This document shows positions 1 through 64,000 of a stretch of 64,000 nucleotides of DNA, in pieces. Made by a program: the position numbers and the translations under genes. Numbering within the stretch: the first letter of the stretch is position 1; the number at the start of each line of letters is the position of its first letter. The notes below the pieces were generated by a model. The model was not told where the DNA came from, made no database searches, and saw nothing but the letters and a program-made list of their open reading frames with translations. The stretch comes from a virus. The stretch covers positions 64,001 through 128,000 of IMG/VR virus record IMGVR_UViG_3300049571_000380; one strand, given 5' to 3'.

Positions 1-1
1 G

Positions 2-289
2 AGCAAGACGACCGGTGACGTCCTCACCGAACTGCTGGAGGCGAAGCTGCCGCTTCCCTCCATGATCCGCATCGCGCAGTCCTACCGTCCGGACCAGGAC
101 CTGCACGAGTCGATCACCCACGAGCGCGAGTACCTGAAGCAGCTCCGACGGGAGACCGAGCGCGGCGCGCTCAGCGAGGGCCGCGAGCCGTCGGGCCTCG
201 GCCTGACCGAGTCCTCGACGTCCTTCTCCTCCACGGGCGACAGCGATCTCGCCGAGATCCGGAGCCTGCTGGGCGGAGGTGCCTACTGA
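2..289 (+). CDS. C-terminal part of capsid scaffold/maturation protease (5' truncated by the window)
   Basis: Frame is open from base 2 (SKTTGDVLTELLEAKLPLPSMIR...), helical and charged, directly upstream of decoration and capsid genes; TGATG overlap with next gene. Confidence 0.65.
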   Translation, partial: SKTTGDVLTELLEAKLPLPSMIRIAQSYRPDQDLHESITHEREYLKQLRRETERGALSEGREPSGLGLTESSTSFSSTGDSDLAEIRSLLGGGAY

Positions 290-777
290 TGGCCACGAAC
301 GAGATCTTCAAGTACGCGGACTGGATCTCCCTTCCGCTGCCGCTCCGGGGCAGTGACCCGGCGGTCAACGACGACCCCACGATCAACGGCGACCCGGTCA
401 AGATCGGTTCGATCGTCGGCTTCGCGCAGGAGGTCGGCGGCAAGCCGGTTTCCTACACGACCGGCATGACCACGGTCTCCGTCGCGCGCAACACCGCGAA
501 CTCGCTGGAGCCCGGCTGGGCCTCCATCGCCCTCACGGGCGCCTTCGCCTTCCCGGTCACCGGCTGGGACGCGGAGGAGATGGGTTCCGGTACGCCGGTC
601 GGCATCAACGTCGCCGCCGGTTCGACGCGCGCCACCCTCGTCGCGAACTCCGAGGCCGACGGGTGGTTCGGCGTCATCGTCGGCCAGACCACGGCCGGAG
701 TTCCGATCGTCCGAGTCGTCCAGCCCACGCCGGGCGACGCCAACGCAGTGGCCGACAAGCTGGCCACCGGTTCCTGA
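289..777 (+). CDS. Head decoration/capsid cement protein (DUF2190-like)
   Basis: MATNEIF...GDPVKIGSIVGFAQ pattern, beta-rich, between scaffold and capsid; ends ATGS. Confidence 0.65.
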   Translation: MATNEIFKYADWISLPLPLRGSDPAVNDDPTINGDPVKIGSIVGFAQEVGGKPVSYTTGMTTVSVARNTANSLEPGWASIALTGAFAFPVTGWDAEEMGSGTPVGINVAAGSTRATLVANSEADGWFGVIVGQTTAGVPIVRVVQPTPGDANAVADKLATGS

Positions 778-794
778 GAGGAGGAATCTGAGAC

Positions 795-2108
795 ATGAGC
801 GCGATCACCTTCCTCGACGGAATCAAGGCGACCACGAACCCCGAGTTCGAGCGCATCGCCGAGGCCCACAACAAGCGTCGGGTCGCCATCCGCGAGTCTG
901 CGGACTCCCGTCTGCTGAAGCTCAACAAGGCCGTCGAGTTCCTGCGCCTCAAGCGTGAGGCGGAGTTCGGCTCGCCGGTCGCGATGGGCCGTCTGCGCGA
1001 GGCCGTCTCCAGCGGTGACTTCCCGCTGCTGTTCCAGTCGATCTCGCAGGCCAGCATGCTCGGCCAGTACGCGGATCTGCCCCAGCAGTGGCCGACTTTC
1101 TCGGTGCGCACCACGGTTCCGGACTTCCGTCCGGCCCGCATGGTCCGCTGGGACACCGTGGCCGGTCAGTCGCAGACGACCGACTACAACGGCGGCGCCG
1201 AGCGCCACGTCCGGGCGCTGCCGCGCATCCCGGAACTGACGGAGTACCCGACCTTCAACCTCACCACCGAGGGGACGGACTACTTCGTCAACAAGTACGG
1301 CGCCCGTTTCCCCTTCTCGTGGGAAGCGTTCATGAACGACGAGCTGCGCGTTCTCCAGCAGCTCCCCACCGAGATGGCACGGTGGGCGCGCGACACCGAG
1401 GACGTGCTGACGACCGGTGTTCTGGCCACGGCGACGGGCCCGAACGCGGACTTCTTCAACACGACCGAGGACTTCGGCGGTCAGGCCCCGGCGGGCAACT
1501 ACGTGCCGGGCAACCCGCCGCTGACGCTCGACGCGCTGGAGCACGCGATCAACTACATCGGGATGCGGCAGGTCAACGGCCGCCAGGTCCGGGTGCAGAA
1601 CTTCGTGCTCCTCGTTCCGCCGTCCCTCGCGCTCACGGCGCAGGAGATCGCCCAGGGAACCACGTACCTCCGGGTGCGCCAGCTTCCCGACGGCACGGAG
1701 ATGCGCCAGAACGTCTCCTCGCCGGTCGCGGGCCGCTTCACGGTGGTGGAGTCCCCGTGGCTGCCGCTCATCGACACCTCGGCGAACGCCTCGACGACCT
1801 GGTACCTGGTTCCGGCCGGTGGCCAGACGGAGCGCGGCCCGGCCATCGTGACCGCGTTCCTGCGCGGGCACGAGACCCCCGAGGTCCGCGTGATGGGCGA
1901 CACGGGCCGTGCGCTCGGCGGCGGCGAGATCAACGCCTTCGAGGGCTCGTTCTCCCACGACGACATCCAGTACCGGGTCCGCTCGATCATCGGCGCTGCC
2001 GGTATCGACGCCTCGGCGGTGGCGGTCTCGCTGGGCACGGGCGAGGAGGCGGCGCTGTCCATGGCCTCCATCGGCGGCGGCTCGGTCTCGGGTCCCTCGG
2101 GTTCCTGA
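795..2108 (+). CDS. Major capsid protein (Mu gpT-like, HK97 fold)
   Basis: 437 aa, strong RBS GAGGAGG, motifs AVSSGDFPLLF, TVPDFRP, KYGARFPFSWEAFMNDE, FLRGHETPEVR; Gly/Ser tail GGGSVSGPSGS. Confidence 0.9.
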   Translation: MSAITFLDGIKATTNPEFERIAEAHNKRRVAIRESADSRLLKLNKAVEFLRLKREAEFGSPVAMGRLREAVSSGDFPLLFQSISQASMLGQYADLPQQWPTFSVRTTVPDFRPARMVRWDTVAGQSQTTDYNGGAERHVRALPRIPELTEYPTFNLTTEGTDYFVNKYGARFPFSWEAFMNDELRVLQQLPTEMARWARDTEDVLTTGVLATATGPNADFFNTTEDFGGQAPAGNYVPGNPPLTLDALEHAINYIGMRQVNGRQVRVQNFVLLVPPSLALTAQEIAQGTTYLRVRQLPDGTEMRQNVSSPVAGRFTVVESPWLPLIDTSANASTTWYLVPAGGQTERGPAIVTAFLRGHETPEVRVMGDTGRALGGGEINAFEGSFSHDDIQYRVRSIIGAAGIDASAVAVSLGTGEEAALSMASIGGGSVSGPSGS

Positions 2109-2119
2109 ACCGGTGAAGC

Positions 2120-2480
2120 CGGGCGGCGGGTGACCCGGGATTGATCCCGACCGCCCCTGCCCGGTCTCCGTTCCTGCCGGGCAGCAAGAGGGTCCCCCAT
2201 GTGCGACTGGGGGGCCCTCTTCGCGTGCAATTGCACGATGAGAGCCAGTAGGAACTGGCGTAAAGCCCCCCACCTCGGGTATCTTATGGGTGTGGCGAGG
2301 ACTCACCCTCCCCGCCCAAGAAGGAACCGTCCTTGTGCGAGTCCCCAGGACTCCGTCACGGCCACGTTTCTTCTCCTTTCCGAAGAGCCCCCGCCGCAAG
2401 GTGGGGGCTTCCGGATTTTCTGGGCAGTTTTCCAGGTGTTCGCCCTCAATGCCGTACGCTCCTCCTGAGAGACAAGGAGC
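2120..2480 (+). ncRNA. Candidate structured non-coding RNA or UTR between capsid and Ig-like gene
   Basis: About 375 nt without a credible ORF; several stems: GGGCGG/CCGCCC 2121-2156, CTGCCCGG/CCGGGCAG, GGACTC/GAGTCC, GCAA-tetraloop hairpin 2386-2409. Confidence 0.3.
2186..2221 (+). terminator. Terminator-like hairpin after major capsid gene
   Basis: AAGAGGGTCCCCC...GGGGGGCCCTCTT inverted repeat with one G-U pair. Confidence 0.6.
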
Positions 2481-2484
2481 GACC

Positions 2485-3300
2485 GTGGCAACACCCGACG
2501 AGACGCGGGATCTCAGGATCGCAGCTCTCCGGGAAGCGGCGGGCACCTTCGCCACCACCCTGCCGGAGCCGGGTGAGTACACCGACTCGGCTACAGCGGT
2601 GATGCTGGAGAGGGCGAACCGCTTCTACGGCTGGCTCGTTGGCGTAACCCGGCTCATCCTCAGAGTCGGCCCAGCGGTCGGCGAAGACTCCGACGTGACC
2701 TGGCCGAAGCACACCGCCGAAGAGGGAGAAACCGTGCAGATCAACACTGGCGAGAAGTTCAGCGTTGCGATCGACACCCGGGACGCGGCGGGCTACCCGA
2801 CCGACGCCACCGTGGAGTGGTCCATCGCCGACGAGACCGTGGCGACCGTCGTCCTCGACGCAGGCGACGACCAGAAGGGCTGGGTCATCTCCGGCGCCCC
2901 GGGCAGCACCGTACTGACGGTACGCGTCACCGACGTCGAGCCCGCCCTGGAGGCGACCCTGGCCGTGGACGTGGTTCCCGCCGGGACCGCGACCGTCCAG
3001 ATCAACGCCGGTCCGGCCGTGCCGGAGCAGGACCCGCAGCCCGATCCGCTGGCGCTCACCGTCACCGAGGACACCTCCGACACCTCGCGCATGACGGTCA
3101 CCGTCACCGTCGACAACAAGGGCGAGGGCTCGGTCTCCGTGGATCCGGGCGACGGCAGCGGCGTCCTGGCCAACCCGGGCGACGGCACGCCGGTCACCCA
3201 CGCCTACGCGGCGCCGGGCGACTACACCCTCGTGGTCACCGACGACGACAACGCCACCCGTGGTGGCAGCCAGGTCGTGACGGTTCCGTTCACCGCCTGA
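2485..3300 (+). CDS. Ig-like/PKD-domain virion surface protein
   Basis: GTG start after AAGGAG; Big_2-like (VEWSIADETVATV...GAPGSTVLTV) and PKD-like (VDPGDGS...THAYAAPGDYTLVVT) repeats; the track start at 2290 is an upstream extension. Confidence 0.7.
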   Translation: MATPDETRDLRIAALREAAGTFATTLPEPGEYTDSATAVMLERANRFYGWLVGVTRLILRVGPAVGEDSDVTWPKHTAEEGETVQINTGEKFSVAIDTRDAAGYPTDATVEWSIADETVATVVLDAGDDQKGWVISGAPGSTVLTVRVTDVEPALEATLAVDVVPAGTATVQINAGPAVPEQDPQPDPLALTVTEDTSDTSRMTVTVTVDNKGEGSVSVDPGDGSGVLANPGDGTPVTHAYAAPGDYTLVVTDDDNATRGGSQVVTVPFTA

Positions 3301-3311
3301 CCCGGAAGACA

Positions 3312-3348
3312 CCGAAGGCCCGGTTCCCCCGAGGGGCCGGGCCTTCGG
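3312..3348. terminator. Bidirectional terminator hairpin between convergent units
   Basis: CCGAAGGCCCGG-TTCCCC...GGGG-CCGGGCCTTCGG between stops at 3300 (+) and 3354 (-). Confidence 0.8.
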
Positions 3349-3353
3349 CCTGC

Positions 3354-3782
3354 TCACGCGCAGATGCAGGAGGATCCCAGATCCTGCGCCGGGAAGCGGC
3401 ACCGTCCGGGTACGTGCGGCTCGTGCTTGCACAGGGGGCACATGTCGGGGATCAGCGCCTTGGCCCCGGTGACAACACGCCGTTCGGCCAGGCCCTGGTC
3501 GGGATCGAACTCCGGCTCGGGCGATCCGGCCAGGTTCTCCATGCCCTCGATGTGGTCACCGCGCTCCAGGCGGGCCTGGGTCAGATACGTGAAGAGGTCC
3601 AGCGCCTCTTCCCAGGCGTCCTTCAGGGCGTCGCGCCCGTTGTCGGTCTCCAGGACCCGGCCGTACTTCTTCTTGCCGTAGGCCCGGCGCTCCTGAATCG
3701 CCAGAATCATGATCTCCTGCACCGGCAGCTTGCCCGGCTTGGGGGCGGGCTGATCCCTCTCGGGATCTCTCACGTCACCCAC
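3354..3782 (-). CDS. Putative all-alpha NTP pyrophosphohydrolase (MazG-like) with C-terminal Cys/His motif
   Basis: ERRAYGKKKYGRVLETDNGRDALKDAWEEALDLFTYL has the KYG...EExxD pattern; GTG start after GAGGAGG. Confidence 0.5.
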   Translation of the reverse strand: MGDVRDPERDQPAPKPGKLPVQEIMILAIQERRAYGKKKYGRVLETDNGRDALKDAWEEALDLFTYLTQARLERGDHIEGMENLAGSPEPEFDPDQGLAERRVVTGAKALIPDMCPLCKHEPHVPGRCRFPAQDLGSSCICA

Positions 3783-4077
3783 GAAGTTCCTCCTCGAACG
3801 ACACCTGCACATTGAAGTTGCGGTGGCCCAGCAGCAGGGCCAGCAGATCGGTGATGCCGTCCTTGGCCTCCGTCCTGCTGTGACCTTCTGCGGTTGCCGC
3901 ACCGAAGTGCGGCGGGTTGTCCACGGAGACGACCCACTTCTTGCCTTGCTCGTTCCAGCGCCCTTGCGCCGTAAAGCTCTCCACGTCTTCCTTTCTCAGG
4001 GACGGCTCCAGCCGCCCCACCTCTCTGAAAGCTCTTTCGCCGTACGCCACCGCAGGCAGCGCATCAGCCTCCTCCAT
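3775..4077 (-). CDS. Hypothetical protein, C-terminal HicB-like segment
   Basis: ATAEGHSRTEAKDGITDLLALLL resembles the HicB T-x-G-x-T-x-x-E-A motif; start uncertain. Confidence 0.4.
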   Translation of the reverse strand: MEEADALPAVAYGERAFREVGRLEPSLRKEDVESFTAQGRWNEQGKKWVVSVDNPPHFGAATAEGHSRTEAKDGITDLLALLLGHRNFNVQVSFEEELRG

Positions 4078-4113
4078 GCGGAACGCGGTCCGCGAGTCCG
4101 GGGTGCGGCATGC

Positions 4114-4287
4114 TCACCCATCAGCCGCCGCCCTGTCGCGCCCCTGCCGGTTCACGTCACGCCGGGCCAGCTCCCTTTTGCTCTCCGGCCAGCGGAACAC
4201 CGCCCACCACAACTCGGTCAGCCGGTCCAGCGCCGGTTCACGTCCGGGCGGGGTTCGGCGGGAGACCCAGACGGGCACGAAGCTCAC
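4114..4287 (-). CDS. Small hypothetical protein (57 aa)
   Basis: GTG start after GGAGGAGG; overlaps upstream gene. Confidence 0.4.
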   Translation of the reverse strand: MSFVPVWVSRRTPPGREPALDRLTELWWAVFRWPESKRELARRDVNRQGRDRAAADG

Positions 4288-4870
4288 GATTCTCCTCCTC
4301 CAGGTACTGCATCCGCAGCTCCTCATCGGCCGCCGACCCTTCGCGCACGTACGCGTAGTGCTCGCCGAAGTGGCCGCCGTCCGGACCTACCGGCTCAGCG
4401 CACTCGAACGTGCGGCCCGCCTCCGTCCAGGTGTGGCCGCAAAGGACGCGACGGCACCGATTGTCCACCAGCTCCTCGCCCGACGTCAGGAACAGTTCCA
4501 GCTTGTCGGCCACGTGACCTCTGACGATGTCGCCCTCGGCGTCCTTGCGGAGGGTCTGGACGTAGATGCTGAGCAGCCGCCGGGCCGTCTGCCACTGCTG
4601 GCTCCGGTGCGACACCAGAACGGCGTGCTGACGGAGGTCTTCCAGGTTCTCCTCGTGCATGTACGCCTCGCAGGCGAGACCCTTGTCGGCGCACTTCAGC
4701 AGCTCTTCCAGCCGGGTCATCCGAGCCTGCGGATTCAGCTCCAGAAGCCGGTGCCACCACTGGCCGGGCGTGAGGTGCACTCCCTCGGCGGGCTCGCTGC
4801 GATCCTCTCCGGAGCGCAGTTGCTCGATCTGCTTCGTCAGATCCTGCACGGTGTTCAGGTCTTCCAGCAT
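4238..4870 (-). CDS. Hypothetical protein with Cys/His motif
   Basis: TGATG coupling at 4870, high GC3, CGHTW...FECAEP...HFGEH. Confidence 0.65.
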   Translation of the reverse strand: MLEDLNTVQDLTKQIEQLRSGEDRSEPAEGVHLTPGQWWHRLLELNPQARMTRLEELLKCADKGLACEAYMHEENLEDLRQHAVLVSHRSQQWQTARRLLSIYVQTLRKDAEGDIVRGHVADKLELFLTSGEELVDNRCRRVLCGHTWTEAGRTFECAEPVGPDGGHFGEHYAYVREGSAADEELRMQYLEEENRELRARLGLPPNPART

Positions 4871-5277
4871 CACGCCTCTTCTCCGTATTCGGGATCGCGC
4901 AGACGCGAGATGATCTGCTGCCATTCCCGATCGATCTCCATGCGCTCTTCGCGCGTGATCGGCCTGGGTCGCCGATACCTGTACCGGGTACAGACTGCTT
5001 CGTCGTGCAGGTAGCCGGTCTCGTCGAACTGGAGGCAGCAGGGATTCAGGGGATCCTGCTCAATCCCCTTCTTTGCCCGAGCCCACCACTCGATCTCGGC
5101 CTCGCGACGATCCGCCTTGCCCTTCTGCCGCCAGCCGCTCCAGAGCAGGAAGGTCGCGAGGTACAGCGTGATGATGGAGAGGGGCCACAGGCCAGCCACC
5201 ATGAACAGAACGCCCACGACGACGCAGCCGAGCGACGCGGAGAAATCCCGGAGCGCGTTCTTCTGGTGACTGGCCAT
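4870..5277 (-). CDS. Membrane protein (2 TM)
   Basis: Hydrophobic LGCVVVGVLFMVAGLWPLSIITLYLATFLLW; RBS AAGGAAG. Confidence 0.65.
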   Translation of the reverse strand: MASHQKNALRDFSASLGCVVVGVLFMVAGLWPLSIITLYLATFLLWSGWRQKGKADRREAEIEWWARAKKGIEQDPLNPCCLQFDETGYLHDEAVCTRYRYRRPRPITREERMEIDREWQQIISRLRDPEYGEEA

Positions 5278-5289
5278 GGCTCACTTCCT

Positions 5290-5670
5290 TCAGCTCGGCG
5301 GGAGTGCCTTCGGTGCGCCGGGGCAGGTGACGGCCGTGCCGTCCATGGAGATGCGCTCGGTGAGCGGCACGTCGATGGGGCTTCGGCCGCAGCAGGGCAT
5401 CAGCCCGGATCCGTCGGGCGGGCAGGCGTGGACGATCGTGTCCTCCTCGCCTATCACGAGCACGCTCAGCCGCTCGAACTCCGTCGACAGGACCGCGAGG
5501 GCGCGGCCCACCGATTCCATCGCGGCACGTATGTCCGTGAGGTCGACCGCCAGCTTCTCCAGGCGGGCGGCGGTGTCCTCCTCGGGCTGCTCGTCCTTCT
5601 CCTCGGGCTCGGTCTCCGGCAGGGGCACGCTGATCGTGTCCTCGTCGCCGACCGTCTTGTCCTCGCTCAC
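5290..5670 (-). CDS. Hypothetical protein with HACPPDGSGLMPCCGR motif
   Basis: GTG start after GAGGAAG; operon packing. Confidence 0.65.
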   Translation of the reverse strand: MSEDKTVGDEDTISVPLPETEPEEKDEQPEEDTAARLEKLAVDLTDIRAAMESVGRALAVLSTEFERLSVLVIGEEDTIVHACPPDGSGLMPCCGRSPIDVPLTERISMDGTAVTCPGAPKALPPS

Positions 5671-5918
5671 AATTCTTCCTCCTCGCCACGGCGCCGCAGC
5701 TCGTTCACGTGGCTGCCGTCGTACCTGACCTTGTCCAGACCGGCCACTCCGAGCGAAGTGACCATTTGGTCCACCTCGTGCAGCGCCGCTGCCGCGAGCT
5801 GCGGGTTCTCGAACTGGCCGGTCTTCTGCACGCGCTCGTACTCGTCGATCAGCAGGGCGCTGGCCACACGGAGCTGGCGCAGGCTGATCTCCAGCGCACG
5901 GGCACGCTCGTCACTCAT
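5667..5918 (-). CDS. Hypothetical protein
   Basis: Overlapping start/stop with neighbours, RBS GAGGAAG. Confidence 0.6.
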   Translation of the reverse strand: MSDERARALEISLRQLRVASALLIDEYERVQKTGQFENPQLAAAALHEVDQMVTSLGVAGLDKVRYDGSHVNELRRRGEEEEL

Positions 5919-6255
5919 CGTCTTCCTCTCCGGATTCCGGGATCCGGTAGCCCTTGCGGCCGAGCTGGAAGGCGAGACGACCTACCGCTTCACTGTCTGC
6001 GGGCTCGCCTTCGGCCCACTCGGCGACGATCTTCAGAACCTCTCGGGCCGCCTTGTCGGTGGGCAGGAACCGCACCCAGTCGATCTTCTGGCCGTTGTGG
6101 TCCTTCAGGGACTCCAGCGAGACCCCGTCGTAGAACCGGCCCTGCATGTTGGCCACGGGTACGAACCACGGGCCGTTGCCCGGGTCGTAGAAGGCCATCG
6201 TGCGGCCGTCGTCGGAGAGCCGGAATTCCCACCCGGTGCGAGACGGGATGATCAT
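5911..6255 (-). CDS. Hypothetical protein
   Basis: ATGA coupling with upstream gene; phage-like composition. Confidence 0.6.
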   Translation of the reverse strand: MIIPSRTGWEFRLSDDGRTMAFYDPGNGPWFVPVANMQGRFYDGVSLESLKDHNGQKIDWVRFLPTDKAAREVLKIVAEWAEGEPADSEAVGRLAFQLGRKGYRIPESGEEDDE

Positions 6256-6947
6256 CCGTTCAGCCCCCAGTCCGCGCGCCTTACCCGGATGAGCCAGCGC
6301 TTTACGGCCTCCCTGTTGGGCCGCTCCGCCAGCGGACTGTGGGCCCGGTCGAACCGGATCTCGGCCATACGCATGTACTTCTCACCCCGCGCCGGATCCT
6401 GCGCGATGGCCTGCCCCAGCTCGAAGACGCGCTCCGGGGTGATCTCGCTGGCACTGCTGCGCAGGTCGACGACCAGTTCGCCGTTGGTGTACAGGCGGTA
6501 GCCCTGCTCAACCAGACGCACCAGGTGCCTGGCGTGCTTTTCCGTGCGCTTGCGGGTGTCGGCGGAAAACGATCCGTCGCCCCGGTCCTTCAGCCGGGTG
6601 AACTGGCTGGTCGCGTATCCCAGGTAGGCGTCGCGGACCCGGGCCTTTGAGAGGAAGTCGACTCGCAGGTTCAGCAGCTCGGCCCCCAGGTCCGAGACCT
6701 CCTCATACCGGTCCAGCCACAGCAGCTCGGAGACCGAGGGGTTGCCGTTCAGGCAGAGCACAGCGAACTTCTTCGCCTCGTGGAAGGTGGTGTCGGGATC
6801 CTTGGTGACCACCGATTCCTTCACGTCGTTCAGCCCGAGAACTCCACTCGTCGGCGCCGCGAAAACCCCCATGTAGTCCACGTCGGAACCGTCGTGGTTC
6901 AGCCCATAGGCCGTGGAGCCCACGACGCCCTTCAGGAGCACATTCAC
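6252..6947 (-). CDS. Pol-beta superfamily nucleotidyltransferase (RlaP/YcgL-like, PF10127-type)
   Basis: GVVGSTAYGLNHDGSDVDYMG (GS...DxD), HEAKKF...LNGNPSVSELLW, YLGYA, KHARHLVRL. Confidence 0.85.
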   Translation of the reverse strand: MNVLLKGVVGSTAYGLNHDGSDVDYMGVFAAPTSGVLGLNDVKESVVTKDPDTTFHEAKKFAVLCLNGNPSVSELLWLDRYEEVSDLGAELLNLRVDFLSKARVRDAYLGYATSQFTRLKDRGDGSFSADTRKRTEKHARHLVRLVEQGYRLYTNGELVVDLRSSASEITPERVFELGQAIAQDPARGEKYMRMAEIRFDRAHSPLAERPNREAVKRWLIRVRRADWGLNG

Positions 6948-7008
6948 TTCCTTCTCCCTTCCGGTTTCTCTCAGTAGGTGCAGCCACACTGGGTGCCGTA
7001 CGCGTCGA

Positions 7009-7722
7009 TCACTCCATGGCTTCCTTGTGGAGGCTGTAGGCGACGGGCTTACCGACGCCATACCTCTCCTTGATCTGCTCGATCGAGAGGTTGCCATCGC
7101 GGATCTCCTGCACTCGCGCAGCGCGCGACCTTGGGGCGGGCTCGATAAAGCCGGAACCGTCAGGGGGAGCCGGGAAGCCCATCTGCTCCAGGGTCCAGCC
7201 CAGGTCGCCCGTGTCGTACCCGGCTCCGTTGTTCACGTCGGTGATCCACTTCCAGACCGCCTTCACCAGGTCGTCGCGCTCGGTCTCGGCCTTCATCCGC
7301 GCCTGGTGCGGAGTCAGCTTCCCGGGCTCGTCGCGCTGGACAGTGACGATGTAGCGCTCGCGCGGCTCCTCAGCCAGCTTGACGCCCATCTCCACTTTCG
7401 AGCCGACCTTCGGCAGGAGGTCCATGGCGGTCTCCGAGTAGTTCGGCCCGTCCTGGACCAGCCCACGGCAGACGCCCACCCAGATCGCCACGAAGTCCCG
7501 TGCAGGCTCCAGGTCCATCGACGCGCCGTTGCGGAAATCGGCGGCCTTGATCTTTATCTGGGCGACCTGCTCGGCCAGCCACTGCTCCGTCGCCGCGTCC
7601 TGGAGGAGATCCGAGACGACCTTCTCCGCCTGGTCCAGGTTCAGGTGCCGGGCGCTCTTCGGGGACGCCTGCTTCAGCAGCCCCATGAACTCCTCGGCAA
7701 GATACTCCATCGCCTCGCTCAC
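7009..7722 (-). CDS. Hypothetical protein with possible C-terminal HTH
   Basis: GTG start at 7722 (ATG 7815 is an alternative); C-terminus LSIEQIKERYGVGKPVAYSL is HTH-like. Confidence 0.55.
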   Translation of the reverse strand: MSEAMEYLAEEFMGLLKQASPKSARHLNLDQAEKVVSDLLQDAATEQWLAEQVAQIKIKAADFRNGASMDLEPARDFVAIWVGVCRGLVQDGPNYSETAMDLLPKVGSKVEMGVKLAEEPRERYIVTVQRDEPGKLTPHQARMKAETERDDLVKAVWKWITDVNNGAGYDTGDLGWTLEQMGFPAPPDGSGFIEPAPRSRAARVQEIRDGNLSIEQIKERYGVGKPVAYSLHKEAME

Positions 7723-7814
7723 TCCGCCACCTTCTCCAGTCTGATCATCGAATCGATTCCGACCCTCACGCGGAAATCGTGCGCGCAGGGGCCGAATCTC
7801 CTCCGCCACACCCA

Positions 7815-8162
7815 TCAGCTGTCCAGGTCCGCGATGATCCGGAATCCGATCGCGTTGACCGGCGGGATCTCGGCCTGCCGCAGGAAGCGCTGAATCTGAC
7901 CGCGCCACACCGCCATCTGCTCCTCGGTGAAGTCGGCCACGTCGACCGGCTTGGGCTCCAGGGGCTCTGCGCTCTCGCAGTACGTGGTAATGAACAGCTC
8001 CTGGTTGCCGTAGCTGCCTGCCTCCAGGTAGCCGAGGTCGGCGCCGGTCTCCGCGTTGTACTCGCGCAGCGCGCCCTTTTCCTCCAGGAGTTCCTTGAAG
8101 TGGCTTCCGACCTTCACGCAGAAGGCCAGGTAACCCCTCGCGTACTGCCTCACGAAATCCAC
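7815..8162 (-). CDS. Hypothetical protein
   Basis: RBS AAGAGGAG, high GC3. Confidence 0.6.
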   Translation of the reverse strand: MDFVRQYARGYLAFCVKVGSHFKELLEEKGALREYNAETGADLGYLEAGSYGNQELFITTYCESAEPLEPKPVDVADFTEEQMAVWRGQIQRFLRQAEIPPVNAIGFRIIADLDS

Positions 8163-8650
8163 TCCTCTTGACGGGGTGCGATGTTCAGGACTTGGGCGCT
8201 CATGCAGGGCCAGGAGACACGTCGGCCCATGCGGTACATCTCGTCAGACCCGGTGTCCTGGTTGCGAACCTTGACCCACTTCCAGTCGACACACCGGGCG
8301 CAGACCATCCGGCTCACGTTGGTCCGGTTCGCCCCGTACTCGTCGACCGGCCGGTGGCCGAAGTCGTCGTCGGAGACGAGCTGGACCGCGATCTCCTGGA
8401 ATCGCGGGTAGCAGACGGCGCAGGGCTCCAGGTCGCGGATCGCCGCCTGGTCGATCGAAATCGCCTCGGCGGCCGGAGGCTTCTCCCCGGCGCAGCCGCA
8501 GTACGGGTCGCCGCACCGGCACGCGAAGATCATGTGGCCAGCCCCACGGGCCGGGCACTCCGGATCCTCATGGAAGCGCCGGGCCCTGCGGGACACGTAG
8601 ACCGTGTTCGATCCCTCCGTGAGGGACATCAGCGCGACGGCGAGCTTCAT
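8150..8650 (-). CDS. Cys-rich (zinc-binding) hypothetical protein
   Basis: HEDPEC, CRCGDPYCGC, PCAVC, VCARC, WPC motifs. Confidence 0.6.
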   Translation of the reverse strand: MKLAVALMSLTEGSNTVYVSRRARRFHEDPECPARGAGHMIFACRCGDPYCGCAGEKPPAAEAISIDQAAIRDLEPCAVCYPRFQEIAVQLVSDDDFGHRPVDEYGANRTNVSRMVCARCVDWKWVKVRNQDTGSDEMYRMGRRVSWPCMSAQVLNIAPRQEEWIS

Positions 8651-8940
8651 TTCTCGTCACCCTTCGCGGCCTCGTTCGCCAGCTTCTCCTGGTGGGCCTT
8701 CTCGGCGTCGATGTCGGCCTTCAGGTCCAGACGCTCGTAGGTCATCCAGCGGCCGGTGTCCTTCTGCCACTCGTAGACCGTCACGCGAACGACCCGGCTG
8801 GAGCCCTCGCGGATCAGCTCGCGCTCACCGTTGATGCCCGCGTAGCAGGTCGGCTTCGAGCGGAACTTCTTTTCCGGCAGGGGCGCCGCCGCCGTGAACG
8901 GCACGTACTTCCAGGTGTAGGTCGGCCTCTTCGTCGCCAC
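8647..8940 (-). CDS. Hypothetical protein
   Basis: GTG start after GGAGAGAAGG; ATGA overlap downstream. Confidence 0.6.
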   Translation of the reverse strand: MATKRPTYTWKYVPFTAAAPLPEKKFRSKPTCYAGINGERELIREGSSRVVRVTVYEWQKDTGRWMTYERLDLKADIDAEKAHQEKLANEAAKGDEK

Positions 8941-8967
8941 GTTCCTTCTCCTCTCCGGTTCCGCCCG

Positions 8968-9132
8968 TCAGGCGGGCGGCTCTTCCCTCATCCGCGCCAG
9001 CAGTTCATCCATCGAGCTGACCGGCGGGGTACGGCCGTCCCCGAAGGTGACGACCCTCCATGCTCTGTACTGGTCGAGGGCCCACTGACCCGGGTCAACC
9101 CCGTCCGGCGGGCCTTCTGCGTCCGTGCACAT
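8968..9132 (-). CDS. Small hypothetical protein (54 aa)
   Basis: ATG after GGGAGG; MCTDAEGPPDG... Confidence 0.45.
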   Translation of the reverse strand: MCTDAEGPPDGVDPGQWALDQYRAWRVVTFGDGRTPPVSSMDELLARMREEPPA

Positions 9133-9237
9133 GCGCTTCCTCCCTTCCACCCGGCGAGCCGGGCCGCATGGAGAATAGCGCACTGTTCGAACGGAACTTG
9201 CTTGTGAAACAGGAATGTTCGATATGCAGGTGTCCGG

Positions 9238-9594
9238 TTACTGCGAGTTCGCCACCGATGCGACCGAAACCGGCTTCTCGCCGGACCCGACGTGAGGGGC
9301 GAAGAGCTTCACGAGGACCGGCATCTTCGGTTCGTTGCGGTGCATGGCCGCCCGGGTGTCCAGGAGACCGGCCCCGCGCAGTGCGGCGATCTGCTTGATG
9401 ATCGTGGTGGCCCCGGCGTTGCGCCCGGCGATACCCGGGTGAAGCCGCATCAGCCCTTCCAGCGTCACCGGGAAGTACTCGTCCACGGCGTCGGCCTCAC
9501 GGGAGGCGGCGTCGAGAATCGCGTAGAGCCGGAAGGCGCCGTGCGGAAGGTTCGGGGTCAGGGCTGCCGCAAGGACGCGGTCGGTCGGCTGCAT
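9238..9594 (-). CDS. Winged-helix DNA-binding protein (paralog 2)
   Basis: ATG after AAAGGAG; LPHGAFRLYAIL...TTIIKQIAALRGAGLL. Confidence 0.6.
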   Translation of the reverse strand: MQPTDRVLAAALTPNLPHGAFRLYAILDAASREADAVDEYFPVTLEGLMRLHPGIAGRNAGATTIIKQIAALRGAGLLDTRAAMHRNEPKMPVLVKLFAPHVGSGEKPVSVASVANSQ

Positions 9595-9650
9595 GTGCTT
9601 CTCCTTTCCGAGAGCCACAGTACACCCTTTTCCAGAGCCGAGCGCAAGGG

Positions 9651-10025
9651 TTAGCGAGAAGAACGAATCCAGCCAGGCACGTTCAGCAGAGCCTGCTTGA
9701 TTCGGGCCAACACCGAGGCCGGGTCTTCGCGCAGCTCCAGGAGGCGGAGGTGCAACTGAACCTTCGACCACTGGGGTCCGATGATCTCGATCAGTCCCTC
9801 TTCTTGCAGCTCACGTAGCGCATCCCGGAAAGCGGTCTCGCCGGGTTGCTTTCCCCGTACACCTGGAATCAGCTCCTTCAGCACGGGCACGGAAACGGCA
9901 GTGGTCCGCTCGCGGCTGGACTTGCCGTCCAGCAAGAGGACCATCGCGGCGTACACCCGAAACGAGTTGTGGGTGAGGTTGCGGTTCACGAGGGCAGCGC
10001 AGATGCGTCCTTCGACAGGGTTCAC
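9651..10025 (-). CDS. Winged-helix DNA-binding protein (paralog 1)
   Basis: GTG after AGGAGG; LTHNSFRVYAAM...TAFRDALRELQEEGLI. Confidence 0.6.
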   Translation of the reverse strand: MNPVEGRICAALVNRNLTHNSFRVYAAMVLLLDGKSSRERTTAVSVPVLKELIPGVRGKQPGETAFRDALRELQEEGLIEIIGPQWSKVQLHLRLLELREDPASVLARIKQALLNVPGWIRSSR

Positions 10026-10858
10026 GTTCTCCTCCTTTACCGAGAACTCTATCAGATTTCCGTGGACCTCACGTCCTCCTCCACCACGAAGCCGCCTGCG
10101 CCCGCCTGACGGCCTCAGCCACCCACCGACCGCCGCAGGGCCGCAGCGACCCCTACGCGCGCCCTGGAGCGGCGCTCAGCCCCCTCCTGGCCCGCACCCT
10201 GCCGACCGCCTCAGCCACCAGATCTTTTTGGAGCGAAGCGAGTCCTCCGTCCTCCGCCGCCAGGCCGGGCGCCAGCCCGGATGGCGGGCCCTTGCCTACA
10301 GGTACAGACAGGAGAGAGGAGGATGTTTCTGTTCTTAAAGAGTGGGTGGTTCCGCAGGTCAGGGCGCAAGTAGGGGTTCAATACTCTCTTTTTTCCGGAC
10401 GACTGGCAGCCAAAGTTAATCACCATGAATAGGTATGAATCGGACAGCACATACCCCTCCCTACCCATCCTAGGTCAAGGCTCAATGTTGACATCGGAAG
10501 CCCTGATCGCACTGCGCGACATGCTCGTCCTGACCTGCACATATGACAGCATGCGGGTGCCTGCCCCCTGGCAGATTCGGGTTACCCCTCAGCTTCCAAG
10601 TCTGATTCGGTCCCCGAACCACCGAGAACCGCAGGTCAGATGAGCCATACCCATGGAGGGTATTAATTCGGACTTATTGGTAATAAACCCATCAATTCGG
10701 GCTGCTCTTGTCGGCGCCATGTCAAGTCGAGGGTGCAGCCCGCCCGTCAAACTGGGGCATCGTGGGAGAATCTTCGTACCTTCGAAGGGCATGAACAACG
10801 GGCTGACCACCGGCATCGCACCCCGTACGATCAGGGACAACAGACCCGGGAGGCAGGC
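10026..10858. promoter_or_regulatory. 830-bp divergent intergenic control region
   Basis: No credible ORF; locally AT-rich 10330-10700; CTCAGCC repeats, ATTCGG x4, TTGACCTAGG on minus strand at 10469-10478. Confidence 0.55.
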
Positions 10859-11347
10859 ATGGCAGCCGTTGGAACGACCGCTTCGCAGGACGTGTACCCC
10901 GTCGACTTCGGCTCCGTGATCGGACAGATCCGGGCGCTCATTCCCGACGTCGAGCAGGTCGACTACTCGGACTCGGGGATCGCCGAGTACATGTTCAGCG
11001 ACGCGCACCTGCGGGGGCTGTACACGATCGCCATCGGCGAGGGGTCGGCGCGGATCTACCGGGCGGCGGCTTCGGCGCTCCGGGCGCTGGCCGTCTCCGA
11101 AGGTCTGATCCAGAAGGTCATCCGTACGGAAGACCTTCAGACCGATGGCGCGAAGCTGGCGGGCGCCCTGCTCGCCGGGGCGAAGCAGCTCGAAGACCGG
11201 GCGGATGCGGCCGACGAGGACTCCGAGATCATGATGATCGTCGACTTCCAGCCGGTGCCGCAGGACGGTTTCCCCTACAGCCTGCACGGTTTCCCCCAGG
11301 GGTGGACCGCAGGGATCGGCGGTCCTACCTTCGCGCGCTGGCTGTGA
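10859..11347 (+). CDS. Head-to-tail adaptor
   Basis: IGQIRALIPDVEQ...AAASALRALA...VIRTEDLQTDGAKLA is an actinophage adaptor pattern; ATG after GGGAGG. Confidence 0.75.
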   Translation: MAAVGTTASQDVYPVDFGSVIGQIRALIPDVEQVDYSDSGIAEYMFSDAHLRGLYTIAIGEGSARIYRAAASALRALAVSEGLIQKVIRTEDLQTDGAKLAGALLAGAKQLEDRADAADEDSEIMMIVDFQPVPQDGFPYSLHGFPQGWTAGIGGPTFARWL

Positions 11348-11449
11348 CAAGGGGATCCAGGGATACGGGTGAAGATTCCCCGAACTTAGATCCTACTGGT
11401 GCGTAGCCGGGTAGTTTCCGTGGATCCAGCTTCTGGGAGAGCAGGGACC

Positions 11450-11638
11450 ATGGAAAAGAAGGACTACGAGCCGCCGATCATCGTCACTGAGGGAGGTGGA
11501 AAGATCACCATCTCCTACGACCAGACCGAAGTCTCCATTCCTGAGAACGGCCCGGTACCCAGTGGGACCCCGCCTCTCGCCTGTCGCATCTTCAACGCGC
11601 TGAAGTGCGATCTTCCGGGGCGTCTGCGTGCAGAATAG
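11450..11638 (+). CDS. Small hypothetical protein
   Basis: ATG after GGGAGAG; fills the gap between connector genes. Confidence 0.45.
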   Translation: MEKKDYEPPIIVTEGGGKITISYDQTEVSIPENGPVPSGTPPLACRIFNALKCDLPGRLRAE

Positions 11639-11643
11639 GCCCC

Positions 11644-12213
11644 ATGGCCTCACTCAACAGGCGCAGCGCCCTGGATCCCCGCTGGCAACTGCACCAGCGG
11701 TCGGTTCCTCGCGGCCACATGAACGCGGCGGTGGAAATCTTCCGCAGGCCGTCGCAGGGTGGCGAGTACGGCTTCGACCCTATCTCCGGCGGCCTGACGA
11801 TTCCCGATGGGCAGGGCGGAGAGAAGTTCCCTGAGCTGATCCTGCTGTACCGGGGTCCGGGTCGTATCGCGAACAACAAGGACTGGCGAGCCCGGGTCAG
11901 GACCCAGCGCGGCGACATGGGTACGGACCACGCGATCCGCGTCCAGGTGCCGATCCGGACGTGCCCCCCGGTCCATGCCAACGACCTGGTGCGCGCCATC
12001 GAACCGGACCCGAACGATCCGGAACTCGGTCATCTGGTCCTCGGAGATCCGGAACTGGTCCATTACCTTTTCCACGTACGCAACCCGCTCATGTCCTCGA
12101 ACGCATGGCTGAGGAATGTCCTCTGTGACGTGGACGCGGCGCATCCGCAGACGCTGCCGCCCCCTTTCACCATGGAGGTCACCACCTTGAGCAACGGGGT
12201 GATGGGTCCTTGA
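11644..12213 (+). CDS. Head-to-tail stopper (DUF6093-like)
   Basis: DPRW...LLYRGPGRIA...IRVQVP...NDLVR pattern; position after adaptor. Confidence 0.65.
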   Translation: MASLNRRSALDPRWQLHQRSVPRGHMNAAVEIFRRPSQGGEYGFDPISGGLTIPDGQGGEKFPELILLYRGPGRIANNKDWRARVRTQRGDMGTDHAIRVQVPIRTCPPVHANDLVRAIEPDPNDPELGHLVLGDPELVHYLFHVRNPLMSSNAWLRNVLCDVDAAHPQTLPPPFTMEVTTLSNGVMGP

Positions 12214-12232
12214 CCAGGGGAGAGGTAGCCAC

Positions 12233-13147
12233 GTGGGCCTGAAGATTGCGCTGCTCAGCCGGGACAATGGCGTGGGTCTGTCGCTGGATACCGCTCTGCT
12301 CACCGAGCTTTTCGAGTCGGCTGGGCATGAGGTCGAATTCCATGACTGGCAGGCCAAGGAGATGCCCAGGACGGACGTCGCCTTTCACCTGGAGCTGGTC
12401 AGCCGGAATCTCGCTCAGTTCGCCGACAAGAACATCGCGATCCTGAATCTGGAATGGTACCCACGAGAGTGGATGAAGTACCTTCCGGCGTTCGACCAGA
12501 TCTGGGCGAAAAGCCATTACGCCCTGCGGTTCTGTCGCAACCGGGGAGGCAAGAACGTCCAGCTCACAGGTTTTCTGGGAACGGATCTCCACGATCCCGA
12601 CGTGAAGCGCGAGCTGAAGTGCATGCACCTGCGCGGCAGGTCCGGCATGAAGGGCACCGAGCAGGTGATCGGGGCCTGGCAGAAGGACTCCACGCTGCCC
12701 CCACTCACGATCATCTCGAAGGACGAGGTGCATGTCCCCGCCGGGCTGGAGGACCGCATCACGATCGTCCTGTCACCCTCCGACGAGGAGCGCAACCGGC
12801 TGATGAACGAGGCGCAGATCCACGTCTGCCCTTCCATCGCCGAGGGGTGGGGCCACTACATCACCGAGGCCATGTCGGTGGGGGCGATCGTGGTGACGAC
12901 CGACGCGTCCCCGATGAACGAGCACATCAGGCCGGAGTGGGGTTACCTCGTTGGGGTGACCAGCACGCGCAACCACCACCAGGCGATCCTCACGTACACC
13001 TCCCCGACGCTGATCGCCGAGGCGGTCCGGAGGGCCGCCGCTCTCGCGCCGGAGCGCCGCGAGCAGATCGGGAACGCGGCACGCGCCCGCTTCCTGAAGC
13101 GCAATGCAGAGTTCAGGGAAATCGCACTGAGGTTGGTGGAACGGTGA
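12233..13147 (+). CDS. Glycosyltransferase, GT-B fold (GT4-like)
   Basis: HVCPSIAEGWGHYITEAMSVGAIVVTTD (E-x7-E motif); N-terminal KIALLSRDNGVGL. Confidence 0.9.
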   Translation: MGLKIALLSRDNGVGLSLDTALLTELFESAGHEVEFHDWQAKEMPRTDVAFHLELVSRNLAQFADKNIAILNLEWYPREWMKYLPAFDQIWAKSHYALRFCRNRGGKNVQLTGFLGTDLHDPDVKRELKCMHLRGRSGMKGTEQVIGAWQKDSTLPPLTIISKDEVHVPAGLEDRITIVLSPSDEERNRLMNEAQIHVCPSIAEGWGHYITEAMSVGAIVVTTDASPMNEHIRPEWGYLVGVTSTRNHHQAILTYTSPTLIAEAVRRAAALAPERREQIGNAARARFLKRNAEFREIALRLVER

Positions 13148-13974
13148 AGCACACGGTCCTGGTTCCGGCGTGGCGCAGGCCCGACATGCTGCACGCCTGC
13201 CTCACCAGGCTGGCCAAGGCGGCGGCCGGATACGACGTTCGAGTGGTGGTCACGCTCGACCGGAAAGGGACTCTCGAATGCCGCCAGGTGGCCGAATCCT
13301 TTTCCACGTCGTTCTCTGAGATATTCCTGCGCGTGATGCACCATCACCAGTTCCACGGGAATTCCTACAACGTGCTGTCGGGCCTCAAGGATGCCCTGTC
13401 CATCGAGGCCGATCTGATTCACGTGGTCGAGGACGACATCATGGTCTCGCTCGGCTACTTCGCGTACCACGAGGCCGCGCACGCGGCTGCCCCCGACGCC
13501 TTTTCGGTGAGCGCGTGCCGGAACCAGAACCTGACAGGCGAGCCCCCGGCGGCGGCGTACCGGCATCCGTCATACCAGTCCCTCGGCGTCTCCTTCCGCC
13601 CGGCAGTGGCGCGCAAGGCGGTCGAGCACAACAAGCCGGTCTACTACGGCGACATGGTCGGATACTGCCGCCGGACCTTCCCCGGCAGTCAGATCCCGCC
13701 GGGGCACGCCGAGCAGGACGGGTTGTTCAACCGCATCCGGGAGCGTGAACGCGGCGTGACGGTATACCCCGCGCAGCCCCGGGCTTTCCATGCCGGGTTC
13801 TACGGGTACAACCGGACCGGCCGGAAACTCTCGGGCTCGATCGAGCGCCGGTCGGAGAAGATCCTCTCGATGACCTCGGAAGAGATGAACGCGATGGCGG
13901 GCCTGATGAAGGACCATGAGGTCATCGACCTGGATGAAAATCTGCCGGTTGACGAGGTGGGAGAGGCCCTGTAA
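13144..13974 (+). CDS. Glycosyltransferase, GT-A fold (GT2-like)
   Basis: GTGA overlap; TVLVPAWRRPDML, IHVVEDD (DxD-like), EQDG, RAFHAG. Confidence 0.8.
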   Translation: MKHTVLVPAWRRPDMLHACLTRLAKAAAGYDVRVVVTLDRKGTLECRQVAESFSTSFSEIFLRVMHHHQFHGNSYNVLSGLKDALSIEADLIHVVEDDIMVSLGYFAYHEAAHAAAPDAFSVSACRNQNLTGEPPAAAYRHPSYQSLGVSFRPAVARKAVEHNKPVYYGDMVGYCRRTFPGSQIPPGHAEQDGLFNRIRERERGVTVYPAQPRAFHAGFYGYNRTGRKLSGSIERRSEKILSMTSEEMNAMAGLMKDHEVIDLDENLPVDEVGEAL

Positions 13975-14381
13975 TGGCGTATATCGGTATAAAATACAAC
14001 TACAGGTTCGGCGGTGCGCAGCGGTACTACGGCGGCGGCTCGCCCAGCGGCGCCTTCGACATCGGGCTCTCCGCGTTCGTCATCGACCACCTGAACAAGT
14101 CGAGGCAGAAGCTCGTCCTGGAGATGTCGAACGCCCGGCGCCGGGGTGAGGGCCTGGTGCGCGCGAAGTCGCGTGTGGACACCGGCCGGATGAAGTCCTC
14201 GGTCACCGGTACCGGCGACTTCGGTACGGACATCCTGAAGATCTCCTTCGGGTGGGAGTCCATGAACCCGTACTATGCCCCGTTCCAGGAGTTCGGTACC
14301 CGCAACGGCATCACGCCGATGATGGCTGTGCTCGACGCCTTCAACCAGGTGACGACGGAACTCCAGGCGCGGCTCAGGTGA
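13974..14381 (+). CDS. Tail completion/neck protein (HK97 gp10-like)
   Basis: RVDTGRMKSSV and YYAPFQEFGTR motifs. Confidence 0.8.
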   Translation: MAYIGIKYNYRFGGAQRYYGGGSPSGAFDIGLSAFVIDHLNKSRQKLVLEMSNARRRGEGLVRAKSRVDTGRMKSSVTGTGDFGTDILKISFGWESMNPYYAPFQEFGTRNGITPMMAVLDAFNQVTTELQARLR

Positions 14382-14412
14382 CTCTGGATCCACGCCCTGA
14401 AGGGGGTGAACG

Positions 14413-14898
14413 ATGACTTCCCTGCTGGACTGGCAGCTCGCCATCTACAACCGGCTCGACACCGGGCTGCCGAACACGCCCGTTTTCCTGGAAGGTGTTC
14501 CTGAGAGCACTGACGTCATCAAGGACCCATCGGGCTTCTACAAGCCGAGCGTCATCCTCTGGTTCGGCCAGGCATTCGACATCTCCGGATTCGGGGGTCG
14601 CCTCTCCATCGCCGACCTCTGCGGAATTTCCGGAGAGGACAAGGGCGTCACGAAGAAGGCCGGGTTCATCGTCGAATCCGTTGCGCCGTCCGGCCTTTCG
14701 CTGCTTCAGCTCGCTCAGGCGTGCCGGGATCTGCTGGTCGGATACACGCCCGCAGACCAGGGTGAGATCAGTGAAGCCGGATCGGGAACGGTGCGCGATC
14801 CGTACCCGGTTGGTGTCGGCGACACGCTGCGTTTCTACCTGGCGATCGGGTTCCAGGGCGTCGTGAATGTCGGCCAGCACACCGGAACCGGTTCGTGA
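14413..14898 (+). CDS. Tail terminator
   Basis: Position between gp10-like and tail tube; VFLEGVP...PSVILWFG...DLLVGYTP; ends GTGS. Confidence 0.65.
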   Translation: MTSLLDWQLAIYNRLDTGLPNTPVFLEGVPESTDVIKDPSGFYKPSVILWFGQAFDISGFGGRLSIADLCGISGEDKGVTKKAGFIVESVAPSGLSLLQLAQACRDLLVGYTPADQGEISEAGSGTVRDPYPVGVGDTLRFYLAIGFQGVVNVGQHTGTGS

Positions 14899-14990
14899 AG
14901 AATCCGCTTCGGGCGCCCAGCGTCCCAGGCAGGGGCTTTCGCGGTTAGACTCCGGTCAGGCACGATCATGCCTTCCGGCCGGAGGTACGA

Positions 14991-15557
14991 ATGGCAGCAG
15001 TGAAGAGCCTCCCCCCGTCGCTCACCATCTGGTGGGTCGACGAATCGGACCAGACGTCCGAGGGGTACGAGGGCACGTACGGCGAGGGTTTCGCGGACAT
15101 CGACCACCCGACCGCCGCAGAGATCAACGCGGGTCTGAACATCTCGTGCGCACTGACCACCGACATCACGCTCGGCTGGACGGACCGCGACACGGACGAC
15201 ACGCGTGGCCTCTGTGACGACTCGAACGTGGCGACCCCGACCGCGAAGAACTACGAAGGCCAGCTCAACGTCTTCCTGGACCGCGACCCGAACAAGCTCG
15301 ACCCGTCGATCTACAACGACGTGATGCGCCTGTTCAAGAAGCCCCTCCGTTCGGGGTTCCTGGTCCAGCGGATCTCGAAGCACCCCGTTCGTGACCCGAA
15401 CGCGGTGGACGACGACTGGGTCACGGTCTTCAAGTTCCTCTCCGGTGACCCCAACGTCATCAACGACGCGACCGCCCCCCTTCAGCTTCAGCCGACCATG
15501 TACGCCCAGGGCCAGTCCTCGGACGGCCTTGTGCAGGTCGGCAGCACCGCGAGCTGA
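14991..15557 (+). CDS. Major tail (tube) protein
   Basis: DIDHPTAAEINAGLNISCAL...LCD...TPTAKNYEGQL typical of actinophage tail tubes; ends GSTAS; TAGACT -10-like box at about 14947. Confidence 0.85.
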   Translation: MAAVKSLPPSLTIWWVDESDQTSEGYEGTYGEGFADIDHPTAAEINAGLNISCALTTDITLGWTDRDTDDTRGLCDDSNVATPTAKNYEGQLNVFLDRDPNKLDPSIYNDVMRLFKKPLRSGFLVQRISKHPVRDPNAVDDDWVTVFKFLSGDPNVINDATAPLQLQPTMYAQGQSSDGLVQVGSTAS

Positions 15558-15583
15558 CAACCCGTACGACCGAAGGAACGGAC

Positions 15584-16384
15584 ATGGCGCAGGATATTGC
15601 GGAGCCGGGCAACCCGGAGCCCGGCCCCGACAACTTCAGCTTCGAGGACTACCTGGAGGGGAACTCCACGTTCCCCGTGTTCGAGCACACCGCCTTCCTG
15701 GACCAGCGCAGCGGCTCCGAACTCGGCGGCGTACTCGAAGAGCTGGAAGGTCTGGTCGAAAGCCTGGAGCGCGTCGAGAAGGACATCCGCAAGCGCACCG
15801 AGACCTCTGCGAACTCCTTCGTGGACTCGGTGCTGGATGCCCTTCAGGAGGAGCGCGCCGAGCTGGAGGAGAAGATCGACAAGCTCTCCGAGCGGGTCGA
15901 GGAACTGAAGGCGAAGATCGTGAAGTCGGGCATCACGCTCGTCTTCCAGGTCAAGACGCCGGAGGAACTGGGGGCGGTCACCCGTGAGGCGACCCGCCAG
16001 TTCCACAAGGAGAACCCGCATTACAAGGACGCGAGCGAGAACGACCTCGACTACATCACGGCCCGCAGCCGTTACACGCTGACCGCGCAGATCTCGCACT
16101 TCTGCACGGAGATCAAGCTGCCCGACGGCCGCGTGGTTCCGCCGCCGAACCGCAGCGGAGCCGACCTGCTCCTGAAGAAGCTCATCGCCTCCGAGACGAT
16201 GCGTCTGATGGAGTCCGTGGGCACCGGCCTGTCGGCCTCGCGCGACTGGGCCGACAAGCTCGATGCCGGGTTTCCTGGCGGAAGCTCTCACCTGGAAGAA
16301 GTCGGCATGGGTGCGACCGCTGTTGAAGACGGCAAGATCGTGGTCCGTGCCCCCGCTGACCATGCTGACGGGGCAGCCCTCTGA
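15584..16384 (+). CDS. Tail assembly chaperone (gpG-like)
   Basis: Between tail tube and tape measure; acidic coiled coil. Confidence 0.8.
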   Translation: MAQDIAEPGNPEPGPDNFSFEDYLEGNSTFPVFEHTAFLDQRSGSELGGVLEELEGLVESLERVEKDIRKRTETSANSFVDSVLDALQEERAELEEKIDKLSERVEELKAKIVKSGITLVFQVKTPEELGAVTREATRQFHKENPHYKDASENDLDYITARSRYTLTAQISHFCTEIKLPDGRVVPPPNRSGADLLLKKLIASETMRLMESVGTGLSASRDWADKLDAGFPGGSSHLEEVGMGATAVEDGKIVVRAPADHADGAAL

Positions 16385-16697
16385 GTGGTCCGACGAGCGC
16401 AACCGCAAGCTGGCCATGGCCCTGACGATCCTGGAGGAGGAGACGTGCAAGTCCTGCGGCACTCCTGCCTGGATCGGCATGTCGACGAACAACGAGATCG
16501 TCTTCGACCTGAAGGGCGCCGTCTGCTACGGCTGCGCGGAGATCGAGAAGGACCGCGAGGACAGCGAGAAGCGGCGCGGGAAGATCCGTCAGAAGGGGGA
16601 GACCCGTTACGTCTCTGCACGTAACGTATGGGGCGCGGATACTCCGCTCCCCTCCCGGGCGCACTCCTACCAGCACGACATGCCGGACGGCGACTGA
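16263..16697 (+). CDS. Tail assembly chaperone extension (gpT-like), probably made by +1 frameshift at GGG-TTT-C (16268-16274)
   Basis: Overlaps gpG in the +1 frame, no RBS; W...P..ML...W...CKSCGTPAW...CYGC pattern. Confidence 0.7.
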   Translation: MPGFLAEALTWKKSAWVRPLLKTARSWSVPPLTMLTGQPSEWSDERNRKLAMALTILEEETCKSCGTPAWIGMSTNNEIVFDLKGAVCYGCAEIEKDREDSEKRRGKIRQKGETRYVSARNVWGADTPLPSRAHSYQHDMPDGD

Positions 16698-16710
16698 AGC
16701 GGAGGTCTAG

Positions 16711-19700
16711 GTGGCAACGAGCTTCGATGCAACAGCTCGAATCTCCCTGGACATCCGCTCCTTTGCCCAGGGCGCCCAGGCCGTCACGAAGTCCGGCGGC
16801 CAGATGGAGAAGGTCTTCTCCAACCTGAACTCCGTCCTGAGCAAGGTCGCTCTCGTGGAGAGCGGCCTTGCCGCCAAGCTCCGCACCTCGCTCAGCGTTT
16901 ACAACTCGATCACCTCGGCAACGAAGAACTACGCCTCCGCCGTTCAGGCCCTCCAGAAGAACGAGGCAAACAGCGCCAACGGTGCGAAGCTGATGACGCA
17001 GGCGTTCCAGCAGCTCCGCTCGGCGCTCGCCTCGGTTCAGGGCCTGAGCGAGAAGGAGTACGCACGCCTGTCTCGCACGGTCACCCTGTACGAGAAGCTG
17101 GCGAACGTCATCCGCACCCTGGCGTCGGCGCAGAAGAACATGTCGTCGATCACCCAGAACGCGATCCAGGCGGAGCAGAAGGAAGCCCAGGCCAAGCAGA
17201 AGGCGGCCGAGGTCGCCCAGCGGCTCGCGCTCGAAGAGCAGAAGCTGGCGATCCAGCGGGAGAAGCTGGCTCAGTCGGCGCAGCGCATCGCCCTCCAGGA
17301 GCAGGCGCTGGCCGCCGCCCGCGCCCGGACCGCTCAGGCGACCCAGAGCGCCCACCAGTCGACGGTCTCCTACTCGGGCTCCACGTTCGCTCTGCGCAAC
17401 ACCGTCGGCGAGCTGGAGGGCGCCTTCCAGTCGCTGTTCAACGTCCTGTCGAAGGTGCCCACGGCGCTCGCCGGGGCGGCCATCTCGCAGGAGGCGGCGT
17501 TCGCCCAGGTGGCCCGTGTCGTCGGCGAGGCGGAGGCTGCCTCGGTCGGCCTGCTTGCGAGGTTCCAGGAGATTGCCCAGCAGGCGCCGATCTCCTTCGA
17601 GGAAGTGGCCCGTATCGGTCAGCTCGGTGCCGCGATCGGTATCTCGGAGCAGAACCTCGGTGACTTCACCGACACCATCGTGAAGTTCTCGCTGACCACG
17701 GGCGTGGCGGCCGACGAGGCGACACTGCTCCTCGGCCGTATCGCGCAGATGCAGGACGTGCCGATCTCCGAGATCGACCAGCTCGGCTCCGCGATTCTCG
17801 CTCTCGGTACCGCATCGGCCGCCACCGACCAGGAGATCCTGCGCGTCAACGCCTCGATCGCCACCGTGTCGAACCTGTTCGGCCTCACTGCTCAGCAGAC
17901 GGCCGGTCTCTCCGCCGCCCTGGCCACCCTCCAGGTCCGGCCCGAGCTGTCGCGCGGCGCCCTGACCCGTGTGTTCAACGAGCTGTCCACGGCCGTCTCC
18001 GACGGTGGCACCGAGCTGAGCAAGCTGGCCAAGATCATGGGCTTGACCGACGACGAAGTCTCGAAGCTCTACAACAACCCGGCCACCCGAGGCGACTTCC
18101 TGCTGGCTTTTATTCAGGGCCTGAGCCGGGCGGCCGGAGCGGGCGGTGACGTCCAGGGCGTGCTGCGTGAACTGGGTGTCAACGCGGTCCGCGACATCGA
18201 CGTGTTCTCCCGTTTGGCCAACAACGCCGACATCGTCAGTGAGTCTTTCGACCGGGCGAACCAAGAGTTCGCCAAGGGCACCGAACTGAACCGGCAGTCG
18301 AAGGGCATCTACGAGACCACGGCCGCCGAACTCCAGAACCTCTCCGACGCCTTCCAGACGTTGCTGGCTTCTCTCGGTGGCCCGCTGGCCACGGCCATCG
18401 GTTCCGTCGCGGGCAGCCTGGCCAACGTCATCGGCTTCTTTGCGCACCTCGGCCCGGTCGTGCCGATCGTCGGCACCCTCGGCGCCCTGGCGGTCACGGC
18501 CGCAGCCGGATGGGCCCTCTATCAGGTAGCCCTGTCCAAGACGATCCAGTCCCTGATCGCGGCCCGCGAACTCCAGGAGCGCCTGAAGGTCAGCACGCTG
18601 AGCGCCCGCGTCGCGCTGGACATCTACCGCAACGGCTTCCAGGGCACGACGGCCGCGCAGGCGGCGGCGGCCAACTCCCAGCGCCAGCTCACGGTGAGCA
18701 CGGAGGCCCTGTCAACGGCGCTGGCCGCGTCCTCGACGACCATCCGGGGCTACTCGCTGGCGGCGGCGCAGTCGGCGACCGGCCTGAACGCGATGAGCAC
18801 CGCGAGCCTCAACGCGGTGCGCGGTCAGGACGCCCTGTTCGCTTCGACGCTGGCCACGCAGACCTCCATGCGCCAGCTCAGCGCCCAGGCCACGGCTTCC
18901 GCGCTGGCGATGGCCAACGTCTCGAACGTCAACCGCAACCTGGCTCTGACGCAGGCGCAGATCTCGAACTCCTCGCGGGTCTTCGCCGGTCAGACGGCTA
19001 TCGCTGCGACGGCGGTCGCCGGGCTGAACACGACGGAGGCCCGAGCCGTTCCGACGACGAACCTGATGTCGGCCTCGATGCGCAACGCGGCGGCGGCCGG
19101 TGCACAGATGGGCGCCGGTATGGGAACGGCGGCTGCGGCGAGCACCGCTGCGGCGGGTGCCTTCACCCGGGCGACCACCGGCATCACGGCTTCCGGCCTG
19201 GCGGCCCGAGCGGCGGCGTTCGCCTTCGGCCCCTGGGGTATCGCCATCGCCACGGCGGGCGTCCTGCTGGGCCCGCTCATTGGCAAGATGTTCGACTTCC
19301 GCTCGGAGTCCGAGAAGATCGCCGACGCGGCATTCGAAGCGAGCGGCGGTACGCAGGCTCTGGCCAACGCGATCAAGGCCGACACCGATGCGGCGGTCCT
19401 CGCGGCCGGTGGCGTCAGGCAGTACAACGCGGCCATCAAGGACGGCTCGAAGAGCGCCCTGGAGGCCATCGGTGTCTACCGCACGGTCACCACCACGAAG
19501 GGCGACCTGGCGGATGCCGACGTGCGCTCGGCCGAGGCGGCGCGCACCGAGGCCAAGGAGCGGCTGCGGGCGATCGAGGCCACCAAGGGCTCGAAGGAGG
19601 CCCTGGAGGAGCAGGCCAAGGGGCACGGCACCGGAGCCCAGGCGGCGCAGCGTTACCTTCGCGAGATCGCGAAGGAAGAAGGCGTCATCAGCAAGACGAC

Positions 19701-21930
19701 CGAGGCGCTGGGCGAGAACACGGCGGCCATCGGCGAGAACACCAAGCAGTGGCTGCTCGACACCGCGCAGGCGGCGGTGGAGACCTCGAAGCTGGCTGAT
19801 GGAAGCGACCTGAGTCGCCGTTCCCTGGAACAGCTCGGCGAGGCAGGCGTCAACGTCGGCGACCTGCTGGAGACCTCTCTCTCCGATCCCGACAAGGCGC
19901 TCAAGCAGCTCGACGCGGCGATCAAGGAGGTCGGCAAGACGGCCGACAACTACGCGCCGTCGGGATCCGGCAAGCTCGGTGAGCAGATTAACAACGAGGC
20001 GGCTGCGGCCATCCGCCTGAAGGGCTTCCTGGAGGCTCTGCGTACGACGATCGCCGCCGAGGACAGCGCTTCGACGAAGCTCTCGATCACGAAGGGTCTG
20101 CTGGCCGACGCGCTCGACGAGACGGGCACCTCGGCCAGCTCGGCGAGCGGCAAGATCAAGCTGACGAAGTCGGCCCTGGAAGACCTGGACACCACGGGCG
20201 AAGAGGCGCAGCAGGCGATCGATCAGCTCACGACCTCGTTCGAGAAGTTCGGCACTCCGCTCGACGCCTTCAAGTCGGCAGCCGAGTCGGCATTCGGCAA
20301 GGCCGAGGACGCGATCGACAAGTTCTCGCTGAAGACCAAGGGTGGCCTGGACGCGTACATCAAGGAACTGGAGAAGATCGCCAAGGCGCAGCGTGACTGG
20401 TCCGCGAACCTGATCAAGATCTCCGCGACCCTCGGCCCGGAGGTCGCCGAGCAGTTCCGCAAGATGGGCCCCGAGGCCGCGCCCGCCGTCGCCGAACTGG
20501 CCAACCTCTCGGTGAAGGAGCTGGAGAAGCTGGGCCCGCGCCTGGCCGAGATCGGCGGCGACGCCACCAGCGACCTCGCGGCGGCCATCATCCAGAACTC
20601 CGGGAAGATCGAGAACGCCACCCTTCGGACCAGGACGCTCATCGCCGATGTCTTCGGCAACCTGATCGACAAAGCGAAGACCAGCGAGGACTTCGCTGAC
20701 GTATCGAATCAGTACGCCGACCTGGTGGCCAAGCTCGGCAAGCTCAAGGGTGTGAAGATCGACATCTCGGCCGACGACGCCAAGGCGTTCAAGTCGCTCA
20801 ACGACCTGAGCCTGTACATCGATCTCGTCGGCAAGAAGAAGGTCAAGCCCGAGATCGCCATCGACATCATCAAGGCGCAGGGTGACATCACCAAGCTCCA
20901 GGAGCTGCTGAAGAACACGAACCTGAACAAGGAGGGCAAGGCCACCCTCAACACCCTGCTCTTCCAGGCCCAGATTACCCAGCTCACCACGTTCGTGGAC
21001 GGACTGGAGGCCGAAGGAAAGCTCGACGCCAAGGGCAAGGGCAAGCTGAGCGACGAGGAGTACCGGGCGAAGGTGCTCGCGCTGACCGAGTTCCTGGCAT
21101 CCTCGGAGGGGCAGGGCTTGCTCAACCCGAAGGGCAAGGCCCAGCTCGACGACAAGGCGTACCGGGCCCAGATGACGGCGCTCGCCCAGCTCATCCTGGG
21201 CAAGGAGGCGGCTGGTGAGTTCGACGTCAACGGCGACGGCAAGCTCGACGACGACGAGTTCAAGGCCCTACTGGAAGCGCTGAAGCGCGCGGTCGCCGAC
21301 GCGAACAAGGGCAAGCTGAACCCGAAGGGCACCGTCACGCTGGCCGGTGTCAGCAACTTCAACCGGCAGCTCGGCGGAATCGTCCAGGCCGCATACACGG
21401 CCGGTGGCCGGATCACCAACGCGCTGACCAGGTCGGCTACCGTTTCGGTGGGCTACTACTACTACCAGAAGAACTCCCCGCCGAAGAGCTACGCGGCAGC
21501 CAACGGTGGCTGGATCAACGGACCTGGCGGTCCGAAGTCCGACGTGATTCCGGCGATGCTCTCGAACGGCGAATTCGTCGTGAACGCGGCGTCGGCCAAG
21601 CGCTTCGGCGCCCTGCTGGAGATCATCAACCGGTCGGGCGGCCGGGGCTTCGGCGGTGTCGCCAAGCGTCTGCTGGACTCCGGGGTGACGGGCGGCTCGA
21701 AGCAGGTGCGGGCCCGGCAGGGCGGCGCCGGGACGACGATGCTCGGCAGCAGCAGCGCGGTGCAGCAGGTGCCGCCGGAGAGCGTGTCGGTGTTCACCGC
21801 CCGGCTGGCGATGCCGTCGCAGGGCCCGACGAACGTCTTCAACATCAACAACCAGTACCCGCAGGCGGAGCCCACGTCGACTACGATCAACAGGTCGCTG
21901 GCCTACGCAGCGACGATCAGCGGGGTGTGA
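16711..21930 (+). CDS. Tape measure protein (TP901-type core), 1739 aa
   Basis: Ala-rich helical; EAAFAQVARV...APISFEEVARIGQLGAAIG core; C-terminal NGGWINGPGGPKSDVIPAMLSNGEFVVNA. Confidence 0.95.
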   Translation: MATSFDATARISLDIRSFAQGAQAVTKSGGQMEKVFSNLNSVLSKVALVESGLAAKLRTSLSVYNSITSATKNYASAVQALQKNEANSANGAKLMTQAFQQLRSALASVQGLSEKEYARLSRTVTLYEKLANVIRTLASAQKNMSSITQNAIQAEQKEAQAKQKAAEVAQRLALEEQKLAIQREKLAQSAQRIALQEQALAAARARTAQATQSAHQSTVSYSGSTFALRNTVGELEGAFQSLFNVLSKVPTALAGAAISQEAAFAQVARVVGEAEAASVGLLARFQEIAQQAPISFEEVARIGQLGAAIGISEQNLGDFTDTIVKFSLTTGVAADEATLLLGRIAQMQDVPISEIDQLGSAILALGTASAATDQEILRVNASIATVSNLFGLTAQQTAGLSAALATLQVRPELSRGALTRVFNELSTAVSDGGTELSKLAKIMGLTDDEVSKLYNNPATRGDFLLAFIQGLSRAAGAGGDVQGVLRELGVNAVRDIDVFSRLANNADIVSESFDRANQEFAKGTELNRQSKGIYETTAAELQNLSDAFQTLLASLGGPLATAIGSVAGSLANVIGFFAHLGPVVPIVGTLGALAVTAAAGWALYQVALSKTIQSLIAARELQERLKVSTLSARVALDIYRNGFQGTTAAQAAAANSQRQLTVSTEALSTALAASSTTIRGYSLAAAQSATGLNAMSTASLNAVRGQDALFASTLATQTSMRQLSAQATASALAMANVSNVNRNLALTQAQISNSSRVFAGQTAIAATAVAGLNTTEARAVPTTNLMSASMRNAAAAGAQMGAGMGTAAAASTAAAGAFTRATTGITASGLAARAAAFAFGPWGIAIATAGVLLGPLIGKMFDFRSESEKIADAAFEASGGTQALANAIKADTDAAVLAAGGVRQYNAAIKDGSKSALEAIGVYRTVTTTKGDLADADVRSAEAARTEAKERLRAIEATKGSKEALEEQAKGHGTGAQAAQRYLREIAKEEGVISKTTEALGENTAAIGENTKQWLLDTAQAAVETSKLADGSDLSRRSLEQLGEAGVNVGDLLETSLSDPDKALKQLDAAIKEVGKTADNYAPSGSGKLGEQINNEAAAAIRLKGFLEALRTTIAAEDSASTKLSITKGLLADALDETGTSASSASGKIKLTKSALEDLDTTGEEAQQAIDQLTTSFEKFGTPLDAFKSAAESAFGKAEDAIDKFSLKTKGGLDAYIKELEKIAKAQRDWSANLIKISATLGPEVAEQFRKMGPEAAPAVAELANLSVKELEKLGPRLAEIGGDATSDLAAAIIQNSGKIENATLRTRTLIADVFGNLIDKAKTSEDFADVSNQYADLVAKLGKLKGVKIDISADDAKAFKSLNDLSLYIDLVGKKKVKPEIAIDIIKAQGDITKLQELLKNTNLNKEGKATLNTLLFQAQITQLTTFVDGLEAEGKLDAKGKGKLSDEEYRAKVLALTEFLASSEGQGLLNPKGKAQLDDKAYRAQMTALAQLILGKEAAGEFDVNGDGKLDDDEFKALLEALKRAVADANKGKLNPKGTVTLAGVSNFNRQLGGIVQAAYTAGGRITNALTRSATVSVGYYYYQKNSPPKSYAAANGGWINGPGGPKSDVIPAMLSNGEFVVNAASAKRFGALLEIINRSGGRGFGGVAKRLLDSGVTGGSKQVRARQGGAGTTMLGSSSAVQQVPPESVSVFTARLAMPSQGPTNVFNINNQYPQAEPTSTTINRSLAYAATISGV

Positions 21931-21933
21931 GCG

Positions 21934-22776
21934 GTGGCGACGGCATACAAGATCAACGGATACACCATCGGCGGCAAGGCCATCACCTCCGGCATGTATC
22001 TCCTGGAGGGCACCGAGTACGCACCGGCCCTGGCGCCGCGCCGTGCCGTCATCGAGGTGCCGAACACGCACTACGCGATTCCCCAGTGGGACGATCCGCT
22101 GTCGCAGATCACCGTCTCCCTGAAGATCCGTATCGTCGACCTCACGCCCGAGGCTCTGGCCTCGCGCTGGAACACCCTGATGGGCCTGCTCGGGATGGGC
22201 ACGAACCAGCCCATCACCCTCACCCGGGTCCGGGGGACGATCGAGGAGACGGCCGACGCCCAGCTCGTCTCGATGAACACCCCGGACTTCTCCTGCCCGA
22301 GCGACCGGGCGGATGCGACGATCATCTTCAACGTCCCGGGCGGGGCCTGGCGCGGCGCCGAGACGACGGCCACGTTCTTCAACAGCTCCTCGAACACCCT
22401 GGCCAACGCGCTCGCTTCGACGGTGCCGATCGCCGACGCCCTTCTGCTGCTGAAGGGCCCGGCCACCTCTCTCACGGTCACCGACAACACCTCGACCACC
22501 ACGGTCTTCTGGGGTGACGGCTCCTCGTCGGTCAGCTCGGCGCAGTGGCTGCTGATCGACCCCCGCTACATGCGGGCCCGCCTTCAGCCCTCGGAAGTCT
22601 GGACTTTCACCACAGGAACGAACGTCACGGGCGCCCTGGAGTTCCGTGGAAACGGGCCCCTGACTTTCACGTCGCGCGGCTCCGGTTCTTTCGGGAACAG
22701 GACCGGTACATTCACCGTTACAACTGCTGGCGGAAACAACGGAGTGCAAGTGCGATCCAGGTACGCGGTGGTGTGA
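21934..22776 (+). CDS. Distal tail (Dit-like) minor tail protein
   Basis: Immediately after TMP; beta-rich; ATIIFNVPGGAWRG, LLLKGPA. Confidence 0.75.
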   Translation: MATAYKINGYTIGGKAITSGMYLLEGTEYAPALAPRRAVIEVPNTHYAIPQWDDPLSQITVSLKIRIVDLTPEALASRWNTLMGLLGMGTNQPITLTRVRGTIEETADAQLVSMNTPDFSCPSDRADATIIFNVPGGAWRGAETTATFFNSSSNTLANALASTVPIADALLLLKGPATSLTVTDNTSTTTVFWGDGSSSVSSAQWLLIDPRYMRARLQPSEVWTFTTGTNVTGALEFRGNGPLTFTSRGSGSFGNRTGTFTVTTAGGNNGVQVRSRYAVV

Positions 22777-22779
22777 CAT

Positions 22780-25700
22780 ATGGCGCTGGTTAATACGCTG
22801 GTCGTTCGCTTCCGGGCGTACGCCGCGAACGGTGCGGCGATCGGCATCCTTCCGCATCCGCTTTCCTGGGAAGCGGGCATCCCGCTCAACGACATGCCCT
22901 CGCTGACGATGACCTATCCGGACGGCTCGGATGCGGCGAACCTGCTGAAGTCGCCCTGTGAAGTAGCGCTTGAGCTGCGCGATCCCAGCACCGGAACCTT
23001 CACCGAGCACCCGGGGTGCCGGTTCATGAACGTCCGCCGGTCTTTCGACCTGGCGGCCCGGCCGCGCATCCTCTCCTTCACGATGCCGTCGTACGGATGG
23101 CAGCTCAAGAAGGTCCGCTGGATGGACGCGGACAACCCGCGCCTGAACAAGGACGGGCAGATCGCCTACAAGACGGCCGTCTCCCCGGCACTTCCCGTCA
23201 AGGACATCATCGACTACGCCAAGAACCGTGGAAACATTCCCGGCCTGACGTACGACTTCACGGGAAGTGTCGACTCCGCAGGCACCGCCTGGGGCGTCAC
23301 GATGAAGGGCAACTTCGACTACGGCCAGGACGCCTGGTCGATGATCGACGCCCTTTCCCGGCAGGGCTTCTTCGACTGGCGGATGAACAAGCGCGTCCTC
23401 CAGATGTACAAGGCCGACACGACGCTGCGCCGCCAGCTCGACACCGACACGGGCGTGCACGTCCACAGCATGGTCGGTACCACCGAGGAGCCGGTCGAAC
23501 GCACTTGGGAAGACCTCGCTGGATTCATCGTGGCCGTCGGTGACCAGCAGCTCATCTCCGGCTTGGTCGAGGCGCCGGACTCCGTCGAGTACCCCTGGGG
23601 CAAGTGGGACGAATCGATCTCCGCCTCGGGCGTCACCGACGTCCAGACCCTCGCCCAGATTACCGACAACCTGCTGCTCACGAAGTACAAGAGCCGCACC
23701 CAGTACACGAAGAAGTTCGTCTGGACCGAGGGCGCCCCGGTGCCCCTCGTGGACTACCGGCCGGGCGACTTCATCCGGGCCATGAGCGACGCGACTTCGG
23801 GCGCCCAGAAGGCGTCGATGCGCGTCTACCAGATCACCCTCTCCGGGACGGATCCGTACGGCGTCGGCGTGGCGCTCACCCTCAACGACCGGTTCACCGA
23901 CCGTGCCCTCCAGACGGAGCGCTGGGTATCCCGCGTATCGGGCGCAGGCGGCCCCACAGGCGGCGGAGGAACGGGCGCTGGCACGAAGCCGCAGAAGCCC
24001 GCCCCGATCGACTCCACGCCTCCCAAGGCGCCGATCCTGAACTCGGTTACCAATGAGCCCTACTTCTCCGAGCTGGGTGACCCGGTCTCGATGGCCGACG
24101 TGGCATTCCAGGTGGCCACCAAGGACGTCGAGAACCGCACGATCGACATCCTGCGGTACAACGTGGCCGCGCGCCGGTCGGACTTCAACTGGCAGCAGGC
24201 GTTCACCGTCCAGGTGACGCAGCCCGATTCGCCGTCCACCGGTCAGGTCATCCACGCCAAGGTGCCTCTGCTGGACTCGGGCTACAGCTACGAGTTCCGG
24301 GTTCAGGCGATCCGCGACTCGGGCTACGCCTCGGACTGGTCGAACGCCATCACGCAGACAATGGGCTACCCGACCACTGCCCCCGAGATTCCGTCGGCAC
24401 CGATTCTGTCGACGAAGCTCAGCACGGTGAAGGCCGAGTGGGACGGAAAAGACGAGGACGGCAACGCCTATCCGCCGGAGTTTCGCGAGGTGCAGGTCGA
24501 AGCCTCGACGGACAACTCCACCTGGTATCACGTCGGGGACATCTTCTCCGGCGGTGCCGGACTCATCATGAGCGGCAAGGGCGGCCTGCCGACCTGGGAC
24601 GTCGGCGATACCGTCTACGTGCGCTTCAAGGCGATGAACAGCGCCTCGGTCATCTCGGCGGTCTCCGCCGTCAGCTCGATTGTCGTGCTCGGCGTCAGCG
24701 GCCCGGACATCGCCGCGAACACGATCACGGCCAACAACATCGCCACCGGCACCCTGACCGCCGAGCAGATCAAGGCGCACAGCCTCACGGTCGAGAACCT
24801 GGCCGTCGGCAACCCGGCCAACCTGGTCGTCGACCCGACATTCTCCTCCGCACCGCTGAACACCGCACGCCTGGCGCAGGCGACGGGGTCTTCCGGCAGC
24901 GGTGTCGCCTGGACCATCACGGCGGCCGGTGCCGTCAGGATTGACAACAACTCGGGCGCGAACAACTTCAACCGGTTCGGCTTCACCAACAACACGCTGG
25001 TGAACTATCCGCTCCAGATGTTCCCGGGTCCGAGCCTGAGCAGCAACGAGCTGGCGATCCCCTTCACGCGGCCCGGCAACACGGACGGCGTTTCGACGGG
25101 AAGCATCAAGTGCCGGTTCGTCGTCACCGCGACCGGCATCCCGGCCAGCCCGGGGGCCGCGACGATCAACGTGGCCATGCTGTCGCGCCAGTTCCAGAGC
25201 AGTGGTGCGCCCATCTCCACCTCCGGCACCATCCGGTCGGACTTCACCATCTCGGCGAACGGCACGTACACCGTCGAGTCGACCACCGGGTGGAACCCGG
25301 CGGCCGGAACCGTCAGCTACATCCCTTACCTGTATGTAAAGTTCGAGAACACGGTGGATCCGGCGGTGGCGCTGGAGTTCACGCAGATCGAGATCTGGCA
25401 GGAGCAGTCGGTCTTCATCGGCGACGGCCTGATCAAGACTCCGCTGCTCGCAGCCAACGCGGTGACCACCGACATCCTGTACGCCGATGCCATCACGGCC
25501 AAGCACTCGATCCACTCCGCGTACTACGAGATGACCAGCCAGTCAGGTGGCGCCGTCATCAAGATCACCGAGAACGCGAACTTCAACGGCCAGTCCGGTA
25601 TCCGGTGGGACGGCCTGACCAACTACGGGCCCCGCATCTTCCAGGCCGACGCCTCCGGTACAGGCGGTTGGGACCCGCGTGGTTTCGTCATCACGGGTCC

Positions 25701-26100
25701 GGAGCAGACAGTGAACTCCTCCGGCCGCGTCGATATGCAGTTCGCGTACGGAGTCGGCAACTCGAAGATCTCCCGTCAATACGGTTCGGAGACAATCTCC
25801 GTTCAGGGCATTTACTGGGACTCCTCGGTAGCCCGTTTCCGCATTGGCGGCATGTTCAACACAGGCCACTTCCAGAACGACATGTTCCGCATGGACCGCG
25901 TTGGCTTCCAAAATGGTACATACTCGTACGGATCGGTGACCACACGTCGGTACTACCCGATCCTCTGCCCCAACGGTGGATCCAGTCCAGTGACCAGCTC
26001 CGTCTACCAGTTCCCTAGTGGAACCGAGGGTGGGTTCCAGTACGTTTCCAGCTCGGGAGTGAGCGAAGTATTCTTCATCTGCATGTGCGGAACTCCGTGA
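22780..26100 (+). CDS. Tail tip/hub protein with FN3-like and host-recognition domains
   Basis: 1106 aa after Dit; hub N-terminus, Gly/Pro linker, FN3-like YSYEFRVQAIRDSGYASDWS, TITANNIATGTLTAEQI repeats. Confidence 0.85.
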   Translation: MALVNTLVVRFRAYAANGAAIGILPHPLSWEAGIPLNDMPSLTMTYPDGSDAANLLKSPCEVALELRDPSTGTFTEHPGCRFMNVRRSFDLAARPRILSFTMPSYGWQLKKVRWMDADNPRLNKDGQIAYKTAVSPALPVKDIIDYAKNRGNIPGLTYDFTGSVDSAGTAWGVTMKGNFDYGQDAWSMIDALSRQGFFDWRMNKRVLQMYKADTTLRRQLDTDTGVHVHSMVGTTEEPVERTWEDLAGFIVAVGDQQLISGLVEAPDSVEYPWGKWDESISASGVTDVQTLAQITDNLLLTKYKSRTQYTKKFVWTEGAPVPLVDYRPGDFIRAMSDATSGAQKASMRVYQITLSGTDPYGVGVALTLNDRFTDRALQTERWVSRVSGAGGPTGGGGTGAGTKPQKPAPIDSTPPKAPILNSVTNEPYFSELGDPVSMADVAFQVATKDVENRTIDILRYNVAARRSDFNWQQAFTVQVTQPDSPSTGQVIHAKVPLLDSGYSYEFRVQAIRDSGYASDWSNAITQTMGYPTTAPEIPSAPILSTKLSTVKAEWDGKDEDGNAYPPEFREVQVEASTDNSTWYHVGDIFSGGAGLIMSGKGGLPTWDVGDTVYVRFKAMNSASVISAVSAVSSIVVLGVSGPDIAANTITANNIATGTLTAEQIKAHSLTVENLAVGNPANLVVDPTFSSAPLNTARLAQATGSSGSGVAWTITAAGAVRIDNNSGANNFNRFGFTNNTLVNYPLQMFPGPSLSSNELAIPFTRPGNTDGVSTGSIKCRFVVTATGIPASPGAATINVAMLSRQFQSSGAPISTSGTIRSDFTISANGTYTVESTTGWNPAAGTVSYIPYLYVKFENTVDPAVALEFTQIEIWQEQSVFIGDGLIKTPLLAANAVTTDILYADAITAKHSIHSAYYEMTSQSGGAVIKITENANFNGQSGIRWDGLTNYGPRIFQADASGTGGWDPRGFVITGPEQTVNSSGRVDMQFAYGVGNSKISRQYGSETISVQGIYWDSSVARFRIGGMFNTGHFQNDMFRMDRVGFQNGTYSYGSVTTRRYYPILCPNGGSSPVTSSVYQFPSGTEGGFQYVSSSGVSEVFFICMCGTP

Positions 26101-26106
26101 GGAACG

Positions 26107-26877
26107 ATGGCTGAAATCGACGTGATCCGGCACGTAATCCGGCCGCACCAGCCCGCGAGGGGCGAGGAGTACGACCCGACGCAGGACATGCTGATCGTTG
26201 TCCACAGGAACCCCAACGATCCGGACGACCCGGTCGAGTTCGGCCACCACATCCGGATGAGCGTGGTCGCCTACCGCAAGGAGATGTGGGGGCTGGGGGA
26301 CTACGCCAGCACCATCGACATGGAGCTGAGGGATCTGGAGCGGTACTACGCCCGGGAGTCCGACGACGAGGACTACGGGGTCCATCCGCTGGCCACCATC
26401 ACGGAGCACTACTTCGACGCCCCACCGGTCCGCATGAAGTCCTTCGGTCCGGACTACGTGATGGACCGAGTCGAATCCCAGCTCACCGCCCTGCCGGGAA
26501 CCACGGACGGTGCGGTGAAGATGTGCCTGGACACGGTGCTGTCGGGAATCGAGGACGTGAAGGGGTGCCTGGCGTCGGACCAGCAGCAGACCTTCCCCTG
26601 CAAGGGGATGACCGGACTGTCGACCGACACGGTGAGCGCCCGGGGCGACACGATGATGCGCATGGAGGAGCAGACTCAGCGCTTGACGCTGGTCCCCTCG
26701 GCTCCACTCGACGAGGTGCGCCAGCTCCTGACCGACCGGGAGAGCGAGCTGGAGACCGCTCGGACCGGGTTCGTGGATCACGCTCTGATGACCAGCAACG
26801 TGCCGGAGATCATGCGTAAGCGGGTGGTGGCCGCCGCCGTCAGGCGCGGCATTCTGGAGGAGAACACGTGGATGTAG
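26107..26877 (+). CDS. Hypothetical tail-associated protein
   Basis: In tail operon, RBS GAGGAA, high GC3. Confidence 0.65.
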   Translation: MAEIDVIRHVIRPHQPARGEEYDPTQDMLIVVHRNPNDPDDPVEFGHHIRMSVVAYRKEMWGLGDYASTIDMELRDLERYYARESDDEDYGVHPLATITEHYFDAPPVRMKSFGPDYVMDRVESQLTALPGTTDGAVKMCLDTVLSGIEDVKGCLASDQQQTFPCKGMTGLSTDTVSARGDTMMRMEEQTQRLTLVPSAPLDEVRQLLTDRESELETARTGFVDHALMTSNVPEIMRKRVVAAAVRRGILEENTWM

Positions 26878-26882
26878 GAACG

Positions 26883-27047
26883 GTGTCCTCAGAGGATGTG
26901 CTGGGTTCGTACGAACGCCAGCTCACCGAGGCTCACAGGAAGATCGCCATGCTGGAGGCCGCACTGGAGCGCGAGCGCCGGGCCGCCTCGCAGGCTCGTA
27001 TCGCCAGTCAGCAGTCCGATCAGGCCGATCCGCAGGAGATGCCGTGA
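26883..27047 (+). CDS. Small coiled-coil protein (54 aa, not in ORF track)
   Basis: GTG after AGGAA; MSSEDVLGSYERQLTEAHRKIAMLEAALERERR...; GTGA overlap with next gene. Confidence 0.55.
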   Translation: MSSEDVLGSYERQLTEAHRKIAMLEAALERERRAASQARIASQQSDQADPQEMP

Positions 27048-27517
27048 CCGACCTTCAGATCCCGCCGGATGGTGTGATCGCGAAGCTCCCCTTCGAAATC
27101 CCCCAGCCGGGCGACTTCCCCACCATCGGCGGGGTGCGCGTCTACTTCACCTTCGGGCAGGACAACCCCAGCCCGTTCCAGCCCAGGCTCCTGCTGGACG
27201 GCGTGAACTACACGCTCACCGAGAGCGCCACCGGGCCGATGAGCCGGACCTTCATCGCGCAGCTTCCCGCCCCGATGGATGCCCCACGGCAGGCCGAGGT
27301 CTGGGTGAACGAAGGCATCTCGCTGGAGCCTGGCTGCACCATCACGGCATACGCCTGGGGCGCTCAGACCGAGTCCGGCACGGGCGCCCTGAATCCGGAC
27401 GAAGGCGGAGAGCCCAGCACGATGACCGAGACCATCGAACTGGGCACCGTCACAGTGCTGACGTGGCCCGAGTGGAACCGCCTCACGGGCGCGAACGAGG
27501 GACTGGAAGGCTCGTAG
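27044..27517 (+). CDS. Beta-rich minor virion protein
   Basis: Last gene of tail operon; ends LEGS. Confidence 0.6.
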   Translation: MTDLQIPPDGVIAKLPFEIPQPGDFPTIGGVRVYFTFGQDNPSPFQPRLLLDGVNYTLTESATGPMSRTFIAQLPAPMDAPRQAEVWVNEGISLEPGCTITAYAWGAQTESGTGALNPDEGGEPSTMTETIELGTVTVLTWPEWNRLTGANEGLEGS

Positions 27518-28031
27518 CCCGGCCGCCCCTCGGGTAGGCGACGCGGCAGACGGGCAGGTACCTCAGTCGTGTCAGGAACGACACGGCGTGGCGCAGGGAG
27601 TCCCTGACGTGGCGCTGGGCGTGCTCGTGGCCCATATGGAGGCCCAGCGCCTCCAGCACCTCGTCGGGGACCATGTGCTTGGCCTCCACGGGCTCCTGCG
27701 CATGCACGGCCTCGAACAGCTTCCGCTCGAAGGCGAGCTGTTCCACCGATCCGATGACACGCAGGGCCGTGGTGTCCTTCTGGGCCGCGTTGTTGCGCAG
27801 GTGGAAGTTCTCGTACAGGAGCTGGTGCCTTCCGGGGAACCGCTGGCTCCATTCGACGAGCTTCATCGACGGCATAGCGGAGTCCTGCTCCAGCCGTGGG
27901 TCGTAGGGAACCGTGGCCCAGTCGACCAGCTCGAACTCGCGTGGCCGGATGTGAAGCAGGCTCATCCCGGTCTGGCCTCCGGGGTCCATGTTGTTGAGGA
28001 AGTACCCCTGCGCCGCGATCTCCGGACCCAT
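27483..28031 (-). CDS. RuvC-like Holliday junction resolvase
   Basis: DPGGQTG, LLYENFHL, ALRVIGSVE, KHMVPD...RHVRDSLRHAV. Confidence 0.75.
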   Translation of the reverse strand: MGPEIAAQGYFLNNMDPGGQTGMSLLHIRPREFELVDWATVPYDPRLEQDSAMPSMKLVEWSQRFPGRHQLLYENFHLRNNAAQKDTTALRVIGSVEQLAFERKLFEAVHAQEPVEAKHMVPDEVLEALGLHMGHEHAQRHVRDSLRHAVSFLTRLRYLPVCRVAYPRGGRATSLPVPRSRP

Positions 28032-28067
28032 CTGAACATCCCTTCTCTTTCCGATAATTGGTGCCTA

Positions 28068-28274
28068 ATGAGCGAAAAGTCCTGGCGGTACGTGCACGCG
28101 TGGCCGGTTCCCCCCACCGACACGGAAGGCAACCGGCACGAGGTGCAGTACCAGGAGAACGCCGAGACCCGGCAGGTGCGGTACGTGCACCTGCCGAGCT
28201 GCTGGTGCCGGGCTACGCCGCCTTCTCGTAGCAGCCGATCCATGCCCGCGACGACGGGCTCGCCCCGCACGTGA
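28068..28274 (+). CDS. Possible small plus-strand protein (68 aa)
   Basis: MSEKSWRYVHAWPVPP...HLPSCWC fills the gap between resolvase and polymerase; overlaps polA 3' end. Confidence 0.25.
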   Translation: MSEKSWRYVHAWPVPPTDTEGNRHEVQYQENAETRQVRYVHLPSCWCRATPPSRSSRSMPATTGSPRT

Positions 28275-30180
28275 TCGGGACGGTCTCGAAGAAGGTCGTC
28301 AGCGCCTTCATGGCCTTCGCCGAGATCTCCTCGACGCGCTCCTCGGGGACCTCCAGCACGATCTCGTCATGGATCACGAGAACCAGCATCTCCAGCACCT
28401 CGCGGTCCATCCGCAGCAGCCCGTCGCAGAGCAGGTCCCGAGTCGTCGACTGGCCGACCTGGGCGGGCGCCTGCGTGTACTCCTGGCCCGGGATGACCCG
28501 CAGCGGGCGCCCCCACTTGCTGGGCACGAGGCCGGTCTGCTCGGCCTTCCGACGGATCCGGTTGCGCCAGCGGCACAGGACCGGGAAGGCGCGCTTCATC
28601 CCGTTGTCGAACTTCCTGGTGGTCTCCAGCGGCAGCCCGGTGTGGGCCGAGGCGCCCTTCGGGCCCTGGCCGTAGTTCCAGGCGTGGGTGATGGCCTTCG
28701 CCTTGCCGCGCGCCTCGTCGTCTCGGCTGCCGAAGACGCGGAACGCGACCTCGCGGTGCATGTCCATGCCGGGCCGGGCGAGCTTCATGTACTCCGGGTC
28801 CTGGCACCATCCGGCCACGGCTCGGGCGTCGACCTGGTCGAGGTCGATGGCGATGAAGACGTGCCCCCGCTTCGCCTTGAACATCTTGCGCTGGAGCAGC
28901 GCCGCGCCGCGCTTACCGATGTTCGTCACCGAGGGCTTGATGTGGGCCCAGCGGCCGGACGCCTGGATGTCGCCGATCTGCGGGTGCACGCGGCCGTCGG
29001 GGCAGACGTTCTCCAGCACCTCTTCGGCCTTGGCGCTCGCTGAGCCGACCATGATGGCCGCTTCGCACAGCTCCAGCACCTCGGGGTTGTCGGCGTACTT
29101 CCGGCTCAGACCCGGGATGGACTCCTGGCCGCGCAGCCAGGCATCCTTGCCGAGGGCATCTTTCGAGAGGGCGAGCTTGCCGCCGTTCAGGGTGTACGGC
29201 ACGTCCTCGTCGCGGACTCCGGCCCGGCGCAGCGCCCGCTCGAAGGCGTCACGCCCTTCGGTCGTGGTGAGCGGCGAGGCGCCGATCGTCTTGCTGCGCC
29301 ACTTCCAGCCCATGCGCAGGTCGGGGCACGGCCGCAGGAACAGCGACTCGTACAGCGAGCGCACCCGCTTGCCGTGCTTGGTGGTGCGCGGGATCCGCAC
29401 CTCGACGCGCTCCTGCCAGCGGACCTCGGAGTGCGGCAGCGGCACTCCGGCCTTCTCGTGCAGCAGCTCGTACGCCTTGCTGCGCTGCTGCTCGGCCAGC
29501 TTGATCTGCCGGTGGACCTCGTCCATGTCGACGCCGAGACCCTTGAGGTACATGCCGTTCTGGATCGCCGAGATCAGCATCTCGCGCTTGACCACGGGAA
29601 TCAGGTTCCGGCGGTATGCCCGGCGCCCCATCTCGCGGTACACGTCACGCCCGGCAATGAGGTCGCCCCGCAGGTAGTCCCAGTACTCGGCCAGTTTCTG
29701 CGGGATCTTGTCGTAGCCGCCGTACTGCGCGGCCATGCGCGGCAGGTGGTCGGTCTTCCCCTCGAAGCCGTAGCGCTCGGCCACGTCGTTGAGCCGGTAG
29801 CTGATCCGCAGATCAGACGGGGTCAGGCCGCGCCGCGCGAGCGCCTTGAAGTTGAGCTTCACGCCGGGCCGCAGCTTCGGGTACGGCGGGTTGATGGTGC
29901 GCTCGCCCACGAGGGTGTCGACAGCCTTCTCGGCCAGCTCGTGGTAGTTCGCGCCGCAGTGCACGGCCAGGGCCACGAGGTCAAACCCCAATATATTATG
30001 CCCGAATATTATGCTCGCTTCTTTGAGTACGTTTATCAATTCCTGCGGATCCGTAGATACTTGCGGTTCACCGTCATCTACTACCCAACCCACGAGTCTG
30101 ACGAATGGACCTTCGTATCCACCACGAAACAACAATTCAGCACTTGCCGTCTCGATGTCGAATCCAACTACGCCAGCCAT
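28213..30180 (-). CDS. polA: Family A DNA polymerase with 3'-5' exonuclease
   Basis: ExoI FDIET, ExoII GHNILGFD, ExoIII YLRGD; motif A AIDLDQVDAR, motif B KAKAITHAWNYG, motif C IHDE. Confidence 0.92.
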   Translation of the reverse strand: MAGVVGFDIETASAELLFRGGYEGPFVRLVGWVVDDGEPQVSTDPQELINVLKEASIIFGHNILGFDLVALAVHCGANYHELAEKAVDTLVGERTINPPYPKLRPGVKLNFKALARRGLTPSDLRISYRLNDVAERYGFEGKTDHLPRMAAQYGGYDKIPQKLAEYWDYLRGDLIAGRDVYREMGRRAYRRNLIPVVKREMLISAIQNGMYLKGLGVDMDEVHRQIKLAEQQRSKAYELLHEKAGVPLPHSEVRWQERVEVRIPRTTKHGKRVRSLYESLFLRPCPDLRMGWKWRSKTIGASPLTTTEGRDAFERALRRAGVRDEDVPYTLNGGKLALSKDALGKDAWLRGQESIPGLSRKYADNPEVLELCEAAIMVGSASAKAEEVLENVCPDGRVHPQIGDIQASGRWAHIKPSVTNIGKRGAALLQRKMFKAKRGHVFIAIDLDQVDARAVAGWCQDPEYMKLARPGMDMHREVAFRVFGSRDDEARGKAKAITHAWNYGQGPKGASAHTGLPLETTRKFDNGMKRAFPVLCRWRNRIRRKAEQTGLVPSKWGRPLRVIPGQEYTQAPAQVGQSTTRDLLCDGLLRMDREVLEMLVLVIHDEIVLEVPEERVEEISAKAMKALTTFFETVPITCGASPSSRAWIGCYEKAA

Positions 30181-30218
30181 TTCTCCATCTCCTTTCCGGA
30201 TTCACTGAATCGAGATGA

Positions 30219-31130
30219 TTAGGGTAGATGTACCCTAATGAGATTCTGGATGAATCCTTCATGCGATCCATCGAAATACTCTTTGCCTTTAACTGGGTTG
30301 ACTCCTCCGGTGCGAAGAGATTTAATTACTGCCTGCTCCGTTGCGTAAGCAACTCCAGCAGGGAGTCCCCGACGGAGCACCAGGACTTCGGTGAAGCCTG
30401 CTGCGGCGTGGACACCTAGGCGAGGTCGTGGATTCAGACTGGTGATTCCGAATTTCACCCAATTCCGCTCAGGGTTGCGCACCAAGTAGAAGATGTCTTG
30501 ATTCGTCCAGGTGCACTTTAGGCAAATACCTTGCCCGTTTCGAACATTCGCGGGCATCGGCGAACACGCGTGTCCCTCTGAGCAGGTGACCCTATGCGGC
30601 TTCTGGCTTCCCAGCCACGCTTCCTCAAGAAGGGTGGCTCCGATTGCCTTCAGATGCTCCTTGAATGACGTCTCTGCGTCTATGGATTTCTGGAAACGCT
30701 TCGTCCATATTTTATTTGTCTGGCCGCACTTCTCACACAATCCGTTACCTATGTTTACGCTCTGCGGTCTCGGATAAGTTTCATGCCCCTCTGGGCAGAG
30801 TACTCGATGAGGTTGCTTCGACCCCTTCCAGGTTTCTTCGAGGACAATTCCGCCAAGTTCGCCGACACGCTTCCTAAAAGAAGCCTCAGCGGCAAACGAC
30901 GCTTCATCGCGCGTGGATCCTTGACCGGTAACGCGGTCACCACAAAGTCTGCACATGCCATACCCTTTGAGGATATTACACGGCCTTACCTGAGTTGAAT
31001 GTCCAGCCGGGCATAGCACTTCATGGGGTTCACGAAGTCCCGCCCATTCTCCAGAAAATGTTCCGCCCAATTCCTCAATTTTGGATCTAAAGTTTCGTTC
31101 GGCTTCAATCGATTTAGCAGTCCTTGCCAT
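30219..31130 (-). mobile_element. Free-standing homing endonuclease: three zinc-ribbon repeats plus C-terminal GIY-YIG-like domain
   Basis: Three repeats of F...LGG...W.G...PH.V.C..GH...P..V..G.G.C..C; IFYLVR...WVKFGIT...PRPRL...EQAV...KEYF; visibly lower GC than flanks. Confidence 0.8.
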
Positions 31131-31145
31131 CTCTTCCCCTCTCCG

Positions 31146-32093
31146 TCAGGCTGTTCCCGTGGTTGCCGGGAGGAGGTACTTGTCCTCCCAGGCGTAGAGC
31201 AGGCTGTAGTACCTGCCGCCGAGGTGCCGGGCGCGATGTGGCCTAGGCAGCTCGGGGATGCACAAATGGTAGCAGTCCTCACCGTTTCTAGGGACGGGCG
31301 TCGCCGTGAAGATGTTCTCCTTCAAGAGCATTTCCGGGAACAGGTCGCGGACCCACTCCTGGCCGTAGACGTACGGCGCCAGCTCCACGTCCCGCTGACT
31401 CGCCATGCCCTGCCAGAACATCTGGTCCTCGCGCGAGCGCACCGACAGCGTGTCCAGGTCCGGGCCGACCGGCGTGAACTGCACCCCGCGCGACGGCTCC
31501 AGCAGGACCACTTTCGGGACGCCCGTGAGCCGGGACGCCATCGCCTCGGGTACGCCCTTGTCGCGGACGATGTCGGCGGCGAACAGGCGGAAAGCTGTAT
31601 CCCCGCGTGTCGCCGCCTCCAGGGCCAGGTGCACCACCCGCATGTCACAGGACCCGAGCACTCGCGTGGCCTGCATACCATCGGGCCGGACCATCCACTT
31701 CTGGCAGGTCGTCGAGGGCAGCTCGGTCATCTCCTCGAAGAAGGAGGAGCTGAAGAGCATCAGCGGGCTGAGCAGGGTCACCGCCGCCAGCCGACGCCGC
31801 CTGCTCCACCTGCGGCGGTTTACGTGGGCCCACCAGGTGAAGGAGAGGATCTGACCCCTCTCCACCGGGCTGTACACGTGGAGCAGATCGACGTCGGCCG
31901 GGTTGGTGTTGTACGGGCTGCGGAAGACGGTCCGGTTGGGGGCGTCCATGACGCGCTCCACGGCCCTCACGAGGTGCGGAAAGCGGTGCAGTGAGGGAAC
32001 GAGCGTCCTGGCCCGGGAGACGCGCTCCTGGGGCGTTCCGTAGCGGTCCCCGGGCGGCCTCCCCGGCGGGCGCCCGGTCGGCTTTCGGGCCAC
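31146..32093 (-). CDS. Hypothetical, probably DNA-binding protein
   Basis: AT-hook-like N-terminus RKPTGRPPGRPP; HTH-like VPEAMASRLTGVPK; in replication operon. Confidence 0.65.
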   Translation of the reverse strand: MARKPTGRPPGRPPGDRYGTPQERVSRARTLVPSLHRFPHLVRAVERVMDAPNRTVFRSPYNTNPADVDLLHVYSPVERGQILSFTWWAHVNRRRWSRRRRLAAVTLLSPLMLFSSSFFEEMTELPSTTCQKWMVRPDGMQATRVLGSCDMRVVHLALEAATRGDTAFRLFAADIVRDKGVPEAMASRLTGVPKVVLLEPSRGVQFTPVGPDLDTLSVRSREDQMFWQGMASQRDVELAPYVYGQEWVRDLFPEMLLKENIFTATPVPRNGEDCYHLCIPELPRPHRARHLGGRYYSLLYAWEDKYLLPATTGTA

Positions 32094-32105
32094 GCTTCCT
32101 CCGGG

Positions 32106-34391
32106 TCAGCTCCGTGCGATCGGTACGTACCGCACCCTTCCGCGTTCCATCGTCTTGTGAATCAGGCCCGCCTTGGCGAGCACATGCAGGTCCGATTCGA
32201 TGTCCCTCTCCTGGATCTTAGAGCGGAACCGTGAATAGATGTCCTGCTCCGTGACGCCCTCCTTCCGCGCCTGGATCGCGGTGAGGATTTCGTTCTGCCG
32301 GGCCGCCCATTCCGAGTGGAGAATCTTGCCCGCGACGCGCGCCGTCGAGCGGTACCACTCCTCGGTCAGGTGCATGGCCTTGAGCAGGTGCGGCATCCGT
32401 ACGATCTTCTCGCGCTCGGACATCGCGATGAGGACGGCCATCTTCATCATCGAGTCGCCCATGCGCGAGGTCGTGGGCAGCAGCACTTCGGCCAGTTCGT
32501 GCTTGTCGGCCGCCGCATACAGCTCCCACTTGGCCTTCTGGAGACGCCGCCAGGTCGGGTCGTCGAAGGGGATCATCACCGTGTCGCCCGGCTTGGTCTC
32601 CTCCATCCAGAAGGCCCGCGCGGCGAACATGTCGTTGAGCAGTCCCTGGCGCATCACGTCGTCGGCCGGGGTCTGACCGTCGAACTGCTCGGTGAACATG
32701 CCCTCTTCGGTCATCGGCGGCGGGTCGGCCTCTGCGATGAGGAATCGGGCCAGGTGGCCGGACTGGTAGTCGCCGATCGTCAGGTGTTCGGTGACCTGCT
32801 GGAGCGTGCCGCACAGGAACATCAGGAAGTTCGTACGGATGACCGATAGATCGCGGTCTTCGTGCTCCTTCAGGTTGCCCACGCGCAGGGCGATCCGGAC
32901 GCGGCCGGTGAACAGCTCCGTCATGTGTTCACGCACACCCGCCAGGTACCGCTTCGCGGCCTGCTCGTACAGCAGACCGTGCGCCTCGTCCCGGTAGAAC
33001 ACCGAGGAGCGGCCATTGCGGTCGGGGAGGATGACGCTCAGGGCTTCCGAGGTCACATCGGAACCCAGCAGGTACGGGAAGGTGTCGTTGGACAGCTCGT
33101 CCAGGAAGTCGACCCACATCATCATCGCGGTCGTCTTCCGGGCCCGGGTGGTCGGGCCGAGGATGAAGAACCAGAGCGTGAGGTTGGTGTCGAACTTCGT
33201 GGGGCACTTGCCGAACTCGCCCAGCACAGTGGACAGGACCGTCGCGGCGCCCGCCCGGTGGTAGCAGGACGGTGCGTCGGTGCGCGTCTCGGCCCACTGC
33301 TGGTACCGGTCGACGAAGGTGTCCATCGGAACCTTGTCGCGCTCCTCGGGCAGGAGGATGGACACGGCCTCGGCGAAGTCGGCGAGCTTCTTCTCCGGGT
33401 TCTCTTCGCTCTCGTCTGCCTCCTTGCGGAAGCCGATGTCGGAGAAGCTGTTGCGCTTGGGCTGGTTGTCGGGGTGGTCGTACGCCTTGCAGAGCTGCTG
33501 CCACAGCTCCTCTTCCGGCCGCCCGTCGATCTTGTACTTGTTGCACTTCGCCGACCACGCGATGTGCATGGCCGTGATGCGGGAGACGTTCAGCCGGGAC
33601 AGCAGGCTGAGCAGCTTCCACAGGGTCTTCGACCGGTCCTGGTCCGGCTTCAGGTCGGCCGCGTACAGGTCGTGGACCTCGGGGCTGGAGCGGAACACCT
33701 CGGCCGACTCGCGGATCGACTGCTGGGAGAAGTACCAGTCGCTCTTCGGCGGCATGTCGCTGGCGACGCTCGGCCGGTCCTGAGTGCTGTAGGGCGGATA
33801 GACGCTGGCCAGCGCCTTCATCGTGTACGTGGCGCCCATCTTCGGCTGGGGTACCTGCCAGCGCGGGCGGCCGTGCCGGGAGTACTTGTTGTTCGCGGTG
33901 CCCGGCACGCGCAGAAGCTGGCCAGCATCCCAACCGCTGGGGTCGCAGCCGTCGCGGGTGTGCTCGGAGGCGATGGCCCGGGAGATGTCGATGAGCTGCT
34001 GCGGATCGTCGGTCTCGGTGACCCAGTACAGGTGATGGCGCCCCTCGGACGTCTCGACCGCCATCGTCGGTTCGACCTTCAAGCGATCCAGGGGCAGCGT
34101 GTCGGCGTCGGCGTAGGCGGCCCACTGGTGGGCGATGTTGCCGCCCTTGCGGCTGCTCCGGGTGCGGAACAGGGCGGGCACTGTGTAGACGTCCTTGTCG
34201 CTGCTGCCCAGGCAGAAGGCAACGAGGTCATCCCGCTGCGAGGGCCACGCGAAGAAGGTGGTCTGCGTCGGGCCCGTCTTTTCATCCGGGTCGTACACGC
34301 CGCCCGGGAACAGTGAGATCGCGACGAAGCCCAGATCCTTTCCGTCGTCGTTGTTCTTCGGAAAGAGGGTGTCGAAGAAGACGAAGCTCAC
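32106..34391 (-). CDS. Primase-helicase (RepB-type primase plus DUF3987-like ATPase and wHTH)
   Basis: AYADAD, VETSEGRHHLYW, WDAGQLLRVPGT; Walker A-like GPTTRARKTT, FYRDEAHG. Confidence 0.85.
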   Translation of the reverse strand: MSFVFFDTLFPKNNDDGKDLGFVAISLFPGGVYDPDEKTGPTQTTFFAWPSQRDDLVAFCLGSSDKDVYTVPALFRTRSSRKGGNIAHQWAAYADADTLPLDRLKVEPTMAVETSEGRHHLYWVTETDDPQQLIDISRAIASEHTRDGCDPSGWDAGQLLRVPGTANNKYSRHGRPRWQVPQPKMGATYTMKALASVYPPYSTQDRPSVASDMPPKSDWYFSQQSIRESAEVFRSSPEVHDLYAADLKPDQDRSKTLWKLLSLLSRLNVSRITAMHIAWSAKCNKYKIDGRPEEELWQQLCKAYDHPDNQPKRNSFSDIGFRKEADESEENPEKKLADFAEAVSILLPEERDKVPMDTFVDRYQQWAETRTDAPSCYHRAGAATVLSTVLGEFGKCPTKFDTNLTLWFFILGPTTRARKTTAMMMWVDFLDELSNDTFPYLLGSDVTSEALSVILPDRNGRSSVFYRDEAHGLLYEQAAKRYLAGVREHMTELFTGRVRIALRVGNLKEHEDRDLSVIRTNFLMFLCGTLQQVTEHLTIGDYQSGHLARFLIAEADPPPMTEEGMFTEQFDGQTPADDVMRQGLLNDMFAARAFWMEETKPGDTVMIPFDDPTWRRLQKAKWELYAAADKHELAEVLLPTTSRMGDSMMKMAVLIAMSEREKIVRMPHLLKAMHLTEEWYRSTARVAGKILHSEWAARQNEILTAIQARKEGVTEQDIYSRFRSKIQERDIESDLHVLAKAGLIHKTMERGRVRYVPIARS

Positions 34392-34431
34392 CCGCGCCCC
34401 TCCCTTTCTCGTGCGACTTTCCGGACGCAGA

Positions 34432-34461
34432 ACGGGCGGGACCCCGGAAGGCCCCGCCCGT
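34432..34461 (-). terminator. Hairpin between SSB-like gene and primase
   Basis: ACGGGCGGG...CCCGCCCGT inverted repeat. Confidence 0.5.
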
Positions 34462-34512
34462 CATGAACCGGGCGGATAACCGATCGTATCCGCACAGCTC
34501 ATCTTGCTGCGA

Positions 34513-35724
34513 TCAGAGGTTCTTGGCGCCCGCGAACTCGTCGAGGCCGCCGCCCTCGCCGTCCTCGTCCTTGGCCACCTCGGTCCACTGCGTGCCCAGC
34601 CAGACGGCGGTGACCGTCTTGCCGGTGCGCAGGAGGACGTCCACGAACACGCCCGGCGTCTTGTCCTGCGCGATGGCGCCGACCGTGCCCCAGGTGATCT
34701 CGCCGGAGACCGTCTCGCCGTTGCGCATCTCGACCTCGACCTTGCGCTCCGGCACCGGCAGGAACTTGGTCTTCAGGTAGTCGGTGGTCTGCGCGTAGTC
34801 CTCCATCAGCGGCGCGGAGTTCTCACCCCGGTCGGCGATGGCGTAGACCCGGTCGTCGACCTTGACCAGCAGCTTCTCGTTGCCCTCCCAGACCTGGCCG
34901 GAGCCGTCGTTGAGGATGTAGCCGCTGCCGTCCTGCGGGGAGAAGACGGTGACCGGGGCGCCGGTCTCGGTGTCGACCAGCACGTTGATCGGCTGGTTGT
35001 TGCCGTCGAGGCGCGGGCGACTCTTGGTCTTCGTGGACAGCGTGATGCACGCCATCACGATCTTGCCCTCGATCCGCTTGGCGATCTCCGGCATCGTCTT
35101 GAGGCTGACCTTTTCGCCGGGCTGCGTGGCGTTGGCGGCGACGCGCAGGGTGCGGCCGTCCTCGTTCTTGTAGCCCTTGCGGCCGGAGCGCTGCTCCTTG
35201 AAGAAGGCCGTCTTGATCGTGAGCGCGGGGCTCTCGATCTCGTACGGGTACCGGCGCTGGCCGAACTCCGGCGCGACGTGGTTGGCCTCGCAGATGAAGT
35301 ACGGCAGCTCCATCTCGGTGACGACCTCGGTGGCGCCGGTCTGAAGGGCGGCCTCGACCTGGTCGAACGGCACGTAGACGCGCTTCTTGCCGTCCTCGCC
35401 GACCTTCACCGCGACGCAGACCTTGGAGGAGAGGCGCGGGGTGTGCTTCTCCTTGAACTCGGCCACCGAGATCCGGATCGGGACCCACATCTTGTCCTTG
35501 AGGCCCACGTCGAGCGGGTTGACGTAGGTGTTGCCCGCCTCGTAGACGCGCACCTCCTCGTCGGACTCCTCCTCCTCCAGCTCCATCTCGGCGCCCGCGA
35601 AGAGGTCGTCCAGCTCGGCGTCCAGGTCGACACCCGCGAGGACGTCGCCCTCGGCCGGGGCCGCGTCGTTCACGTCGGCACCCTCGGGCTGGTTGAACGG
35701 GTCGAACTCGGTGTTGTCGCTCAT
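34513..35724 (-). CDS. Acidic replication/recombination protein, possibly single-stranded DNA binding
   Basis: Between RecT-like and primase genes; acidic termini (EDGEGGGLDEF); function inferred from position only. Confidence 0.55.
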   Translation of the reverse strand: MSDNTEFDPFNQPEGADVNDAAPAEGDVLAGVDLDAELDDLFAGAEMELEEEESDEEVRVYEAGNTYVNPLDVGLKDKMWVPIRISVAEFKEKHTPRLSSKVCVAVKVGEDGKKRVYVPFDQVEAALQTGATEVVTEMELPYFICEANHVAPEFGQRRYPYEIESPALTIKTAFFKEQRSGRKGYKNEDGRTLRVAANATQPGEKVSLKTMPEIAKRIEGKIVMACITLSTKTKSRPRLDGNNQPINVLVDTETGAPVTVFSPQDGSGYILNDGSGQVWEGNEKLLVKVDDRVYAIADRGENSAPLMEDYAQTTDYLKTKFLPVPERKVEVEMRNGETVSGEITWGTVGAIAQDKTPGVFVDVLLRTGKTVTAVWLGTQWTEVAKDEDGEGGGLDEFAGAKNL

Positions 35725-35755
35725 GGTGTTCTTGTCCTTGTCCTTGTGGTCCGCG

Positions 35756-36985
35756 TCAGGCACGGAGGGAGTTGACGATGGATTCCAGGTGGAGGCTCAG
35801 CGGCGCCGAGGCGTCGCCATGGCTCACCACCTCGTCTCCCTTGCCCGCTTCGCGCGCCGCCTCCTGGACGGCGTAGATGCGGGAGATCTTGTCGTCGGTG
35901 GACAGGCTGTCGTCCCCGACAGTGCGCTCGGCCCAGTCGGCGAGCTGCTGCGGCGAGCCCTTCTCGGCCGCCTTGCGGGCGGCGTCGAGCATGGCCTTCT
36001 GCTTCCGGCTGCCGCCCTTGGTGACGTCGATGACCTCACCGTTGATCGGCACGCCCTCCTCGGTCACCTCGGCCCCCAGCTCTTCGGGGGTGTAGGCGGC
36101 GGAGGCCATGGCCAGGTGGTCGTGGTCGTCCTCGGAGAGGGACAGGCCCATCTCGCCGAGGATGTTCTTGACGCCGAGGATCACGTCGATCGCACCGTCT
36201 CGCACCACACCCGACTTGGCCCGGCTCTTCAGCATCTCGGGGCCGTAGTTCTGCCAGGTGCTCTTCGAGTTGAGGCCGATCTGGTTGGCTCGCGCCATCG
36301 ACCACACCGACTCGAACCGGACCAGCTTGGCCAGATCGAAGTTCGTGGTGGCGACGGACTCGCGCAGCTCGTCGAAGTTGTACTGCCCGTGCAGAGCGGC
36401 GAGCTGCTTGCGCAGGGCCGCGATCTCCTCGGGAGACGCCTTCTCGTCGAACTCGGCAAGGGCTCGGAGGTCTTCGATCCTCTCCAGGATCTGCCCGCGC
36501 TGCATCTTGTACAGGCGGTCCATGTCTTCCAGCCGGGCCAGCTTCTGGCGCCGCTCCTCCTCGCGCATCTTCTGGAAGCGCTGGAGGTCTTCGTCGGACG
36601 TCTTGCGCACCAGCACGGCGGTCGCCTTCACGGCGTTGCCCTCGATGTGCACGGTGTGCCCGGCGGCGACGGCGAGCGCCTGCATCAGGTGGGCGCTCAT
36701 GCCCGCCTTCAGGCGGCCCTTGCCGTCGGGGAAGACGAAGATGTGCTGGAAGGAGGACATCGGGTCGATGCCCAGGGCGGCACCGAAGCGCATCATGTAC
36801 TCGGCGGAGGCTGCATCACCTGCGATGTGCTCCGGCATCAGCTTCGACTTCGACAGCCGCGCTGCTTCGGCGGGATCCACCTCGCCGGTCGTACGACGGA
36901 CAAGCTCAGTCATGCGTGCCTCGTTTTCAGTGCTTGTTCTTGTGTCGTTTTTGGTTCGCGTGGCGTCGTGTTCTTGTGTCTCCAC
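35756..36985 (-). CDS. RecT/Redbeta-like single-strand annealing protein with a coiled-coil insertion
   Basis: GAALGIDPMSSFQHI...AHLMQAL...GH; WSMARANQIGL...WQNYGPEMLKSRA...YTPEELG. Confidence 0.8.
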   Translation of the reverse strand: METQEHDATRTKNDTRTSTENEARMTELVRRTTGEVDPAEAARLSKSKLMPEHIAGDAASAEYMMRFGAALGIDPMSSFQHIFVFPDGKGRLKAGMSAHLMQALAVAAGHTVHIEGNAVKATAVLVRKTSDEDLQRFQKMREEERRQKLARLEDMDRLYKMQRGQILERIEDLRALAEFDEKASPEEIAALRKQLAALHGQYNFDELRESVATTNFDLAKLVRFESVWSMARANQIGLNSKSTWQNYGPEMLKSRAKSGVVRDGAIDVILGVKNILGEMGLSLSEDDHDHLAMASAAYTPEELGAEVTEEGVPINGEVIDVTKGGSRKQKAMLDAARKAAEKGSPQQLADWAERTVGDDSLSTDDKISRIYAVQEAAREAGKGDEVVSHGDASAPLSLHLESIVNSLRA

Positions 36986-36996
36986 TCTACCACTAT

Positions 36997-38832
36997 TTAG
37001 CCGCGCAGCCTAGGCCGAATCGAGCAGGGGAAGCACTCGGGGTGCGGAGCCAGCTCGTTGATCTTGCCCGTGCGCACGAGAGATGCCAGGTGAGCGGCCC
37101 GATTGATGACGCCCTGGGCCACGTCGGGCCGGTAGGCGCACGAGGCCACCCAGATGTCACTCACGTTGTTCGAGTCCCGGGGGATGAACGCGAGGACAGC
37201 GTAGTCCGCTTCCCGCCCCATCGCCCGCAGTCCGTACAGGTACAGCATCGTCTGGCCCATGTACTCCGACGGCACGCCGCCCGAGTGTTCCTCGGACCGG
37301 GACATCAGCATGACCATGCGACCCAGGTCCGCCTCAGTGAGCAGGCCACCCCGGTCCATCGCCTTGAGCTTGGTCAGCTCCTCGCGTTCCGGGGCGGTGA
37401 GCCCGTGGACGTAGGCACCGGGACCGGCCTGCGTCTGGTACTTCTTCAGCTTCTTCAGGTCGGTCGTGTTGTGCGTGACGACCATCCCCTTCGTGCACAG
37501 GTACGTACTGTCGGGGGAATCTACCTTTATGCACTGCGTCGGAACGGTCTCGATGGGTTCCACCGACTGAATCAGTCGCTGGCCGCCCCGAACTTCCGAG
37601 GTCACGTTCACGCGGTCCGCTTTCACGGAGGACAGGAATGGATTGAGCCCCCCCACAGGGGTGAAGGAAACCATGTAGGCGGTCACCTCCCTTCCGAATC
37701 CCCTACGCCGTACGACGTTGAACGCGGCCCGCTGCCCCAGGCCGACCAGCAGTTCGTACACCGACTCGGCCAAGGCCCGATCGGTGACTTCGAAAACGGC
37801 CTTGCGGCGCGTCTTGTTCCAGGTTCCATCGGTGTCCATGAGACCTCGCAGCAGGTCGAGACGCTGCTGTCGCGAGGCGCGAAGGTAGGCGGCTGGAACG
37901 AACTTCCGGTCGGCCACACCACACTCCTTGAGGAGTCCGATCAGGCCGCGCACGGTGCGTGTTGGTGAACCCTTTTCGGCCGTACCGGCATCGGCCGGTC
38001 CGACGTCGAATCCACGCTCCTGGATGTGCTGGAACATCTCGTCGTCAGGCTTGCTGATGCGGCCCGTGCCCACCGACCCGTCACCGAGCCAGCAGCCGAG
38101 GACGTACGGGTCGACCGGGAGCTGTACGTTGGTCAGTTCCAGTGGCTGGGCGTTGACGATCCGGTATCGGCTCTGGCCGTTGCCGAGCTTGAGGGTGTTT
38201 CTGATCTCTTCGGTGCTGAGCACCTTAGAGACCGCACGGTTTCCGCTACCGGAAACGACAGCCCACAGATGCTCGTTGTCGGCTACCACCGTCTGACCGT
38301 CGTCGAAGGTGATGAGATAGCAGGGACGGTGGTGGATTTCCGACTTGCCGAGCACCTTGCACGGCTTGCCGTCAGACCCGATGAGCAGGTCACCCGTCTG
38401 CACGTCACCCATGGTCGTCCATCCGGTCGGCGTCGGGAGGGGAGTGTCCAGCGCTAGCCCCTTCCAGTCGACCAGGGTCTTCTTGCGCGGCAGGAAGACG
38501 TCCACGTGACCGCGCACCAGGCCGATGCCCGGAATCTGGGCCACGTCCACGGTGATCTCCTGCTCGGCGTGGGCGTACACGGCGGGCAGATCGCGCTCCA
38601 GCTTCTCGTGCACCGCAGTGCCGAGCCACGCCTTCAGGCTGAACCCCCGTTCGGTGTGGGAGCCCATGCCCAGCGAGGCGGCGATCTTCCGCGCCACGCA
38701 GAGGTCGCACTTGTCGGCGAGGTCGCTCGGCCCGGGGGCCCGTTGCTTGTCGCGCGCCGAGGGTCGGGTGATGGTGGCCACCGCGATTCCCTCGACGAAA
38801 GTGCGAATATTTTCCTGGTCTTCTGCTGTCAT
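36997..38832 (-). CDS. Cas4/RecB-like PD-(D/E)XK exonuclease, intein-containing
   Basis: PSDLADKCDLC, GTAVH, E...GHVD...VDWK|TT, QTMLY, C-terminal CFPC. Confidence 0.85.
   Translation of the reverse strand: MTAEDQENIRTFVEGIAVATITRPSARDKQRAPGPSDLADKCDLCVARKIAASLGMGSHTERGFSLKAWLGTAVHEKLERDLPAVYAHAEQEITVDVAQIPGIGLVRGHVDVFLPRKKTLVDWKGLALDTPLPTPTGWTTMGDVQTGDLLIGSDGKPCKVLGKSEIHHRPCYLITFDDGQTVVADNEHLWAVVSGSGNRAVSKVLSTEEIRNTLKLGNGQSRYRIVNAQPLELTNVQLPVDPYVLGCWLGDGSVGTGRISKPDDEMFQHIQERGFDVGPADAGTAEKGSPTRTVRGLIGLLKECGVADRKFVPAAYLRASRQQRLDLLRGLMDTDGTWNKTRRKAVFEVTDRALAESVYELLVGLGQRAAFNVVRRRGFGREVTAYMVSFTPVGGLNPFLSSVKADRVNVTSEVRGGQRLIQSVEPIETVPTQCIKVDSPDSTYLCTKGMVVTHNTTDLKKLKKYQTQAGPGAYVHGLTAPEREELTKLKAMDRGGLLTEADLGRMVMLMSRSEEHSGGVPSEYMGQTMLYLYGLRAMGREADYAVLAFIPRDSNNVSDIWVASCAYRPDVAQGVINRAAHLASLVRTGKINELAPHPECFPCSIRPRLRG
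37468..38460 (-). mobile_element. Class 3 intein (331 aa) with LAGLIDADG homing endonuclease
   Basis: Starts GLALDTPLPTPTGW, block B ADNEHLW, block C LGCWLGDGS, block E LRGLMDTDG, block F VPTQCIKV, ends VTHN followed by Thr. Confidence 0.92.
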
Positions 38833-38838
38833 GTCGCA

Positions 38839-38861
38839 ACCCTACACTGGGGCACTGACAC
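38839..38861 (-). promoter_or_regulatory. recA-type DNA-damage promoter (RecA-NDp/PafBC motif), leaderless
   Basis: Minus strand GTGTCAGTG-CCCCAGTG-TAGGGT, then 6 nt, then the ATG at 38832. Confidence 0.7.
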
Positions 38862-39549
38862 TGGCGGCCAGCTCTCGGCCGGGTGTCATCAGCTCGTCCC
38901 ACCGGCCGTCGGCCCGCGCCTCCTTGTAGAGCTTCAGCCTGGCCAGCGATTCGGCCGACCCTGCGTACCGGGTGATGCGCACCGGCTTCTCGTGCCAGAG
39001 GTGGTAGAGCGGCGCCCGGCCGCGCCAAGGGGGACCGTAGATGCCGTTCAGGCCCAGCGCCCACGCCTCGTCCTCCTGCCCCCACCCGACGAAGCCGGGG
39101 TCCAGCGGGCAGTTCAGGTAGACCTCCCGCCGCAGCACTGTGACGCCGCCGCCCTCGAAGCCCTTGTAGGGCCGCTGATCGAGCCAGCGGAGCTGCCCAG
39201 TGAAGGAGCCGGGGTTCGCCCCTTCGAAGATGTGGTTGGTGGCCACCTGGCCCATCCGGTACACCTTCAGGTGCGGGACCGCCCAGGCGGCCCCCTGTCG
39301 TACGGCGCGAACCGCCTGCTTCAGACCCGGAGTGATCGAGTCGGCATCCGCCACGATCACGATCGGTTCGGTGCAGGAAGCCAGGGCGGTGGCCACGGCC
39401 TTCGCCTTGCACCACGGCTGCTCGCTGAACCCGACCTGGATCCTGGGACTTTCCAGCTCGCTGGCGTACCAGGACTTCACGTGCTCCAGCGCCTGCTTGC
39501 GCCACGGCGTTTCGTTCCCGTAAGGGATCAGGACGGCGATGTCGTTCAT
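38842..39549 (-). CDS. Glycosyltransferase, GT-A fold with GT7-C-like motif
   Basis: IAVLIPY, WCKAKA, IVADAD (DxD), GFVGWGQEDE, LYHLWH. Confidence 0.85.
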   Translation of the reverse strand: MNDIAVLIPYGNETPWRKQALEHVKSWYASELESPRIQVGFSEQPWCKAKAVATALASCTEPIVIVADADSITPGLKQAVRAVRQGAAWAVPHLKVYRMGQVATNHIFEGANPGSFTGQLRWLDQRPYKGFEGGGVTVLRREVYLNCPLDPGFVGWGQEDEAWALGLNGIYGPPWRGRAPLYHLWHEKPVRITRYAGSAESLARLKLYKEARADGRWDELMTPGRELAASVSAPV

Positions 39550-39567
39550 GGCCGTATCCTGGCACGG

Positions 39568-39604
39568 AAACGGGCCACCGCTCAGGGGACGGCGGGGCCC
39601 GTTT
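39568..39604 (-). terminator. Hairpin
   Basis: AAACGGGCC...GGCCCGTTT inverted repeat. Confidence 0.55.
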
Positions 39605-39619
39605 CCTGCATCCGGAGGA

Positions 39620-40327
39620 TCAGCCCTCGAAGCTGAAGTCCTCGTCGTCGTCGCCGGAGGGACGGGAGGCCAGGTACTTCGCCTTGTCCTCGTCGGTCGC
39701 CCGGCGGACGGTCAGCGTCGGCCCGTTGTCCTTGAGGCACGCGTCCAGCTTGTCGGGCTCGTGCTCGAAGAGCTTGCGCGCCATGGTGGCGTCGGGCTTC
39801 GGCAGGAGGATCCGCTTGTAGTCCTCGGCCGAGAGGTTGCGCTTGGCGGTGGGGGCGTCGAACTTCGTGCCCGAGGTGTAGACCAGGGCCACGCCGTCCT
39901 GGATGTCGATGCCCAGGTTGCCGCCCCGGCGGTACTTCGCGACGGCCTTGGCGCGCTCGACCAGGTCGGCGGCCTCCTTCTTGATGCGCTCCTGCTCCAG
40001 GATGAACACGGCCAGCGCCGCGTCGTCGAGGTTGTCGATGTCGTCGGGGTTCATGCCGCTCCAGTTGTTCTCCGGCGCCTTGACGGCGTGGGGGTGGTCC
40101 TCCGGGAGGGCCGCCAGCGGCACGTAGCCGTTGTCCTGCGGCTGGCCGTCGGAGGCCAGGTACTCCGAGTGGATGAGCGAGGCGCGCACGGTGCGGCGGC
40201 GACCCAGGCTGCCGTCGTTGACCGTGGCGATGTTCGCCTCGCGGCTGTCCTTGTCGAGTACGGCAACGACCTTCTTCGTGCGAACGTTGAAGTAGAGCTG
40301 GTTGTCGACGATGCTGTCCAGGCTCAC
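39620..40327 (-). CDS. Hypothetical protein
   Basis: GTG after GAAGGGG; high GC3; acidic C-terminus. Confidence 0.65.
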   Translation of the reverse strand: MSLDSIVDNQLYFNVRTKKVVAVLDKDSREANIATVNDGSLGRRRTVRASLIHSEYLASDGQPQDNGYVPLAALPEDHPHAVKAPENNWSGMNPDDIDNLDDAALAVFILEQERIKKEAADLVERAKAVAKYRRGGNLGIDIQDGVALVYTSGTKFDAPTAKRNLSAEDYKRILLPKPDATMARKLFEHEPDKLDACLKDNGPTLTVRRATDEDKAKYLASRPSGDDDEDFSFEG

Positions 40328-40372
40328 GTTTTTCCCCTTCCGAAGCCCCGCGTTCCGGGGCTTGTGAGTACT

Positions 40373-40404
40373 ACTCTACCAGAGATCTGCGAGATTTTCG
40401 CAAG
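40373..40404 (-). promoter_or_regulatory. Candidate promoter with internal palindrome
   Basis: Minus strand TTGCGA-N19-TAGAGT; TGCGA-N5-TCGCA inverted repeat overlapping the -35 box; spacer is long. Confidence 0.35.
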
Positions 40405-40426
40405 TCTCCGTTTCCAGAATCGAGGA

Positions 40427-40924
40427 TCAGGAGCTTTCCTCGCTTTCGGGCACCTCGATGCTGAAGGAAACCCTCCACCCCAGAATCCGCAGCGCCGCCT
40501 GGATCGTCGAGATCGGGTGATCCGCGATGTGCCGGGCGAGACTGTCGGCCGAGGGGTTGTCGGGCTCCTCCGTGTTCAGTTCGAACGTACGCCACGCCTC
40601 TGACATCGCCCGCTGGGCACCGTGCTGCTCGGACTCCTCCAGGGCGTCGGCGTAGTGCAGGTACGAGGCGTTCAGGGCGGCCGTCAGGCGCCGCTTGGCC
40701 TCGCCCTCGGTCATGTTCCCGGGCAGCCCGGGGAAGGCCGCGTCATAGGCGGCTTCGAGTGCGCTCGGGACCGCCACGGCTCGCATGCCGACCGGGACGA
40801 CTGCGGCCAGCGGGCGGCCACCATCCGTCAGGTAGAAGATCTCGCCCTTCTCGTGTGCCCGCCTGGCCAGCTCCTCGGTACGGTCGCAGCATCCGCGCAC
40901 CGGTACGTCCTGTTCCTGCTTCAT
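40427..40924 (-). CDS. Protein with N-terminal Phd/YefM antitoxin-like domain
   Basis: EELARRAHEKGEIFYLTDGGRPLAAVVPV. Confidence 0.55.
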   Translation of the reverse strand: MKQEQDVPVRGCCDRTEELARRAHEKGEIFYLTDGGRPLAAVVPVGMRAVAVPSALEAAYDAAFPGLPGNMTEGEAKRRLTAALNASYLHYADALEESEQHGAQRAMSEAWRTFELNTEEPDNPSADSLARHIADHPISTIQAALRILGWRVSFSIEVPESEESS

Positions 40925-40938
40925 GGTCTTCCCCTCTC

Positions 40939-41484
40939 CTACAGCCCGGCGGCCCACGCCGCGAGCGCCTTGAAATCCCCGTCGAGCAGCCCGGTCCTCG
41001 GGCTGACGTAGTGCAGCAGGGCGGAGCCCTGGTGGTTGACGGCGACGTGCTCGCGGTCGCCGTCGTGGATCTCGTCGTCGATCCAGGCGAAGGGCCGCCC
41101 GTCGGTCCACGCGACGATGTACGGCGTCTTCCAGAAGACGCCGTCGGTGCGGCCGGACTTCTCCGGGTGCGAATCGTTGGCCCAGAAGTCCACATACTCC
41201 AGCTCGGGGAGCCCGATCAGCGGGCCGATCCACTCGTTGGCCTCGGGACCCCACATGCTGGCCCACACCAGCTCGAAGTGCTCGGTCAGCTTCAGCAGTT
41301 CGACGCCGTGCGACTCGTTGAGCCAGACCCGCAACGGCTTGCCGTAGACGGCAGTCCAGTGCTCACCGTCCTGGGCCGTCGGGTTCAGACGGTGCGTGCT
41401 GTACCCCTCGGGGCGGCGGTGCGGCTTTGCGGCGTGCGGATTCAGCGGCCCGTCCACGTCGATCAGCAGCAGCGGCTTGGTCAT
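40939..41484 (-). CDS. HAD phosphatase (HAD_SAK-like)
   Basis: LLLIDVDGPL (DxDG), VWASMW, WKTP, FAWIDDE. Confidence 0.85.
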   Translation of the reverse strand: MTKPLLLIDVDGPLNPHAAKPHRRPEGYSTHRLNPTAQDGEHWTAVYGKPLRVWLNESHGVELLKLTEHFELVWASMWGPEANEWIGPLIGLPELEYVDFWANDSHPEKSGRTDGVFWKTPYIVAWTDGRPFAWIDDEIHDGDREHVAVNHQGSALLHYVSPRTGLLDGDFKALAAWAAGL

Positions 41485-41600
41485 CTCTTCTCCAGTCCGG
41501 GCGGACGGGCCCCGCCTCAGCGGGGCCCGGGAACGCCACCTTCTTGTATGACGCGCCAGCGGCGCGAATCTCACTGCGGCGGCTGGATACCCAGCCGCTC

Positions 41601-42227
41601 TCAGTCCTCCAGGCGCTCGACGCCAGAGGCCACCCGTACGGCCCTGGAATGGGTCAGCAGGAAGTCGTGGACCTCCTTGTCCCAGCGGGCGTCGTAGAGG
41701 GCGTGGTGTGCCCTCTCGGCGTACTTCTCGGGCAGCCGCAGGCCGTTGGGGAGGTGGTCGTCCTGGACGCCCGCCAGCATTTCCAGGGAGGCCAGGTCGA
41801 GGAACGGGTGCTTCGGCACCGAGGGCGGCATCACGCCGAACCAGTCGTTGTCGAAGAGGTTGTGGATCCGCTGCATGTCCTGGGTGCAGTGATCCGCGAC
41901 GAAGCCGATCCGGTACTTGTACTTCTGCTTGTCGGTGAGGCCGTCGAAGTAGGAGCCGACCGCCGACTGGATGGCCGTGTAGGGCACCACGTACGGGCTG
42001 CTGCGGTCGAGCGAGCCGTCGGCCCGCAGCGGCAGCTTGGACCAGATGTGGTCGCGCCGGAACGGGTCGGAGCAGAAGTCCTCGCGGTCCGCGTCGGCGT
42101 TTACCAGGTACAGCCAGTCGTGGTCGGCCTGGAGGGCGGTGGAGACGAGTCCGCCGGGCGTGTGGTTGTCGGGGGTGAACTCGGAGTCGCCATAGACGAA
42201 CTCGAAGCCGGGATAGGTGGCCTTCAT
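41601..42227 (-). CDS. DEDDh 3'-5' exo(ribo)nuclease (Rv2179c/RNase T-like)
   Basis: YGDSEF, LVSTAL...LYLVNAD, HHALYDARW. Confidence 0.75.
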   Translation of the reverse strand: MKATYPGFEFVYGDSEFTPDNHTPGGLVSTALQADHDWLYLVNADADREDFCSDPFRRDHIWSKLPLRADGSLDRSSPYVVPYTAIQSAVGSYFDGLTDKQKYKYRIGFVADHCTQDMQRIHNLFDNDWFGVMPPSVPKHPFLDLASLEMLAGVQDDHLPNGLRLPEKYAERAHHALYDARWDKEVHDFLLTHSRAVRVASGVERLED

Positions 42228-42241
42228 CTTCTCGCTTTCCG

Positions 42242-42523
42242 CTATCGGTTGATCTTGCCGCCGCAGAACATGCAGCTCGGGTCGGTGTTGTCGATCGTGA
42301 TCTCGAAGACGCAGCGCTCGATCGGGGACTCCGGGCAGATGTGGTGGGAGTCCAGGAGGGTCGCTTCGGGACATCCGAGAAGGACTGCCAGCTCGTCGAG
42401 GAAGTCGCGTTCGATCTGGCCGCGCTGCCGGGAGAGAGCGAAGATCTGCTCGTTGATCCGGCCGATCTCCGCTCTCTTGCCCAGCAGTGACACCAGGGAC
42501 TTGCCTTGCCACTCGGATCTCAC
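42242..42523 (-). CDS. Small Cys-containing hypothetical protein
   Basis: GTGA coupling; HICPESP...RC...CMFC. Confidence 0.55.
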   Translation of the reverse strand: MRSEWQGKSLVSLLGKRAEIGRINEQIFALSRQRGQIERDFLDELAVLLGCPEATLLDSHHICPESPIERCVFEITIDNTDPSCMFCGGKINR

Positions 42524-42888
42524 GTGGCGCTCGGGTCCTGCACGTAGGAACGGGCCGCCGCGAGGACGTCCCTGCCGTATCCCAGGCCGATTTCCGTGGT
42601 GGGGCACCCGTCCGGGTAGTCGCCCCCGTCGTGGTTCTCCAGGTGCGGGTTCATGCCGATCATCCACGCGCGGGCGATGTCGACCCCCTCCGCCTTGCGC
42701 AGGATCTGGAACACCTCATACCCGGTGCGCAGCTTGGCCTCGTCCTCGACGTTCGGGGGCGCAACCAGCCAGCGCTTCAGCGGCGCCGCACCCGGCATGC
42801 CGCACATCTCACCGAGCAGGGACGGCCCCAGCCAGTCGGTCAGGGACCGGATCACCTCGTGGATCTCCGGGACATTCTCCTGCGTCAT
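42520..42888 (-). CDS. Xre/MbcA/ParS-like antitoxin-domain protein
   Basis: ARAWMIGMNPHLE...P...G...VLAAARSY. Confidence 0.55.
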   Translation of the reverse strand: MTQENVPEIHEVIRSLTDWLGPSLLGEMCGMPGAAPLKRWLVAPPNVEDEAKLRTGYEVFQILRKAEGVDIARAWMIGMNPHLENHDGGDYPDGCPTTEIGLGYGRDVLAAARSYVQDPSAT

Positions 42889-42896
42889 CTCTCTCC

Positions 42897-43109
42897 TCAT
42901 GGAACGACGTTCTGCTGGTTCTCCTCCAGCCAGGCCGCCATGACGGCGGCCCGACGGTGCGCCCGGCTGGGCTTCGGGCTCACCCAGGGCATCCCGGGCC
43001 GGTTGCGCCCGGGACAGTGCACGGTCTGGTCGCCGCGCCGGTAGGCGTGGCCGACGTGGTTGAACGGCTGCCACAGGTGACAGGCGATGCGCGGTGTCGG
43101 CTGGCCCAT
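42897..43109 (-). CDS. Small hypothetical protein
   Basis: ATG after GAGGAGGAG, TGATG coupling. Confidence 0.5.
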   Translation of the reverse strand: MGQPTPRIACHLWQPFNHVGHAYRRGDQTVHCPGRNRPGMPWVSPKPSRAHRRAAVMAAWLEENQQNVVP

Positions 43110-43528
43110 CACTCCTCCTCGTCGCGCTCGACGACGATGTGCCGCCGGATGGTGCCGGTAGTGCGCACCATCGTGTGGTTGTCGCTGACGACCTTCCAGC
43201 CGAAGCTCACGCCCTGGCCGTGGCTCTTGCCGAGGCATGAGCAGGTGCACTCCCGGCTCCGGGCGTTCCGGCACCGGGTGTCGCACCGCTCGGTCTGGCG
43301 GAAGTCCATGTAGACGTCGACCTTGCCGTACCGCTGGGCGAGCGCCTGGACGAGCGGACCGAAGTGATCGCGTGCGATCTCCCAGCGCTTCGTCTCGCCG
43401 TTCCAGTCAGGCCGGATCCGGCTGCCGAGCACGCTCTTGAACCAGGCCCGGTTCGTCTTGGCGAAGGGCATCTTGATGACCAGGCGCCCCTCGACGGGAC
43501 GCCACAGGGCCGGGGTTTCGTGCTTCAC
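43109..43528 (-). CDS. Hypothetical protein with C-x3-C-x7-CxCxC-x3-HG metal motif
   Basis: RCDTRCRNARSRECTCSCLGKSHG; GTGA coupling. Confidence 0.6.
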   Translation of the reverse strand: MKHETPALWRPVEGRLVIKMPFAKTNRAWFKSVLGSRIRPDWNGETKRWEIARDHFGPLVQALAQRYGKVDVYMDFRQTERCDTRCRNARSRECTCSCLGKSHGQGVSFGWKVVSDNHTMVRTTGTIRRHIVVERDEEE

Positions 43529-44067
43529 GAGTTCCACCCTTCGGCCAGCACCACGTAGGCGCCGGGGATCGGCTCGCCGAGCGTGCCGCGCTTCTTGCTG
43601 GAGAGGTGCACGGCCCGCGCATTCCAGTCGCACCGGTAGGCCCGTTGGAGACCGTCGCTGCCAGCTTCCTGGGCCACCCGCCGGGCGAACGCCTCGCCCC
43701 GCAGAACCGACCGGTGCCGCTTCTTGTCGCACGGGCAGTACGTGGGACGGGTGAAGTGGGACCCCTTGTCGAGCCCCATCTCGCCCTCGGCAAGGAAGCC
43801 GAGGAATGCCGCCTCGTCGCACTCGATCCACTCGGTGATCCCCCGAGGAAGCGCGTACCTCTTCAGCTCCAGCCGCCCGTCGTCCGTGAAACGGGCGGTG
43901 ACCAGAGACTCGTCCATCCCGAAGGGGTTCCGGTGCCGCCCGTGGGCGAACTCCTGGAAGGTCTTCTTCAGGTAGCCGGTCTCGACGTTCCAGCCGAACT
44001 GGCGGAATCCTTCGAGGGACTCCGCCAGTTCGGCCTTCAGCCAGTCGCGGTCACTTCCCGAGGGCAT
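43525..44067 (-). CDS. Hypothetical protein with C-terminal zinc motif
   Basis: CPCDKKRH...RAYRC...VHLSS. Confidence 0.6.
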   Translation of the reverse strand: MPSGSDRDWLKAELAESLEGFRQFGWNVETGYLKKTFQEFAHGRHRNPFGMDESLVTARFTDDGRLELKRYALPRGITEWIECDEAAFLGFLAEGEMGLDKGSHFTRPTYCPCDKKRHRSVLRGEAFARRVAQEAGSDGLQRAYRCDWNARAVHLSSKKRGTLGEPIPGAYVVLAEGWNS

Positions 44068-45565
44068 GGCCGCCGACCGGCGCCGGGTAGTTGTCGATCC
44101 ACTTCAGGCCGCCACGGTCCAGGTGCTCCTGGGCCCGGGTGACCGCCACGTAGTGGATCATGGCCTCGTGCCGGTCGATGACCCCCGGCTCCATCTCCTG
44201 CGTGAGCGGGTTCTCGAACGGCTCCGGCTCGAAGAAGTCGTCGCCGATCTGGACCCTCTTCCACTCCAGACCCTTGATCGAGTGGCACGTGGTGACCGCG
44301 ACGTCGTGCGGCTCGTTGTACCGGGCCATGCGGTTGCACGCGGCGATCAGGTCGCTGATGCCGTACACGTTGATCAGCTTCACGATCGCCTTGAGGTGGC
44401 CGCCGCCGGGCTCCTTGGTGTACTCAACCAGCTCGGCCCAGTTGTCGAAGGCGCTCAGCTCCAGGCTCCGCGCCTTCTTGCCCGCCATCAGGTCGCGAGC
44501 CGCGTAGGCGATGTCCAGGATCTGCTTGGTGCCCTTGACCATGGCGACCCGCTTGCCCGCCTTCAGGTAGCTGATCGCGTAGGTCATGGCGCCCGCGTTG
44601 GTCCGGGTGAGGACGACGTTCGGGTCCTCCATGTCGTCCTCGGTCACCAGGTCGGAGATCGAGGAGAGGCCCTTGATCGTGACACCGGTCTCGGTGTGGG
44701 GCAGGTGCTTCATCGCCTCCTCGGCGACACCGTCACCGAAGCGGAAGGACTGCGTGAGGTACAGGCGCGGGGCGTCGTACTTCATGATCTGGTCGGAGGC
44801 GCCACGCCAGGCGTACAGGGACTGCGCCGGGTCGCCGATGAGGATGCCCTGGGCGTGCTTCTGGTTCGCCAGGAACTTCATCGTGGCGTCGTTGCTGTCC
44901 TGCGCCTCGTCGATGAGGACGATGCCGTAGCCGTAGTCCTTGCCGCTCTCGGCGACCAGCTTGAAGGCGTGGTTCATCGTGAAGCGGAGCTGCGAGTTCG
45001 GCATGATCGACTGCTTCCACAGGGCCCACGCGAGCCTTGCAATGAAGGAGCGGGCCGCCGCCATGGCCGCCTCGCCGGGACCGGCGATCGGAATGTACAC
45101 GTCCTTCTCGGTGATCTGGACGTGGTCCGAGTTGCAGAACCGCTCGATCGTGTCGGAGGCGAGCCGGGCCTGGGTGAACCCGTCGAGGACCAGCTTGTCG
45201 CCGAAGTCCTTCGGGGTCAGGTCCAGCTTCTTGGCGACCTCCTTGGCGGGAACCGCCGGGGCGTCGATCGCCATGCGGTCCTTGTGCGTGTTGGCGTACG
45301 CGCGCCAGGCGAGCTGGCTGGTGGTCCGGACGTCGAACCAGGTGACGCCCGCCCGCTTGAACTTCGCCTCCGCTTCCTTCCGCGCCTGCGTGTTGTAGAC
45401 CAAGTAGAGGCCCTTGAGGCCCTGGTTGACCAGCGTGGACCGCATCGCCACCGCGATGCCGAGCGCCGTGGCGCTCTTGCCCGAACCGGCCGGGGCCACG
45501 AGGGAGAAGTTCTCACCCTTCAGGGCGAGGTCGATCGCGGCCTGCTGTTCGTCCGTGAACTTCAC
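44051..45565 (-). CDS. UvrD/Rep-like SF1 helicase
   Basis: FTDEQ, APAGSGKS, IDEAQD, GDPAQSLYAWRGA, LTQSFRFG, TCHSIKGLEW, YVAVTRAQ. Confidence 0.92.
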   Translation of the reverse strand: MKFTDEQQAAIDLALKGENFSLVAPAGSGKSATALGIAVAMRSTLVNQGLKGLYLVYNTQARKEAEAKFKRAGVTWFDVRTTSQLAWRAYANTHKDRMAIDAPAVPAKEVAKKLDLTPKDFGDKLVLDGFTQARLASDTIERFCNSDHVQITEKDVYIPIAGPGEAAMAAARSFIARLAWALWKQSIMPNSQLRFTMNHAFKLVAESGKDYGYGIVLIDEAQDSNDATMKFLANQKHAQGILIGDPAQSLYAWRGASDQIMKYDAPRLYLTQSFRFGDGVAEEAMKHLPHTETGVTIKGLSSISDLVTEDDMEDPNVVLTRTNAGAMTYAISYLKAGKRVAMVKGTKQILDIAYAARDLMAGKKARSLELSAFDNWAELVEYTKEPGGGHLKAIVKLINVYGISDLIAACNRMARYNEPHDVAVTTCHSIKGLEWKRVQIGDDFFEPEPFENPLTQEMEPGVIDRHEAMIHYVAVTRAQEHLDRGGLKWIDNYPAPVGGHALGK

Positions 45566-45852
45566 GCCTTCTCCGTTTCCGTTTCTGCATCTCCTGGGCC
45601 CGGAACGAAATCGCCGGGCCACATCTCGAAGAACTCGGCGAGTTGATCGAGTTCCTTCGCATCCCACGTACCCGCCTGGATCTTCCTCGGCAGGTACGCT
45701 TCAGAGACTCCGAGGTGCGTTGCCAGCGCCTTCAGTTTCTCCGAGTACACCCTGCGGACCGTGCTGCCAGCCAGTCGATCTCGGTCCTCGCTGACCATAA
45801 TGGCCAGCAGATTCTCGACGGTCCGGCTGATGGTCGCGCCTGTGCTGAGCAT
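45562..45852 (-). CDS. XRE/Cro-like HTH regulator
   Basis: LKALATHLGVSEAYL...WDAKELDQLAEFF; ATG after GAGGAGG. Confidence 0.7.
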   Translation of the reverse strand: MLSTGATISRTVENLLAIMVSEDRDRLAGSTVRRVYSEKLKALATHLGVSEAYLPRKIQAGTWDAKELDQLAEFFEMWPGDFVPGPGDAETETEKA

Positions 45853-45910
45853 TCGGTACCTCCTCGTGAACTGGTCACTCAAAGATACCGGCGTTTTCCC
45901 TACTTCTGCG

Positions 45911-45940
45911 ATTCTATCACCAGAAGGGGTCAACTTCCAA
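45911..45940 (-). promoter_or_regulatory. Candidate sigma70-type promoter for XRE-helicase unit
   Basis: Minus strand TTGGAA-N18-TAGAAT. Confidence 0.4.
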
Positions 45941-46472
45941 GCAGGGAACCGAGATACGACCCCAGAGTCATCGCCGAACCGTTGATCACCACGGGGTAGT
46001 TCGAGAGACCGGCGTCCTCGGCTTCATTCAGGAGCCGTTCCTTGTGCGCCTTGACCTTGGCGACGGACGCCTCGGCCACGATCGCGTCGACCCGGTCCTT
46101 CTTCTTGCGCTCGATGAGCTGCCGGGCTTCCTGCTGCTTCGGCGAGGCGGGACGGCCGACCATCTGGAGGACGCGACCCTCCGGCTCCGGTTCGGCGACC
46201 GGTCCCTCCGGGGGCGGCGCGTCCTGCACCGGCCGGATGTCCTCGACGACGACTTGCCGGACCGGCTCGGGATCAGGAACCGGCTCGGGCATGGGGGGCG
46301 GTGCGTCTTCGGCGACGGGCACCGTGAGGGCGAAGGCCGCCTCCTTGCCGTTGCGGATGAACGCCTCGACGACCTCGGCCACGGCGACGTAATCGGCCGG
46401 GCTCGGCTGCATCGGAGCCATGAGCGTGGCCGCAGCCTGAGCGGCGGCAGCACGGATTTCCTGGTCGTTCAC
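45930..46472 (-). CDS. Hypothetical Pro/Glu-rich protein
   Basis: GTG after AAGGGAG; VAVAEVVEAFIRNG N-domain. Confidence 0.6.
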   Translation of the reverse strand: MNDQEIRAAAAQAAATLMAPMQPSPADYVAVAEVVEAFIRNGKEAAFALTVPVAEDAPPPMPEPVPDPEPVRQVVVEDIRPVQDAPPPEGPVAEPEPEGRVLQMVGRPASPKQQEARQLIERKKKDRVDAIVAEASVAKVKAHKERLLNEAEDAGLSNYPVVINGSAMTLGSYLGSLLGS

Positions 46473-46494
46473 TTCTTCTCCCTTCCAGGCCCCG

Positions 46495-46620
46495 CTACTT
46501 CCAGCGGGGCCACTCCTGGTAGATCGCGAGATGGCCCAGGGTGAACAGGACCGAGAAGATGGCTGCCGCCACAACGGCGAACGTCAGCTCCTTCACGGCC
46601 TGCCTGAGAAATGCCTTCAC
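46495..46620 (-). CDS. Small membrane peptide (41 aa, not in track)
   Basis: MKAFLRQAVKELTFAVVAAAIFSVLFTLGHLAIYQEWPRWK; GTGA overlap. Confidence 0.5.
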   Translation of the reverse strand: MKAFLRQAVKELTFAVVAAAIFSVLFTLGHLAIYQEWPRWK

Positions 46621-46802
46621 TGCTGGTACATCCGCTTCACGTCGCGGATGTCATCCAACCGGTAGCGGATTCCCTGGGCGGTCCGGACCGGCTGAATCAG
46701 GTTCTGGGCCAGGATCCGCCGGGCTCGGCGCTCCTTCACGCCCATGCGCGCGGCGGCCTCGGTGATGTCGACCAGGGGATCCGAGGAGATGCTGTTCGTC
46801 AT
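46617..46802 (-). CDS. Excisionase/MerR-like HTH protein
   Basis: LVDITEAAARMGVKERRARR...GIRYRLDDI. Confidence 0.7.
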   Translation of the reverse strand: MTNSISSDPLVDITEAAARMGVKERRARRILAQNLIQPVRTAQGIRYRLDDIRDVKRMYQQ

Positions 46803-46807
46803 GGCGA

Positions 46808-47011
46808 TCACTCTGCCACGTTTTCCGACTCCGCGCCCAGGAGGGAATCGAGTCCCTTCAGGGTCAGAATCCTCACCACATCGACGTCGTACGGAACGCC
46901 CATGGCCTGCTTGGCCTTGGCGAGTCGCTTCTTCTCGCTCTCCGTCCACCGTACGACGGTGCGCTGTTCGCGCTTTTCCGGCCCCTGCTCGGACTTCTTC
47001 CGCCCGGCCAT
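46808..47011 (-). CDS. Ribbon-helix-helix DNA-binding protein
   Basis: RTVVRWTESEKKRLAKAK...DVDVVRILTLKGL. Confidence 0.6.
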   Translation of the reverse strand: MAGRKKSEQGPEKREQRTVVRWTESEKKRLAKAKQAMGVPYDVDVVRILTLKGLDSLLGAESENVAE

Positions 47012-47247
47012 CAGGTGTAGTCGATTCCGGAGACGGCCCGGCTGCCGGGACCGGAGGCCGTGGCGTCACCGGTGTTCTTCACGGTGATCTTCTGGCCACG
47101 GCGCGACGGCGGCCCGGAGTATCCGGTGACCGCCGTACCGCCGTCGACCTCGGTGGCGCTGCCGGTGTTCTCGACCGTCAGGACCCCTCGGTCGCCGAAG
47201 CGCCCGACATGCCGCATGACGCTCCAGAGTCCGTCTATGACTCCCAT
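47011..47247 (-). CDS. Small hypothetical protein with internal repeat
   Basis: TVENTGSAT...TAVTG / TVKNTGDAT...RAVSG. Confidence 0.6.
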   Translation of the reverse strand: MGVIDGLWSVMRHVGRFGDRGVLTVENTGSATEVDGGTAVTGYSGPPSRRGQKITVKNTGDATASGPGSRAVSGIDYT

Positions 47248-47300
47248 GAACTTCCCTTCCGTTCGGGTGAGTTCAGTCTATGGCAGCCATGCCGGGTGCG

Positions 47301-47726
47301 TCAATCCGCGTCGCGGTACTGCTGGCCGGGAGAGGACATGAGGGCGAAGACGACGGCCACCCCGGCTATCGCCAGATGCACCAGGTCGAACGTCAGGAAG
47401 GCGGTGACGGCGCTCAGCCCCGCCACGATCCACATGCCGATGTACAGGCGGTAGTCGTGGATCTTGTGCTCGACCACCTCCTGCGCCACGTACGGCGACT
47501 CCTGCTGGATGCGGGTCGTCAGCTCGTAGTCCATCTCCCGGGCGCGGACGATCGCCTCCGGGCCGTACGGAGCGGTCTCCTCGGGCGGCATCGGCGCCAT
47601 GCGCTCCTGCTGGCCGGGCACCACGCGGGGCCGGAAGTCCGCCGTGGGCAGCTCATCCTGGGCGCGCGTGTACGCCAGAGTCCGGCGCGTTGTCGTGCCG
47701 TAGACCTCGTCCTTCTCGTACGTCAC
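47301..47726 (-). CDS. Membrane protein (C-terminal TMs)
   Basis: YIGMWIVAGLSAVTAFL...AIAGVAVVFALM; start uncertain. Confidence 0.55.
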   Translation of the reverse strand: MTYEKDEVYGTTTRRTLAYTRAQDELPTADFRPRVVPGQQERMAPMPPEETAPYGPEAIVRAREMDYELTTRIQQESPYVAQEVVEHKIHDYRLYIGMWIVAGLSAVTAFLTFDLVHLAIAGVAVVFALMSSPGQQYRDAD

Positions 47727-47800
47727 CGGAATCGCATCACCTTTCCCTCCACTTCCGTCTTCAATTGTGCGACAGATACGGGCCATTCGCCAAGAGCAGA

Positions 47801-47825
47801 AAAGCCCGGCCAGAGGCCGGGCTTC
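47801..47825 (-). terminator. Rho-independent terminator
   Basis: Minus strand GAAGCCCGGCC-TCT-GGCCGGGCTTTT. Confidence 0.75.
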
Positions 47826-47826
47826 C

Positions 47827-48540
47827 CTACATGCTGAGCAGAACCAGCAGAGCGTTCGAGGCCATCGCCACCCCGATCGCGGGTCCCTTCTCTGCGGCCG
47901 ATCCGGAGGAGACGGTGCCGCCCAGGAGTCGGATGTTCCACCAGCGCTTGCCCTGGATGGTCAGCGGCCAGAAGGCCGGGACCCCGGCCGTCGTGCATCC
48001 GTCGGCCACCACGTGACTCGCGTATCCGCCGGTCACGGCCAGGGCCATCAGCCAGGGATCCAGGTAGATCACCGATCCGACGGCCGCGACGGCGGCGGCC
48101 AGGACGACCAGGCCGATCGTCTTCCGGTACAGCGGCCAGAGCATGAACACCCCGAGCGCCGCCACGGCCCCGCAGGCGATGGGCGAGACCATCGTCAGGA
48201 TGTAAGCCAGGGCTCCCACGGCCACCGAGACGAGCAGAGTATGCGTCAGGGTCCGGTGGTAGGGGTCCTGGCCGCGAGCCTTCCGGAAGGTCAGGTAGCT
48301 CCTGTCGCGGCCGAGCGCCGTGTTCTTCACGACCGCTTTGCACAGGCTGTGGACAGCCTTGTGGACAGGCTTGCCGAGGGCCTTCGTGGCGCAGGCGTTG
48401 GGGTGGTCAAGGTCCGGCATCAGGGCGAAGCCAGCCGAGACCGCCGCCATGACCGCGCCCTGGATGATGCTGGCGTGCTGGGTGAGCACGAGGCCGACCG
48501 GCGCCGAGGCGCCGATCGCCGCGTGCACGGTCCCCCTCAC
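47827..48540 (-). CDS. Membrane metal-dependent hydrolase (YdjM-like)
   Basis: H...G, LMPDLDHP, HRTLTHTL, SHVVADGCT.AGVP..WP. Confidence 0.85.
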   Translation of the reverse strand: MRGTVHAAIGASAPVGLVLTQHASIIQGAVMAAVSAGFALMPDLDHPNACATKALGKPVHKAVHSLCKAVVKNTALGRDRSYLTFRKARGQDPYHRTLTHTLLVSVAVGALAYILTMVSPIACGAVAALGVFMLWPLYRKTIGLVVLAAAVAAVGSVIYLDPWLMALAVTGGYASHVVADGCTTAGVPAFWPLTIQGKRWWNIRLLGGTVSSGSAAEKGPAIGVAMASNALLVLLSM

Positions 48541-48866
48541 TGGATGATCCGGGCACTGATGACGTTCGGGCTCTTGGTGACCGTCGAGGCGAAGGTCTGC
48601 GCCGAGATCCACTCGTCACCGCCGTAGGACGCCTGCCAGGTGAAGTCACCCAGGGACTGCGGGCTGTCGAGGATCGTGTCGTCGTCGGCCGGGCCACGGC
48701 CCACATCGACCTTCACCCGGTCGAGCTGCATCGTGTCGCCCGGCAGCGGCAGGGACAGCATGTCGGGCCACGCGACCTCGACTGCGACCTTGCGCCTGCG
48801 GCTCGTCGCCTTCAGCAGTTCGACCTCCAGCAGGACGACGCCCGCCCTCTTGTTGCGGTTGCCCAT
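48537..48866 (-). CDS. Hypothetical protein
   Basis: RBS GGAGAAG; GTGA coupling. Confidence 0.6.
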   Translation of the reverse strand: MGNRNKRAGVVLLEVELLKATSRRRKVAVEVAWPDMLSLPLPGDTMQLDRVKVDVGRGPADDDTILDSPQSLGDFTWQASYGGDEWISAQTFASTVTKSPNVISARIIQ

Positions 48867-48936
48867 CTCTCTTCTTCTCCTTTCCGTGCACGACCGGGGC
48901 GGCCGGTTCCTCCGGCCGCCCCGCTGCTTCCTGTGA

Positions 48937-49461
48937 TCAGCTCCCGAGGAAGGACTGCTTGGCCATCTGCTCGGGGTCGCCCTTGGCGATACCGTCGACC
49001 AGCGCCTCCTCGATCTTCTCGTCGCTCATGCCCTGCTCCTTCAGCTCGGCGCAGGCGACGAACGAGCGGGCCGCGTCCATCGGGATCTGGAGATCCACGG
49101 AGACGACGGTGGCTGCGTCCTGGCCCGCCCCCTTCGCCTTCTTCACGGCCTCGGTGACGATCGGCAGCAGCGACTTGGAGAACGACTTCACGCAGGCCAG
49201 GGCCCACGCCTTACGCTCCTTCAGGGCCTCCAGGGTGATCTTCAGGAACTCGACCTGGGCGCCCTTGTCGTCGCCCGCGTTGCGCAGCGTGCAGCCGACA
49301 TACGTGACGAGGAACTGGGTGGCCGCGTCGCGCTCGATCTTCAGGTCGGCCACGACCTCGTCGATCAGCTTGGGCGGGATGTCCTGCGACACCACGCTGT
49401 ACTCGTCCTCGACGCTGACCTTGATGACCGGCTTGCTCATGTCGACCTTGGTCTTCTTCAT
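48937..49461 (-). CDS. Hypothetical helical protein
   Basis: RBS AGGAG; high GC3. Confidence 0.65.
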   Translation of the reverse strand: MKKTKVDMSKPVIKVSVEDEYSVVSQDIPPKLIDEVVADLKIERDAATQFLVTYVGCTLRNAGDDKGAQVEFLKITLEALKERKAWALACVKSFSKSLLPIVTEAVKKAKGAGQDAATVVSVDLQIPMDAARSFVACAELKEQGMSDEKIEEALVDGIAKGDPEQMAKQSFLGS

Positions 49462-49477
49462 GCTCTTCTCCTGTTTC

Positions 49478-49786
49478 CTACTCGGACGGAGGGCCGTACT
49501 TGTCGGTCCACTCCGCGATCAGTTCCTCGTGCCGCTCTTCGTCCCGGAGCTTCATCAAGGCGTAGTCGCCGAAGCCCTTGCCGGTGCCGTTGTCCCTGCG
49601 GATTTCGACATAGACCCGCAGGCGCTTGTCCCCCTCCGCGTACTCCGCCTTGACGACCTTGTCCAGGGCGGAGTTTTCGTCGGGCGCTTCGACGGTGACC
49701 TCGTCGTGCTCCAGATCCTTGATCTTCATCTTGTTGCCCAGCAGGGGCATCCTTCGGCGCATCACGCGCACGGTGTATTTGGCCAT
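49478..49786 (-). CDS. Hypothetical protein
   Basis: TGATG coupling with NlpC/P60 gene. Confidence 0.6.
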   Translation of the reverse strand: MAKYTVRVMRRRMPLLGNKMKIKDLEHDEVTVEAPDENSALDKVVKAEYAEGDKRLRVYVEIRRDNGTGKGFGDYALMKLRDEERHEELIAEWTDKYGPPSE

Positions 49787-50385
49787 CAGGCAACCCTCGT
49801 AGCTCCGAAGTAATCAGACATGTAGTGCACGTCGTTGACGCGGATTTTCGTGCCGGTGCGCGGCGCGTGAAGCATCTTGCCATCGCCGATGTAGATGCCC
49901 ACATGGTGAATGGATCTCCAGTTCCCCTTCTGGCCGAAGAACACCAGATCGCCCGGCTTCAGTTCGCCCCAGGAGGGGTGGTTGTTCGTAGTCCTGTACT
50001 GGTCGTTGGCCACGCGAGGGATCTGGATGCCCGCCTTCGCGTATGCCGCCTGGGTGAGGCCGGAGCAGTCGAACCGCCCACCCTGCGCAGCCGTGCCTTC
50101 GCCGCCCCAGAGATAGGGGACTCCGATCTTCGTGCGGGCGTACGCGATGGCCGTGGCCGCCGCGTTGCCGGACCTGGAGCTGGACACCTTCGAGTCCTGC
50201 TCCTGTCGCTTCGCCTCCTTGGCCCGCTGCTCCGGCGAGTACCAGTTGATCTTCTCGATCTCGGGGTTGGGGTTCGCCGTGGCGTTCGAGATCGGGGCCG
50301 CGTTCAAGGCGGCGCAGGACGACGTGACGGGCACGAGCAGCGCCACGGAGGCGACCGCCAGGGCCGCTCGCTGGGTCCGGTTCAC
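49786..50385 (-). CDS. NlpC/P60 peptidoglycan hydrolase, probable lipoprotein
   Basis: Signal VTSSC; GVPYLWGG, FDCSGL, PGDLVFF, HHVGIY. Confidence 0.92.
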   Translation of the reverse strand: MNRTQRAALAVASVALLVPVTSSCAALNAAPISNATANPNPEIEKINWYSPEQRAKEAKRQEQDSKVSSSRSGNAAATAIAYARTKIGVPYLWGGEGTAAQGGRFDCSGLTQAAYAKAGIQIPRVANDQYRTTNNHPSWGELKPGDLVFFGQKGNWRSIHHVGIYIGDGKMLHAPRTGTKIRVNDVHYMSDYFGATRVA

Positions 50386-51017
50386 TGCTCGTACTTCCTC
50401 GTCTTCTGCTCGATCATCTTCACGTAGGTGTAGGTCTCGCACTTGGCGAAGGAGCACGGCGGGACGCCGTTGTACTCCTTCACCCGGAAGCCGCCCGCGT
50501 TGTATCCGGCGAGCATGTTCTTCCAGGTGGGGCCGGGTATGTCCTTCAACCCTTTCGCCAGCTTGCAGTCCAGGGACGCGGCGGACGGAATGGCGTCATC
50601 GGGGTCGTACTTGTTCCGCTTGCCGTCACCGTCCGCATCGATTCCCTCAGTGGCCCACGTGCTGTCGATGAACTGGGCCATCCCCTTGGCCGAGGCCGGG
50701 GAGTCCTGGCGGCCGTCGATGACCTCGGGCTTGAACCCCATGCTTTCCTGGTCGAGCTGGGCCGCCAGGAGGGCCGGGGTGAGCGTCGGGCAGAGGTTGC
50801 CCCACTTGTTGATCAGGTCTTCCCAGCGCTTCTTCGGCACCGATCCGGGCTTGATCGGGGCAGAGGTGCCCGTGAACTTGTAGTCCGCGTCGGCCTTCTG
50901 CTTCGGGGGTGCCACGACGGACGAGGCAGACGGGACAGCCGGAATGAAACCGGTGACGGCCTGAACCGCACCCACCGCGAAAAAGATGCCGACGAATGCT
51001 CCGCCTGCTCTGCGCAT
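50382..51017 (-). CDS. Secreted lytic transglycosylase (SLT-like)
   Basis: N-terminal signal; LAAQLDQES, SAKGMAQFIDSTW, DPDDAI, LAGYNAG, ETYTYV. Confidence 0.9.
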   Translation of the reverse strand: MRRAGGAFVGIFFAVGAVQAVTGFIPAVPSASSVVAPPKQKADADYKFTGTSAPIKPGSVPKKRWEDLINKWGNLCPTLTPALLAAQLDQESMGFKPEVIDGRQDSPASAKGMAQFIDSTWATEGIDADGDGKRNKYDPDDAIPSAASLDCKLAKGLKDIPGPTWKNMLAGYNAGGFRVKEYNGVPPCSFAKCETYTYVKMIEQKTRKYEQ

Positions 51018-51042
51018 CACGTTCCTCCCTTCTCCGGGCTCC

Positions 51043-51069
51043 ACTCTAACATTGACCTAGGCCAGTCAA
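51043..51069 (-). promoter_or_regulatory. Promoter/operator: GACCTAGGCC inside a TTGAC...GTCAA inverted repeat, -10 TAGAGT
   Basis: TTGACCTAGGCCAGTCAA at 51052-51069, upstream of the transglycosylase operon. Confidence 0.65.
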
Positions 51070-51100
51070 CAAGCCAAACCTGTACTGGAGTTGAAACACA

Positions 51101-51132
51101 GAACGGCCGGACCCCGAAGAGTCCGGCCGTTC
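51101..51132 (-). terminator. Terminator hairpin
   Basis: GAACGGCCGGAC-N8-GTCCGGCCGTTC. Confidence 0.75.
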
Positions 51133-51144
51133 GAACCGCCCACC

Positions 51145-51723
51145 TCAGTGGAACGGGCTCTGCATGAGCTGCGGGATCCAGTTGCCGATCTGGAGCGTGA
51201 TCTCGGCCCAGGTGCCGCCGCCGAGCGGGAAGAAGAACCCGCAGATGGCGCCGTACATCAGATCCTGCTTGTCGTCGTCCTTGTTCCGCATCGCGAGGAA
51301 CCCGAGGAAGAGGCAGATGCCACCGGCTCCGATGTCGGACAGGATCGGCCAGTCGGCCAGCGCCATGACGAGCCCCTGGAACCACCCGACCATGTCGACG
51401 ACGAATCCACCGGTCGAGCTGACGATCGACGTCATGGCCCACATTCCCACGAGGAATGTCATTGCGGACCGCCAGTCGAACCCTTCGCTCGGGCCTCCGT
51501 GGACCTTCGTCATCATGCGGCTGGTCGGCTGCTCCACAGCCTTCGTCATCAGGGCCTTGGTCAGACCTCCCCAGAGGAACATCTGCTGGCCCTTCTTGTT
51601 CCCCTTGATGCAGAGGAACGAGAGCACCAGCAGGATGATTCCGAAGCCCGCCATCGTGGTGTGACCCACCCACGAGTTCTCCGGAACGTTGATCTGCTGC
51701 TGCTGCGTGATCGCCAGAATCAC
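51145..51723 (-). CDS. Multi-pass membrane protein, Streptomyces plasmid transfer/spread-like
   Basis: Several hydrophobic Gly-rich segments, GGTW motif; in GntR-adjacent operon. Confidence 0.6.
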   Translation of the reverse strand: MILAITQQQQINVPENSWVGHTTMAGFGIILLVLSFLCIKGNKKGQQMFLWGGLTKALMTKAVEQPTSRMMTKVHGGPSEGFDWRSAMTFLVGMWAMTSIVSSTGGFVVDMVGWFQGLVMALADWPILSDIGAGGICLFLGFLAMRNKDDDKQDLMYGAICGFFFPLGGGTWAEITLQIGNWIPQLMQSPFH

Positions 51724-51957
51724 TTTTCCCTCACCTTCCCTGTGGGGCCGCCCTCCAGCGACCCCACAGATTCACCGGCCGGGACCGGCGGGCTTCAGTA
51801 TCGGAAGCCCGTCGAGGTCGTCGTCCTTCTGGAACACGACTCGTCCCCTTTCCAAGCGGCTCGTTCGTCCGCTTCGTACCTTCGGCCGGATGCGAACCGA
51901 CTTCCGGCCGGGACGAACCCGGCTGGGCTGCCACACGGCAGCGAAGGCCCTCGTGCA

Positions 51958-52920
51958 TCACCAGGCGGCGCCCGGTGCGTAGAGCAGGATCCCCGTGACG
52001 ATCGACGCCAGCGGGATCATGAGCACGGCGTGGAAGATGCCCGGCCCCATGCTCTGGGACTTCTCGCGCTCTTCCTCCGACATGGCCGACCGCTCACGGT
52101 TGAGCCGTTCGATCCGATCGAAGGCCCACATGGTCGCGTAGAACGCCATGCAGAACAGACCGGCGACCCAGAACTGCCACACCTGGAGGGTCCACGGCGA
52201 GCCGAAGATCGCCGTCACCTCGTCGGGGTACGCGACCCCCACGAAGAGGAGGACCGGAATCAGCCAGGCAGAATGCGTCAGCCACCTGATGCTGAAGGCG
52301 ACCATCCGCCCCCGGTACGTGCTCTGGGCCAGGTATCCGGCGACCTGATTCCGGATGAACATCAGGATCATGGGGGTGAGCCCCATGATCGCCGCCCAGA
52401 TCAGGCTGCCGAACCGGTCCGACTCGTACGCCATGCCGATCGTGTCCCTGAACCACCTGCCAGGGCCGTTCAGGATTCCCCATTCCGTGGTCGAGGTGCC
52501 GAAGCGGATTCGCTCGTACAGAGCGGTCAGAATCTGCGGTCCGACAGCCCACGACATCACCGAGGAGATCATGAACGAAGTGACGTACGGCCGGGTCTTT
52601 CCGTTGGCCGGGTCCAGTCCGTTCTTGATGGCGGCGGCTGCCGCCTGAACGGGCTTCATCACTTCGGCCGCGAGCTTCTTCTCCTCTGCGACCTTTTCCT
52701 TGACAGGGGCCAGGATCTTCTCGGCCTCCTGGCGTACCTTTTCCTTCTTCTCTTCCGCCTTGCCCTGACTCTCGGTCCACCGGGTGGTGGCCGAACCGAG
52801 CTTCCCCTTCAGCTTCTTGAGGTCGCCCTTCAGGGTTCGTGGCGGCTTCCGCTTCTGGCCCTTGAGGTGCACGGTGGGGGCCTTCGTCGGCTTCGGCGGA
52901 ATGGCTGCCTTCGTCGCCAC
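51958..52920 (-). CDS. Multi-pass membrane protein with Lys-rich N-terminus
   Basis: Basic coiled N-terminus followed by about 5 TM segments. Confidence 0.7.
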   Translation of the reverse strand: MATKAAIPPKPTKAPTVHLKGQKRKPPRTLKGDLKKLKGKLGSATTRWTESQGKAEEKKEKVRQEAEKILAPVKEKVAEEKKLAAEVMKPVQAAAAAIKNGLDPANGKTRPYVTSFMISSVMSWAVGPQILTALYERIRFGTSTTEWGILNGPGRWFRDTIGMAYESDRFGSLIWAAIMGLTPMILMFIRNQVAGYLAQSTYRGRMVAFSIRWLTHSAWLIPVLLFVGVAYPDEVTAIFGSPWTLQVWQFWVAGLFCMAFYATMWAFDRIERLNRERSAMSEEEREKSQSMGPGIFHAVLMIPLASIVTGILLYAPGAAW

Positions 52921-52935
52921 GTTTCTCCTTCCGTG

Positions 52936-53100
52936 TTACGGCTTTCCATCGGAAGCGAGTCCGATGTTGGCCTCTACGGTTGCCTCCAACCGAGCGATAT
53001 CCTGGTTGGCAGCGAAGTCAGAAAGCTGCCCCAGAGAAGCCTCCGGCACGTGCTGATCCTGCTGCACAACCGGCTCCTGAACCTCCCCGTTACCTTCCAT
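52936..53100 (-). CDS. Small acidic protein (54 aa)
   Basis: ATG after GAGAGGG; first gene downstream of the operator. Confidence 0.45.
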   Translation of the reverse strand: MEGNGEVQEPVVQQDQHVPEASLGQLSDFAANQDIARLEATVEANIGLASDGKP

Positions 53101-53154
53101 GTCGCCCTCTCTTCGGTCCCTGCTGGCGTTGTGGAGTCCAGCATGACACAATAC

Positions 53155-53164
53155 GGCCTAGGCC
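53155..53164. promoter_or_regulatory. Operator palindrome GGCCTAGGCC between divergent genes
   Basis: Perfect 10-bp palindrome just 3' of a CACAAT -10-like box and 23 bp before the GntR start. Confidence 0.75.
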
Positions 53165-53187
53165 ACAAGCGCAGACGAGGAGAAAGA

Positions 53188-53922
53188 GTGAGCGAGCAGA
53201 TTCCCAAGTACCGTGCCATTGCGGCACATTACCGATTCAGGGTCACGTCCGGGGAGCTGGAGCCCGGTACCCCGCTGGAGTCTCGCCGGAAGCTCGCGAA
53301 GATCCACAAGACCTCGCGAGTCACCATCGACAAGGTGGTGGAACTGCTGACGGCCGAGGGGATCCTGGAGCCGTCGGACGGCAATCGGCCTCCGATCGTC
53401 GCCGACATCTCGCGTCGCACCGCGACCGTTCAGGACCGCGTCGGCAACGCCGCCGTCAGCGGTCGGGCGCTGGGGGCGAAGGAGACTTCCCGGATCCTGC
53501 GAGTGGAGGAAGTTCCCTGCCCCTCCGACATTGCCCCTCTCCTGGGGGTGCGGCCCGGTGACAAGGTGATCCTGCGGGAACGCCTGAACCTGGTCGAGGA
53601 CAAGCCGGTGGCCACGGGTCACTCGTACTACCCGCCGGAGGTCACCAACCTGACGCCGGAGCTGCGGACCCCGCAGTCCATCCCCTCGGGTTCGCGCGAA
53701 TTGGCGGCCGAACGGATGGGGTCGCGCCAGAAGGATCTGATTCCGGTGATCACGTCGCGCCTGGCGACGGACCGAGAGAGGGAACTACTGGAGCTGAAGG
53801 GTGCGTACGTGGTCGTCACGCAGACGGCACGCCGGATCCTCCTGGCCAACGGCAAGGTCGTCGAGGTCGCAGTGAAGATCTGCGAGGGCAACCGGCCGGT
53901 CTCGTTCCACGTGCCCCTGTGA
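53188..53922 (+). CDS. GntR/HutC-family repressor (wHTH plus UTRA), KorA/TraR-like
   Basis: PKYRAIA...GELEPGTPLES.R.LA...SRVTI...L..EGIL; UTRA RERL...DKPV..GHSYYP; GTG after GAGGAG; isolated plus-strand gene. Confidence 0.92.
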   Translation: MSEQIPKYRAIAAHYRFRVTSGELEPGTPLESRRKLAKIHKTSRVTIDKVVELLTAEGILEPSDGNRPPIVADISRRTATVQDRVGNAAVSGRALGAKETSRILRVEEVPCPSDIAPLLGVRPGDKVILRERLNLVEDKPVATGHSYYPPEVTNLTPELRTPQSIPSGSRELAAERMGSRQKDLIPVITSRLATDRERELLELKGAYVVVTQTARRILLANGKVVEVAVKICEGNRPVSFHVPL

Positions 53923-53943
53923 GGAACCCATGCGGATGTGCAG

Positions 53944-53973
53944 AGCCCCCGTCGCAACGGTGCGACGGGGGCT
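53944..53973. terminator. Bidirectional terminator
   Basis: AGCCCCCGTCGCA-ACGG-TGCGACGGGGGCT between convergent genes. Confidence 0.8.
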
Positions 53974-53982
53974 TTCGCGTTC

Positions 53983-54708
53983 TCAGGGCTCGACCAGTTT
54001 GAAGGCGTCCTCGCCCCGGGCCAGCTCCTCCTTCATGGACTCGTAGTCCTCGTGACGGCACTGCGGGTACAGCCAGATCAGATGCGCCCGCATGTCGTCG
54101 TTCCAGCCTCGTTCGGTCTCGTCGTCGACCTTCACGCATTCGGCCGGGTTCACTCCGTACAGCCAGGTGAGCGCACCGAAGCCGATCCAGTGCCGCTGGC
54201 CGTCGTTGACGGACGTGATCCAGCCCGGGACGATGGCGTACTTCTTGCCCGCCAGCCCGCGCGGGAAGAGCGGACAGTCGCTTGGCTCGGGCTCGGGCTG
54301 ACGGGTTTCCTGCGCCAGTCGGTGAGCCAGGGATCCCTTCACTCCGGCTGGTTTGAACGGAGTGCGCCGCTTCGCCTTCAGGCGTTGGTCGTCCGGGGCC
54401 CAATCTTCGGGAACCGGCTTCCAGTCCTTGTCGGCTTTCCTCTTCTCGGGGTCCCACAGCGATGCCCCTCCGGCCTTCACCCAGCTCCGCACGTCGGCAA
54501 GATAGGTGGCGGAGAAAATCAACCCGCGCCTGTACTTGTCCATGGCAGAGAACCGGGTGTCGAGAACCATCCAGGACCCGAACTCCGGCTTTCCTTCATC
54601 GGCGTCGGAGTAGTACGCCTCGACGACGATGTGGTCATGGCCGTGCACCCGGTACTTCTTGTCGTACCGGCCGTTCGACGGGAGCCGGTGCAGCAAGGGT
54701 TCAGCCAC
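53983..54708 (-). CDS. Hypothetical protein
   Basis: Overlaps upstream stop; high GC3. Confidence 0.6.
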   Translation of the reverse strand: MAEPLLHRLPSNGRYDKKYRVHGHDHIVVEAYYSDADEGKPEFGSWMVLDTRFSAMDKYRRGLIFSATYLADVRSWVKAGGASLWDPEKRKADKDWKPVPEDWAPDDQRLKAKRRTPFKPAGVKGSLAHRLAQETRQPEPEPSDCPLFPRGLAGKKYAIVPGWITSVNDGQRHWIGFGALTWLYGVNPAECVKVDDETERGWNDDMRAHLIWLYPQCRHEDYESMKEELARGEDAFKLVEP

Positions 54709-55363
54709 TGGCCGCCACCACGTTCCCGCTGAGGTCCACGAGAGCCACCTGGCCGGGGGCCTTCTTTACCGCGAACTCCACGGTTCCGGTTGCCGTCTCG
54801 CCGGGCTCGATCCTGCGGGACCCCGGGGCCAGCGTCCCCTCCCCGATCACGGCCGGGCGCCCGTCGCCCTTCACCATCGACGACATGACGACCACGGTCT
54901 CGTCGGTGTTGTTCACGACCGTCACCTTCACGACCGCTCCGACGTCGCCCGAGCCGTTGGGCACCGCAGTGAGAACCACCGTCTTCGGCGCTTCGGGAGT
55001 GGGTGCACTGGAAGCCTCGGCGCGGTCCTGGGCGCCCTCAGAGGGGCCACCCCCGGCCGCAGGGAGGAAGCCTTCCCGGGACGCCGAGGAGGAGCCCGTA
55101 GGGCTGTCTGCCGGGCTGTCGCCGCCGTGAGGCATGACGGTGAAAACCAGGACCCCCACGGCAGCGGCTCCAGCGGCTCCGAGAAGCAGGCTCCTGCGCC
55201 GGTCCGGCTTCTGCGCCTGCGGCTCTTCCTCCTGAGTCGGAGGAGCGGGCGGTGGCGGAGGAGGTGCGACGGGTTCGGGTTCCGGATCCCATCCGATCGC
55301 GGGTTCAACCCGGTCCGGCTCGCCTTCCTGTCGCGGTGCTGACGTGTTCCACCAGTCGGTCAT
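54701..55363 (-). CDS. Membrane-anchored protein with Pro-rich N-terminus and extracellular Ig-like domain
   Basis: ATG after AAGGAGG; TM LLLGAAGAAAVGVLVF; VKVTVVNNT...IEPGETATGTVEF. Confidence 0.7.
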   Translation of the reverse strand: MTDWWNTSAPRQEGEPDRVEPAIGWDPEPEPVAPPPPPPAPPTQEEEPQAQKPDRRRSLLLGAAGAAAVGVLVFTVMPHGGDSPADSPTGSSSASREGFLPAAGGGPSEGAQDRAEASSAPTPEAPKTVVLTAVPNGSGDVGAVVKVTVVNNTDETVVVMSSMVKGDGRPAVIGEGTLAPGSRRIEPGETATGTVEFAVKKAPGQVALVDLSGNVVAASG

Positions 55364-55569
55364 TCCCCGCCTCCTTTCCTTACCTTCCGGGCCACGTTCA
55401 TCCCCACGCCCGTTGCCGCCCCTGCGATCACGGCCCCGGTTGCGGGGACTCCGATCGCCGAGAACGTGGCGGTGTCCAGTGCGGCGCCCAGCAGGGCGGC
55501 CGTGGTCACGCTGTCGTCGACATCCTCGACCGCCTTGGCGATGGCCCAGGTGACGACCTTCTCCATCAT
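55360..55569 (-). CDS. Small hydrophobic glycine-zipper-like protein
   Basis: AALLGAALD...IGVPATGAVIAGAATGVG; ATGA coupling on both sides. Confidence 0.6.
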   Translation of the reverse strand: MMEKVVTWAIAKAVEDVDDSVTTAALLGAALDTATFSAIGVPATGAVIAGAATGVGMNVARKVRKGGGE

Positions 55570-55880
55570 GAGACGGGCCGAAGCGGCAGGGTCGCGCTGT
55601 AGGCGACCAGGTACTCGTAGCGCCACATGGAGTGCTCGCCGTCGTCGGTTCCCGTCTCGACGATGGTGGCCTCCTGGATGCGATACGCCATGCCGAGCCG
55701 GTCCCGGTACAGGGCTCCCGGCGGAAGCATCGGAATCGTCGGGTGCTCGCGCCCACCCTTCGGCGAGATGGTGATGAGCGCGTGCCGGATTTCGCTCTCC
55801 GGGTCGTCGTCCATCATCGGCTGGATCACAACGTAATTGGCGGACCCGGTTCCTCCGGATGCCTCGATTCGCCACGCCAT
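55566..55880 (-). CDS. Hypothetical protein
   Basis: ATG after GAGGAG. Confidence 0.6.
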   Translation of the reverse strand: MAWRIEASGGTGSANYVVIQPMMDDDPESEIRHALITISPKGGREHPTIPMLPPGALYRDRLGMAYRIQEATIVETGTDDGEHSMWRYEYLVAYSATLPLRPVS

Positions 55881-55940
55881 GTCATTCTCCTCTCCTACTT
55901 CAACACAACCAGAATACAGGCAAGTTGGGGAAAACAGGAA

Positions 55941-55962
55941 GCCCCCGCCCGAAGGCGGGGGC
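55941..55962 (-). terminator. Hairpin after SpdB-like gene
   Basis: GCCCCCGCC-CGAA-GGCGGGGGC. Confidence 0.7.
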
Positions 55963-55980
55963 CACTGCGGTGCGGGCGTG

Positions 55981-57144
55981 TCAGCCCTGGTTCATCCAGC
56001 TCGCGAGACCGTTCTCGACGAACCACTCCAGCGGGAAGGCGGTGGTCGCCTCGGTCACCCGGGGGGCGCCCGTCTGGTTGGCCTTCGCGAAGGCGGCCTT
56101 GGTGATGCCGCCCTCGGCCGCGTCGGCGGCGTAATAGCGCGCCGCCAGGTTCACCTTCCGGCGCTCGGCGTCGGTCAGGTTCAGGCCCTCCAGGCTGATG
56201 CCCTCCGCGTCGTCCTCCCCCTCGAAGGAGACACCGCCCTTGGCGAGCTGCGGCCGGGGGCTGGAGACGACCTGGCCCTGCACCAGGTTGAAGCCGAGGG
56301 GCGACCGCAGGCGGATGTCCTGCTCGGCGTCCATGCGCTCCATGGTGATCTCGGTCTGGGTGCGCATCGTCTCGATCTGGAGCTGGGCGTTCAGCCGCTG
56401 GCGCATCGCCTTGAGCTGGTTGGCGCCCTCCAGCTCGGCCTTCTCCGCCTCGAACTTCGCGTCGCGCTCCAGCTTCTCGCGCTCGATCTGGGCCTGGACC
56501 CTCTCGCGCTCGATCGCCGCCCTGCGACGCTCCTCGGCCAGGGCCGCCTCGTGCTCGCGGTTCTTCAGGATCATGTCGGCCTCGTGCTGCTCGGCGGTCG
56601 CCTCGGCGTCGGCCCGCGTGAGGCGGGACTTCCGCTTCTTCGCCGCCATCTGGGCCTTCTCCTCGTCCGTCAGGTCCGTCGGGTCCTTCAGGCCGTTCAG
56701 CGCCATCGTCCACGTGAGCTTCGTGAAGACCGGGAGCACCGCCGCGAAGGCCGCCGCACCGCCGCCGATCGTCGTTCCGTGGTAGCCGAGCAGGGCCGCG
56801 ACGAACAGGGCCTCGACCCACCCGATGACCGGGAGGAAGTCGAAGGGCTTCTTCCGCCTGGGCAGCTTGCCCATCAGCTTCTGACCCTGGTACTGGGCCA
56901 CCATCGTCGCGCTCCAGACGACGTCCATCGTCGCGGCGGCCGAGAGGGAGATCAGGCTGAGCCCGCCCAGCTTGTCGATGGTGAGCGCGTCGACCTTGTA
57001 CAGGTCGATGAAGGACCAGGTGCTCCAGGCGAGGGAGCCGATCGAGAGGATGCTCGCCATCAGAACCAGAACGGAGAAACGCTTCGGTCCGTCCTCGTCG
57101 GTGTCGACCTTCGCGACCTTCTCGGTGTTTTCCGTCGTGTCCAT
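55981..57144 (-). CDS. SpdB-like Streptomyces plasmid spread protein (4 TM plus coiled coil)
   Basis: LAWSTWSFIDL...AAATMDVVW...IGW...LLGYHG...AAVLPVFTKLTW, then long coiled coil. Confidence 0.65.
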   Translation of the reverse strand: MDTTENTEKVAKVDTDEDGPKRFSVLVLMASILSIGSLAWSTWSFIDLYKVDALTIDKLGGLSLISLSAAATMDVVWSATMVAQYQGQKLMGKLPRRKKPFDFLPVIGWVEALFVAALLGYHGTTIGGGAAAFAAVLPVFTKLTWTMALNGLKDPTDLTDEEKAQMAAKKRKSRLTRADAEATAEQHEADMILKNREHEAALAEERRRAAIERERVQAQIEREKLERDAKFEAEKAELEGANQLKAMRQRLNAQLQIETMRTQTEITMERMDAEQDIRLRSPLGFNLVQGQVVSSPRPQLAKGGVSFEGEDDAEGISLEGLNLTDAERRKVNLAARYYAADAAEGGITKAAFAKANQTGAPRVTEATTAFPLEWFVENGLASWMNQG

Positions 57145-57210
57145 GTCTGGGTTTCTCCCTTTCCGAAAACCCCCCGGTTTCTGAAACCTCGCTTGGGGGC
57201 GTTACGCATG

Positions 57211-57240
57211 ACTGTGCCAGCGTGGCCTAGGCCGTGTCAA
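57211..57240 (-). promoter_or_regulatory. sigma70-type promoter with operator in the spacer
   Basis: Minus strand TTGACA-N18-CACAGT with GGCCTAGGCC at 57224-57233. Confidence 0.75.
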
Positions 57241-57408
57241 GCGAACCTGGGCCGGATCCCGGAAGTAGTCCGTTCTGTCCGAATTCACTGGGATTCGAGA
57301 ACGATGCCACGAACTGCCGCCCCACCATGTCCCCATTCGTCCGATTCGAGTGGAGAAGGACCACCCTTCGTTCGGCCTCTTCCGGAGGGGCGGCAGCTCT
57401 TCCGCGCT

Positions 57409-57840
57409 TCAGGAAGAACGGGATCCACGGAAGAGGCCACGAAGGAAGCCCTTCCGCTCGCTGCGATGCCGTCCGGAAGGGGCGGGAACCTCGCCGGAAA
57501 CCTGGTGACCAGCACCATCGGGATCGTCTGCCTCGATTCGTCCGGTTTCGTCTTCCAGAACCCACTCGGAAGGCGGTTCGATCGCGGTCATGTTCAGCAC
57601 GTAGACGTTCGCCCCGCGAAGCCCGGTGGAAGAGAAGCCCGGCTCCGTACGCAGCAGTCCGTTCCGGGTGAGTTCGGCCCTGGCCCGCACCAGGGCGCCC
57701 TGGGTCAGTCCGCTGTCCTTGAGGAGGGCGGATGTCGCCACCTGGGCCCGCCCGATTTCGTTCACGTGCTTCAGTAGGGCATCCAGCAGCTTTCCTGCCT
57801 CGTGGCCCAGTGCGCTTCGGTCGTAGGCGTTCTCGCTCAT
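57409..57840 (-). CDS. Winged-helix DNA-binding protein
   Basis: ATSALLKDSGLTQGALVRARAELTRNGLL...GANVYVL. Confidence 0.7.
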   Translation of the reverse strand: MSENAYDRSALGHEAGKLLDALLKHVNEIGRAQVATSALLKDSGLTQGALVRARAELTRNGLLRTEPGFSSTGLRGANVYVLNMTAIEPPSEWVLEDETGRIEADDPDGAGHQVSGEVPAPSGRHRSERKGFLRGLFRGSRSS

Positions 57841-57943
57841 GCCGTCACCTTTCCAGTGGTCCGTGTCGGGCATCAGCGTACGGCGAAGGGCCGCCAGAAC
57901 ATCGTCTGGCGGCCCTTCAGGTAGGCCATCTCTGGTGGCCTGG

Positions 57944-59392
57944 TCACCCAGCCCAGGGGTCGTCGTTCAGGTCGCTCAGCCAGCGGCCCACCGTGGAGGC
58001 GTCCACGCCGAGGACACGGGCGCCTTCGGCGCGGCTCAGGTGCCCCTGCTGAATCTCTCCGTGCAGCCACGCGATGACGGCCGAGCGGGCTTCCTCCTTC
58101 TCCTCGGGCGTGAAGCCGGACTTCGGCGCCTGGGAGGCGTGGTACGTGAGCACGACCATCGGGTGACGGCCGACCGGAACCTGGGGCGTCTCGCGCCCCG
58201 CTTCTGCGGCCTCCTGGAGAACGGGAACCAGCTCGGGTGCCGCCTCTTCCTGGACGGGCTCCACGTCCGCCCCTGCGACCTCCGCTGCGGGCTCGATGTC
58301 GGGCGCCACCACCCACCAGTCCTCGTGCTCCGGATCGCTGCTGGCCGGGTAGGGCCCGGCCTGGGCGAACTGGACCTGCAACTCCCCCTGCAAGGGTTGC
58401 CGCACGATCTCCTTCTCCAGGCTGACCTGCACGGATTCCCTTGCATCGGGGGCCTCGTGCAAGGCCGTCTGCACGGAGGTCCGCAAGGGGGTGGTGGGAG
58501 CGTCCGGGATCAGTCCGTGATCACTCTCGGTGACACCCGAAACGTCCACGTTCGTCCACCCCGAAGTGGCCTGCTGCATGGGTTCCTGCATGTCGGGCAC
58601 AGGCTCCTTGATCAGCGAGTATGCCGGTTCTTTGGCGGCCTCCTGCGAGGTCTCGGTCCGGAAGTCGTCGGCGATCGAGGCGACGGCCTCGAACGACTGG
58701 CCCGACTTGTCCTGGTCTGCGACATCCGAAGTGGCCTGCTGCATGACCTGCGGCAACACCGTCGTAGGTGCCTCCGAGGCAGTTACGACACGGGTTTCCG
58801 CCTCGGACGAGATGGCCTGCTGCACCGGCTCCTGCAAATCCGACTGTTCGAATCGAGCAGTTTCGACCGAATCTTCCGAATCGTCCCCACCGTCTTCGGC
58901 TTCTTCGCCGGAATCCGAGTCTTCGACCTGCGGGTTTTCGAGGATCTGGGTGGGGCTCTCCGGCGAGGGGTCGACGAGCGTCTCCTTCTCGCCATCCTCA
59001 CTTTCCGTGTCCCCTTCCGTCTCGCCGTTCTCGGTGGCCCACGGCTCCTCGCGGCCCAGCTTCCGCTCGCGCGCGGAGAACACGGCCAGCCCGATCACGG
59101 TGAGGAGGATGGCCGCTCCCAGCGCCTGCGGAACGCTCGTCGAGTGGCCGCCCCTCTCCGGGCCCCCGGTCGCCGCACTCAGGACCACCCACACCGGGAT
59201 GAGCACGATGAACGCCCGGCCGCCCTTGGCCCACACCGAGCGGTGCTCGCCGTTCTCGTCCAGCTCCAGGACCCAGTTCTTGCTTCCGTGCAGCCCCCTG
59301 CGGAACATCCTGCCCAGCCCCTTGGAGCCGTTCTGGACCTCCATCGACTGCCTGATTCCCGCCGCTTGCGGGACCTTCACGCGGATCGCCAT
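57944..59392 (-). CDS. Membrane-anchored protein with long acidic linker and C-terminal HTH
   Basis: ATG after GAGGAGG; 2 TMs, Glu/Gln/Pro-rich region, LSRAEGARVLGVDASTVGRWL. Confidence 0.75.
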   Translation of the reverse strand: MAIRVKVPQAAGIRQSMEVQNGSKGLGRMFRRGLHGSKNWVLELDENGEHRSVWAKGGRAFIVLIPVWVVLSAATGGPERGGHSTSVPQALGAAILLTVIGLAVFSARERKLGREEPWATENGETEGDTESEDGEKETLVDPSPESPTQILENPQVEDSDSGEEAEDGGDDSEDSVETARFEQSDLQEPVQQAISSEAETRVVTASEAPTTVLPQVMQQATSDVADQDKSGQSFEAVASIADDFRTETSQEAAKEPAYSLIKEPVPDMQEPMQQATSGWTNVDVSGVTESDHGLIPDAPTTPLRTSVQTALHEAPDARESVQVSLEKEIVRQPLQGELQVQFAQAGPYPASSDPEHEDWWVVAPDIEPAAEVAGADVEPVQEEAAPELVPVLQEAAEAGRETPQVPVGRHPMVVLTYHASQAPKSGFTPEEKEEARSAVIAWLHGEIQQGHLSRAEGARVLGVDASTVGRWLSDLNDDPWAG

Positions 59393-59472
59393 GACCTCCT
59401 CATCTCCTCTCCGAGTGGCCCGCCGGAGCCGTTCCGGCGGGCCGTTTCCACTGCTTCTCGCAGGCCACTTTT

Positions 59473-59718
59473 TCAGCGTTCCTGGACCCACTTCTTGGGG
59501 TCGTTGTGCTCCTCCCAGGAGGGGACCACGATGCGGTCCCCGTACCTGGTGTACCCGATGTGCGTACCCGGCGGGATGAGCCGGTTGCCCGCCGACAGGC
59601 CGCCACAGGAGAGGCAGGGATCGCCCTCCAGGCGGCCGTGTTCGCAGCGGTGCAGGTCGAGCAGGAGCTTGGCCAGACGGCTCGTCTCGACCTCCTGCGG
59701 GGTCGGCCGGTCAGCCAT
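59473..59718 (-). CDS. Small protein with HRCEHGR...CLSC motif
   Basis: Operon packing; metal-binding motif. Confidence 0.55.
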   Translation of the reverse strand: MADRPTPQEVETSRLAKLLLDLHRCEHGRLEGDPCLSCGGLSAGNRLIPPGTHIGYTRYGDRIVVPSWEEHNDPKKWVQER

Positions 59719-59920
59719 GAACGGCTTCCGTGGTCCGCTCCGAAACGGGCGAATCGGTGCGAACTCCCTTGAATTCCGTGCAGGCGCAGGTCCCCCGCCC
59801 CTGGGCCAGCTTGTGACGGCACGCCGTCTTGGTACCCCGGACGTGCGTACCGGTGTGCTCGTGCCGGGGGTGGCCGCAGCCACTGGGACCCGTGCACAGC
59901 TCCTTGTCGTAGAGGCTCAT
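59711..59920 (-). CDS. Small Cys/His-rich protein
   Basis: C...CGH...H...C...CAC..F; RBS GAGGAGG. Confidence 0.6.
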   Translation of the reverse strand: MSLYDKELCTGPSGCGHPRHEHTGTHVRGTKTACRHKLAQGRGTCACTEFKGVRTDSPVSERTTEAVHG

Positions 59921-59942
59921 CGCTCCTCCTCGTTCCTGCTGG

Positions 59943-60218
59943 TCAGCGCTTCTGCGCCATCTCGTTCAGCGTTGCCGACAGCTTCGCATTCAGATCCAGC
60001 GCCTGCTCGTACGTCAGCTCGGCGAAGATGCCCGGGTCGTCGGACTCCTCTATCTGCTTCTCCGACAGGGGTACGTGCATCCGGGTGCCGAACCCCGTCT
60101 CCACGGGGCCGAGGCCACCGATCCTCACGTAGCTGCCCGGGGTCCAGCTCTCGCGGACCTGGAGCCGGGCACCCTTGTCGGCCTCGCTCAGGTTCTTCAG
60201 GGCCTTGATCTCGCTCAC
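59943..60218 (-). CDS. Hypothetical protein
   Basis: GTG after GAGGAGAAGG; GTGA overlap. Confidence 0.6.
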   Translation of the reverse strand: MSEIKALKNLSEADKGARLQVRESWTPGSYVRIGGLGPVETGFGTRMHVPLSEKQIEESDDPGIFAELTYEQALDLNAKLSATLNEMAQKR

Positions 60219-60544
60219 GCCTTCTCCTCGTCCGACCAGGTGTTTCCCTGGTAGTCCTTGTGCTCCGTGGCCGGGTGGTGCCCCTTGGGCTCCTCGCACT
60301 GCCACGGATTCACGGGGTGCTCGCCGTCGCACTTCTCGACGTTGCCGTGCTCGGCCATGGCCTCACGGATGATCGAGTCCTCGTCGAGGCCACCGACCCC
60401 ATAGCCCTCGGGGTCCCAGCTCTCGGCCTTGAGCGCCTTGATGAGGGCGGAGACCAGCTCGGTGCCGGAGATCTCGCCCTCCTCGCGCTGTTCGATGGCC
60501 TCGGACACCGTCTCGAAGATCCGGGTTCCGCCGGTCCAGCTCAC
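60215..60544 (-). CDS. Hypothetical protein
   Basis: MSWTGG...LIKALKAESWD; RBS AAGGGAG. Confidence 0.6.
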   Translation of the reverse strand: MSWTGGTRIFETVSEAIEQREEGEISGTELVSALIKALKAESWDPEGYGVGGLDEDSIIREAMAEHGNVEKCDGEHPVNPWQCEEPKGHHPATEHKDYQGNTWSDEEKA

Positions 60545-60608
60545 GCTTTACTCCCTTCCGAAGGTTCTTACGAGGGTTCGCCCTGGAATCCAAGGCGAAC
60601 CCTCATCG

Positions 60609-60827
60609 TCATACCGTCTCTACGCGGGTGACGTGGGTGTAGACAGCCTGGTAGATCTCACGGACGTCCTCGGCGTCCACGTCGTCGAGTTCCACCAGGA
60701 CGGTGTGGTGCTCGCCCGTCACGTCGGTGCACGGCAGGCCGTTCACCGGGCACGGGCCGGTCTTCTTGTCGCGTGGGTTGTGCTCCGGGTTCTTCGGGAG
60801 CTTGACCGTGACCAGGTACTTCGCCAT
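60609..60827 (-). CDS. Small protein with H...C...C...H motif
   Basis: TGATG coupling with NlpC/P60 gene. Confidence 0.6.
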   Translation of the reverse strand: MAKYLVTVKLPKNPEHNPRDKKTGPCPVNGLPCTDVTGEHHTVLVELDDVDAEDVREIYQAVYTHVTRVETV

Positions 60828-61294
60828 CAGCCGTTGATCCTTCCGAGGTAGACCTTCCGGCCGCCGTACTTGTACTCGGAGACGGGGGCGACGACGACCT
60901 TGTACCCCCGGTAGGAGCCGGAGTTGGCGTTCAGGATCTTGTCGCCGCCGACATAGATGCCCACGTGCTTGATGTTCGAGGATGAGGTGCCGAAGAAGAC
61001 CAGGTCGCCCTTCGCACGCTTGCTCCAGGAGAGCTTCGAGGACTTGTTGTACTGGCCCTGAGCGGTGCGCGGGAGCGTCTTGCCGTTCTTCTTGTACGAG
61101 TAGTACGTGAGGCCCGAGCAGTCGAAGGCGTTCGGACCGGCGGCGCCGCCCTTGTAGGGGTCCCCCTTCTGGGCGGTGGCCGTACTCAGGGCCTTCGTGC
61201 GTATCGGGGTCGCCGCACTGGAGCTGGGGGCCACGGTCAGCACCAGCCCTCCCGCGAGCGCGGTGGACAGGGCGACGGTCGTGAGCTTCTGCAT
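60827..61294 (-). CDS. Second NlpC/P60 hydrolase, secreted
   Basis: Signal peptide ...SSSA; GDPY..G, FDCSGL, GDLVFF, HVGIY. Confidence 0.92.
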   Translation of the reverse strand: MQKLTTVALSTALAGGLVLTVAPSSSAATPIRTKALSTATAQKGDPYKGGAAGPNAFDCSGLTYYSYKKNGKTLPRTAQGQYNKSSKLSWSKRAKGDLVFFGTSSSNIKHVGIYVGGDKILNANSGSYRGYKVVVAPVSEYKYGGRKVYLGRING

Positions 61295-61354
61295 GGTGCG
61301 ATCTCCTTGGATTCCGAGGTTCTTCCGGATGTTCGGGCTGGAATTCGAGCCGAA

Positions 61355-61819
61355 CTACCAGCTCATTCCTTCGGGGCTGAAGTAGACGGGGATGCCTGCC
61401 GCTCGCGCCTTGTCCACGCAGTCAGCGGTGCCATGCGTGGGGTGCTCGCCGGGCAGGCACCAGGGGGCGTTCTTGCGGCAGGGGAGCGCCCAGGCCATCA
61501 GGGCGTCCATACCGGCGTCGACCATCTCCTGGTTGCGCAGGAAGCCAGCCTGGTTGCCGTGGCGCCCCCAGTCGGCCGGGTGCGGGTCCTCAAGGACCAG
61601 GTGGTCCGGGAGCCGGGCCGTCCAGTCGCTGACGTGCCGGTCGACCCCCCGCTTGGCCTTGCCGTTTCTCACGAGCAGCCGCTTGCGGTGCCGCAGCATC
61701 TGCGTGAGCGGGATCCATACGGACGACCTGGTGGCCCAGTCCCTGGACCCGGCCACCCCCAGAACGAATCGGGGGTTGGCGCTCAACCATGCTGCCAGTT
61801 CGGCATCTTGGGCGTTCAC
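61355..61819 (-). CDS. SLOG-superfamily protein (DUF2493/YspA-like)
   Basis: VAGSRDW, G.A..GVD, ADWGRHGNQAGFLRNQEMV, HGTADCV..AR.AGIP. Confidence 0.85.
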   Translation of the reverse strand: MNAQDAELAAWLSANPRFVLGVAGSRDWATRSSVWIPLTQMLRHRKRLLVRNGKAKRGVDRHVSDWTARLPDHLVLEDPHPADWGRHGNQAGFLRNQEMVDAGMDALMAWALPCRKNAPWCLPGEHPTHGTADCVDKARAAGIPVYFSPEGMSW

Positions 61820-61835
61820 GTGCCTCCTCTCGAAC

Positions 61836-61880
61836 GGCCTAGGCCGATCCTACCCGATGGCCTACTTCTCAGGTAGGCCA
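61836..61880 (-). promoter_or_regulatory. Operator GGCCTAGGCC (61836-61845) next to -10 TAGGAT, plus split half-site inverted repeat
   Basis: Palindrome between -10 box and RBS; TGGCCTAC-N7-GTAGGCCA at 61858-61880. Confidence 0.7.
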
Positions 61881-61899
61881 CTTCATGAGGAGGTTTGTC

Positions 61900-62160
61900 C
61901 AGATTCGTGGCGATTCCTGCTCTGTACGAATCACTGCGAACTCCTGCGAATCGGGCATACCGGACCACTTTTTATGGATCTCCGACACGCTACAGCAGGG
62001 CAGAACTGGTCAATCTGGACAGTCCGAATCACCCTATTCGCCTGATTCGTCGACTACCGTTCGGTAACTTTTCTTCCGAGATTCGGGCGCCTTCCGGGCC
62101 TGTTCTTGTTACTTCTCGGTAGCTTCTCTTCGGGTTCGGGCCGAAGGAAAGTTACTGAAC
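61900..62160. repeat. Helically phased GATTCG/CGAATC repeats and long inverted repeat
   Basis: GATTC at 61902, 61912; CGAA at 61927, 61937, 61947; further copies at 62025, 62044, 62080; GTAACTTTTCTTCCG...CCGAAGGAAAGTTAC. Confidence 0.55.
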
Positions 62161-62210
62161 GGTAGGCGGATGACACGCGAAAGGCCCGCCGGTCTCCCAG
62201 CGGGCCTCGT

Positions 62211-62495
62211 TCAGCCGTACGCGATCCAGTCGGGGATTACTGTCGGCTGGATGACGGACTCCTCCACCATGAACCCGAAGTCGTCACGGCGGATCCTGCC
62301 GTCCTCGGTGCGCATGAACCGGTCGATGTGGACACCTTCCTCGTCCCGCCAGATCTCGGGCCACAACGGCACGTCCGTCGGGTCCACCCCGCACGAGGCG
62401 AGCATGGCGAGTACGTCAGCTCTCCGCTTCTCCAGGAGGGCGCGAGCCGCATCGGAGATCCAGGCCCGGTATCGCGTTCTCAGATCGTTCCTCAT
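62211..62495 (-). CDS. Hypothetical protein
   Basis: ATG after AAAGGGAG. Confidence 0.6.
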   Translation of the reverse strand: MRNDLRTRYRAWISDAARALLEKRRADVLAMLASCGVDPTDVPLWPEIWRDEEGVHIDRFMRTEDGRIRRDDFGFMVEESVIQPTVIPDWIAYG

Positions 62496-62515
62496 CCGCT
62501 CCCTTTCATGCCGAA

Positions 62516-62544
62516 GAGGGGCACGGCATCGAGCCGTGCCCCTC
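62516..62544 (-). terminator. Terminator hairpin
   Basis: GAGGGGCACGGC-ATCGA-GCCGTGCCCCTC. Confidence 0.7.
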
Positions 62545-62553
62545 CAGGGTTTC

Positions 62554-62967
62554 TCAGTTGAACTGCACTTCGGTTCCGTCGGGCCACATGAAGCGGGCCT
62601 TCTCCTTGCGTACGCCGTCCTTGTCGGCGACGACGCGCCAGATGTCACCGGCCCACTCGCCGTCGACCACCATCACGCCCTGAACCGTTCTGCCGATCTC
62701 GGCCATCTCGGCGACCAGCTTCTTCACGTCCTTCTCCAGGTCGCGGCAGTCGAAGGACTCGCGCCACGGGATGGCTGCGTTCGACGTGAAGATGGTGGAG
62801 ATGCCGGTGTCGGTCTCCTCTTCGGAACGTTCCACGCTCAGGACCACACTCGGGTCGTCGCGGGAGTCCGGCTTGTTGTCCAGGTAGAACCGGCTGTCCT
62901 TGATCTCCGACCACGGAAGCGGCGGATCGATCGTGAACACCCCGCTCACCGATCCGGTGTAGTTCAA
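62554..62967 (-). CDS. Conserved actinophage protein (DUF6205-like)
   Basis: TTG after GAGGGGAAGG; Y.G.V.G.F.IDPPL.WSE...GE..GDIWRV...WPDG. Confidence 0.65.
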   Translation of the reverse strand: MNYTGSVSGVFTIDPPLPWSEIKDSRFYLDNKPDSRDDPSVVLSVERSEEETDTGISTIFTSNAAIPWRESFDCRDLEKDVKKLVAEMAEIGRTVQGVMVVDGEWAGDIWRVVADKDGVRKEKARFMWPDGTEVQFN

Positions 62968-63055
62968 CGCCTTCCCCTCTCCCTCAGAAACAGGAACACG
63001 CGAGCGGCCACCCCGGAACCAGCCAGGGTGGCCACCCACTCGATCGCGTACGACA

Positions 63056-63718
63056 TCAGCCTTTGGTGCACAGCGGGAAGAGCTTGCTCTTCTTCCCGGC
63101 CGGGATCTTGGCCTTCAGGCAGTTGTCGTAGTCGACCTTCCGCACGTCCTGCTCGTACAGGTTGCCGTCGTCGGCCAGGACGAAGATCTCGTACTCCGTC
63201 TCGCAGCCCTTCGGCTTGAACTTGTACTTCAGCTTGGGGAGCTTCTTGCTCTTCAGCTTCTCCGGCTTCTCCGGCTTCTTCTTCAGCTTGACGCCCTTGT
63301 TCTTGACCGACGGCGTGGGCGAAGGGCTGGAGCTGCGCTGCGTCGTTCCGGAGCCGGTCGACGGCGCCTTGGAGGGGGGGGCCGAAGCAGCATTCGACGG
63401 CGCCTTGGACGTGGTGGTGCCGGAAGCCCGGTTCTGCTGCTGCCGGTTGTTCGTGGTGGTGGTGTTGTTGGAGCTGGAGCTGCTGCTGTCCGAGTTGGAC
63501 GAGCTGCCGGAGTTCTTGCTGCTGCTCTTGCTGCCGCCACCCTTGCCGGTCACGAACGCAACGGCGTCCATGGACAGCTCGTTGGGGCAGTCGTAGTCGA
63601 CCTGCTGTCCCTGCACGAGGCCGGAAACCTTGTAGTCGTAGGTCTCCGTACCACACGCGGAGACGGCCAGGATGATGCCAGCGGCCCCAGATGCGATCTT
63701 CACGGTCTTCTTGTTCAC
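63056..63718 (-). CDS. Lipoprotein with Ser/Thr/Asn-rich linker and Lys-rich segment
   Basis: Lipobox LAVSAC; SKSSSKNSGSSSNSDSSSSSSNNTTTT; KKKPEKPEKLK. Confidence 0.75.
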   Translation of the reverse strand: MNKKTVKIASGAAGIILAVSACGTETYDYKVSGLVQGQQVDYDCPNELSMDAVAFVTGKGGGSKSSSKNSGSSSNSDSSSSSSNNTTTTNNRQQQNRASGTTTSKAPSNAASAPPSKAPSTGSGTTQRSSSPSPTPSVKNKGVKLKKKPEKPEKLKSKKLPKLKYKFKPKGCETEYEIFVLADDGNLYEQDVRKVDYDNCLKAKIPAGKKSKLFPLCTKG

Positions 63719-63826
63719 GGTCAATCCCCTTTCCTGGAAACAGTATTGCAGGAAAGTGGGAAGTTGTCGAGTCGCTTCTTCGTAGATCCGTGCGAAGCTA
63801 TCCCTGTCACACGGAAGGAGGAACCC

Positions 63827-64000
63827 GTGTCTGCACCGATGAGCGCAGCCAGGTTTCTGGCCGCTCTGAAGGCCGAAGGTGTCGACGTCGTCGAGGTCGG
63901 CGACTGGGAGCACCACAACCGCAACAGCAAGGGTGCATGGGGTCCCGTGCACGGCGTGATGATCCACCACACCGTGACCAGCGGCACCCAGAACACCGTC
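63827..64000 (+). CDS. Endolysin, N-acetylmuramoyl-L-alanine amidase (5' part, runs off the window)
   Basis: GTG after AAGGAGG; LAALKAEGVDVVEVGDW..HNRN..G.WGPVHGVMIHHT. Confidence 0.85.
   Translation, partial: MSAPMSAARFLAALKAEGVDVVEVGDWEHHNRNSKGAWGPVHGVMIHHTVTSGTQNTV

Follow-up and report, generated by a model that had tools for sequence, protein, structure and literature searches.

A dre-like palindrome as the probable operator of a phage-encoded HutC-type GntR regulator in a relative of Streptomyces cluster BM phages

In cluster A mycobacteriophages many dispersed short sites, the stoperators, serve one phage regulator; the sites are asymmetric and lie within transcribed regions, the phages are temperate and their immunity repressor belongs to a family other than GntR. 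Regulators of the HutC type, such as DasR of Streptomyces and NagR (YvoA) of Bacillus, join a GntR winged helix to a UTRA domain and target sugar-use genes. The HutC operator consensus, NyGTMTAKACNy, is a palindrome with four nucleotides between GT and AC (PMC4494728), and in the NagR–DNA structure base-specific reading is limited to G-5, G-4 and G-7 of the dre site, which are read by Arg38, Arg48 and Gly69 (PMC4333415). The Kor-type GntR proteins of Streptomyces conjugative plasmids and AICEs (KorSA of pSAM2, KorA, TraR and SCO3932) are described as likewise of the HutC type, with control over their own gene and over several promoters of the mobile element, and with a membrane or 'spread' operon transcribed divergently from them (PMC8584621, PMC4494728).

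The window analysed here, 64,000 nucleotides of viral DNA, comes from a 192-kb phage genome whose relatives include JustBecause and Satis, two Streptomyces phages of cluster BM. A sequence-only reading of the window had proposed that a plasmid-type GntR repressor acts through dispersed CTAG-centred palindromes on transfer and replication genes, in place of a CI-type repressor. The regulator in question is encoded as follows.

53188..53922, plus strand: gntR, a 244-aa GntR/HutC regulator (winged helix plus UTRA), with PF00392 and PF07702 above cut-off

The winged helix occupies residues 8-65 (PF00392, 30.3 bits with the cut-off at 27) and the chorismate-lyase-like UTRA effector domain residues 96-236 (PF07702, 53 bits against 23.8). 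The nearest solved structures are NagR/YvoA and DasR, and the alignment to NagR/YvoA and to 3eet is full length; the product thus belongs to the HutC subfamily, as had been proposed. A six-frame search found no second GntR gene in the genome, and gntR is the only plus-strand gene within a leftward block of ~36 kb.

Alignment of the sites refined the motif to a 12-bp palindrome, YGRCCT|AGGYCR. Counting the motif and CTAG across the genome, a check that the sequence-only reading had itself proposed, gave 15 strict copies in 192,484 bp against 0.05 expected from third-order Markov simulations, and about 19 when the ends were relaxed. All 15 strict copies are intergenic and conserved, 23 of 25 CCTAGG cores are intergenic in a genome whose intergenic share is ~14% (P ~4e-18) and, ribosome-binding-site words aside, the palindrome is the top enriched intergenic word. 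CTAG itself is indeed scarce, with 12 occurrences in the window versus 92 +/- 9 in shuffles and 51 in the whole genome versus ~114 expected, 20 of the 51 lying in the context RCCTAGGY. The palindrome is therefore real and under selection, and the set of candidate operators spread over many promoters holds up. The candidate operator sites in the window, with the genes and putative promoters around them, are these.

53154..53165, palindrome: operator CGGCCTAGGCCA of the gntR promoter, 2 nt past the -10-like CACAAT; the GTG start follows after 23 nt, and 54 nt separate the site from the divergent gene
53147..53152, plus strand: -10-like CACAAT, preceded by TGA and kept in all aligned relatives; putative -10 of the gntR promoter
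51958..53100, minus strand: divergent genes encoding proteins of 54 aa and 320 aa, the latter with three hydrophobic segments, sharing the 53155 operator region
57223..57234, palindrome: operator TGGCCTAGGCCG within a leftward promoter, in the spacer between its -35 and -10
57240-57235 and 57216-57211, minus strand: -35 TTGACA and -10 CACAGT of that promoter
55981..57144, minus strand: 387-aa membrane protein, weakly SpdB-like, with two hydrophobic segments; first gene after the 57224 operator
61835..61846, palindrome: operator CGGCCTAGGCCG, 1 nt past the -10; the GTG at 61819 follows after 16 nt
61852-61847, minus strand: -10 TAGGAT of the 61836 promoter
61355..61819, minus strand: SLOG/YAcAr-like (DprA-like) 154-aa protein (PF10686 at 27.1 bits, just below the 28.2 cut-off; phrog_289)
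60827-61294: NlpC/P60 hydrolase, after the SLOG-like gene
51053..51064, palindrome: operator TGACCTAGGCCA in a promoter spacer
51072-51067 and 51048-51043, minus strand: -35-like TTGTTG and -10 TAGAGT of that promoter
51132-51101: terminator hairpin upstream of the 51054 operator promoter
50382-51017, minus strand: SLT lytic transglycosylase (PF01464)
49786-50385, minus strand: NlpC/P60 hydrolase (PF00877)
37006..37017, palindrome: operator CAGCCTAGGCCG on a -35 region, overlapping the 3' end (last codons) of the upstream exonuclease gene
36989-36984, minus strand: -10 TAGAGT of the 37007 promoter
35756..36913, minus strand: RecT-like annealing protein (phrog_4171, E 7e-8; JustBecause annotation)
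32106-34391: primase/helicase, following a gene for a 416-aa protein downstream of the RecT-like gene
31239..31250, palindrome: doubtful site TGGCCTAGGCAG within coding DNA, 110 nt ahead of an inserted endonuclease gene (30219-31130) and polA

Perfect GGCCTAGGCC palindromes lie at 53155, 57224 and 61836 and 9/10 matches at 31240, 37007 and 51054, where they had been reported, and the positions given relative to promoters and genes are right for all three perfect sites and for 51054. The site at 37007 lies ~93 nt, not 20 nt, ahead of the RecT-like start at 36913. The 9/10 match at 31240, by contrast, falls in codons 282-285 of the gene at 31146-32093, is present in JustBecause but lost in Satis, and has no promoter hexamers visible around it. 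A weak site claimed at 10467 (ATCCTAGGTC) was rejected as an operator; the 12-bp sequence there (CATCCTAGGTCA, 10466..10477), in an 830-bp non-coding region, is not conserved in JustBecause. The calls of the SLT, RecT-like, endonuclease and SLOG-like genes hold. The spdB-like call is weakly supported: the 387-aa protein itself matches no Pfam family, but shows homology (E 1e-33) to proteins with a weak SpdB_N match in relatives. The divergent 54-aa and 320-aa proteins match no Pfam or PHROG family, and the SLT and NlpC/P60 genes at 49786..51017 open a long leftward operon.

Of the seven sites listed by the earlier reading, five are retained wherever a relative covers them: four in as many as 14 relatives and 37007 in two (JustBecause and Satis). 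Orthologous sites are kept in JustBecause, Satis, seven IMG/VR relatives and others, while the flanking intergenic DNA diverges. The block CAGCATGACACAAT(A/T)CGGCCTAGGCCACAAG at the gntR promoter is invariant in 10 genomes, GCTTGACACGGCCTAGGCCA at the 57224 promoter is conserved in 10, and the 61836 operator is kept in nine, Satis having a GGTC variant; at the 51054 promoter the -10 drifts as TAnnnT among relatives and the operator stays constant. A strict E. coli-type promoter scan found no hexamers, and those listed above were deduced from conservation across relatives. Relative to the TAnnnT -10, the solid sites lie 0-8 nt downstream, in the spacer or over the -35, and about six directly abut the hexamer. 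This placement is operator-like rather than promoter-like, because the distance to the -10 varies.

How does the phage pair compare with DasR and NagR? The protein has the same architecture, and its Arg34, Arg44 and Gly65 align with NagR Arg38, Arg48 and Gly69, so that it has both of the arginines that read guanines and the glycine of the wing. The palindrome is dre-like in its 12-bp length, its CTAG centre, its G-G at -5/-4 and the 6 bp between recognition blocks; among half-sites, G occupies -5 in 34 of 38 and a purine -4 in 37 of 38. The likeness to the DasR site seen in the earlier reading was thus well judged, the phage operator being a close variant of the DasR/NagR dre core. Set against the HutC consensus, the palindrome and the MTAK centre (here CTAG) match, whereas GT/AC is replaced by RC/GY in 19 of 19 sites; this lack of the pairs that define the consensus counts against assigning the operator to the phage GntR. 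The base concerned is -3, C in the phage and T in dre, and in its recognition helix the phage protein has Asp in place of the third arginine (NagR Arg52, DasR Arg62). Among phage homologs Arg44 is present in all and position 34 is His in the 43%-identical one, so both arginines are largely kept, and the phage clade retains SR-x-T-x-D-K/R.

The motif is inherited together with the gene. The palindrome stands 30-120 nt before gntR in homologs of 70-90, 64, 49, 46 and 43% identity, and in one homolog of 42% identity the site, TGGCCCGAGCCA, is degenerate. The gntR promoter is the one palindrome position kept in all relatives. Outside phages, the nearest homologs are GntR genes of 158 plasmid records (131 from Streptomyces), 38-42% identical over 93-97% of the length, and one in an integrated element with a Prim-Pol and a serine recombinase. 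Because these nearest relatives belong to small Streptomyces plasmids and an integrated element, the label 'plasmid-type' was fair. Their upstream palindromes are of another type, however: GCTAGTACTAGC in the plasmids (pSM17C, pZL12) and CGCTACCAGTAGCG in the integrated element. The recognition helix of the aligned integrated-element and chromosomal homologs also differs from that of the phage protein, with His or Gln at the position of Arg44, and across these alignments operator type changes together with the recognition helix between clades. The SCO3932 site, AC[TC]T[AG]TT[GC][TG][GT]ACG, is likewise unlike YGRCCT|AGGYCR, and a candidate regulon of ~19 promoters in a 190-kb virus is unlike that of the Kor-type plasmid/AICE repressors. 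A Kor (kil-override) repressor would be expected to silence a lethal transfer or spread (kil) gene such as traB or spd; here one operator precedes the gene for the weakly SpdB-like membrane protein. The claimed control of transfer genes is not supported, in that the FtsK-like gene at 140.1-141.5 kb of the genome has no operator ahead of it and the nearby site lies 3' of the gene.

Taken together, these comparisons make the phage GntR the best candidate to bind the palindrome, and we consider it probable that this HutC-type protein (53188-53922) uses YGRCCT|AGGYCR as its operator in an autoregulated repressor regulon. The steps that we infer, from GntR binding and repression to ligand and biological timing, are as follows. 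Each 12-bp site would be bound by one GntR dimer, Arg34 and Arg44 reading G-5 and R-4 of each half-site with the 6-bp spacing of dre sites, and the clade-specific Asp48, at the position of the third arginine of DasR and NagR, may select the C at -3 that distinguishes the phage operator from host dre, TGGTCTAGACCA. Every solid site overlaps a host-type promoter core, whether at the start site just past the -10, within the spacer or at the -35, so binding should block RNA polymerase. GntR would repress its own gene through the site 2 nt past its -10, together with about 15-19 leftward operons; the palindrome promoters head leftward non-structural operons and the sole GntR gene. The predicted regulon comprises a tRNA cassette and numerous small early genes, besides the genes for recombination and replication proteins, cell-wall hydrolases and the SpdB-like membrane protein, and the rightward virion gene blocks would lie outside it. 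Unlike DasR and NagR, the regulator is phage-encoded and its candidate targets are phage promoters. A small molecule presumably binds the UTRA domain and releases the repressor, which may make the phage's gene expression responsive to a metabolite of the host. The ligand probably differs from that of NagR, because in our reading of the alignment only three of the six phosphate-sugar contact residues of NagR are identical. BM-like genomes carry 15-23 promoter-embedded operators each, which with the conserved GntR/HutC regulator would constitute a testable global control circuit for these phages. The wide regulon is documented only for the BM-like group, because in the most distant relatives, covered by 20-kb loci, hardly any copy of the motif lies outside the gntR promoter. 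Repression of replication operons is puzzling in a phage without lysogeny genes, and counts against a repressor regulon.

It could be argued that the GntR is a master repressor of the lysogeny type, replacing a CI-type protein, that keeps lytic and 'transfer' genes silent while the phage resides, probably episomally, as a prophage, and that confers immunity. Two NCBI Streptomyces isolate assemblies contain BM-like contigs of 185 and 253 kb, the former with a major capsid protein at 89% identity and a gntR followed by a ParA/MinD-family ATPase gene; this near-complete relative raises episomal persistence of some phages as a question. The plasmid and integrated-element homologs and the operators on replication and recombination promoters favour the same view. 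Against it, a phage contig in an isolate assembly could equally reflect chronic infection or contamination, and the complete 192-kb genome lacks integrases of both the tyrosine and the serine type (PF00589 and PF00239 match nothing in it), as well as a partition gene and any homolog of the ParA of the 185-kb contig. Cluster BM phages, which are large and poorly understood, were isolated as plaque formers (PMC10652959, PMC6687918), and the announcement of one member reports no integrase and no repressor and regards a temperate lifestyle as unlikely (PMC10652959). Substitution for a CI-type repressor, as the sequence-only reading had it, is not supported by these data, and we regard the lysogeny-type interpretation as unlikely. 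Cluster A stoperators resemble the phage sites in that one regulator would use many dispersed short sites tied to non-structural arms, and differ from them in that the phage sites are palindromic and on promoters in a phage without lysogeny genes.

A bolder proposal, which we hold to be rather improbable, is that BM-like phages are not simply lytic: a metabolite-sensing GntR, derived from a plasmid kil-kor system and using a dre-like operator insulated from DasR, would shut off ~19 early and middle promoters and permit persistence in the mycelium as an episome or in a carrier state until a metabolite signal arrives. Some relatives have partition genes in the gntR operon. If true, this would be a metabolite-gated switch between lysis and persistence in phages said to have no repressor.

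Returning to autoregulation by the phage GntR, the palindrome might instead be bound by a different phage DNA-binding protein, for example a small helix-turn-helix protein near the helicase genes, with GntR having another or narrower target. The phage does encode several other small helix-turn-helix proteins that could bind the palindrome, a point against GntR; several such genes are annotated in JustBecause and Satis, and an HTH_26 gene beside a UvrD-like helicase is conserved in all relatives. The conservation of the gntR promoter site across all relatives, the fit of the motif geometry to HutC-type recognition with both arginines conserved, and the covariation of operator type with the GntR recognition helix make this quite improbable.

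Binding by a host HutC regulator such as DasR would couple early phage transcription to the N-acetylglucosamine state of the host and leave the phage GntR a competitor or irrelevant. The phage site matches the dre core at 10 of 12 positions and retains G-5 and R-4, in keeping with NagR, which reads only G-7, G-5 and G-4 base-specifically (PMC4333415). The GT/AC hallmark is nonetheless replaced in every phage copy and, in the 9.5-Mb Streptomyces assembly that contains the 185-kb contig, that contig accounts for 23 of the 29 motif copies and the ~9.3 Mb of chromosomal contigs for six, whereas dre-type cores occur on the chromosomal contigs and are absent from the phage. By these counts the palindrome has no host regulon, and control by DasR appears very unlikely. 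The phage pair may exemplify a shift in HutC specificity, through one half-site base and an Arg-to-Asp change in the recognition helix, that would insulate the phage GntR from the host DasR regulon; for Streptomyces engineering, repressor and operator might together provide an orthogonal switch.

Finally, that the palindrome is no protein operator but an intrinsic part of the promoter or start site, an element of an RNA leader or a remnant of CCTAGG restriction-site avoidance is highly implausible, for although some sites abut the -10 and CTAG is avoided in general, the position ranges from over the -35 to 8 nt past the -10 and hence is not that of a fixed promoter part, the spacer and -35 sites are untranscribed, a perfect palindrome of 10 nt is unable to fold into a stable hairpin, and avoidance fails to explain 15 conserved, wholly intergenic copies where 0.05 are expected.

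Three perfect copies of GGCCTAGGCC and three further copies with nine of ten matching positions, reported in a sequence-only reading of the window, were all recovered at their positions when the DNA was searched again, and CTAG, described there as scarce, does occur in the window only 12 times compared with 92 +/- 9 in shuffled sequences. Across the whole genome 51 CTAG tetranucleotides are present against ~114 expected, and 20 of the 51 lie in the context RCCTAGGY. The consensus derived from both halves of 19 aligned sites is a 12-bp palindrome, Y-G-R-C-C-T/A-G-G-Y-C-R, in which half-site position -6 is invariably a pyrimidine, -5 is G in 34/38 and -4 is a purine in 37/38. Genome-wide there are 15 strict copies of the 12-mer, while third-order Markov simulations give 0.05, and 23 of the 25 CCTAGG cores are intergenic even though intergenic DNA makes up only ~14% of the genome (P about 4e-18). 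Indeed, once ribosome-binding sites are set aside, the motif is the top-enriched intergenic word, and the genome of the Streptomyces phage JustBecause likewise contains 19 CTAG-centred copies. Two other identities for the palindrome were rejected: the AdpA box, TGGCSNGWWY, is mismatched at position 7, and an RNA hairpin would have no loop, several of the sites lying outside transcribed DNA.

The 192,484-bp virus record, of which the window represents bases 64,001-128,000, is rated complete by CheckV. The 12-kb stretch at 50,000-62,000 is ~78-79% identical to JustBecause and Kela, and is also related to Satis, Kradal, EhyElimayoE and Quantum; these phages are cluster BM siphophages of ~185 kb with prolate heads (PMC6687918). 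That the region is plasmid DNA at the nucleotide level was ruled out, as a megablast search of 12 kb of the window against plasmids returned no match. From ~27.5 kb to the end of the window at 64 kb nearly all genes are on the minus strand, thus transcribed leftward, and encode replication and recombination proteins, cell-wall hydrolases and many small proteins; the single gene of opposite orientation in this block, at 53188-53922, is gntR. The solid copies of the motif all precede leftward non-structural operons, gntR itself or, in one instance, a small gene that points rightward close to the end of the genome, and none was found within the rightward virion gene blocks. Five of them, in the window, define the following predicted units.

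Predicted operators in the window and the units that they head
61836, SLOG-like and NlpC/P60 unit
57224, unit headed by the gene for a weakly SpdB-like membrane protein
53155, gntR and the divergent membrane-protein genes
51054, long unit of SLT, NlpC/P60 and helicase genes
37007, RecT-like and primase/helicase unit

Outside the window operators lie upstream of many small leftward genes and of a tRNA cassette. The five sites listed are those that stand from an original seven, since the site at 31240 is within coding sequence and absent from Satis, and that at 10467 is not conserved in JustBecause. The proposal of a multi-promoter operator set that includes replication genes holds, an operator heading the RecT-like and primase/helicase unit, although the site at 37007 is ~93 nt upstream of the RecT-like start and not ~20 nt as first described. 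Control of transfer genes is not supported; no operator precedes the FtsK-like gene, and the likeness to SpdB is only weak and indirect, the 387-aa protein itself having no SpdB match in Pfam at E <= 1.

In alignments of up to ten genomes the sites appear as invariant islands that adjoin conserved TAnnnT (-10) and TTGnnn (-35) blocks, and the combined site and promoter blocks are often directly downstream of a terminator hairpin. It should be emphasized that the promoters were inferred from these conserved blocks and not from a strict scan for E. coli-type promoters, which found none between 50.5 and 62.5 kb. At 61836 and 53155 the site begins 1-2 nt past the -10, and eight sites outside the window start 0-8 nt past it; at 51054 and 57224 the site occupies the promoter spacer, while at 37007 and at genome position 140072 it overlies the -35. 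Because the offset from the -10 differs between sites, their placement argues for a repressor operator over a fixed promoter element. Just upstream of the 61836 promoter all relatives also display a conserved hairpin, GTGGCCTACC...GGTAGGCCAC (window 61850-61900 and orthologous positions), which probably terminates the unit before it.

The palindrome is located ~30 nt upstream of gntR in all relatives whose GntR is 64-90% identical, and is retained 44, 50 and 50/121 nt upstream of the gene in homologs of 49, 46 and 43% identity, respectively, despite unrelated flanking DNA. In a homolog of 42% identity the corresponding position holds a degraded version, TGGCCCGAGCCA. In contrast, plasmid pSM17C (41%) and the phage-plasmid pZL12 (38%) contain GCTAGTACTAGC ~90 nt before their gntR and not the phage palindrome, whereas an integrated-element homolog has CGCTACCAGTAGCG in its place; the aligned integrated-element and chromosomal homologs have His or Gln at the position of Arg44 and lack Asp48. 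In these comparisons the predicted operator type changes with the GntR clade, be it phage, plasmid or integrated element. A 9.5-Mb Streptomyces isolate assembly that includes a 185-kb BM-like contig (major capsid protein 89% identical) serves as a natural control. The phage contig bears 23 of the 29 copies in the assembly, so that the host lacks a regulon of this motif, which favours a phage-encoded binder; the dre-type cores, the operators of DasR (Streptomyces) and NagR/YvoA (Bacillus), are on non-phage contigs.

Some relatives contain a second GntR/UTRA paralog adjoining gntR (loci L017:11023-11781 and L022:10807-11541), also indicated in L011 and L012 by their repeats; upstream of the paralog are repeats of its own, ACTAGCTCGCGAGC ... 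GTACTAGCTCACGA, in which the TACTAGC half resembles the plasmid-type palindrome. The phage studied here lacks this paralog. In locus L018, from a distant relative whose GntR is 43% identical, gntR is directly followed by a fatty-acid/polyketide-like gene set (10875-15479 and 18880-19520) comprising KAS III, a short-chain dehydrogenase, an acyl-CoA oxidase, an acyltransferase and a carrier protein, and in L016 (3448-6129), from another relative, an intein that contains a LAGLIDADG endonuclease domain splits the UvrD-like helicase.

The genome has a single GntR gene, gntR, and its 244-aa product combines a winged helix of the GntR type with a UTRA domain, each exceeding its Pfam cut-off; it can therefore be assigned from its sequence to the HutC subfamily, as originally proposed. 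Full-length matches to PDB sequences identify NagR/YvoA and DasR as its closest solved relatives. In the crystal structure of NagR bound to its operator only Arg38, Arg48 and Gly69 make base-specific contacts, to G-5, G-4 and G-7, the last through the wing, and six base pairs separate the two recognition blocks (PMC4333415). A HMMER alignment places Arg34, Arg44 and Gly65 of the phage protein at these three positions, and the phage half-site retains G-5 and R-4 of the NagR operator with identical spacing. The phage core, TGGCCTAGGCCA, departs from the dre core, TGGTCTAGACCA, at -3 and +3 only. DasR and NagR use a third arginine, Arg62 and Arg52, respectively (PMC13191281), which in the phage protein and all aligned phage homologs is replaced by Asp48; we infer that this replacement accompanies the T-to-C change at -3. 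Only three of the six sugar-phosphate contact residues of NagR align as identical in the phage GntR, while a block at approximately residues 164-178 (SIPSGSRELAAERMG) is kept even in integrated-element and chromosomal homologs. Thus, the UTRA ligand probably differs from that of DasR and may be one that the plasmid regulators also bind.

In the most likely mechanism the promoters would be open when the phage enters, and GntR, supplied from its own promoter, would build up until it shut off the non-structural operons along with that promoter, a putative UTRA ligand modulating the repression. The sequence-only reading had gone further, placing GntR as a master regulator in place of a CI-type repressor. 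Two Streptomyces isolate assemblies do contain BM-like contigs, of 185 and 253 kb. In one, GCA_024295805.1 from Streptomyces sp. NEAU-Y11, a near-complete BM-like phage genome forms its own 185,382-bp contig, in which gntR is followed by genes for a ParA/MinD-family ATPase and a 309-aa protein (locus L021:10001-12676), an arrangement that hints at episomal carriage. The genome studied here, however, encodes neither a tyrosine or serine integrase nor a homolog of the relative's ParA, and a BM announcement reported no integrase or repressor and considered a temperate lifestyle unlikely (PMC10652959). The replacement of CI and superinfection immunity are thus ideas and not findings, kept in play by the two contigs and by the order of gntR and the ParA/MinD-family gene in one of them.

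The components of the proposed autoregulatory GntR circuit, a HutC repressor, a palindromic operator and autoregulation, are of known kinds. Neither the BM papers nor the other literature searched mention the motif or a GntR regulon; a search with the 10-mer returned only unrelated papers, and one for phage-encoded GntR repressors nothing comparable. What is new is the setting, a global regulon of ~19 sites in a 190-kb phage thought to be repressor-less, together with an operator one step from the host's dre.

Next to polA one gene differs from the relatives.
30219-31130, minus strand, endonuclease gene matching phrog_681 and, more weakly, an HNH family, between polA and the upstream gene
As JustBecause and Satis lack this gene at the corresponding place, it is likely to be a homing-endonuclease insertion. 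The leftward block is separated from the rightward virion genes by an 830-bp non-coding region (10026-10858) with long blocks conserved in JustBecause; this region could harbour an origin or non-coding RNAs. Intergenic DNA also contains another repeated element, GAG(A/G)CGCCCTAGGG(T/C), which is distinct from the operator and occurs at genome positions 27420, 29078 and 41101, all ahead of the window start, directly past stop codons and followed by GC-rich hairpins.

Follow-up and report, generated by a model that had tools for sequence, protein, structure and literature searches.

A conserved gene block with SpdB- and KorA/TraR-related members and a distant Tra-related gene in a large Streptomyces siphophage, and their possible part in phage DNA spread within the mycelium

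The stretch of DNA analysed here (the window, 64 kb) is one third of a 192-kb virus record, the phage genome being 192,484 bp long; the view of a first-pass annotation that it is a complete virion-encoding genome was thus mistaken. The genome shows about 78% nucleotide identity to cluster BM phages, is collinear with JustBecause, Kela and the Satis group, and has no nucleotide match in plasmid DNA. In other words, the element is a large Streptomyces siphophage of the Satis/JustBecause (cluster BM) kind. The region 49786-59392, from the stop of an NlpC/P60 gene (49786) to the start of a gene for a 482-aa membrane protein (59392), belongs to the conserved backbone as one block, situated on the leftward arm of the siphophage genome, an arm that also encodes a UvrD-type helicase co-oriented with the block. 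The features are as follows (window positions unless marked otherwise; TM, transmembrane segment).

47827..48612, minus strand: YdjM-family membrane hydrolase (Pfam PF04307, 2e-16)
49786..50385, minus strand: exported NlpC/P60 peptidoglycan endopeptidase (Pfam PF00877, 2e-27)
50382..51017, minus strand: SLT-type lytic transglycosylase (PF01464, 1e-8; also PF13406)
51101..51132, minus strand: terminator-like hairpin, 14-bp stem, between the 192-aa gene and the SLT gene
51145..51723, minus strand: 192-aa multi-pass membrane protein (about 4 TM by hydropathy), conserved core member
51958..52920, minus strand: 320-aa protein, conserved core member; basic N-terminal helix, C-terminal helical membrane bundle (4-5 TM)
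52936..53100, minus strand: 54-aa protein, first gene of the leftward operon (orthologues JustBecause gp97, EhyElimayoE gp100)
53155..53164: GGCCTAGGCC palindrome, candidate GntR operator, in the divergent intergenic region
53188..53922, plus strand: GntR/UTRA (HutC-type) regulator of the KorA/TraR kind (Pfam UTRA 6e-14, GntR 4e-7)
53983..54708, minus strand: 241-aa soluble protein, phrog_7644 C-terminal domain; variable member
54701..55363, minus strand: 220-aa single-pass (1 TM) protein; RRR-containing signal-like segment, weak DUF4352-like outer domain
55360..55569, minus strand: 69-aa Gly/Ala-rich protein, TM probable as judged by eye
55566..55880, minus strand: 104-aa conserved protein, function not assigned
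55940..55963, minus strand: terminator-like hairpin downstream of the SpdB-like gene
55981..57144, minus strand: SpdB-family protein, 387 aa (profile comparisons; PF27080 in relatives)
57224..57233: second GGCCTAGGCC palindrome, 80 nt upstream of the SpdB-like start
57409..57840, minus strand: 143-aa protein, possibly winged-helix (sequence read)
57944..59392, minus strand: 482-aa protein; 2 TM, long acidic region, C-terminal HTH-like end
60827..61845, minus strand: SLOG/DprA-like gene and second NlpC/P60 gene (PF10686, 4e-6; PF00877, 3e-23)
61836-61845: third GGCCTAGGCC palindrome, preceding the SLOG/DprA-like and second NlpC/P60 genes
Genome 140094-141395, 17 kb beyond the module and outside the window: pIJ101-Tra-like FtsK ATPase

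Pfam and hydropathy place the NlpC/P60, transglycosylase, membrane-protein and GntR/UTRA genes just where the first-pass annotation had them, and its "five or more" membrane proteins number six by hydropathy (192, 320, 220, 69, 387 and 482 aa). The NlpC/P60 protein at 49786-50385, whose start codon was assigned from orthologues, has DCSG and HH motifs and a lipobox-like signal with a Cys, and is probably a lipoprotein. The SLT protein has an N-terminal signal anchor and a QES motif, and the stop of its gene overlaps the start of the NlpC/P60 gene. The YdjM gene lies outside the region first delimited, yet it is part of the conserved block, with syntenic homologues in four relatives (L011, L012, L013 and L025). 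The SLOG/DprA-like and second NlpC/P60 genes probably belong to the same regulon.

The 192-aa and 320-aa proteins are novel multi-pass membrane proteins without an assigned family. The former had no Pfam, NCBIfam or plasmid match, and its homologues come after the 320-aa homologue in L009 and L011-L013. At 50% identity clustering, the 320-aa family amounts to no more than 26 cluster representatives out of 1.84 billion proteins, and its homologues have the same neighbours in distant relatives; an AlphaFold2 model (pLDDT 67.5) found no fold match in PDB. The 143-aa protein had no match in Pfam and a weak BLAST similarity to KorA (E 0.09), and the 482-aa protein had no match in Atlas and weak hits to HTH_28 (0.002) and phrog_3638 (0.004).

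The block is collinear across eight IMG/VR phage contigs, and its core is retained in relatives down to 25-30% identity, so it is more than a chance neighbourhood. The order kept at 25-50% protein identity is SpdB-like, GntR (opposite strand), 320 aa, 192 aa, hydrolase, YdjM; the 241-, 220-, 143- and 482-aa genes are variable or missing in distant relatives, and the 241-aa gene is missing from Satis-type phages. The same block in the same order is found in the cluster BM phages Satis, JustBecause, Kela, Kradal, EhyElimayoE, Quantum and Frankenweenie. Their records annotate an FtsK-like DNA translocase, label the module genes as hypothetical, membrane or HTH and the SLT gene as glycosyltransferase, and, in those examined, carry no annotation of SpdB or KorA/TraR relationships.

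Three links to plasmids are solid, i.e. the SpdB_N domain of the 387-aa protein, the KorA/TraR-type GntR regulator and the pIJ101-Tra-like FtsK ATPase. Plasmid homologues exist for only two of the 13 module genes and for the distant Tra-like gene; the remaining module proteins that were compared had no match in five plasmid transfer regions. All related genomes checked have the SpdB-like, KorA/TraR-like and Tra-like genes together, even at identities as low as 39-44%.

The 387-aa protein begins with an SpdB_N domain with 4 TM at its N-terminus, followed by a DP..LTDEEK linker and a coiled coil; its C-terminus is phage-specific. Its tblastn matches (E 1e-19 to 3e-27) are genes that lie upstream of TraB, in tra operons headed by a GntR gene, on pCQ3, pSAM1 and plasmids of S. 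platensis and S. zaomyceticus. By hhalign the protein matched the plasmid SpdB-like family with 99.9% (E 9e-35), and that family matched pIJ101 SpdB with 93% (E 2.5e-7); the direct comparison with pIJ101 SpdB gave P 2.4e-4, and control membrane proteins stayed below 1%. Of 45 family members, 9 have a precomputed PF27080 (SpdB_N) hit, as do the relatives L009, L013 and L025; PF27079, the C-terminal domain of SpdB, is absent in the phage family. The profile comparisons and PF27080 in relatives make this a true SpdB-family protein, as had been proposed. Among 50,697 phage records, tblastn with pIJ101 SpdB and the 387-aa protein found no match beyond six cluster BM records.

The GntR gene is placed divergently, as first described, on the plus strand opposite the operon of the 54-, 320- and 192-aa genes, across an intergenic region of 87 bp. 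Among non-phage proteins, KorA/TraR-type regulators from the transfer regions of plasmids and AICEs are closest to it; the GntR proteins of pSAM1, pCQ3 and the S. platensis plasmid share 36-38% identity with it. The nearest non-phage relative tested (41%) lies within the transfer region of an AICE that also has a serine recombinase and Prim-Pol; in this one non-phage context checked, the gene is divergent from a DUF2637/large-ORF operon. The GGCCTAGGCC palindrome has six perfect copies in the genome (0.8 expected), all intergenic, and it stands in the promoter regions of three operons of the block, at positions conserved in JustBecause and EhyElimayoE. It resembles the HutC-type core GGTCTAGACC of DasR. 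A TTGACA on the gene strand adjoins the second palindrome; a scan of the region found no sigma-70-type promoters. No convincing clt-like repeat array was found.

No TraB/FtsK translocase had been seen in the window. This is correct, but there is one elsewhere in the genome: searches of the genome turned up the Tra-like gene and no ParA (PF13614, PF01656 and tblastn). The protein is 32% identical to pIJ101 Tra over 356 aa (E 4e-45), with Walker A GASGSGKS, Walker B-like IDEG and a C-terminal winged helix; it has no membrane segment and no counterpart of the N-terminal ~185 residues of pIJ101 Tra, and with 19-20 bits it falls short of the Pfam FtsK cut-off (24 bits). The gene is present in five of five related virus records and in G006. 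Upstream of it there is neither a perfect GGCCTAGGCC copy nor the 8-bp core. Streptomyces phages of ~57 kb, in whose records tblastn gave no match to the SpdB-like protein, have FtsK-like genes as well.

Homology to Streptomyces plasmid Kor and Spd genes, as drawn in the first-pass annotation, is real. As in pIJ101 of Streptomyces lividans (korA - tra - spdA - spdB - kilB), the phage has a GntR protein (31% identical to KorA), a Tra-like protein with the same winged-helix end and an SpdB_N domain. Unlike in pIJ101, these genes are scattered over ~25 kb and do not form one operon; homologues of SpdA and KilB, the SpdB C-terminal domain, the N-terminal third of Tra and clt were not found in the phage, which has wall hydrolases and two novel membrane proteins in addition. 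pSVH1 (TraR / SpdB3-Spd79-SpdB2 / TraB) shares with the phage a GntR-type regulator placed divergently to spd genes for membrane proteins, an SpdB protein with four helices, an FtsK-like motor and an involvement of peptidoglycan; however, the pSVH1 proteins bind peptidoglycan, and no hydrolase is named by Thoma et al. 2015 (PMC4447253). The operators differ as well (14-bp TTTGGTACACAACT repeats in pSVH1, the GGCCTAGGCC palindrome in the phage), and a function in spreading has been demonstrated for the plasmid system only.

The parallel with pZL12, a plasmid-prophage according to Zhong et al. 2010 as cited in PMC3583192 and PMC4487206, finds support: the closest non-phage homologues of the SpdB-like (34-37%) and GntR proteins are on pZL12-type plasmid-prophages, which also encode virions. 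pCQ3 carries capsid, tail, integrase, ParAB and traA/traB genes, and in pSAM1 a terminase gene adjoins a TraB-type gene. Unlike the phage, these are 85-93-kb circular plasmids with ParAB, integrase and full-length TraB/TraA in the same operon. The phages phiC31 and VWB are temperate and ~40-50 kb in size. Putative SpdB2 homologues in these actinophages, as cited in PMC4447253, are a precedent for a phage Spd-type gene and for the idea that phage DNA spreads intramycelially; the passages of that paper on these phages describe no Tra-like or KorA-like partners. Since tblastn found no match outside the six cluster BM records, the 387-aa protein represents a different SpdB branch.

In Gram-positive type IV conjugation, ICEBs1 CwlT and pIP501 TraG combine a glycosidase with an NlpC/P60 or CHAP domain. 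The phage likewise pairs a muramidase/transglycosylase with an NlpC/P60 peptidase, both exported and next to multi-pass membrane proteins, but the two activities are on separate polypeptides and its genome has no VirB4 or VirD4 ATPase.

The reading we consider best, albeit unproven, is that the repressor-controlled wall and membrane genes and the Tra-like motor spread phage DNA between compartments of the infected mycelium, to which we give a probability of about 0.4. A GntR dimer would bind the GGCCTAGGCC palindromes and keep both the membrane and the wall operons silent up to a certain time or signal, just as toxic tra/spd genes are repressed by KorA/TraR. Once expressed, the hydrolases would locally thin the wall at hyphal cross-walls, the SpdB-like protein and its membrane partners would make a channel there, and the motor would drive replicating double-stranded phage DNA into the adjacent compartment. 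SpdB2 is a pore-forming protein that binds DNA and peptidoglycan, contacts TraB and is required for intramycelial spreading (PMC4447253).

Other readings fit parts of the evidence. The membrane proteins and hydrolases might remodel the envelope, excluding superinfecting phages or incoming plasmids or altering septation or sporulation of the infected hypha; the SpdB-like protein would then be a co-opted generic pore or scaffold and the Tra-like ATPase a separate factor in replication or segregation. The lack of plasmid counterparts for most module proteins is consistent with this, as are the distance of the Tra-like gene, the missing palindrome upstream of it and the FtsK-like genes of phages with no SpdB-like match. 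We nevertheless consider it unlikely, given that the three plasmid-related genes co-occur in all related genomes checked and that their families cooperate in plasmids (PMC4447253). Somewhat less likely still is accessory lysis, in which the SpdB-like protein would serve as a holin-like pore and both enzymes, SLT and NlpC/P60, would assist the endolysin against the thick Streptomyces wall at the end of infection. SpdB2 formed pores in bilayers and gave T7 lysozyme access to the wall (PMC4447253), two or three wall hydrolases are present, and the PHROG matches of both enzymes are lysis and tail-lysin families. However, a separate endolysin gene, followed by a homologue of an EhyElimayoE gene annotated as membrane protein, lies on the plus strand from window position 63827 onward, opposite to the block; the hydrolases are Sec-exported by signals of their own and so need no holin; and the block is co-oriented with the helicase gene and controlled from a repressor-type palindrome.

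That the phage persists as a plasmid and conjugates between mycelia by a TraB-type system, besides forming virions, seems improbable. Apart from the pZL12-type homologues, it is relatives that argue for it: one (70% GntR and 89% capsid identity) has a true ParA/MipZ gene directly after GntR and assembles into a circle of 185 kb, its ends overlapping by 127 bp, in the isolate genome of Streptomyces sp. NEAU-Y11, and ParA-like genes are found in L011 and L021 too. But terminal-repeat phage genomes also assemble as circles, so that this contig could be a chronic infection. The cultured members of cluster BM are plaque-forming isolates, one of them reported to lack both an integrase and a repressor (PMC6687918, PMC10652959), and a temperate lifestyle is called unlikely for a published cluster BM relative (PMC10652959). 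In the 192-kb genome no tyrosine/serine integrase, ParA, ParB, VirB4 or VirD4 was found and the Tra-like protein has no membrane domain, hence the plasmid-phage that conjugates, as first suggested, is unsupported for this genome. Least of all do we believe in a chance neighbourhood of unrelated membrane genes and a captured regulator with no joint function; the variable members would suit it, but it is already disfavoured by the retained order from SpdB-like to YdjM and by one palindrome common to three operons at conserved positions.

Intramycelial spread was already proposed for SpdB2 homologues on actinophages by Thoma et al. 2015 (PMC4447253). The process we infer here is spread inside an already infected mycelium, not plasmid maintenance or mating. 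Because relatives of plasmid genes for DNA movement in hyphae adjoin exported wall-cutting enzymes, phage DNA may pass between hyphal compartments without virions. If so, a single adsorption event would seed several hyphal compartments.

The block at window 49786-59392 contains every item of the gene list given in the first-pass annotation, whose limits coincide with gene boundaries. Genes were called on the basis of GC3, and the starts were set from the start sites of orthologues. All genes of the block are on the minus strand, the regulator alone being on the plus strand.

Features of the block and its flank (window coordinates, strand, description)
44051-45667: UvrD gene, flanking the block
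47827-48612: YdjM gene, flanking the block
49786-50385, minus: NlpC/P60 protein (Pfam 2e-27) with a lipobox-like signal
50382-51017, minus: SLT protein (Pfam 1e-8) with a signal anchor
51101-51132: strong hairpin
51145-51723, minus: 192-aa multi-pass protein
51958-52920, minus: 320-aa protein, helical membrane bundle at the C-terminus
52936-53100, minus: 54-aa gene
53188-53922, plus: GntR+UTRA regulator (Pfam)
53983-54708, minus: 241-aa protein
54701-55363, minus: 220-aa single-pass protein
55360-55569, minus: 69-aa Gly/Ala-rich protein
55566-55880, minus: 104-aa protein
55940-55963: hairpin
55981-57144, minus: SpdB-like 387-aa protein
57409-57840, minus: 143-aa protein
57944-59392, minus: 482-aa protein; two helices, an acidic stretch, HTH-like end

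The 192-, 320-, 104-, 143- and 482-aa proteins had no informative match in Pfam, NCBIfam or PHROGs. The 320-aa protein had no tblastn match in plasmids, its AlphaFold2 model (pLDDT 67.5) had no PDB match by Foldseek at E 0.001 or better, and the 482-aa protein gave no usable match in an ESM Atlas search. When the NlpC/P60, SLT, 192-, 220- and 320-aa families and part of the 482-aa family were compared by hhalign with 50 families from five plasmid transfer regions, all probabilities were 3% or lower. DUF2637 (PF10935) was not found in the genome, and no promoters were found by a scan with the sigma-70 consensus. In the 220-aa protein, a segment with RRR gives a weak match to a twin-arginine signal model, and the outer domain is weakly DUF4352-like.

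The 192,484-bp virus record is rated complete by CheckV. The window covers bases 64001-128000 of this record, so that the complete virion-encoding genome of the first-pass annotation is one third of the genome of a large phage. Virion genes are present, with a major capsid protein gene at window 795-2108 and long plus-strand ORFs. The block has about 78% nucleotide identity to phages of cluster BM, which are siphophages with prolate heads and genomes of about 185 kb (PMC6687918). Over 96% of its length it is collinear with JustBecause and Kela, and over 63% with Satis, Kradal, EhyElimayoE and Quantum, all Streptomyces phages; a nucleotide search of 72,556 plasmids gave no match. The block is a native part of the cluster BM lineage and not an inserted plasmid. 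A recent plasmid insertion is ruled out, since the block is ancient and syntenic inside the phage lineage.

Residues 20-194 of the 387-aa protein match Streptomyces plasmid proteins of about 300 aa with 34-37% identity (E 1e-19 to 3e-27 in the fetched plasmid loci). On pCQ3, pSAM1 and a S. platensis plasmid the matching gene lies in an operon that is headed by a divergent GntR gene and ends in TraB; on a S. zaomyceticus plasmid the same operon ends in a TraB-type gene, and the annotated upstream regulator is of a different HTH type. Profile comparison by hhalign linked the phage family to the plasmid-prophage family with 99.9% probability (E 9e-35, 189 columns), and the latter to the family of pIJ101 SpdB with 93% (E 2.5e-7, 133 columns). 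The direct comparison of the phage family with the SpdB family gave P 2.4e-4 over about 100 columns, whereas three other membrane families of the module, used as controls, scored below 1%. The positions common to the phage family and SpdB are D..W, GW, H and LP..K..W, followed by an LT motif. PF27080, named SpdB_N by a second tool, is precomputed on pIJ101 SpdB and on 9 of the 45 phage-family proteins, an annotation that covers relatives and not the window's own protein. The earlier claim of an SpdB-like protein, together with the proposed check against Spd family profiles, is in this way borne out for an N-terminal four-helix membrane domain homologous to SpdB_N, and the protein is, on the evidence of these alignments, SpdB-like for that domain. 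The alignments between the phage proteins and SpdB are confined to the N-terminal part, and the C-terminal domain PF27079, carried by all listed SpdB proteins, was found in 0 of the 45 phage-family proteins, so the phage proteins are a divergent branch of SpdB and not its orthologues. A tblastn search of phages with pIJ101 SpdB gave no match. An SpdB-like N-terminal domain 33% identical to that of the phage is also encoded on a 27-kb scaffold in a CPR bin (JBAZOQ010000009.1, labelled as a Candidatus Paceibacterota MAG); the scaffold is probably actinobacterial, from a mobile element or a phage, and mis-binned.

The regulator carries a GntR domain (PF00392, 4e-7) and a UTRA domain (PF07702, 6e-14), both above the cut-offs. 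It is 36-38% identical over its full length to the GntR proteins that head the tra operons of pSAM1, pCQ3 and the S. platensis plasmid, i.e. the three plasmids in which GntR stands beside the SpdB-like gene, and 31% identical to KorA of pIJ101. Among 5.8 billion proteins its best matches outside the phage lineage are Streptomyces GntR proteins of about 41% identity. The one chromosomal context of such a relative that was inspected is an integrative element with a serine recombinase and a Prim-Pol gene, in which the GntR gene is divergent from an operon with a DUF2637 protein and large ORFs, which is how integrative conjugative elements of actinomycetes are usually laid out. Thus the closest non-phage relatives of two adjoining phage genes also adjoin in transfer regions. 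These results place the GntR/UTRA protein with the regulators of the KorA/TraR kind, both domains being present and the nearest cellular or plasmid relatives lying beside spd/tra operons.

In the phage, the regulator is divergent from the operon of the 54-, 320- and 192-aa genes. The palindrome GGCCTAGGCC, which resembles operators of the HutC type in its shape (DasR core GGTCTAGACC), occurs in six perfect copies in the genome as compared to 0.8 expected. All six are intergenic and upstream of minus-strand genes, and three are within the module or adjoin it.

Copies of GGCCTAGGCC in or beside the module, and nearby genes (window coordinates)
53155: copy 1, between the leftward operon and the regulator, which are 87 bp apart
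57224: copy 2, 80 nt upstream of the SpdB-like gene, beside a gene-strand TTGACA
61836-61845: copy 3, 17 nt upstream of the SLOG/YspA (DprA-like) gene
61355-61819: SLOG/YspA (DprA-like) gene
60827-61294: second NlpC/P60 gene, signal-less, following the SLOG/YspA gene

The copies at 53155 and 57224 are kept in place in JustBecause and EhyElimayoE. The arrangement of these sites points to a KorA/TraR-like circuit over membrane and wall genes with a putative operator, and the SLOG/DprA-like and second NlpC/P60 genes probably belong to the same regulon as the block. The remaining three copies, at genome 30558, 39280 and 135512, are intergenic and precede minus-strand genes of 116, 182 and 102 aa. 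CCTAGG is scarce genome-wide apart from palindromic sites (25 copies versus 66 expected from base composition), which may reflect restriction avoidance.

The 320-aa protein is a rare one, with only 26 cluster representatives (clustering at 50% identity) among 1.84 billion proteins. Its distant relatives of about 30% identity share the same neighbourhood, i.e. an SpdB_N protein, a GntR/UTRA gene on the opposite strand, in some cases a small gene, then the 320-aa and 192-aa homologues, followed by SLT or M23 plus NlpC/P60, YdjM and a UvrD-type helicase. One of these loci (L013) is without GntR/UTRA, and in another (L011, on a 280-kb contig of GCA_040299285.1) the gene at the SpdB position gave no match. 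The block is also found in the same order in eight IMG/VR contigs of 46-251 kb, as far as each extends, with 39-88% identity of the SpdB-like protein. The conserved core is therefore formed by the SpdB-like, GntR, 320-aa, 192-aa, hydrolase and YdjM genes; the 241-, 220-, 143- and 482-aa genes vary between lineages. L011 also has an Acb2/Tad1-type anti-defence sponge gene (5453-5704) a few kb from its GntR.

The first-pass annotation had seen no TraB/FtsK translocase in the window and proposed to look for traB in the rest of the genome. A whole-genome search found such a gene, a 433-aa FtsK-type ORF (genome 140094-141395) on the same strand as the module and about 17 kb past it. The protein is 32% identical to pIJ101 Tra over 356 residues (E 4e-45), across the FtsK domain of Tra, and its identity to Tra of other small Streptomyces plasmids reaches 39%. 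Walker A and B motifs are present, and the protein's own FtsK_SpoIIIE Pfam score (19-20 bits) is under the 24-bit cut-off. Residues 382-425 give a weak, sub-cut-off C-terminal winged-helix match, to an IclR-type HTH (E 4.5e-4), where pIJ101 Tra has its MarR-like end. The alignment begins at Tra residue 187, and an equivalent of the first ~185 residues of pIJ101 Tra is absent; the phage protein contains no hydrophobic segment, so the N-terminal membrane-association region was not found. A phmmer search of PDB sequences gave no match. In the sister phages the gene is annotated as an FtsK-like DNA translocase, and all five related virus records have it, as does the relative from a bacterial isolate, with 43-98% identity. 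Similar FtsK-like genes are also found in Streptomyces phages of about 57 kb, whose records have no tblastn match to the SpdB-like protein, and therefore the presence of the Tra-like gene alone proves no link to the module. Neither a perfect copy of GGCCTAGGCC nor its 8-bp core was found upstream of the gene. The protein shows mosaicism, being 87% identical to that of the Satis group as against 46% to that of JustBecause and Kela, the opposite of the alignment of the module.

A genome-wide scan for clustered 8-mers, carried out as a search for clt, gave nothing convincing. The Tra-like gene has four copies of CGTCGAGC within 250 bp at its 5' end (genome 141173-141414); this is a common 8-mer with 36 copies in the genome, and the cluster would be a weak clt candidate at best.

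The first-pass annotation, with reference to the Streptomyces plasmid-phage pZL12, suggested that the element may move as virions and also by intramycelial spread or conjugation. The genome does have virion genes, but partition genes and integrases were not found: there was no match to tyrosine or serine integrases (PF00589, PF00239) or to ParB (PF02195), and parA, which had been proposed as a further gene to look for, was found neither with two ParA families (PF13614, PF01656) nor by tblastn with the ParA proteins of relatives. VirB4-like and VirD4-like ATPases (PF12846, PF02534) are also absent, which rules out a type IV secretion system. A separate endolysin is encoded on the plus strand from window 63827 (genome 127827-128909), followed by a homologue of a gene annotated as a membrane protein in EhyElimayoE. 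One published cluster BM phage is described as having neither integrase nor repressor and as unlikely to be temperate (PMC10652959). Taken together, these points mean that the literal reading as a conjugating plasmid-phage fails for this genome. The endolysin is 99.7% identical to JustBecause gp116 at the protein level, while the adjoining module has only ~78% DNA identity, which suggests that the lysis cassette was recently exchanged.

The isolate-borne relative is a complete cluster BM-like phage genome that forms a contig of 185,382 bp (JANCLX010000014.1) in the assembly of Streptomyces sp. NEAU-Y11 (GCA_024295805.1). The two ends of the contig share an exact overlap of 127 bp and map side by side on the present phage genome, consistent with a circular assembly. 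The module is present on the contig, as are a capsid gene and the Tra-like gene, with identities of 70% for GntR, 89% for the capsid and 43% for the Tra-like gene, and directly 3' of GntR there are a genuine ParA/MipZ ATPase gene and a gene for a 309-aa partner; ParA-like genes occur in two further relatives. The circle could mean that some lineages are carried as episomes, or only that the culture was chronically infected. Plasmid-like persistence is thereby kept alive for the relatives, but not for this genome.

SpdB2 of plasmid pSVH1 is a four-helix, pore-forming protein that oligomerises and binds dsDNA and peptidoglycan, properties that are known for this SpdB2 only; it interacts with TraB and is needed for intramycelial spreading, and its operon is controlled by the GntR-type TraR (PMC4447253). 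The phage module fits this spreading system, its additions being exported hydrolases of the wall and two membrane partners that are conserved, and a cross-wall apparatus for DNA movement is therefore favoured. The sequences show the homologies, the conservation and the common palindrome, whereas the formation of a channel, its location at cross-walls and the movement of phage DNA are inferred: a KorA/TraR-type regulator would time the apparatus at the cross-walls, and the Tra-like motor would move phage DNA through it into adjoining compartments. We give this reading a probability of about 0.4.

Other explanations have to be weighed against it. The membrane proteins and hydrolases might remodel the envelope, either for exclusion or for developmental control, or the hydrolases might be accessory to lysis, in a genome that encodes its endolysin apart from the block. 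A true plasmid lifestyle is a further rival, which finds its ParA in the NEAU-Y11 circle and neither ParA nor ParB in the phage studied here. A wider form of the cross-wall reading, less likely than not, is that large Streptomyces phages of the BM lineage have a bacterial "movement system" in which an SpdB channel under KorA/TraR-type control, hydrolases acting locally on the wall and a motor of the Tra type pump replicating phage DNA across cross-walls, so that infection would move through the mycelium free of virions; in the ParA lineages such as the NEAU-Y11 circle the same genes would support long-term episomal carriage.

SpdB2 homologues on phages and the hypothesis of spreading have already been published, and pZL12-type plasmid-phages with full TraB operons are already known. 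New with respect to the phage records and the literature consulted is the recognition of the SpdB/KorA/Tra trio and the wall hydrolases as conserved in a phage lineage that is reported as unlikely to be temperate; the candidate operator, the deep synteny and the ParA-bearing circular relative are new in the same sense.

The usual view is that phage spread depends on lysis followed by re-adsorption. In Streptomyces, which is multicellular, a dedicated plasmid system transports double-stranded DNA between compartments. The hypothesis is directly testable because there are cultured sister phages (Satis, JustBecause) and a tractable host, S. lividans. The module offers a compact set of candidate SpdB partners, and GntR with GGCCTAGGCC is a candidate phage repressor-operator pair for Streptomyces genetics. 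If a lytic phage uses a form of the plasmid system, this would give bacterial viruses a first route from cell to cell that is independent of virions, one comparable to the movement proteins of plant viruses, and it would change the view of plaque growth, of containment by hyphal development and of soil phage ecology.
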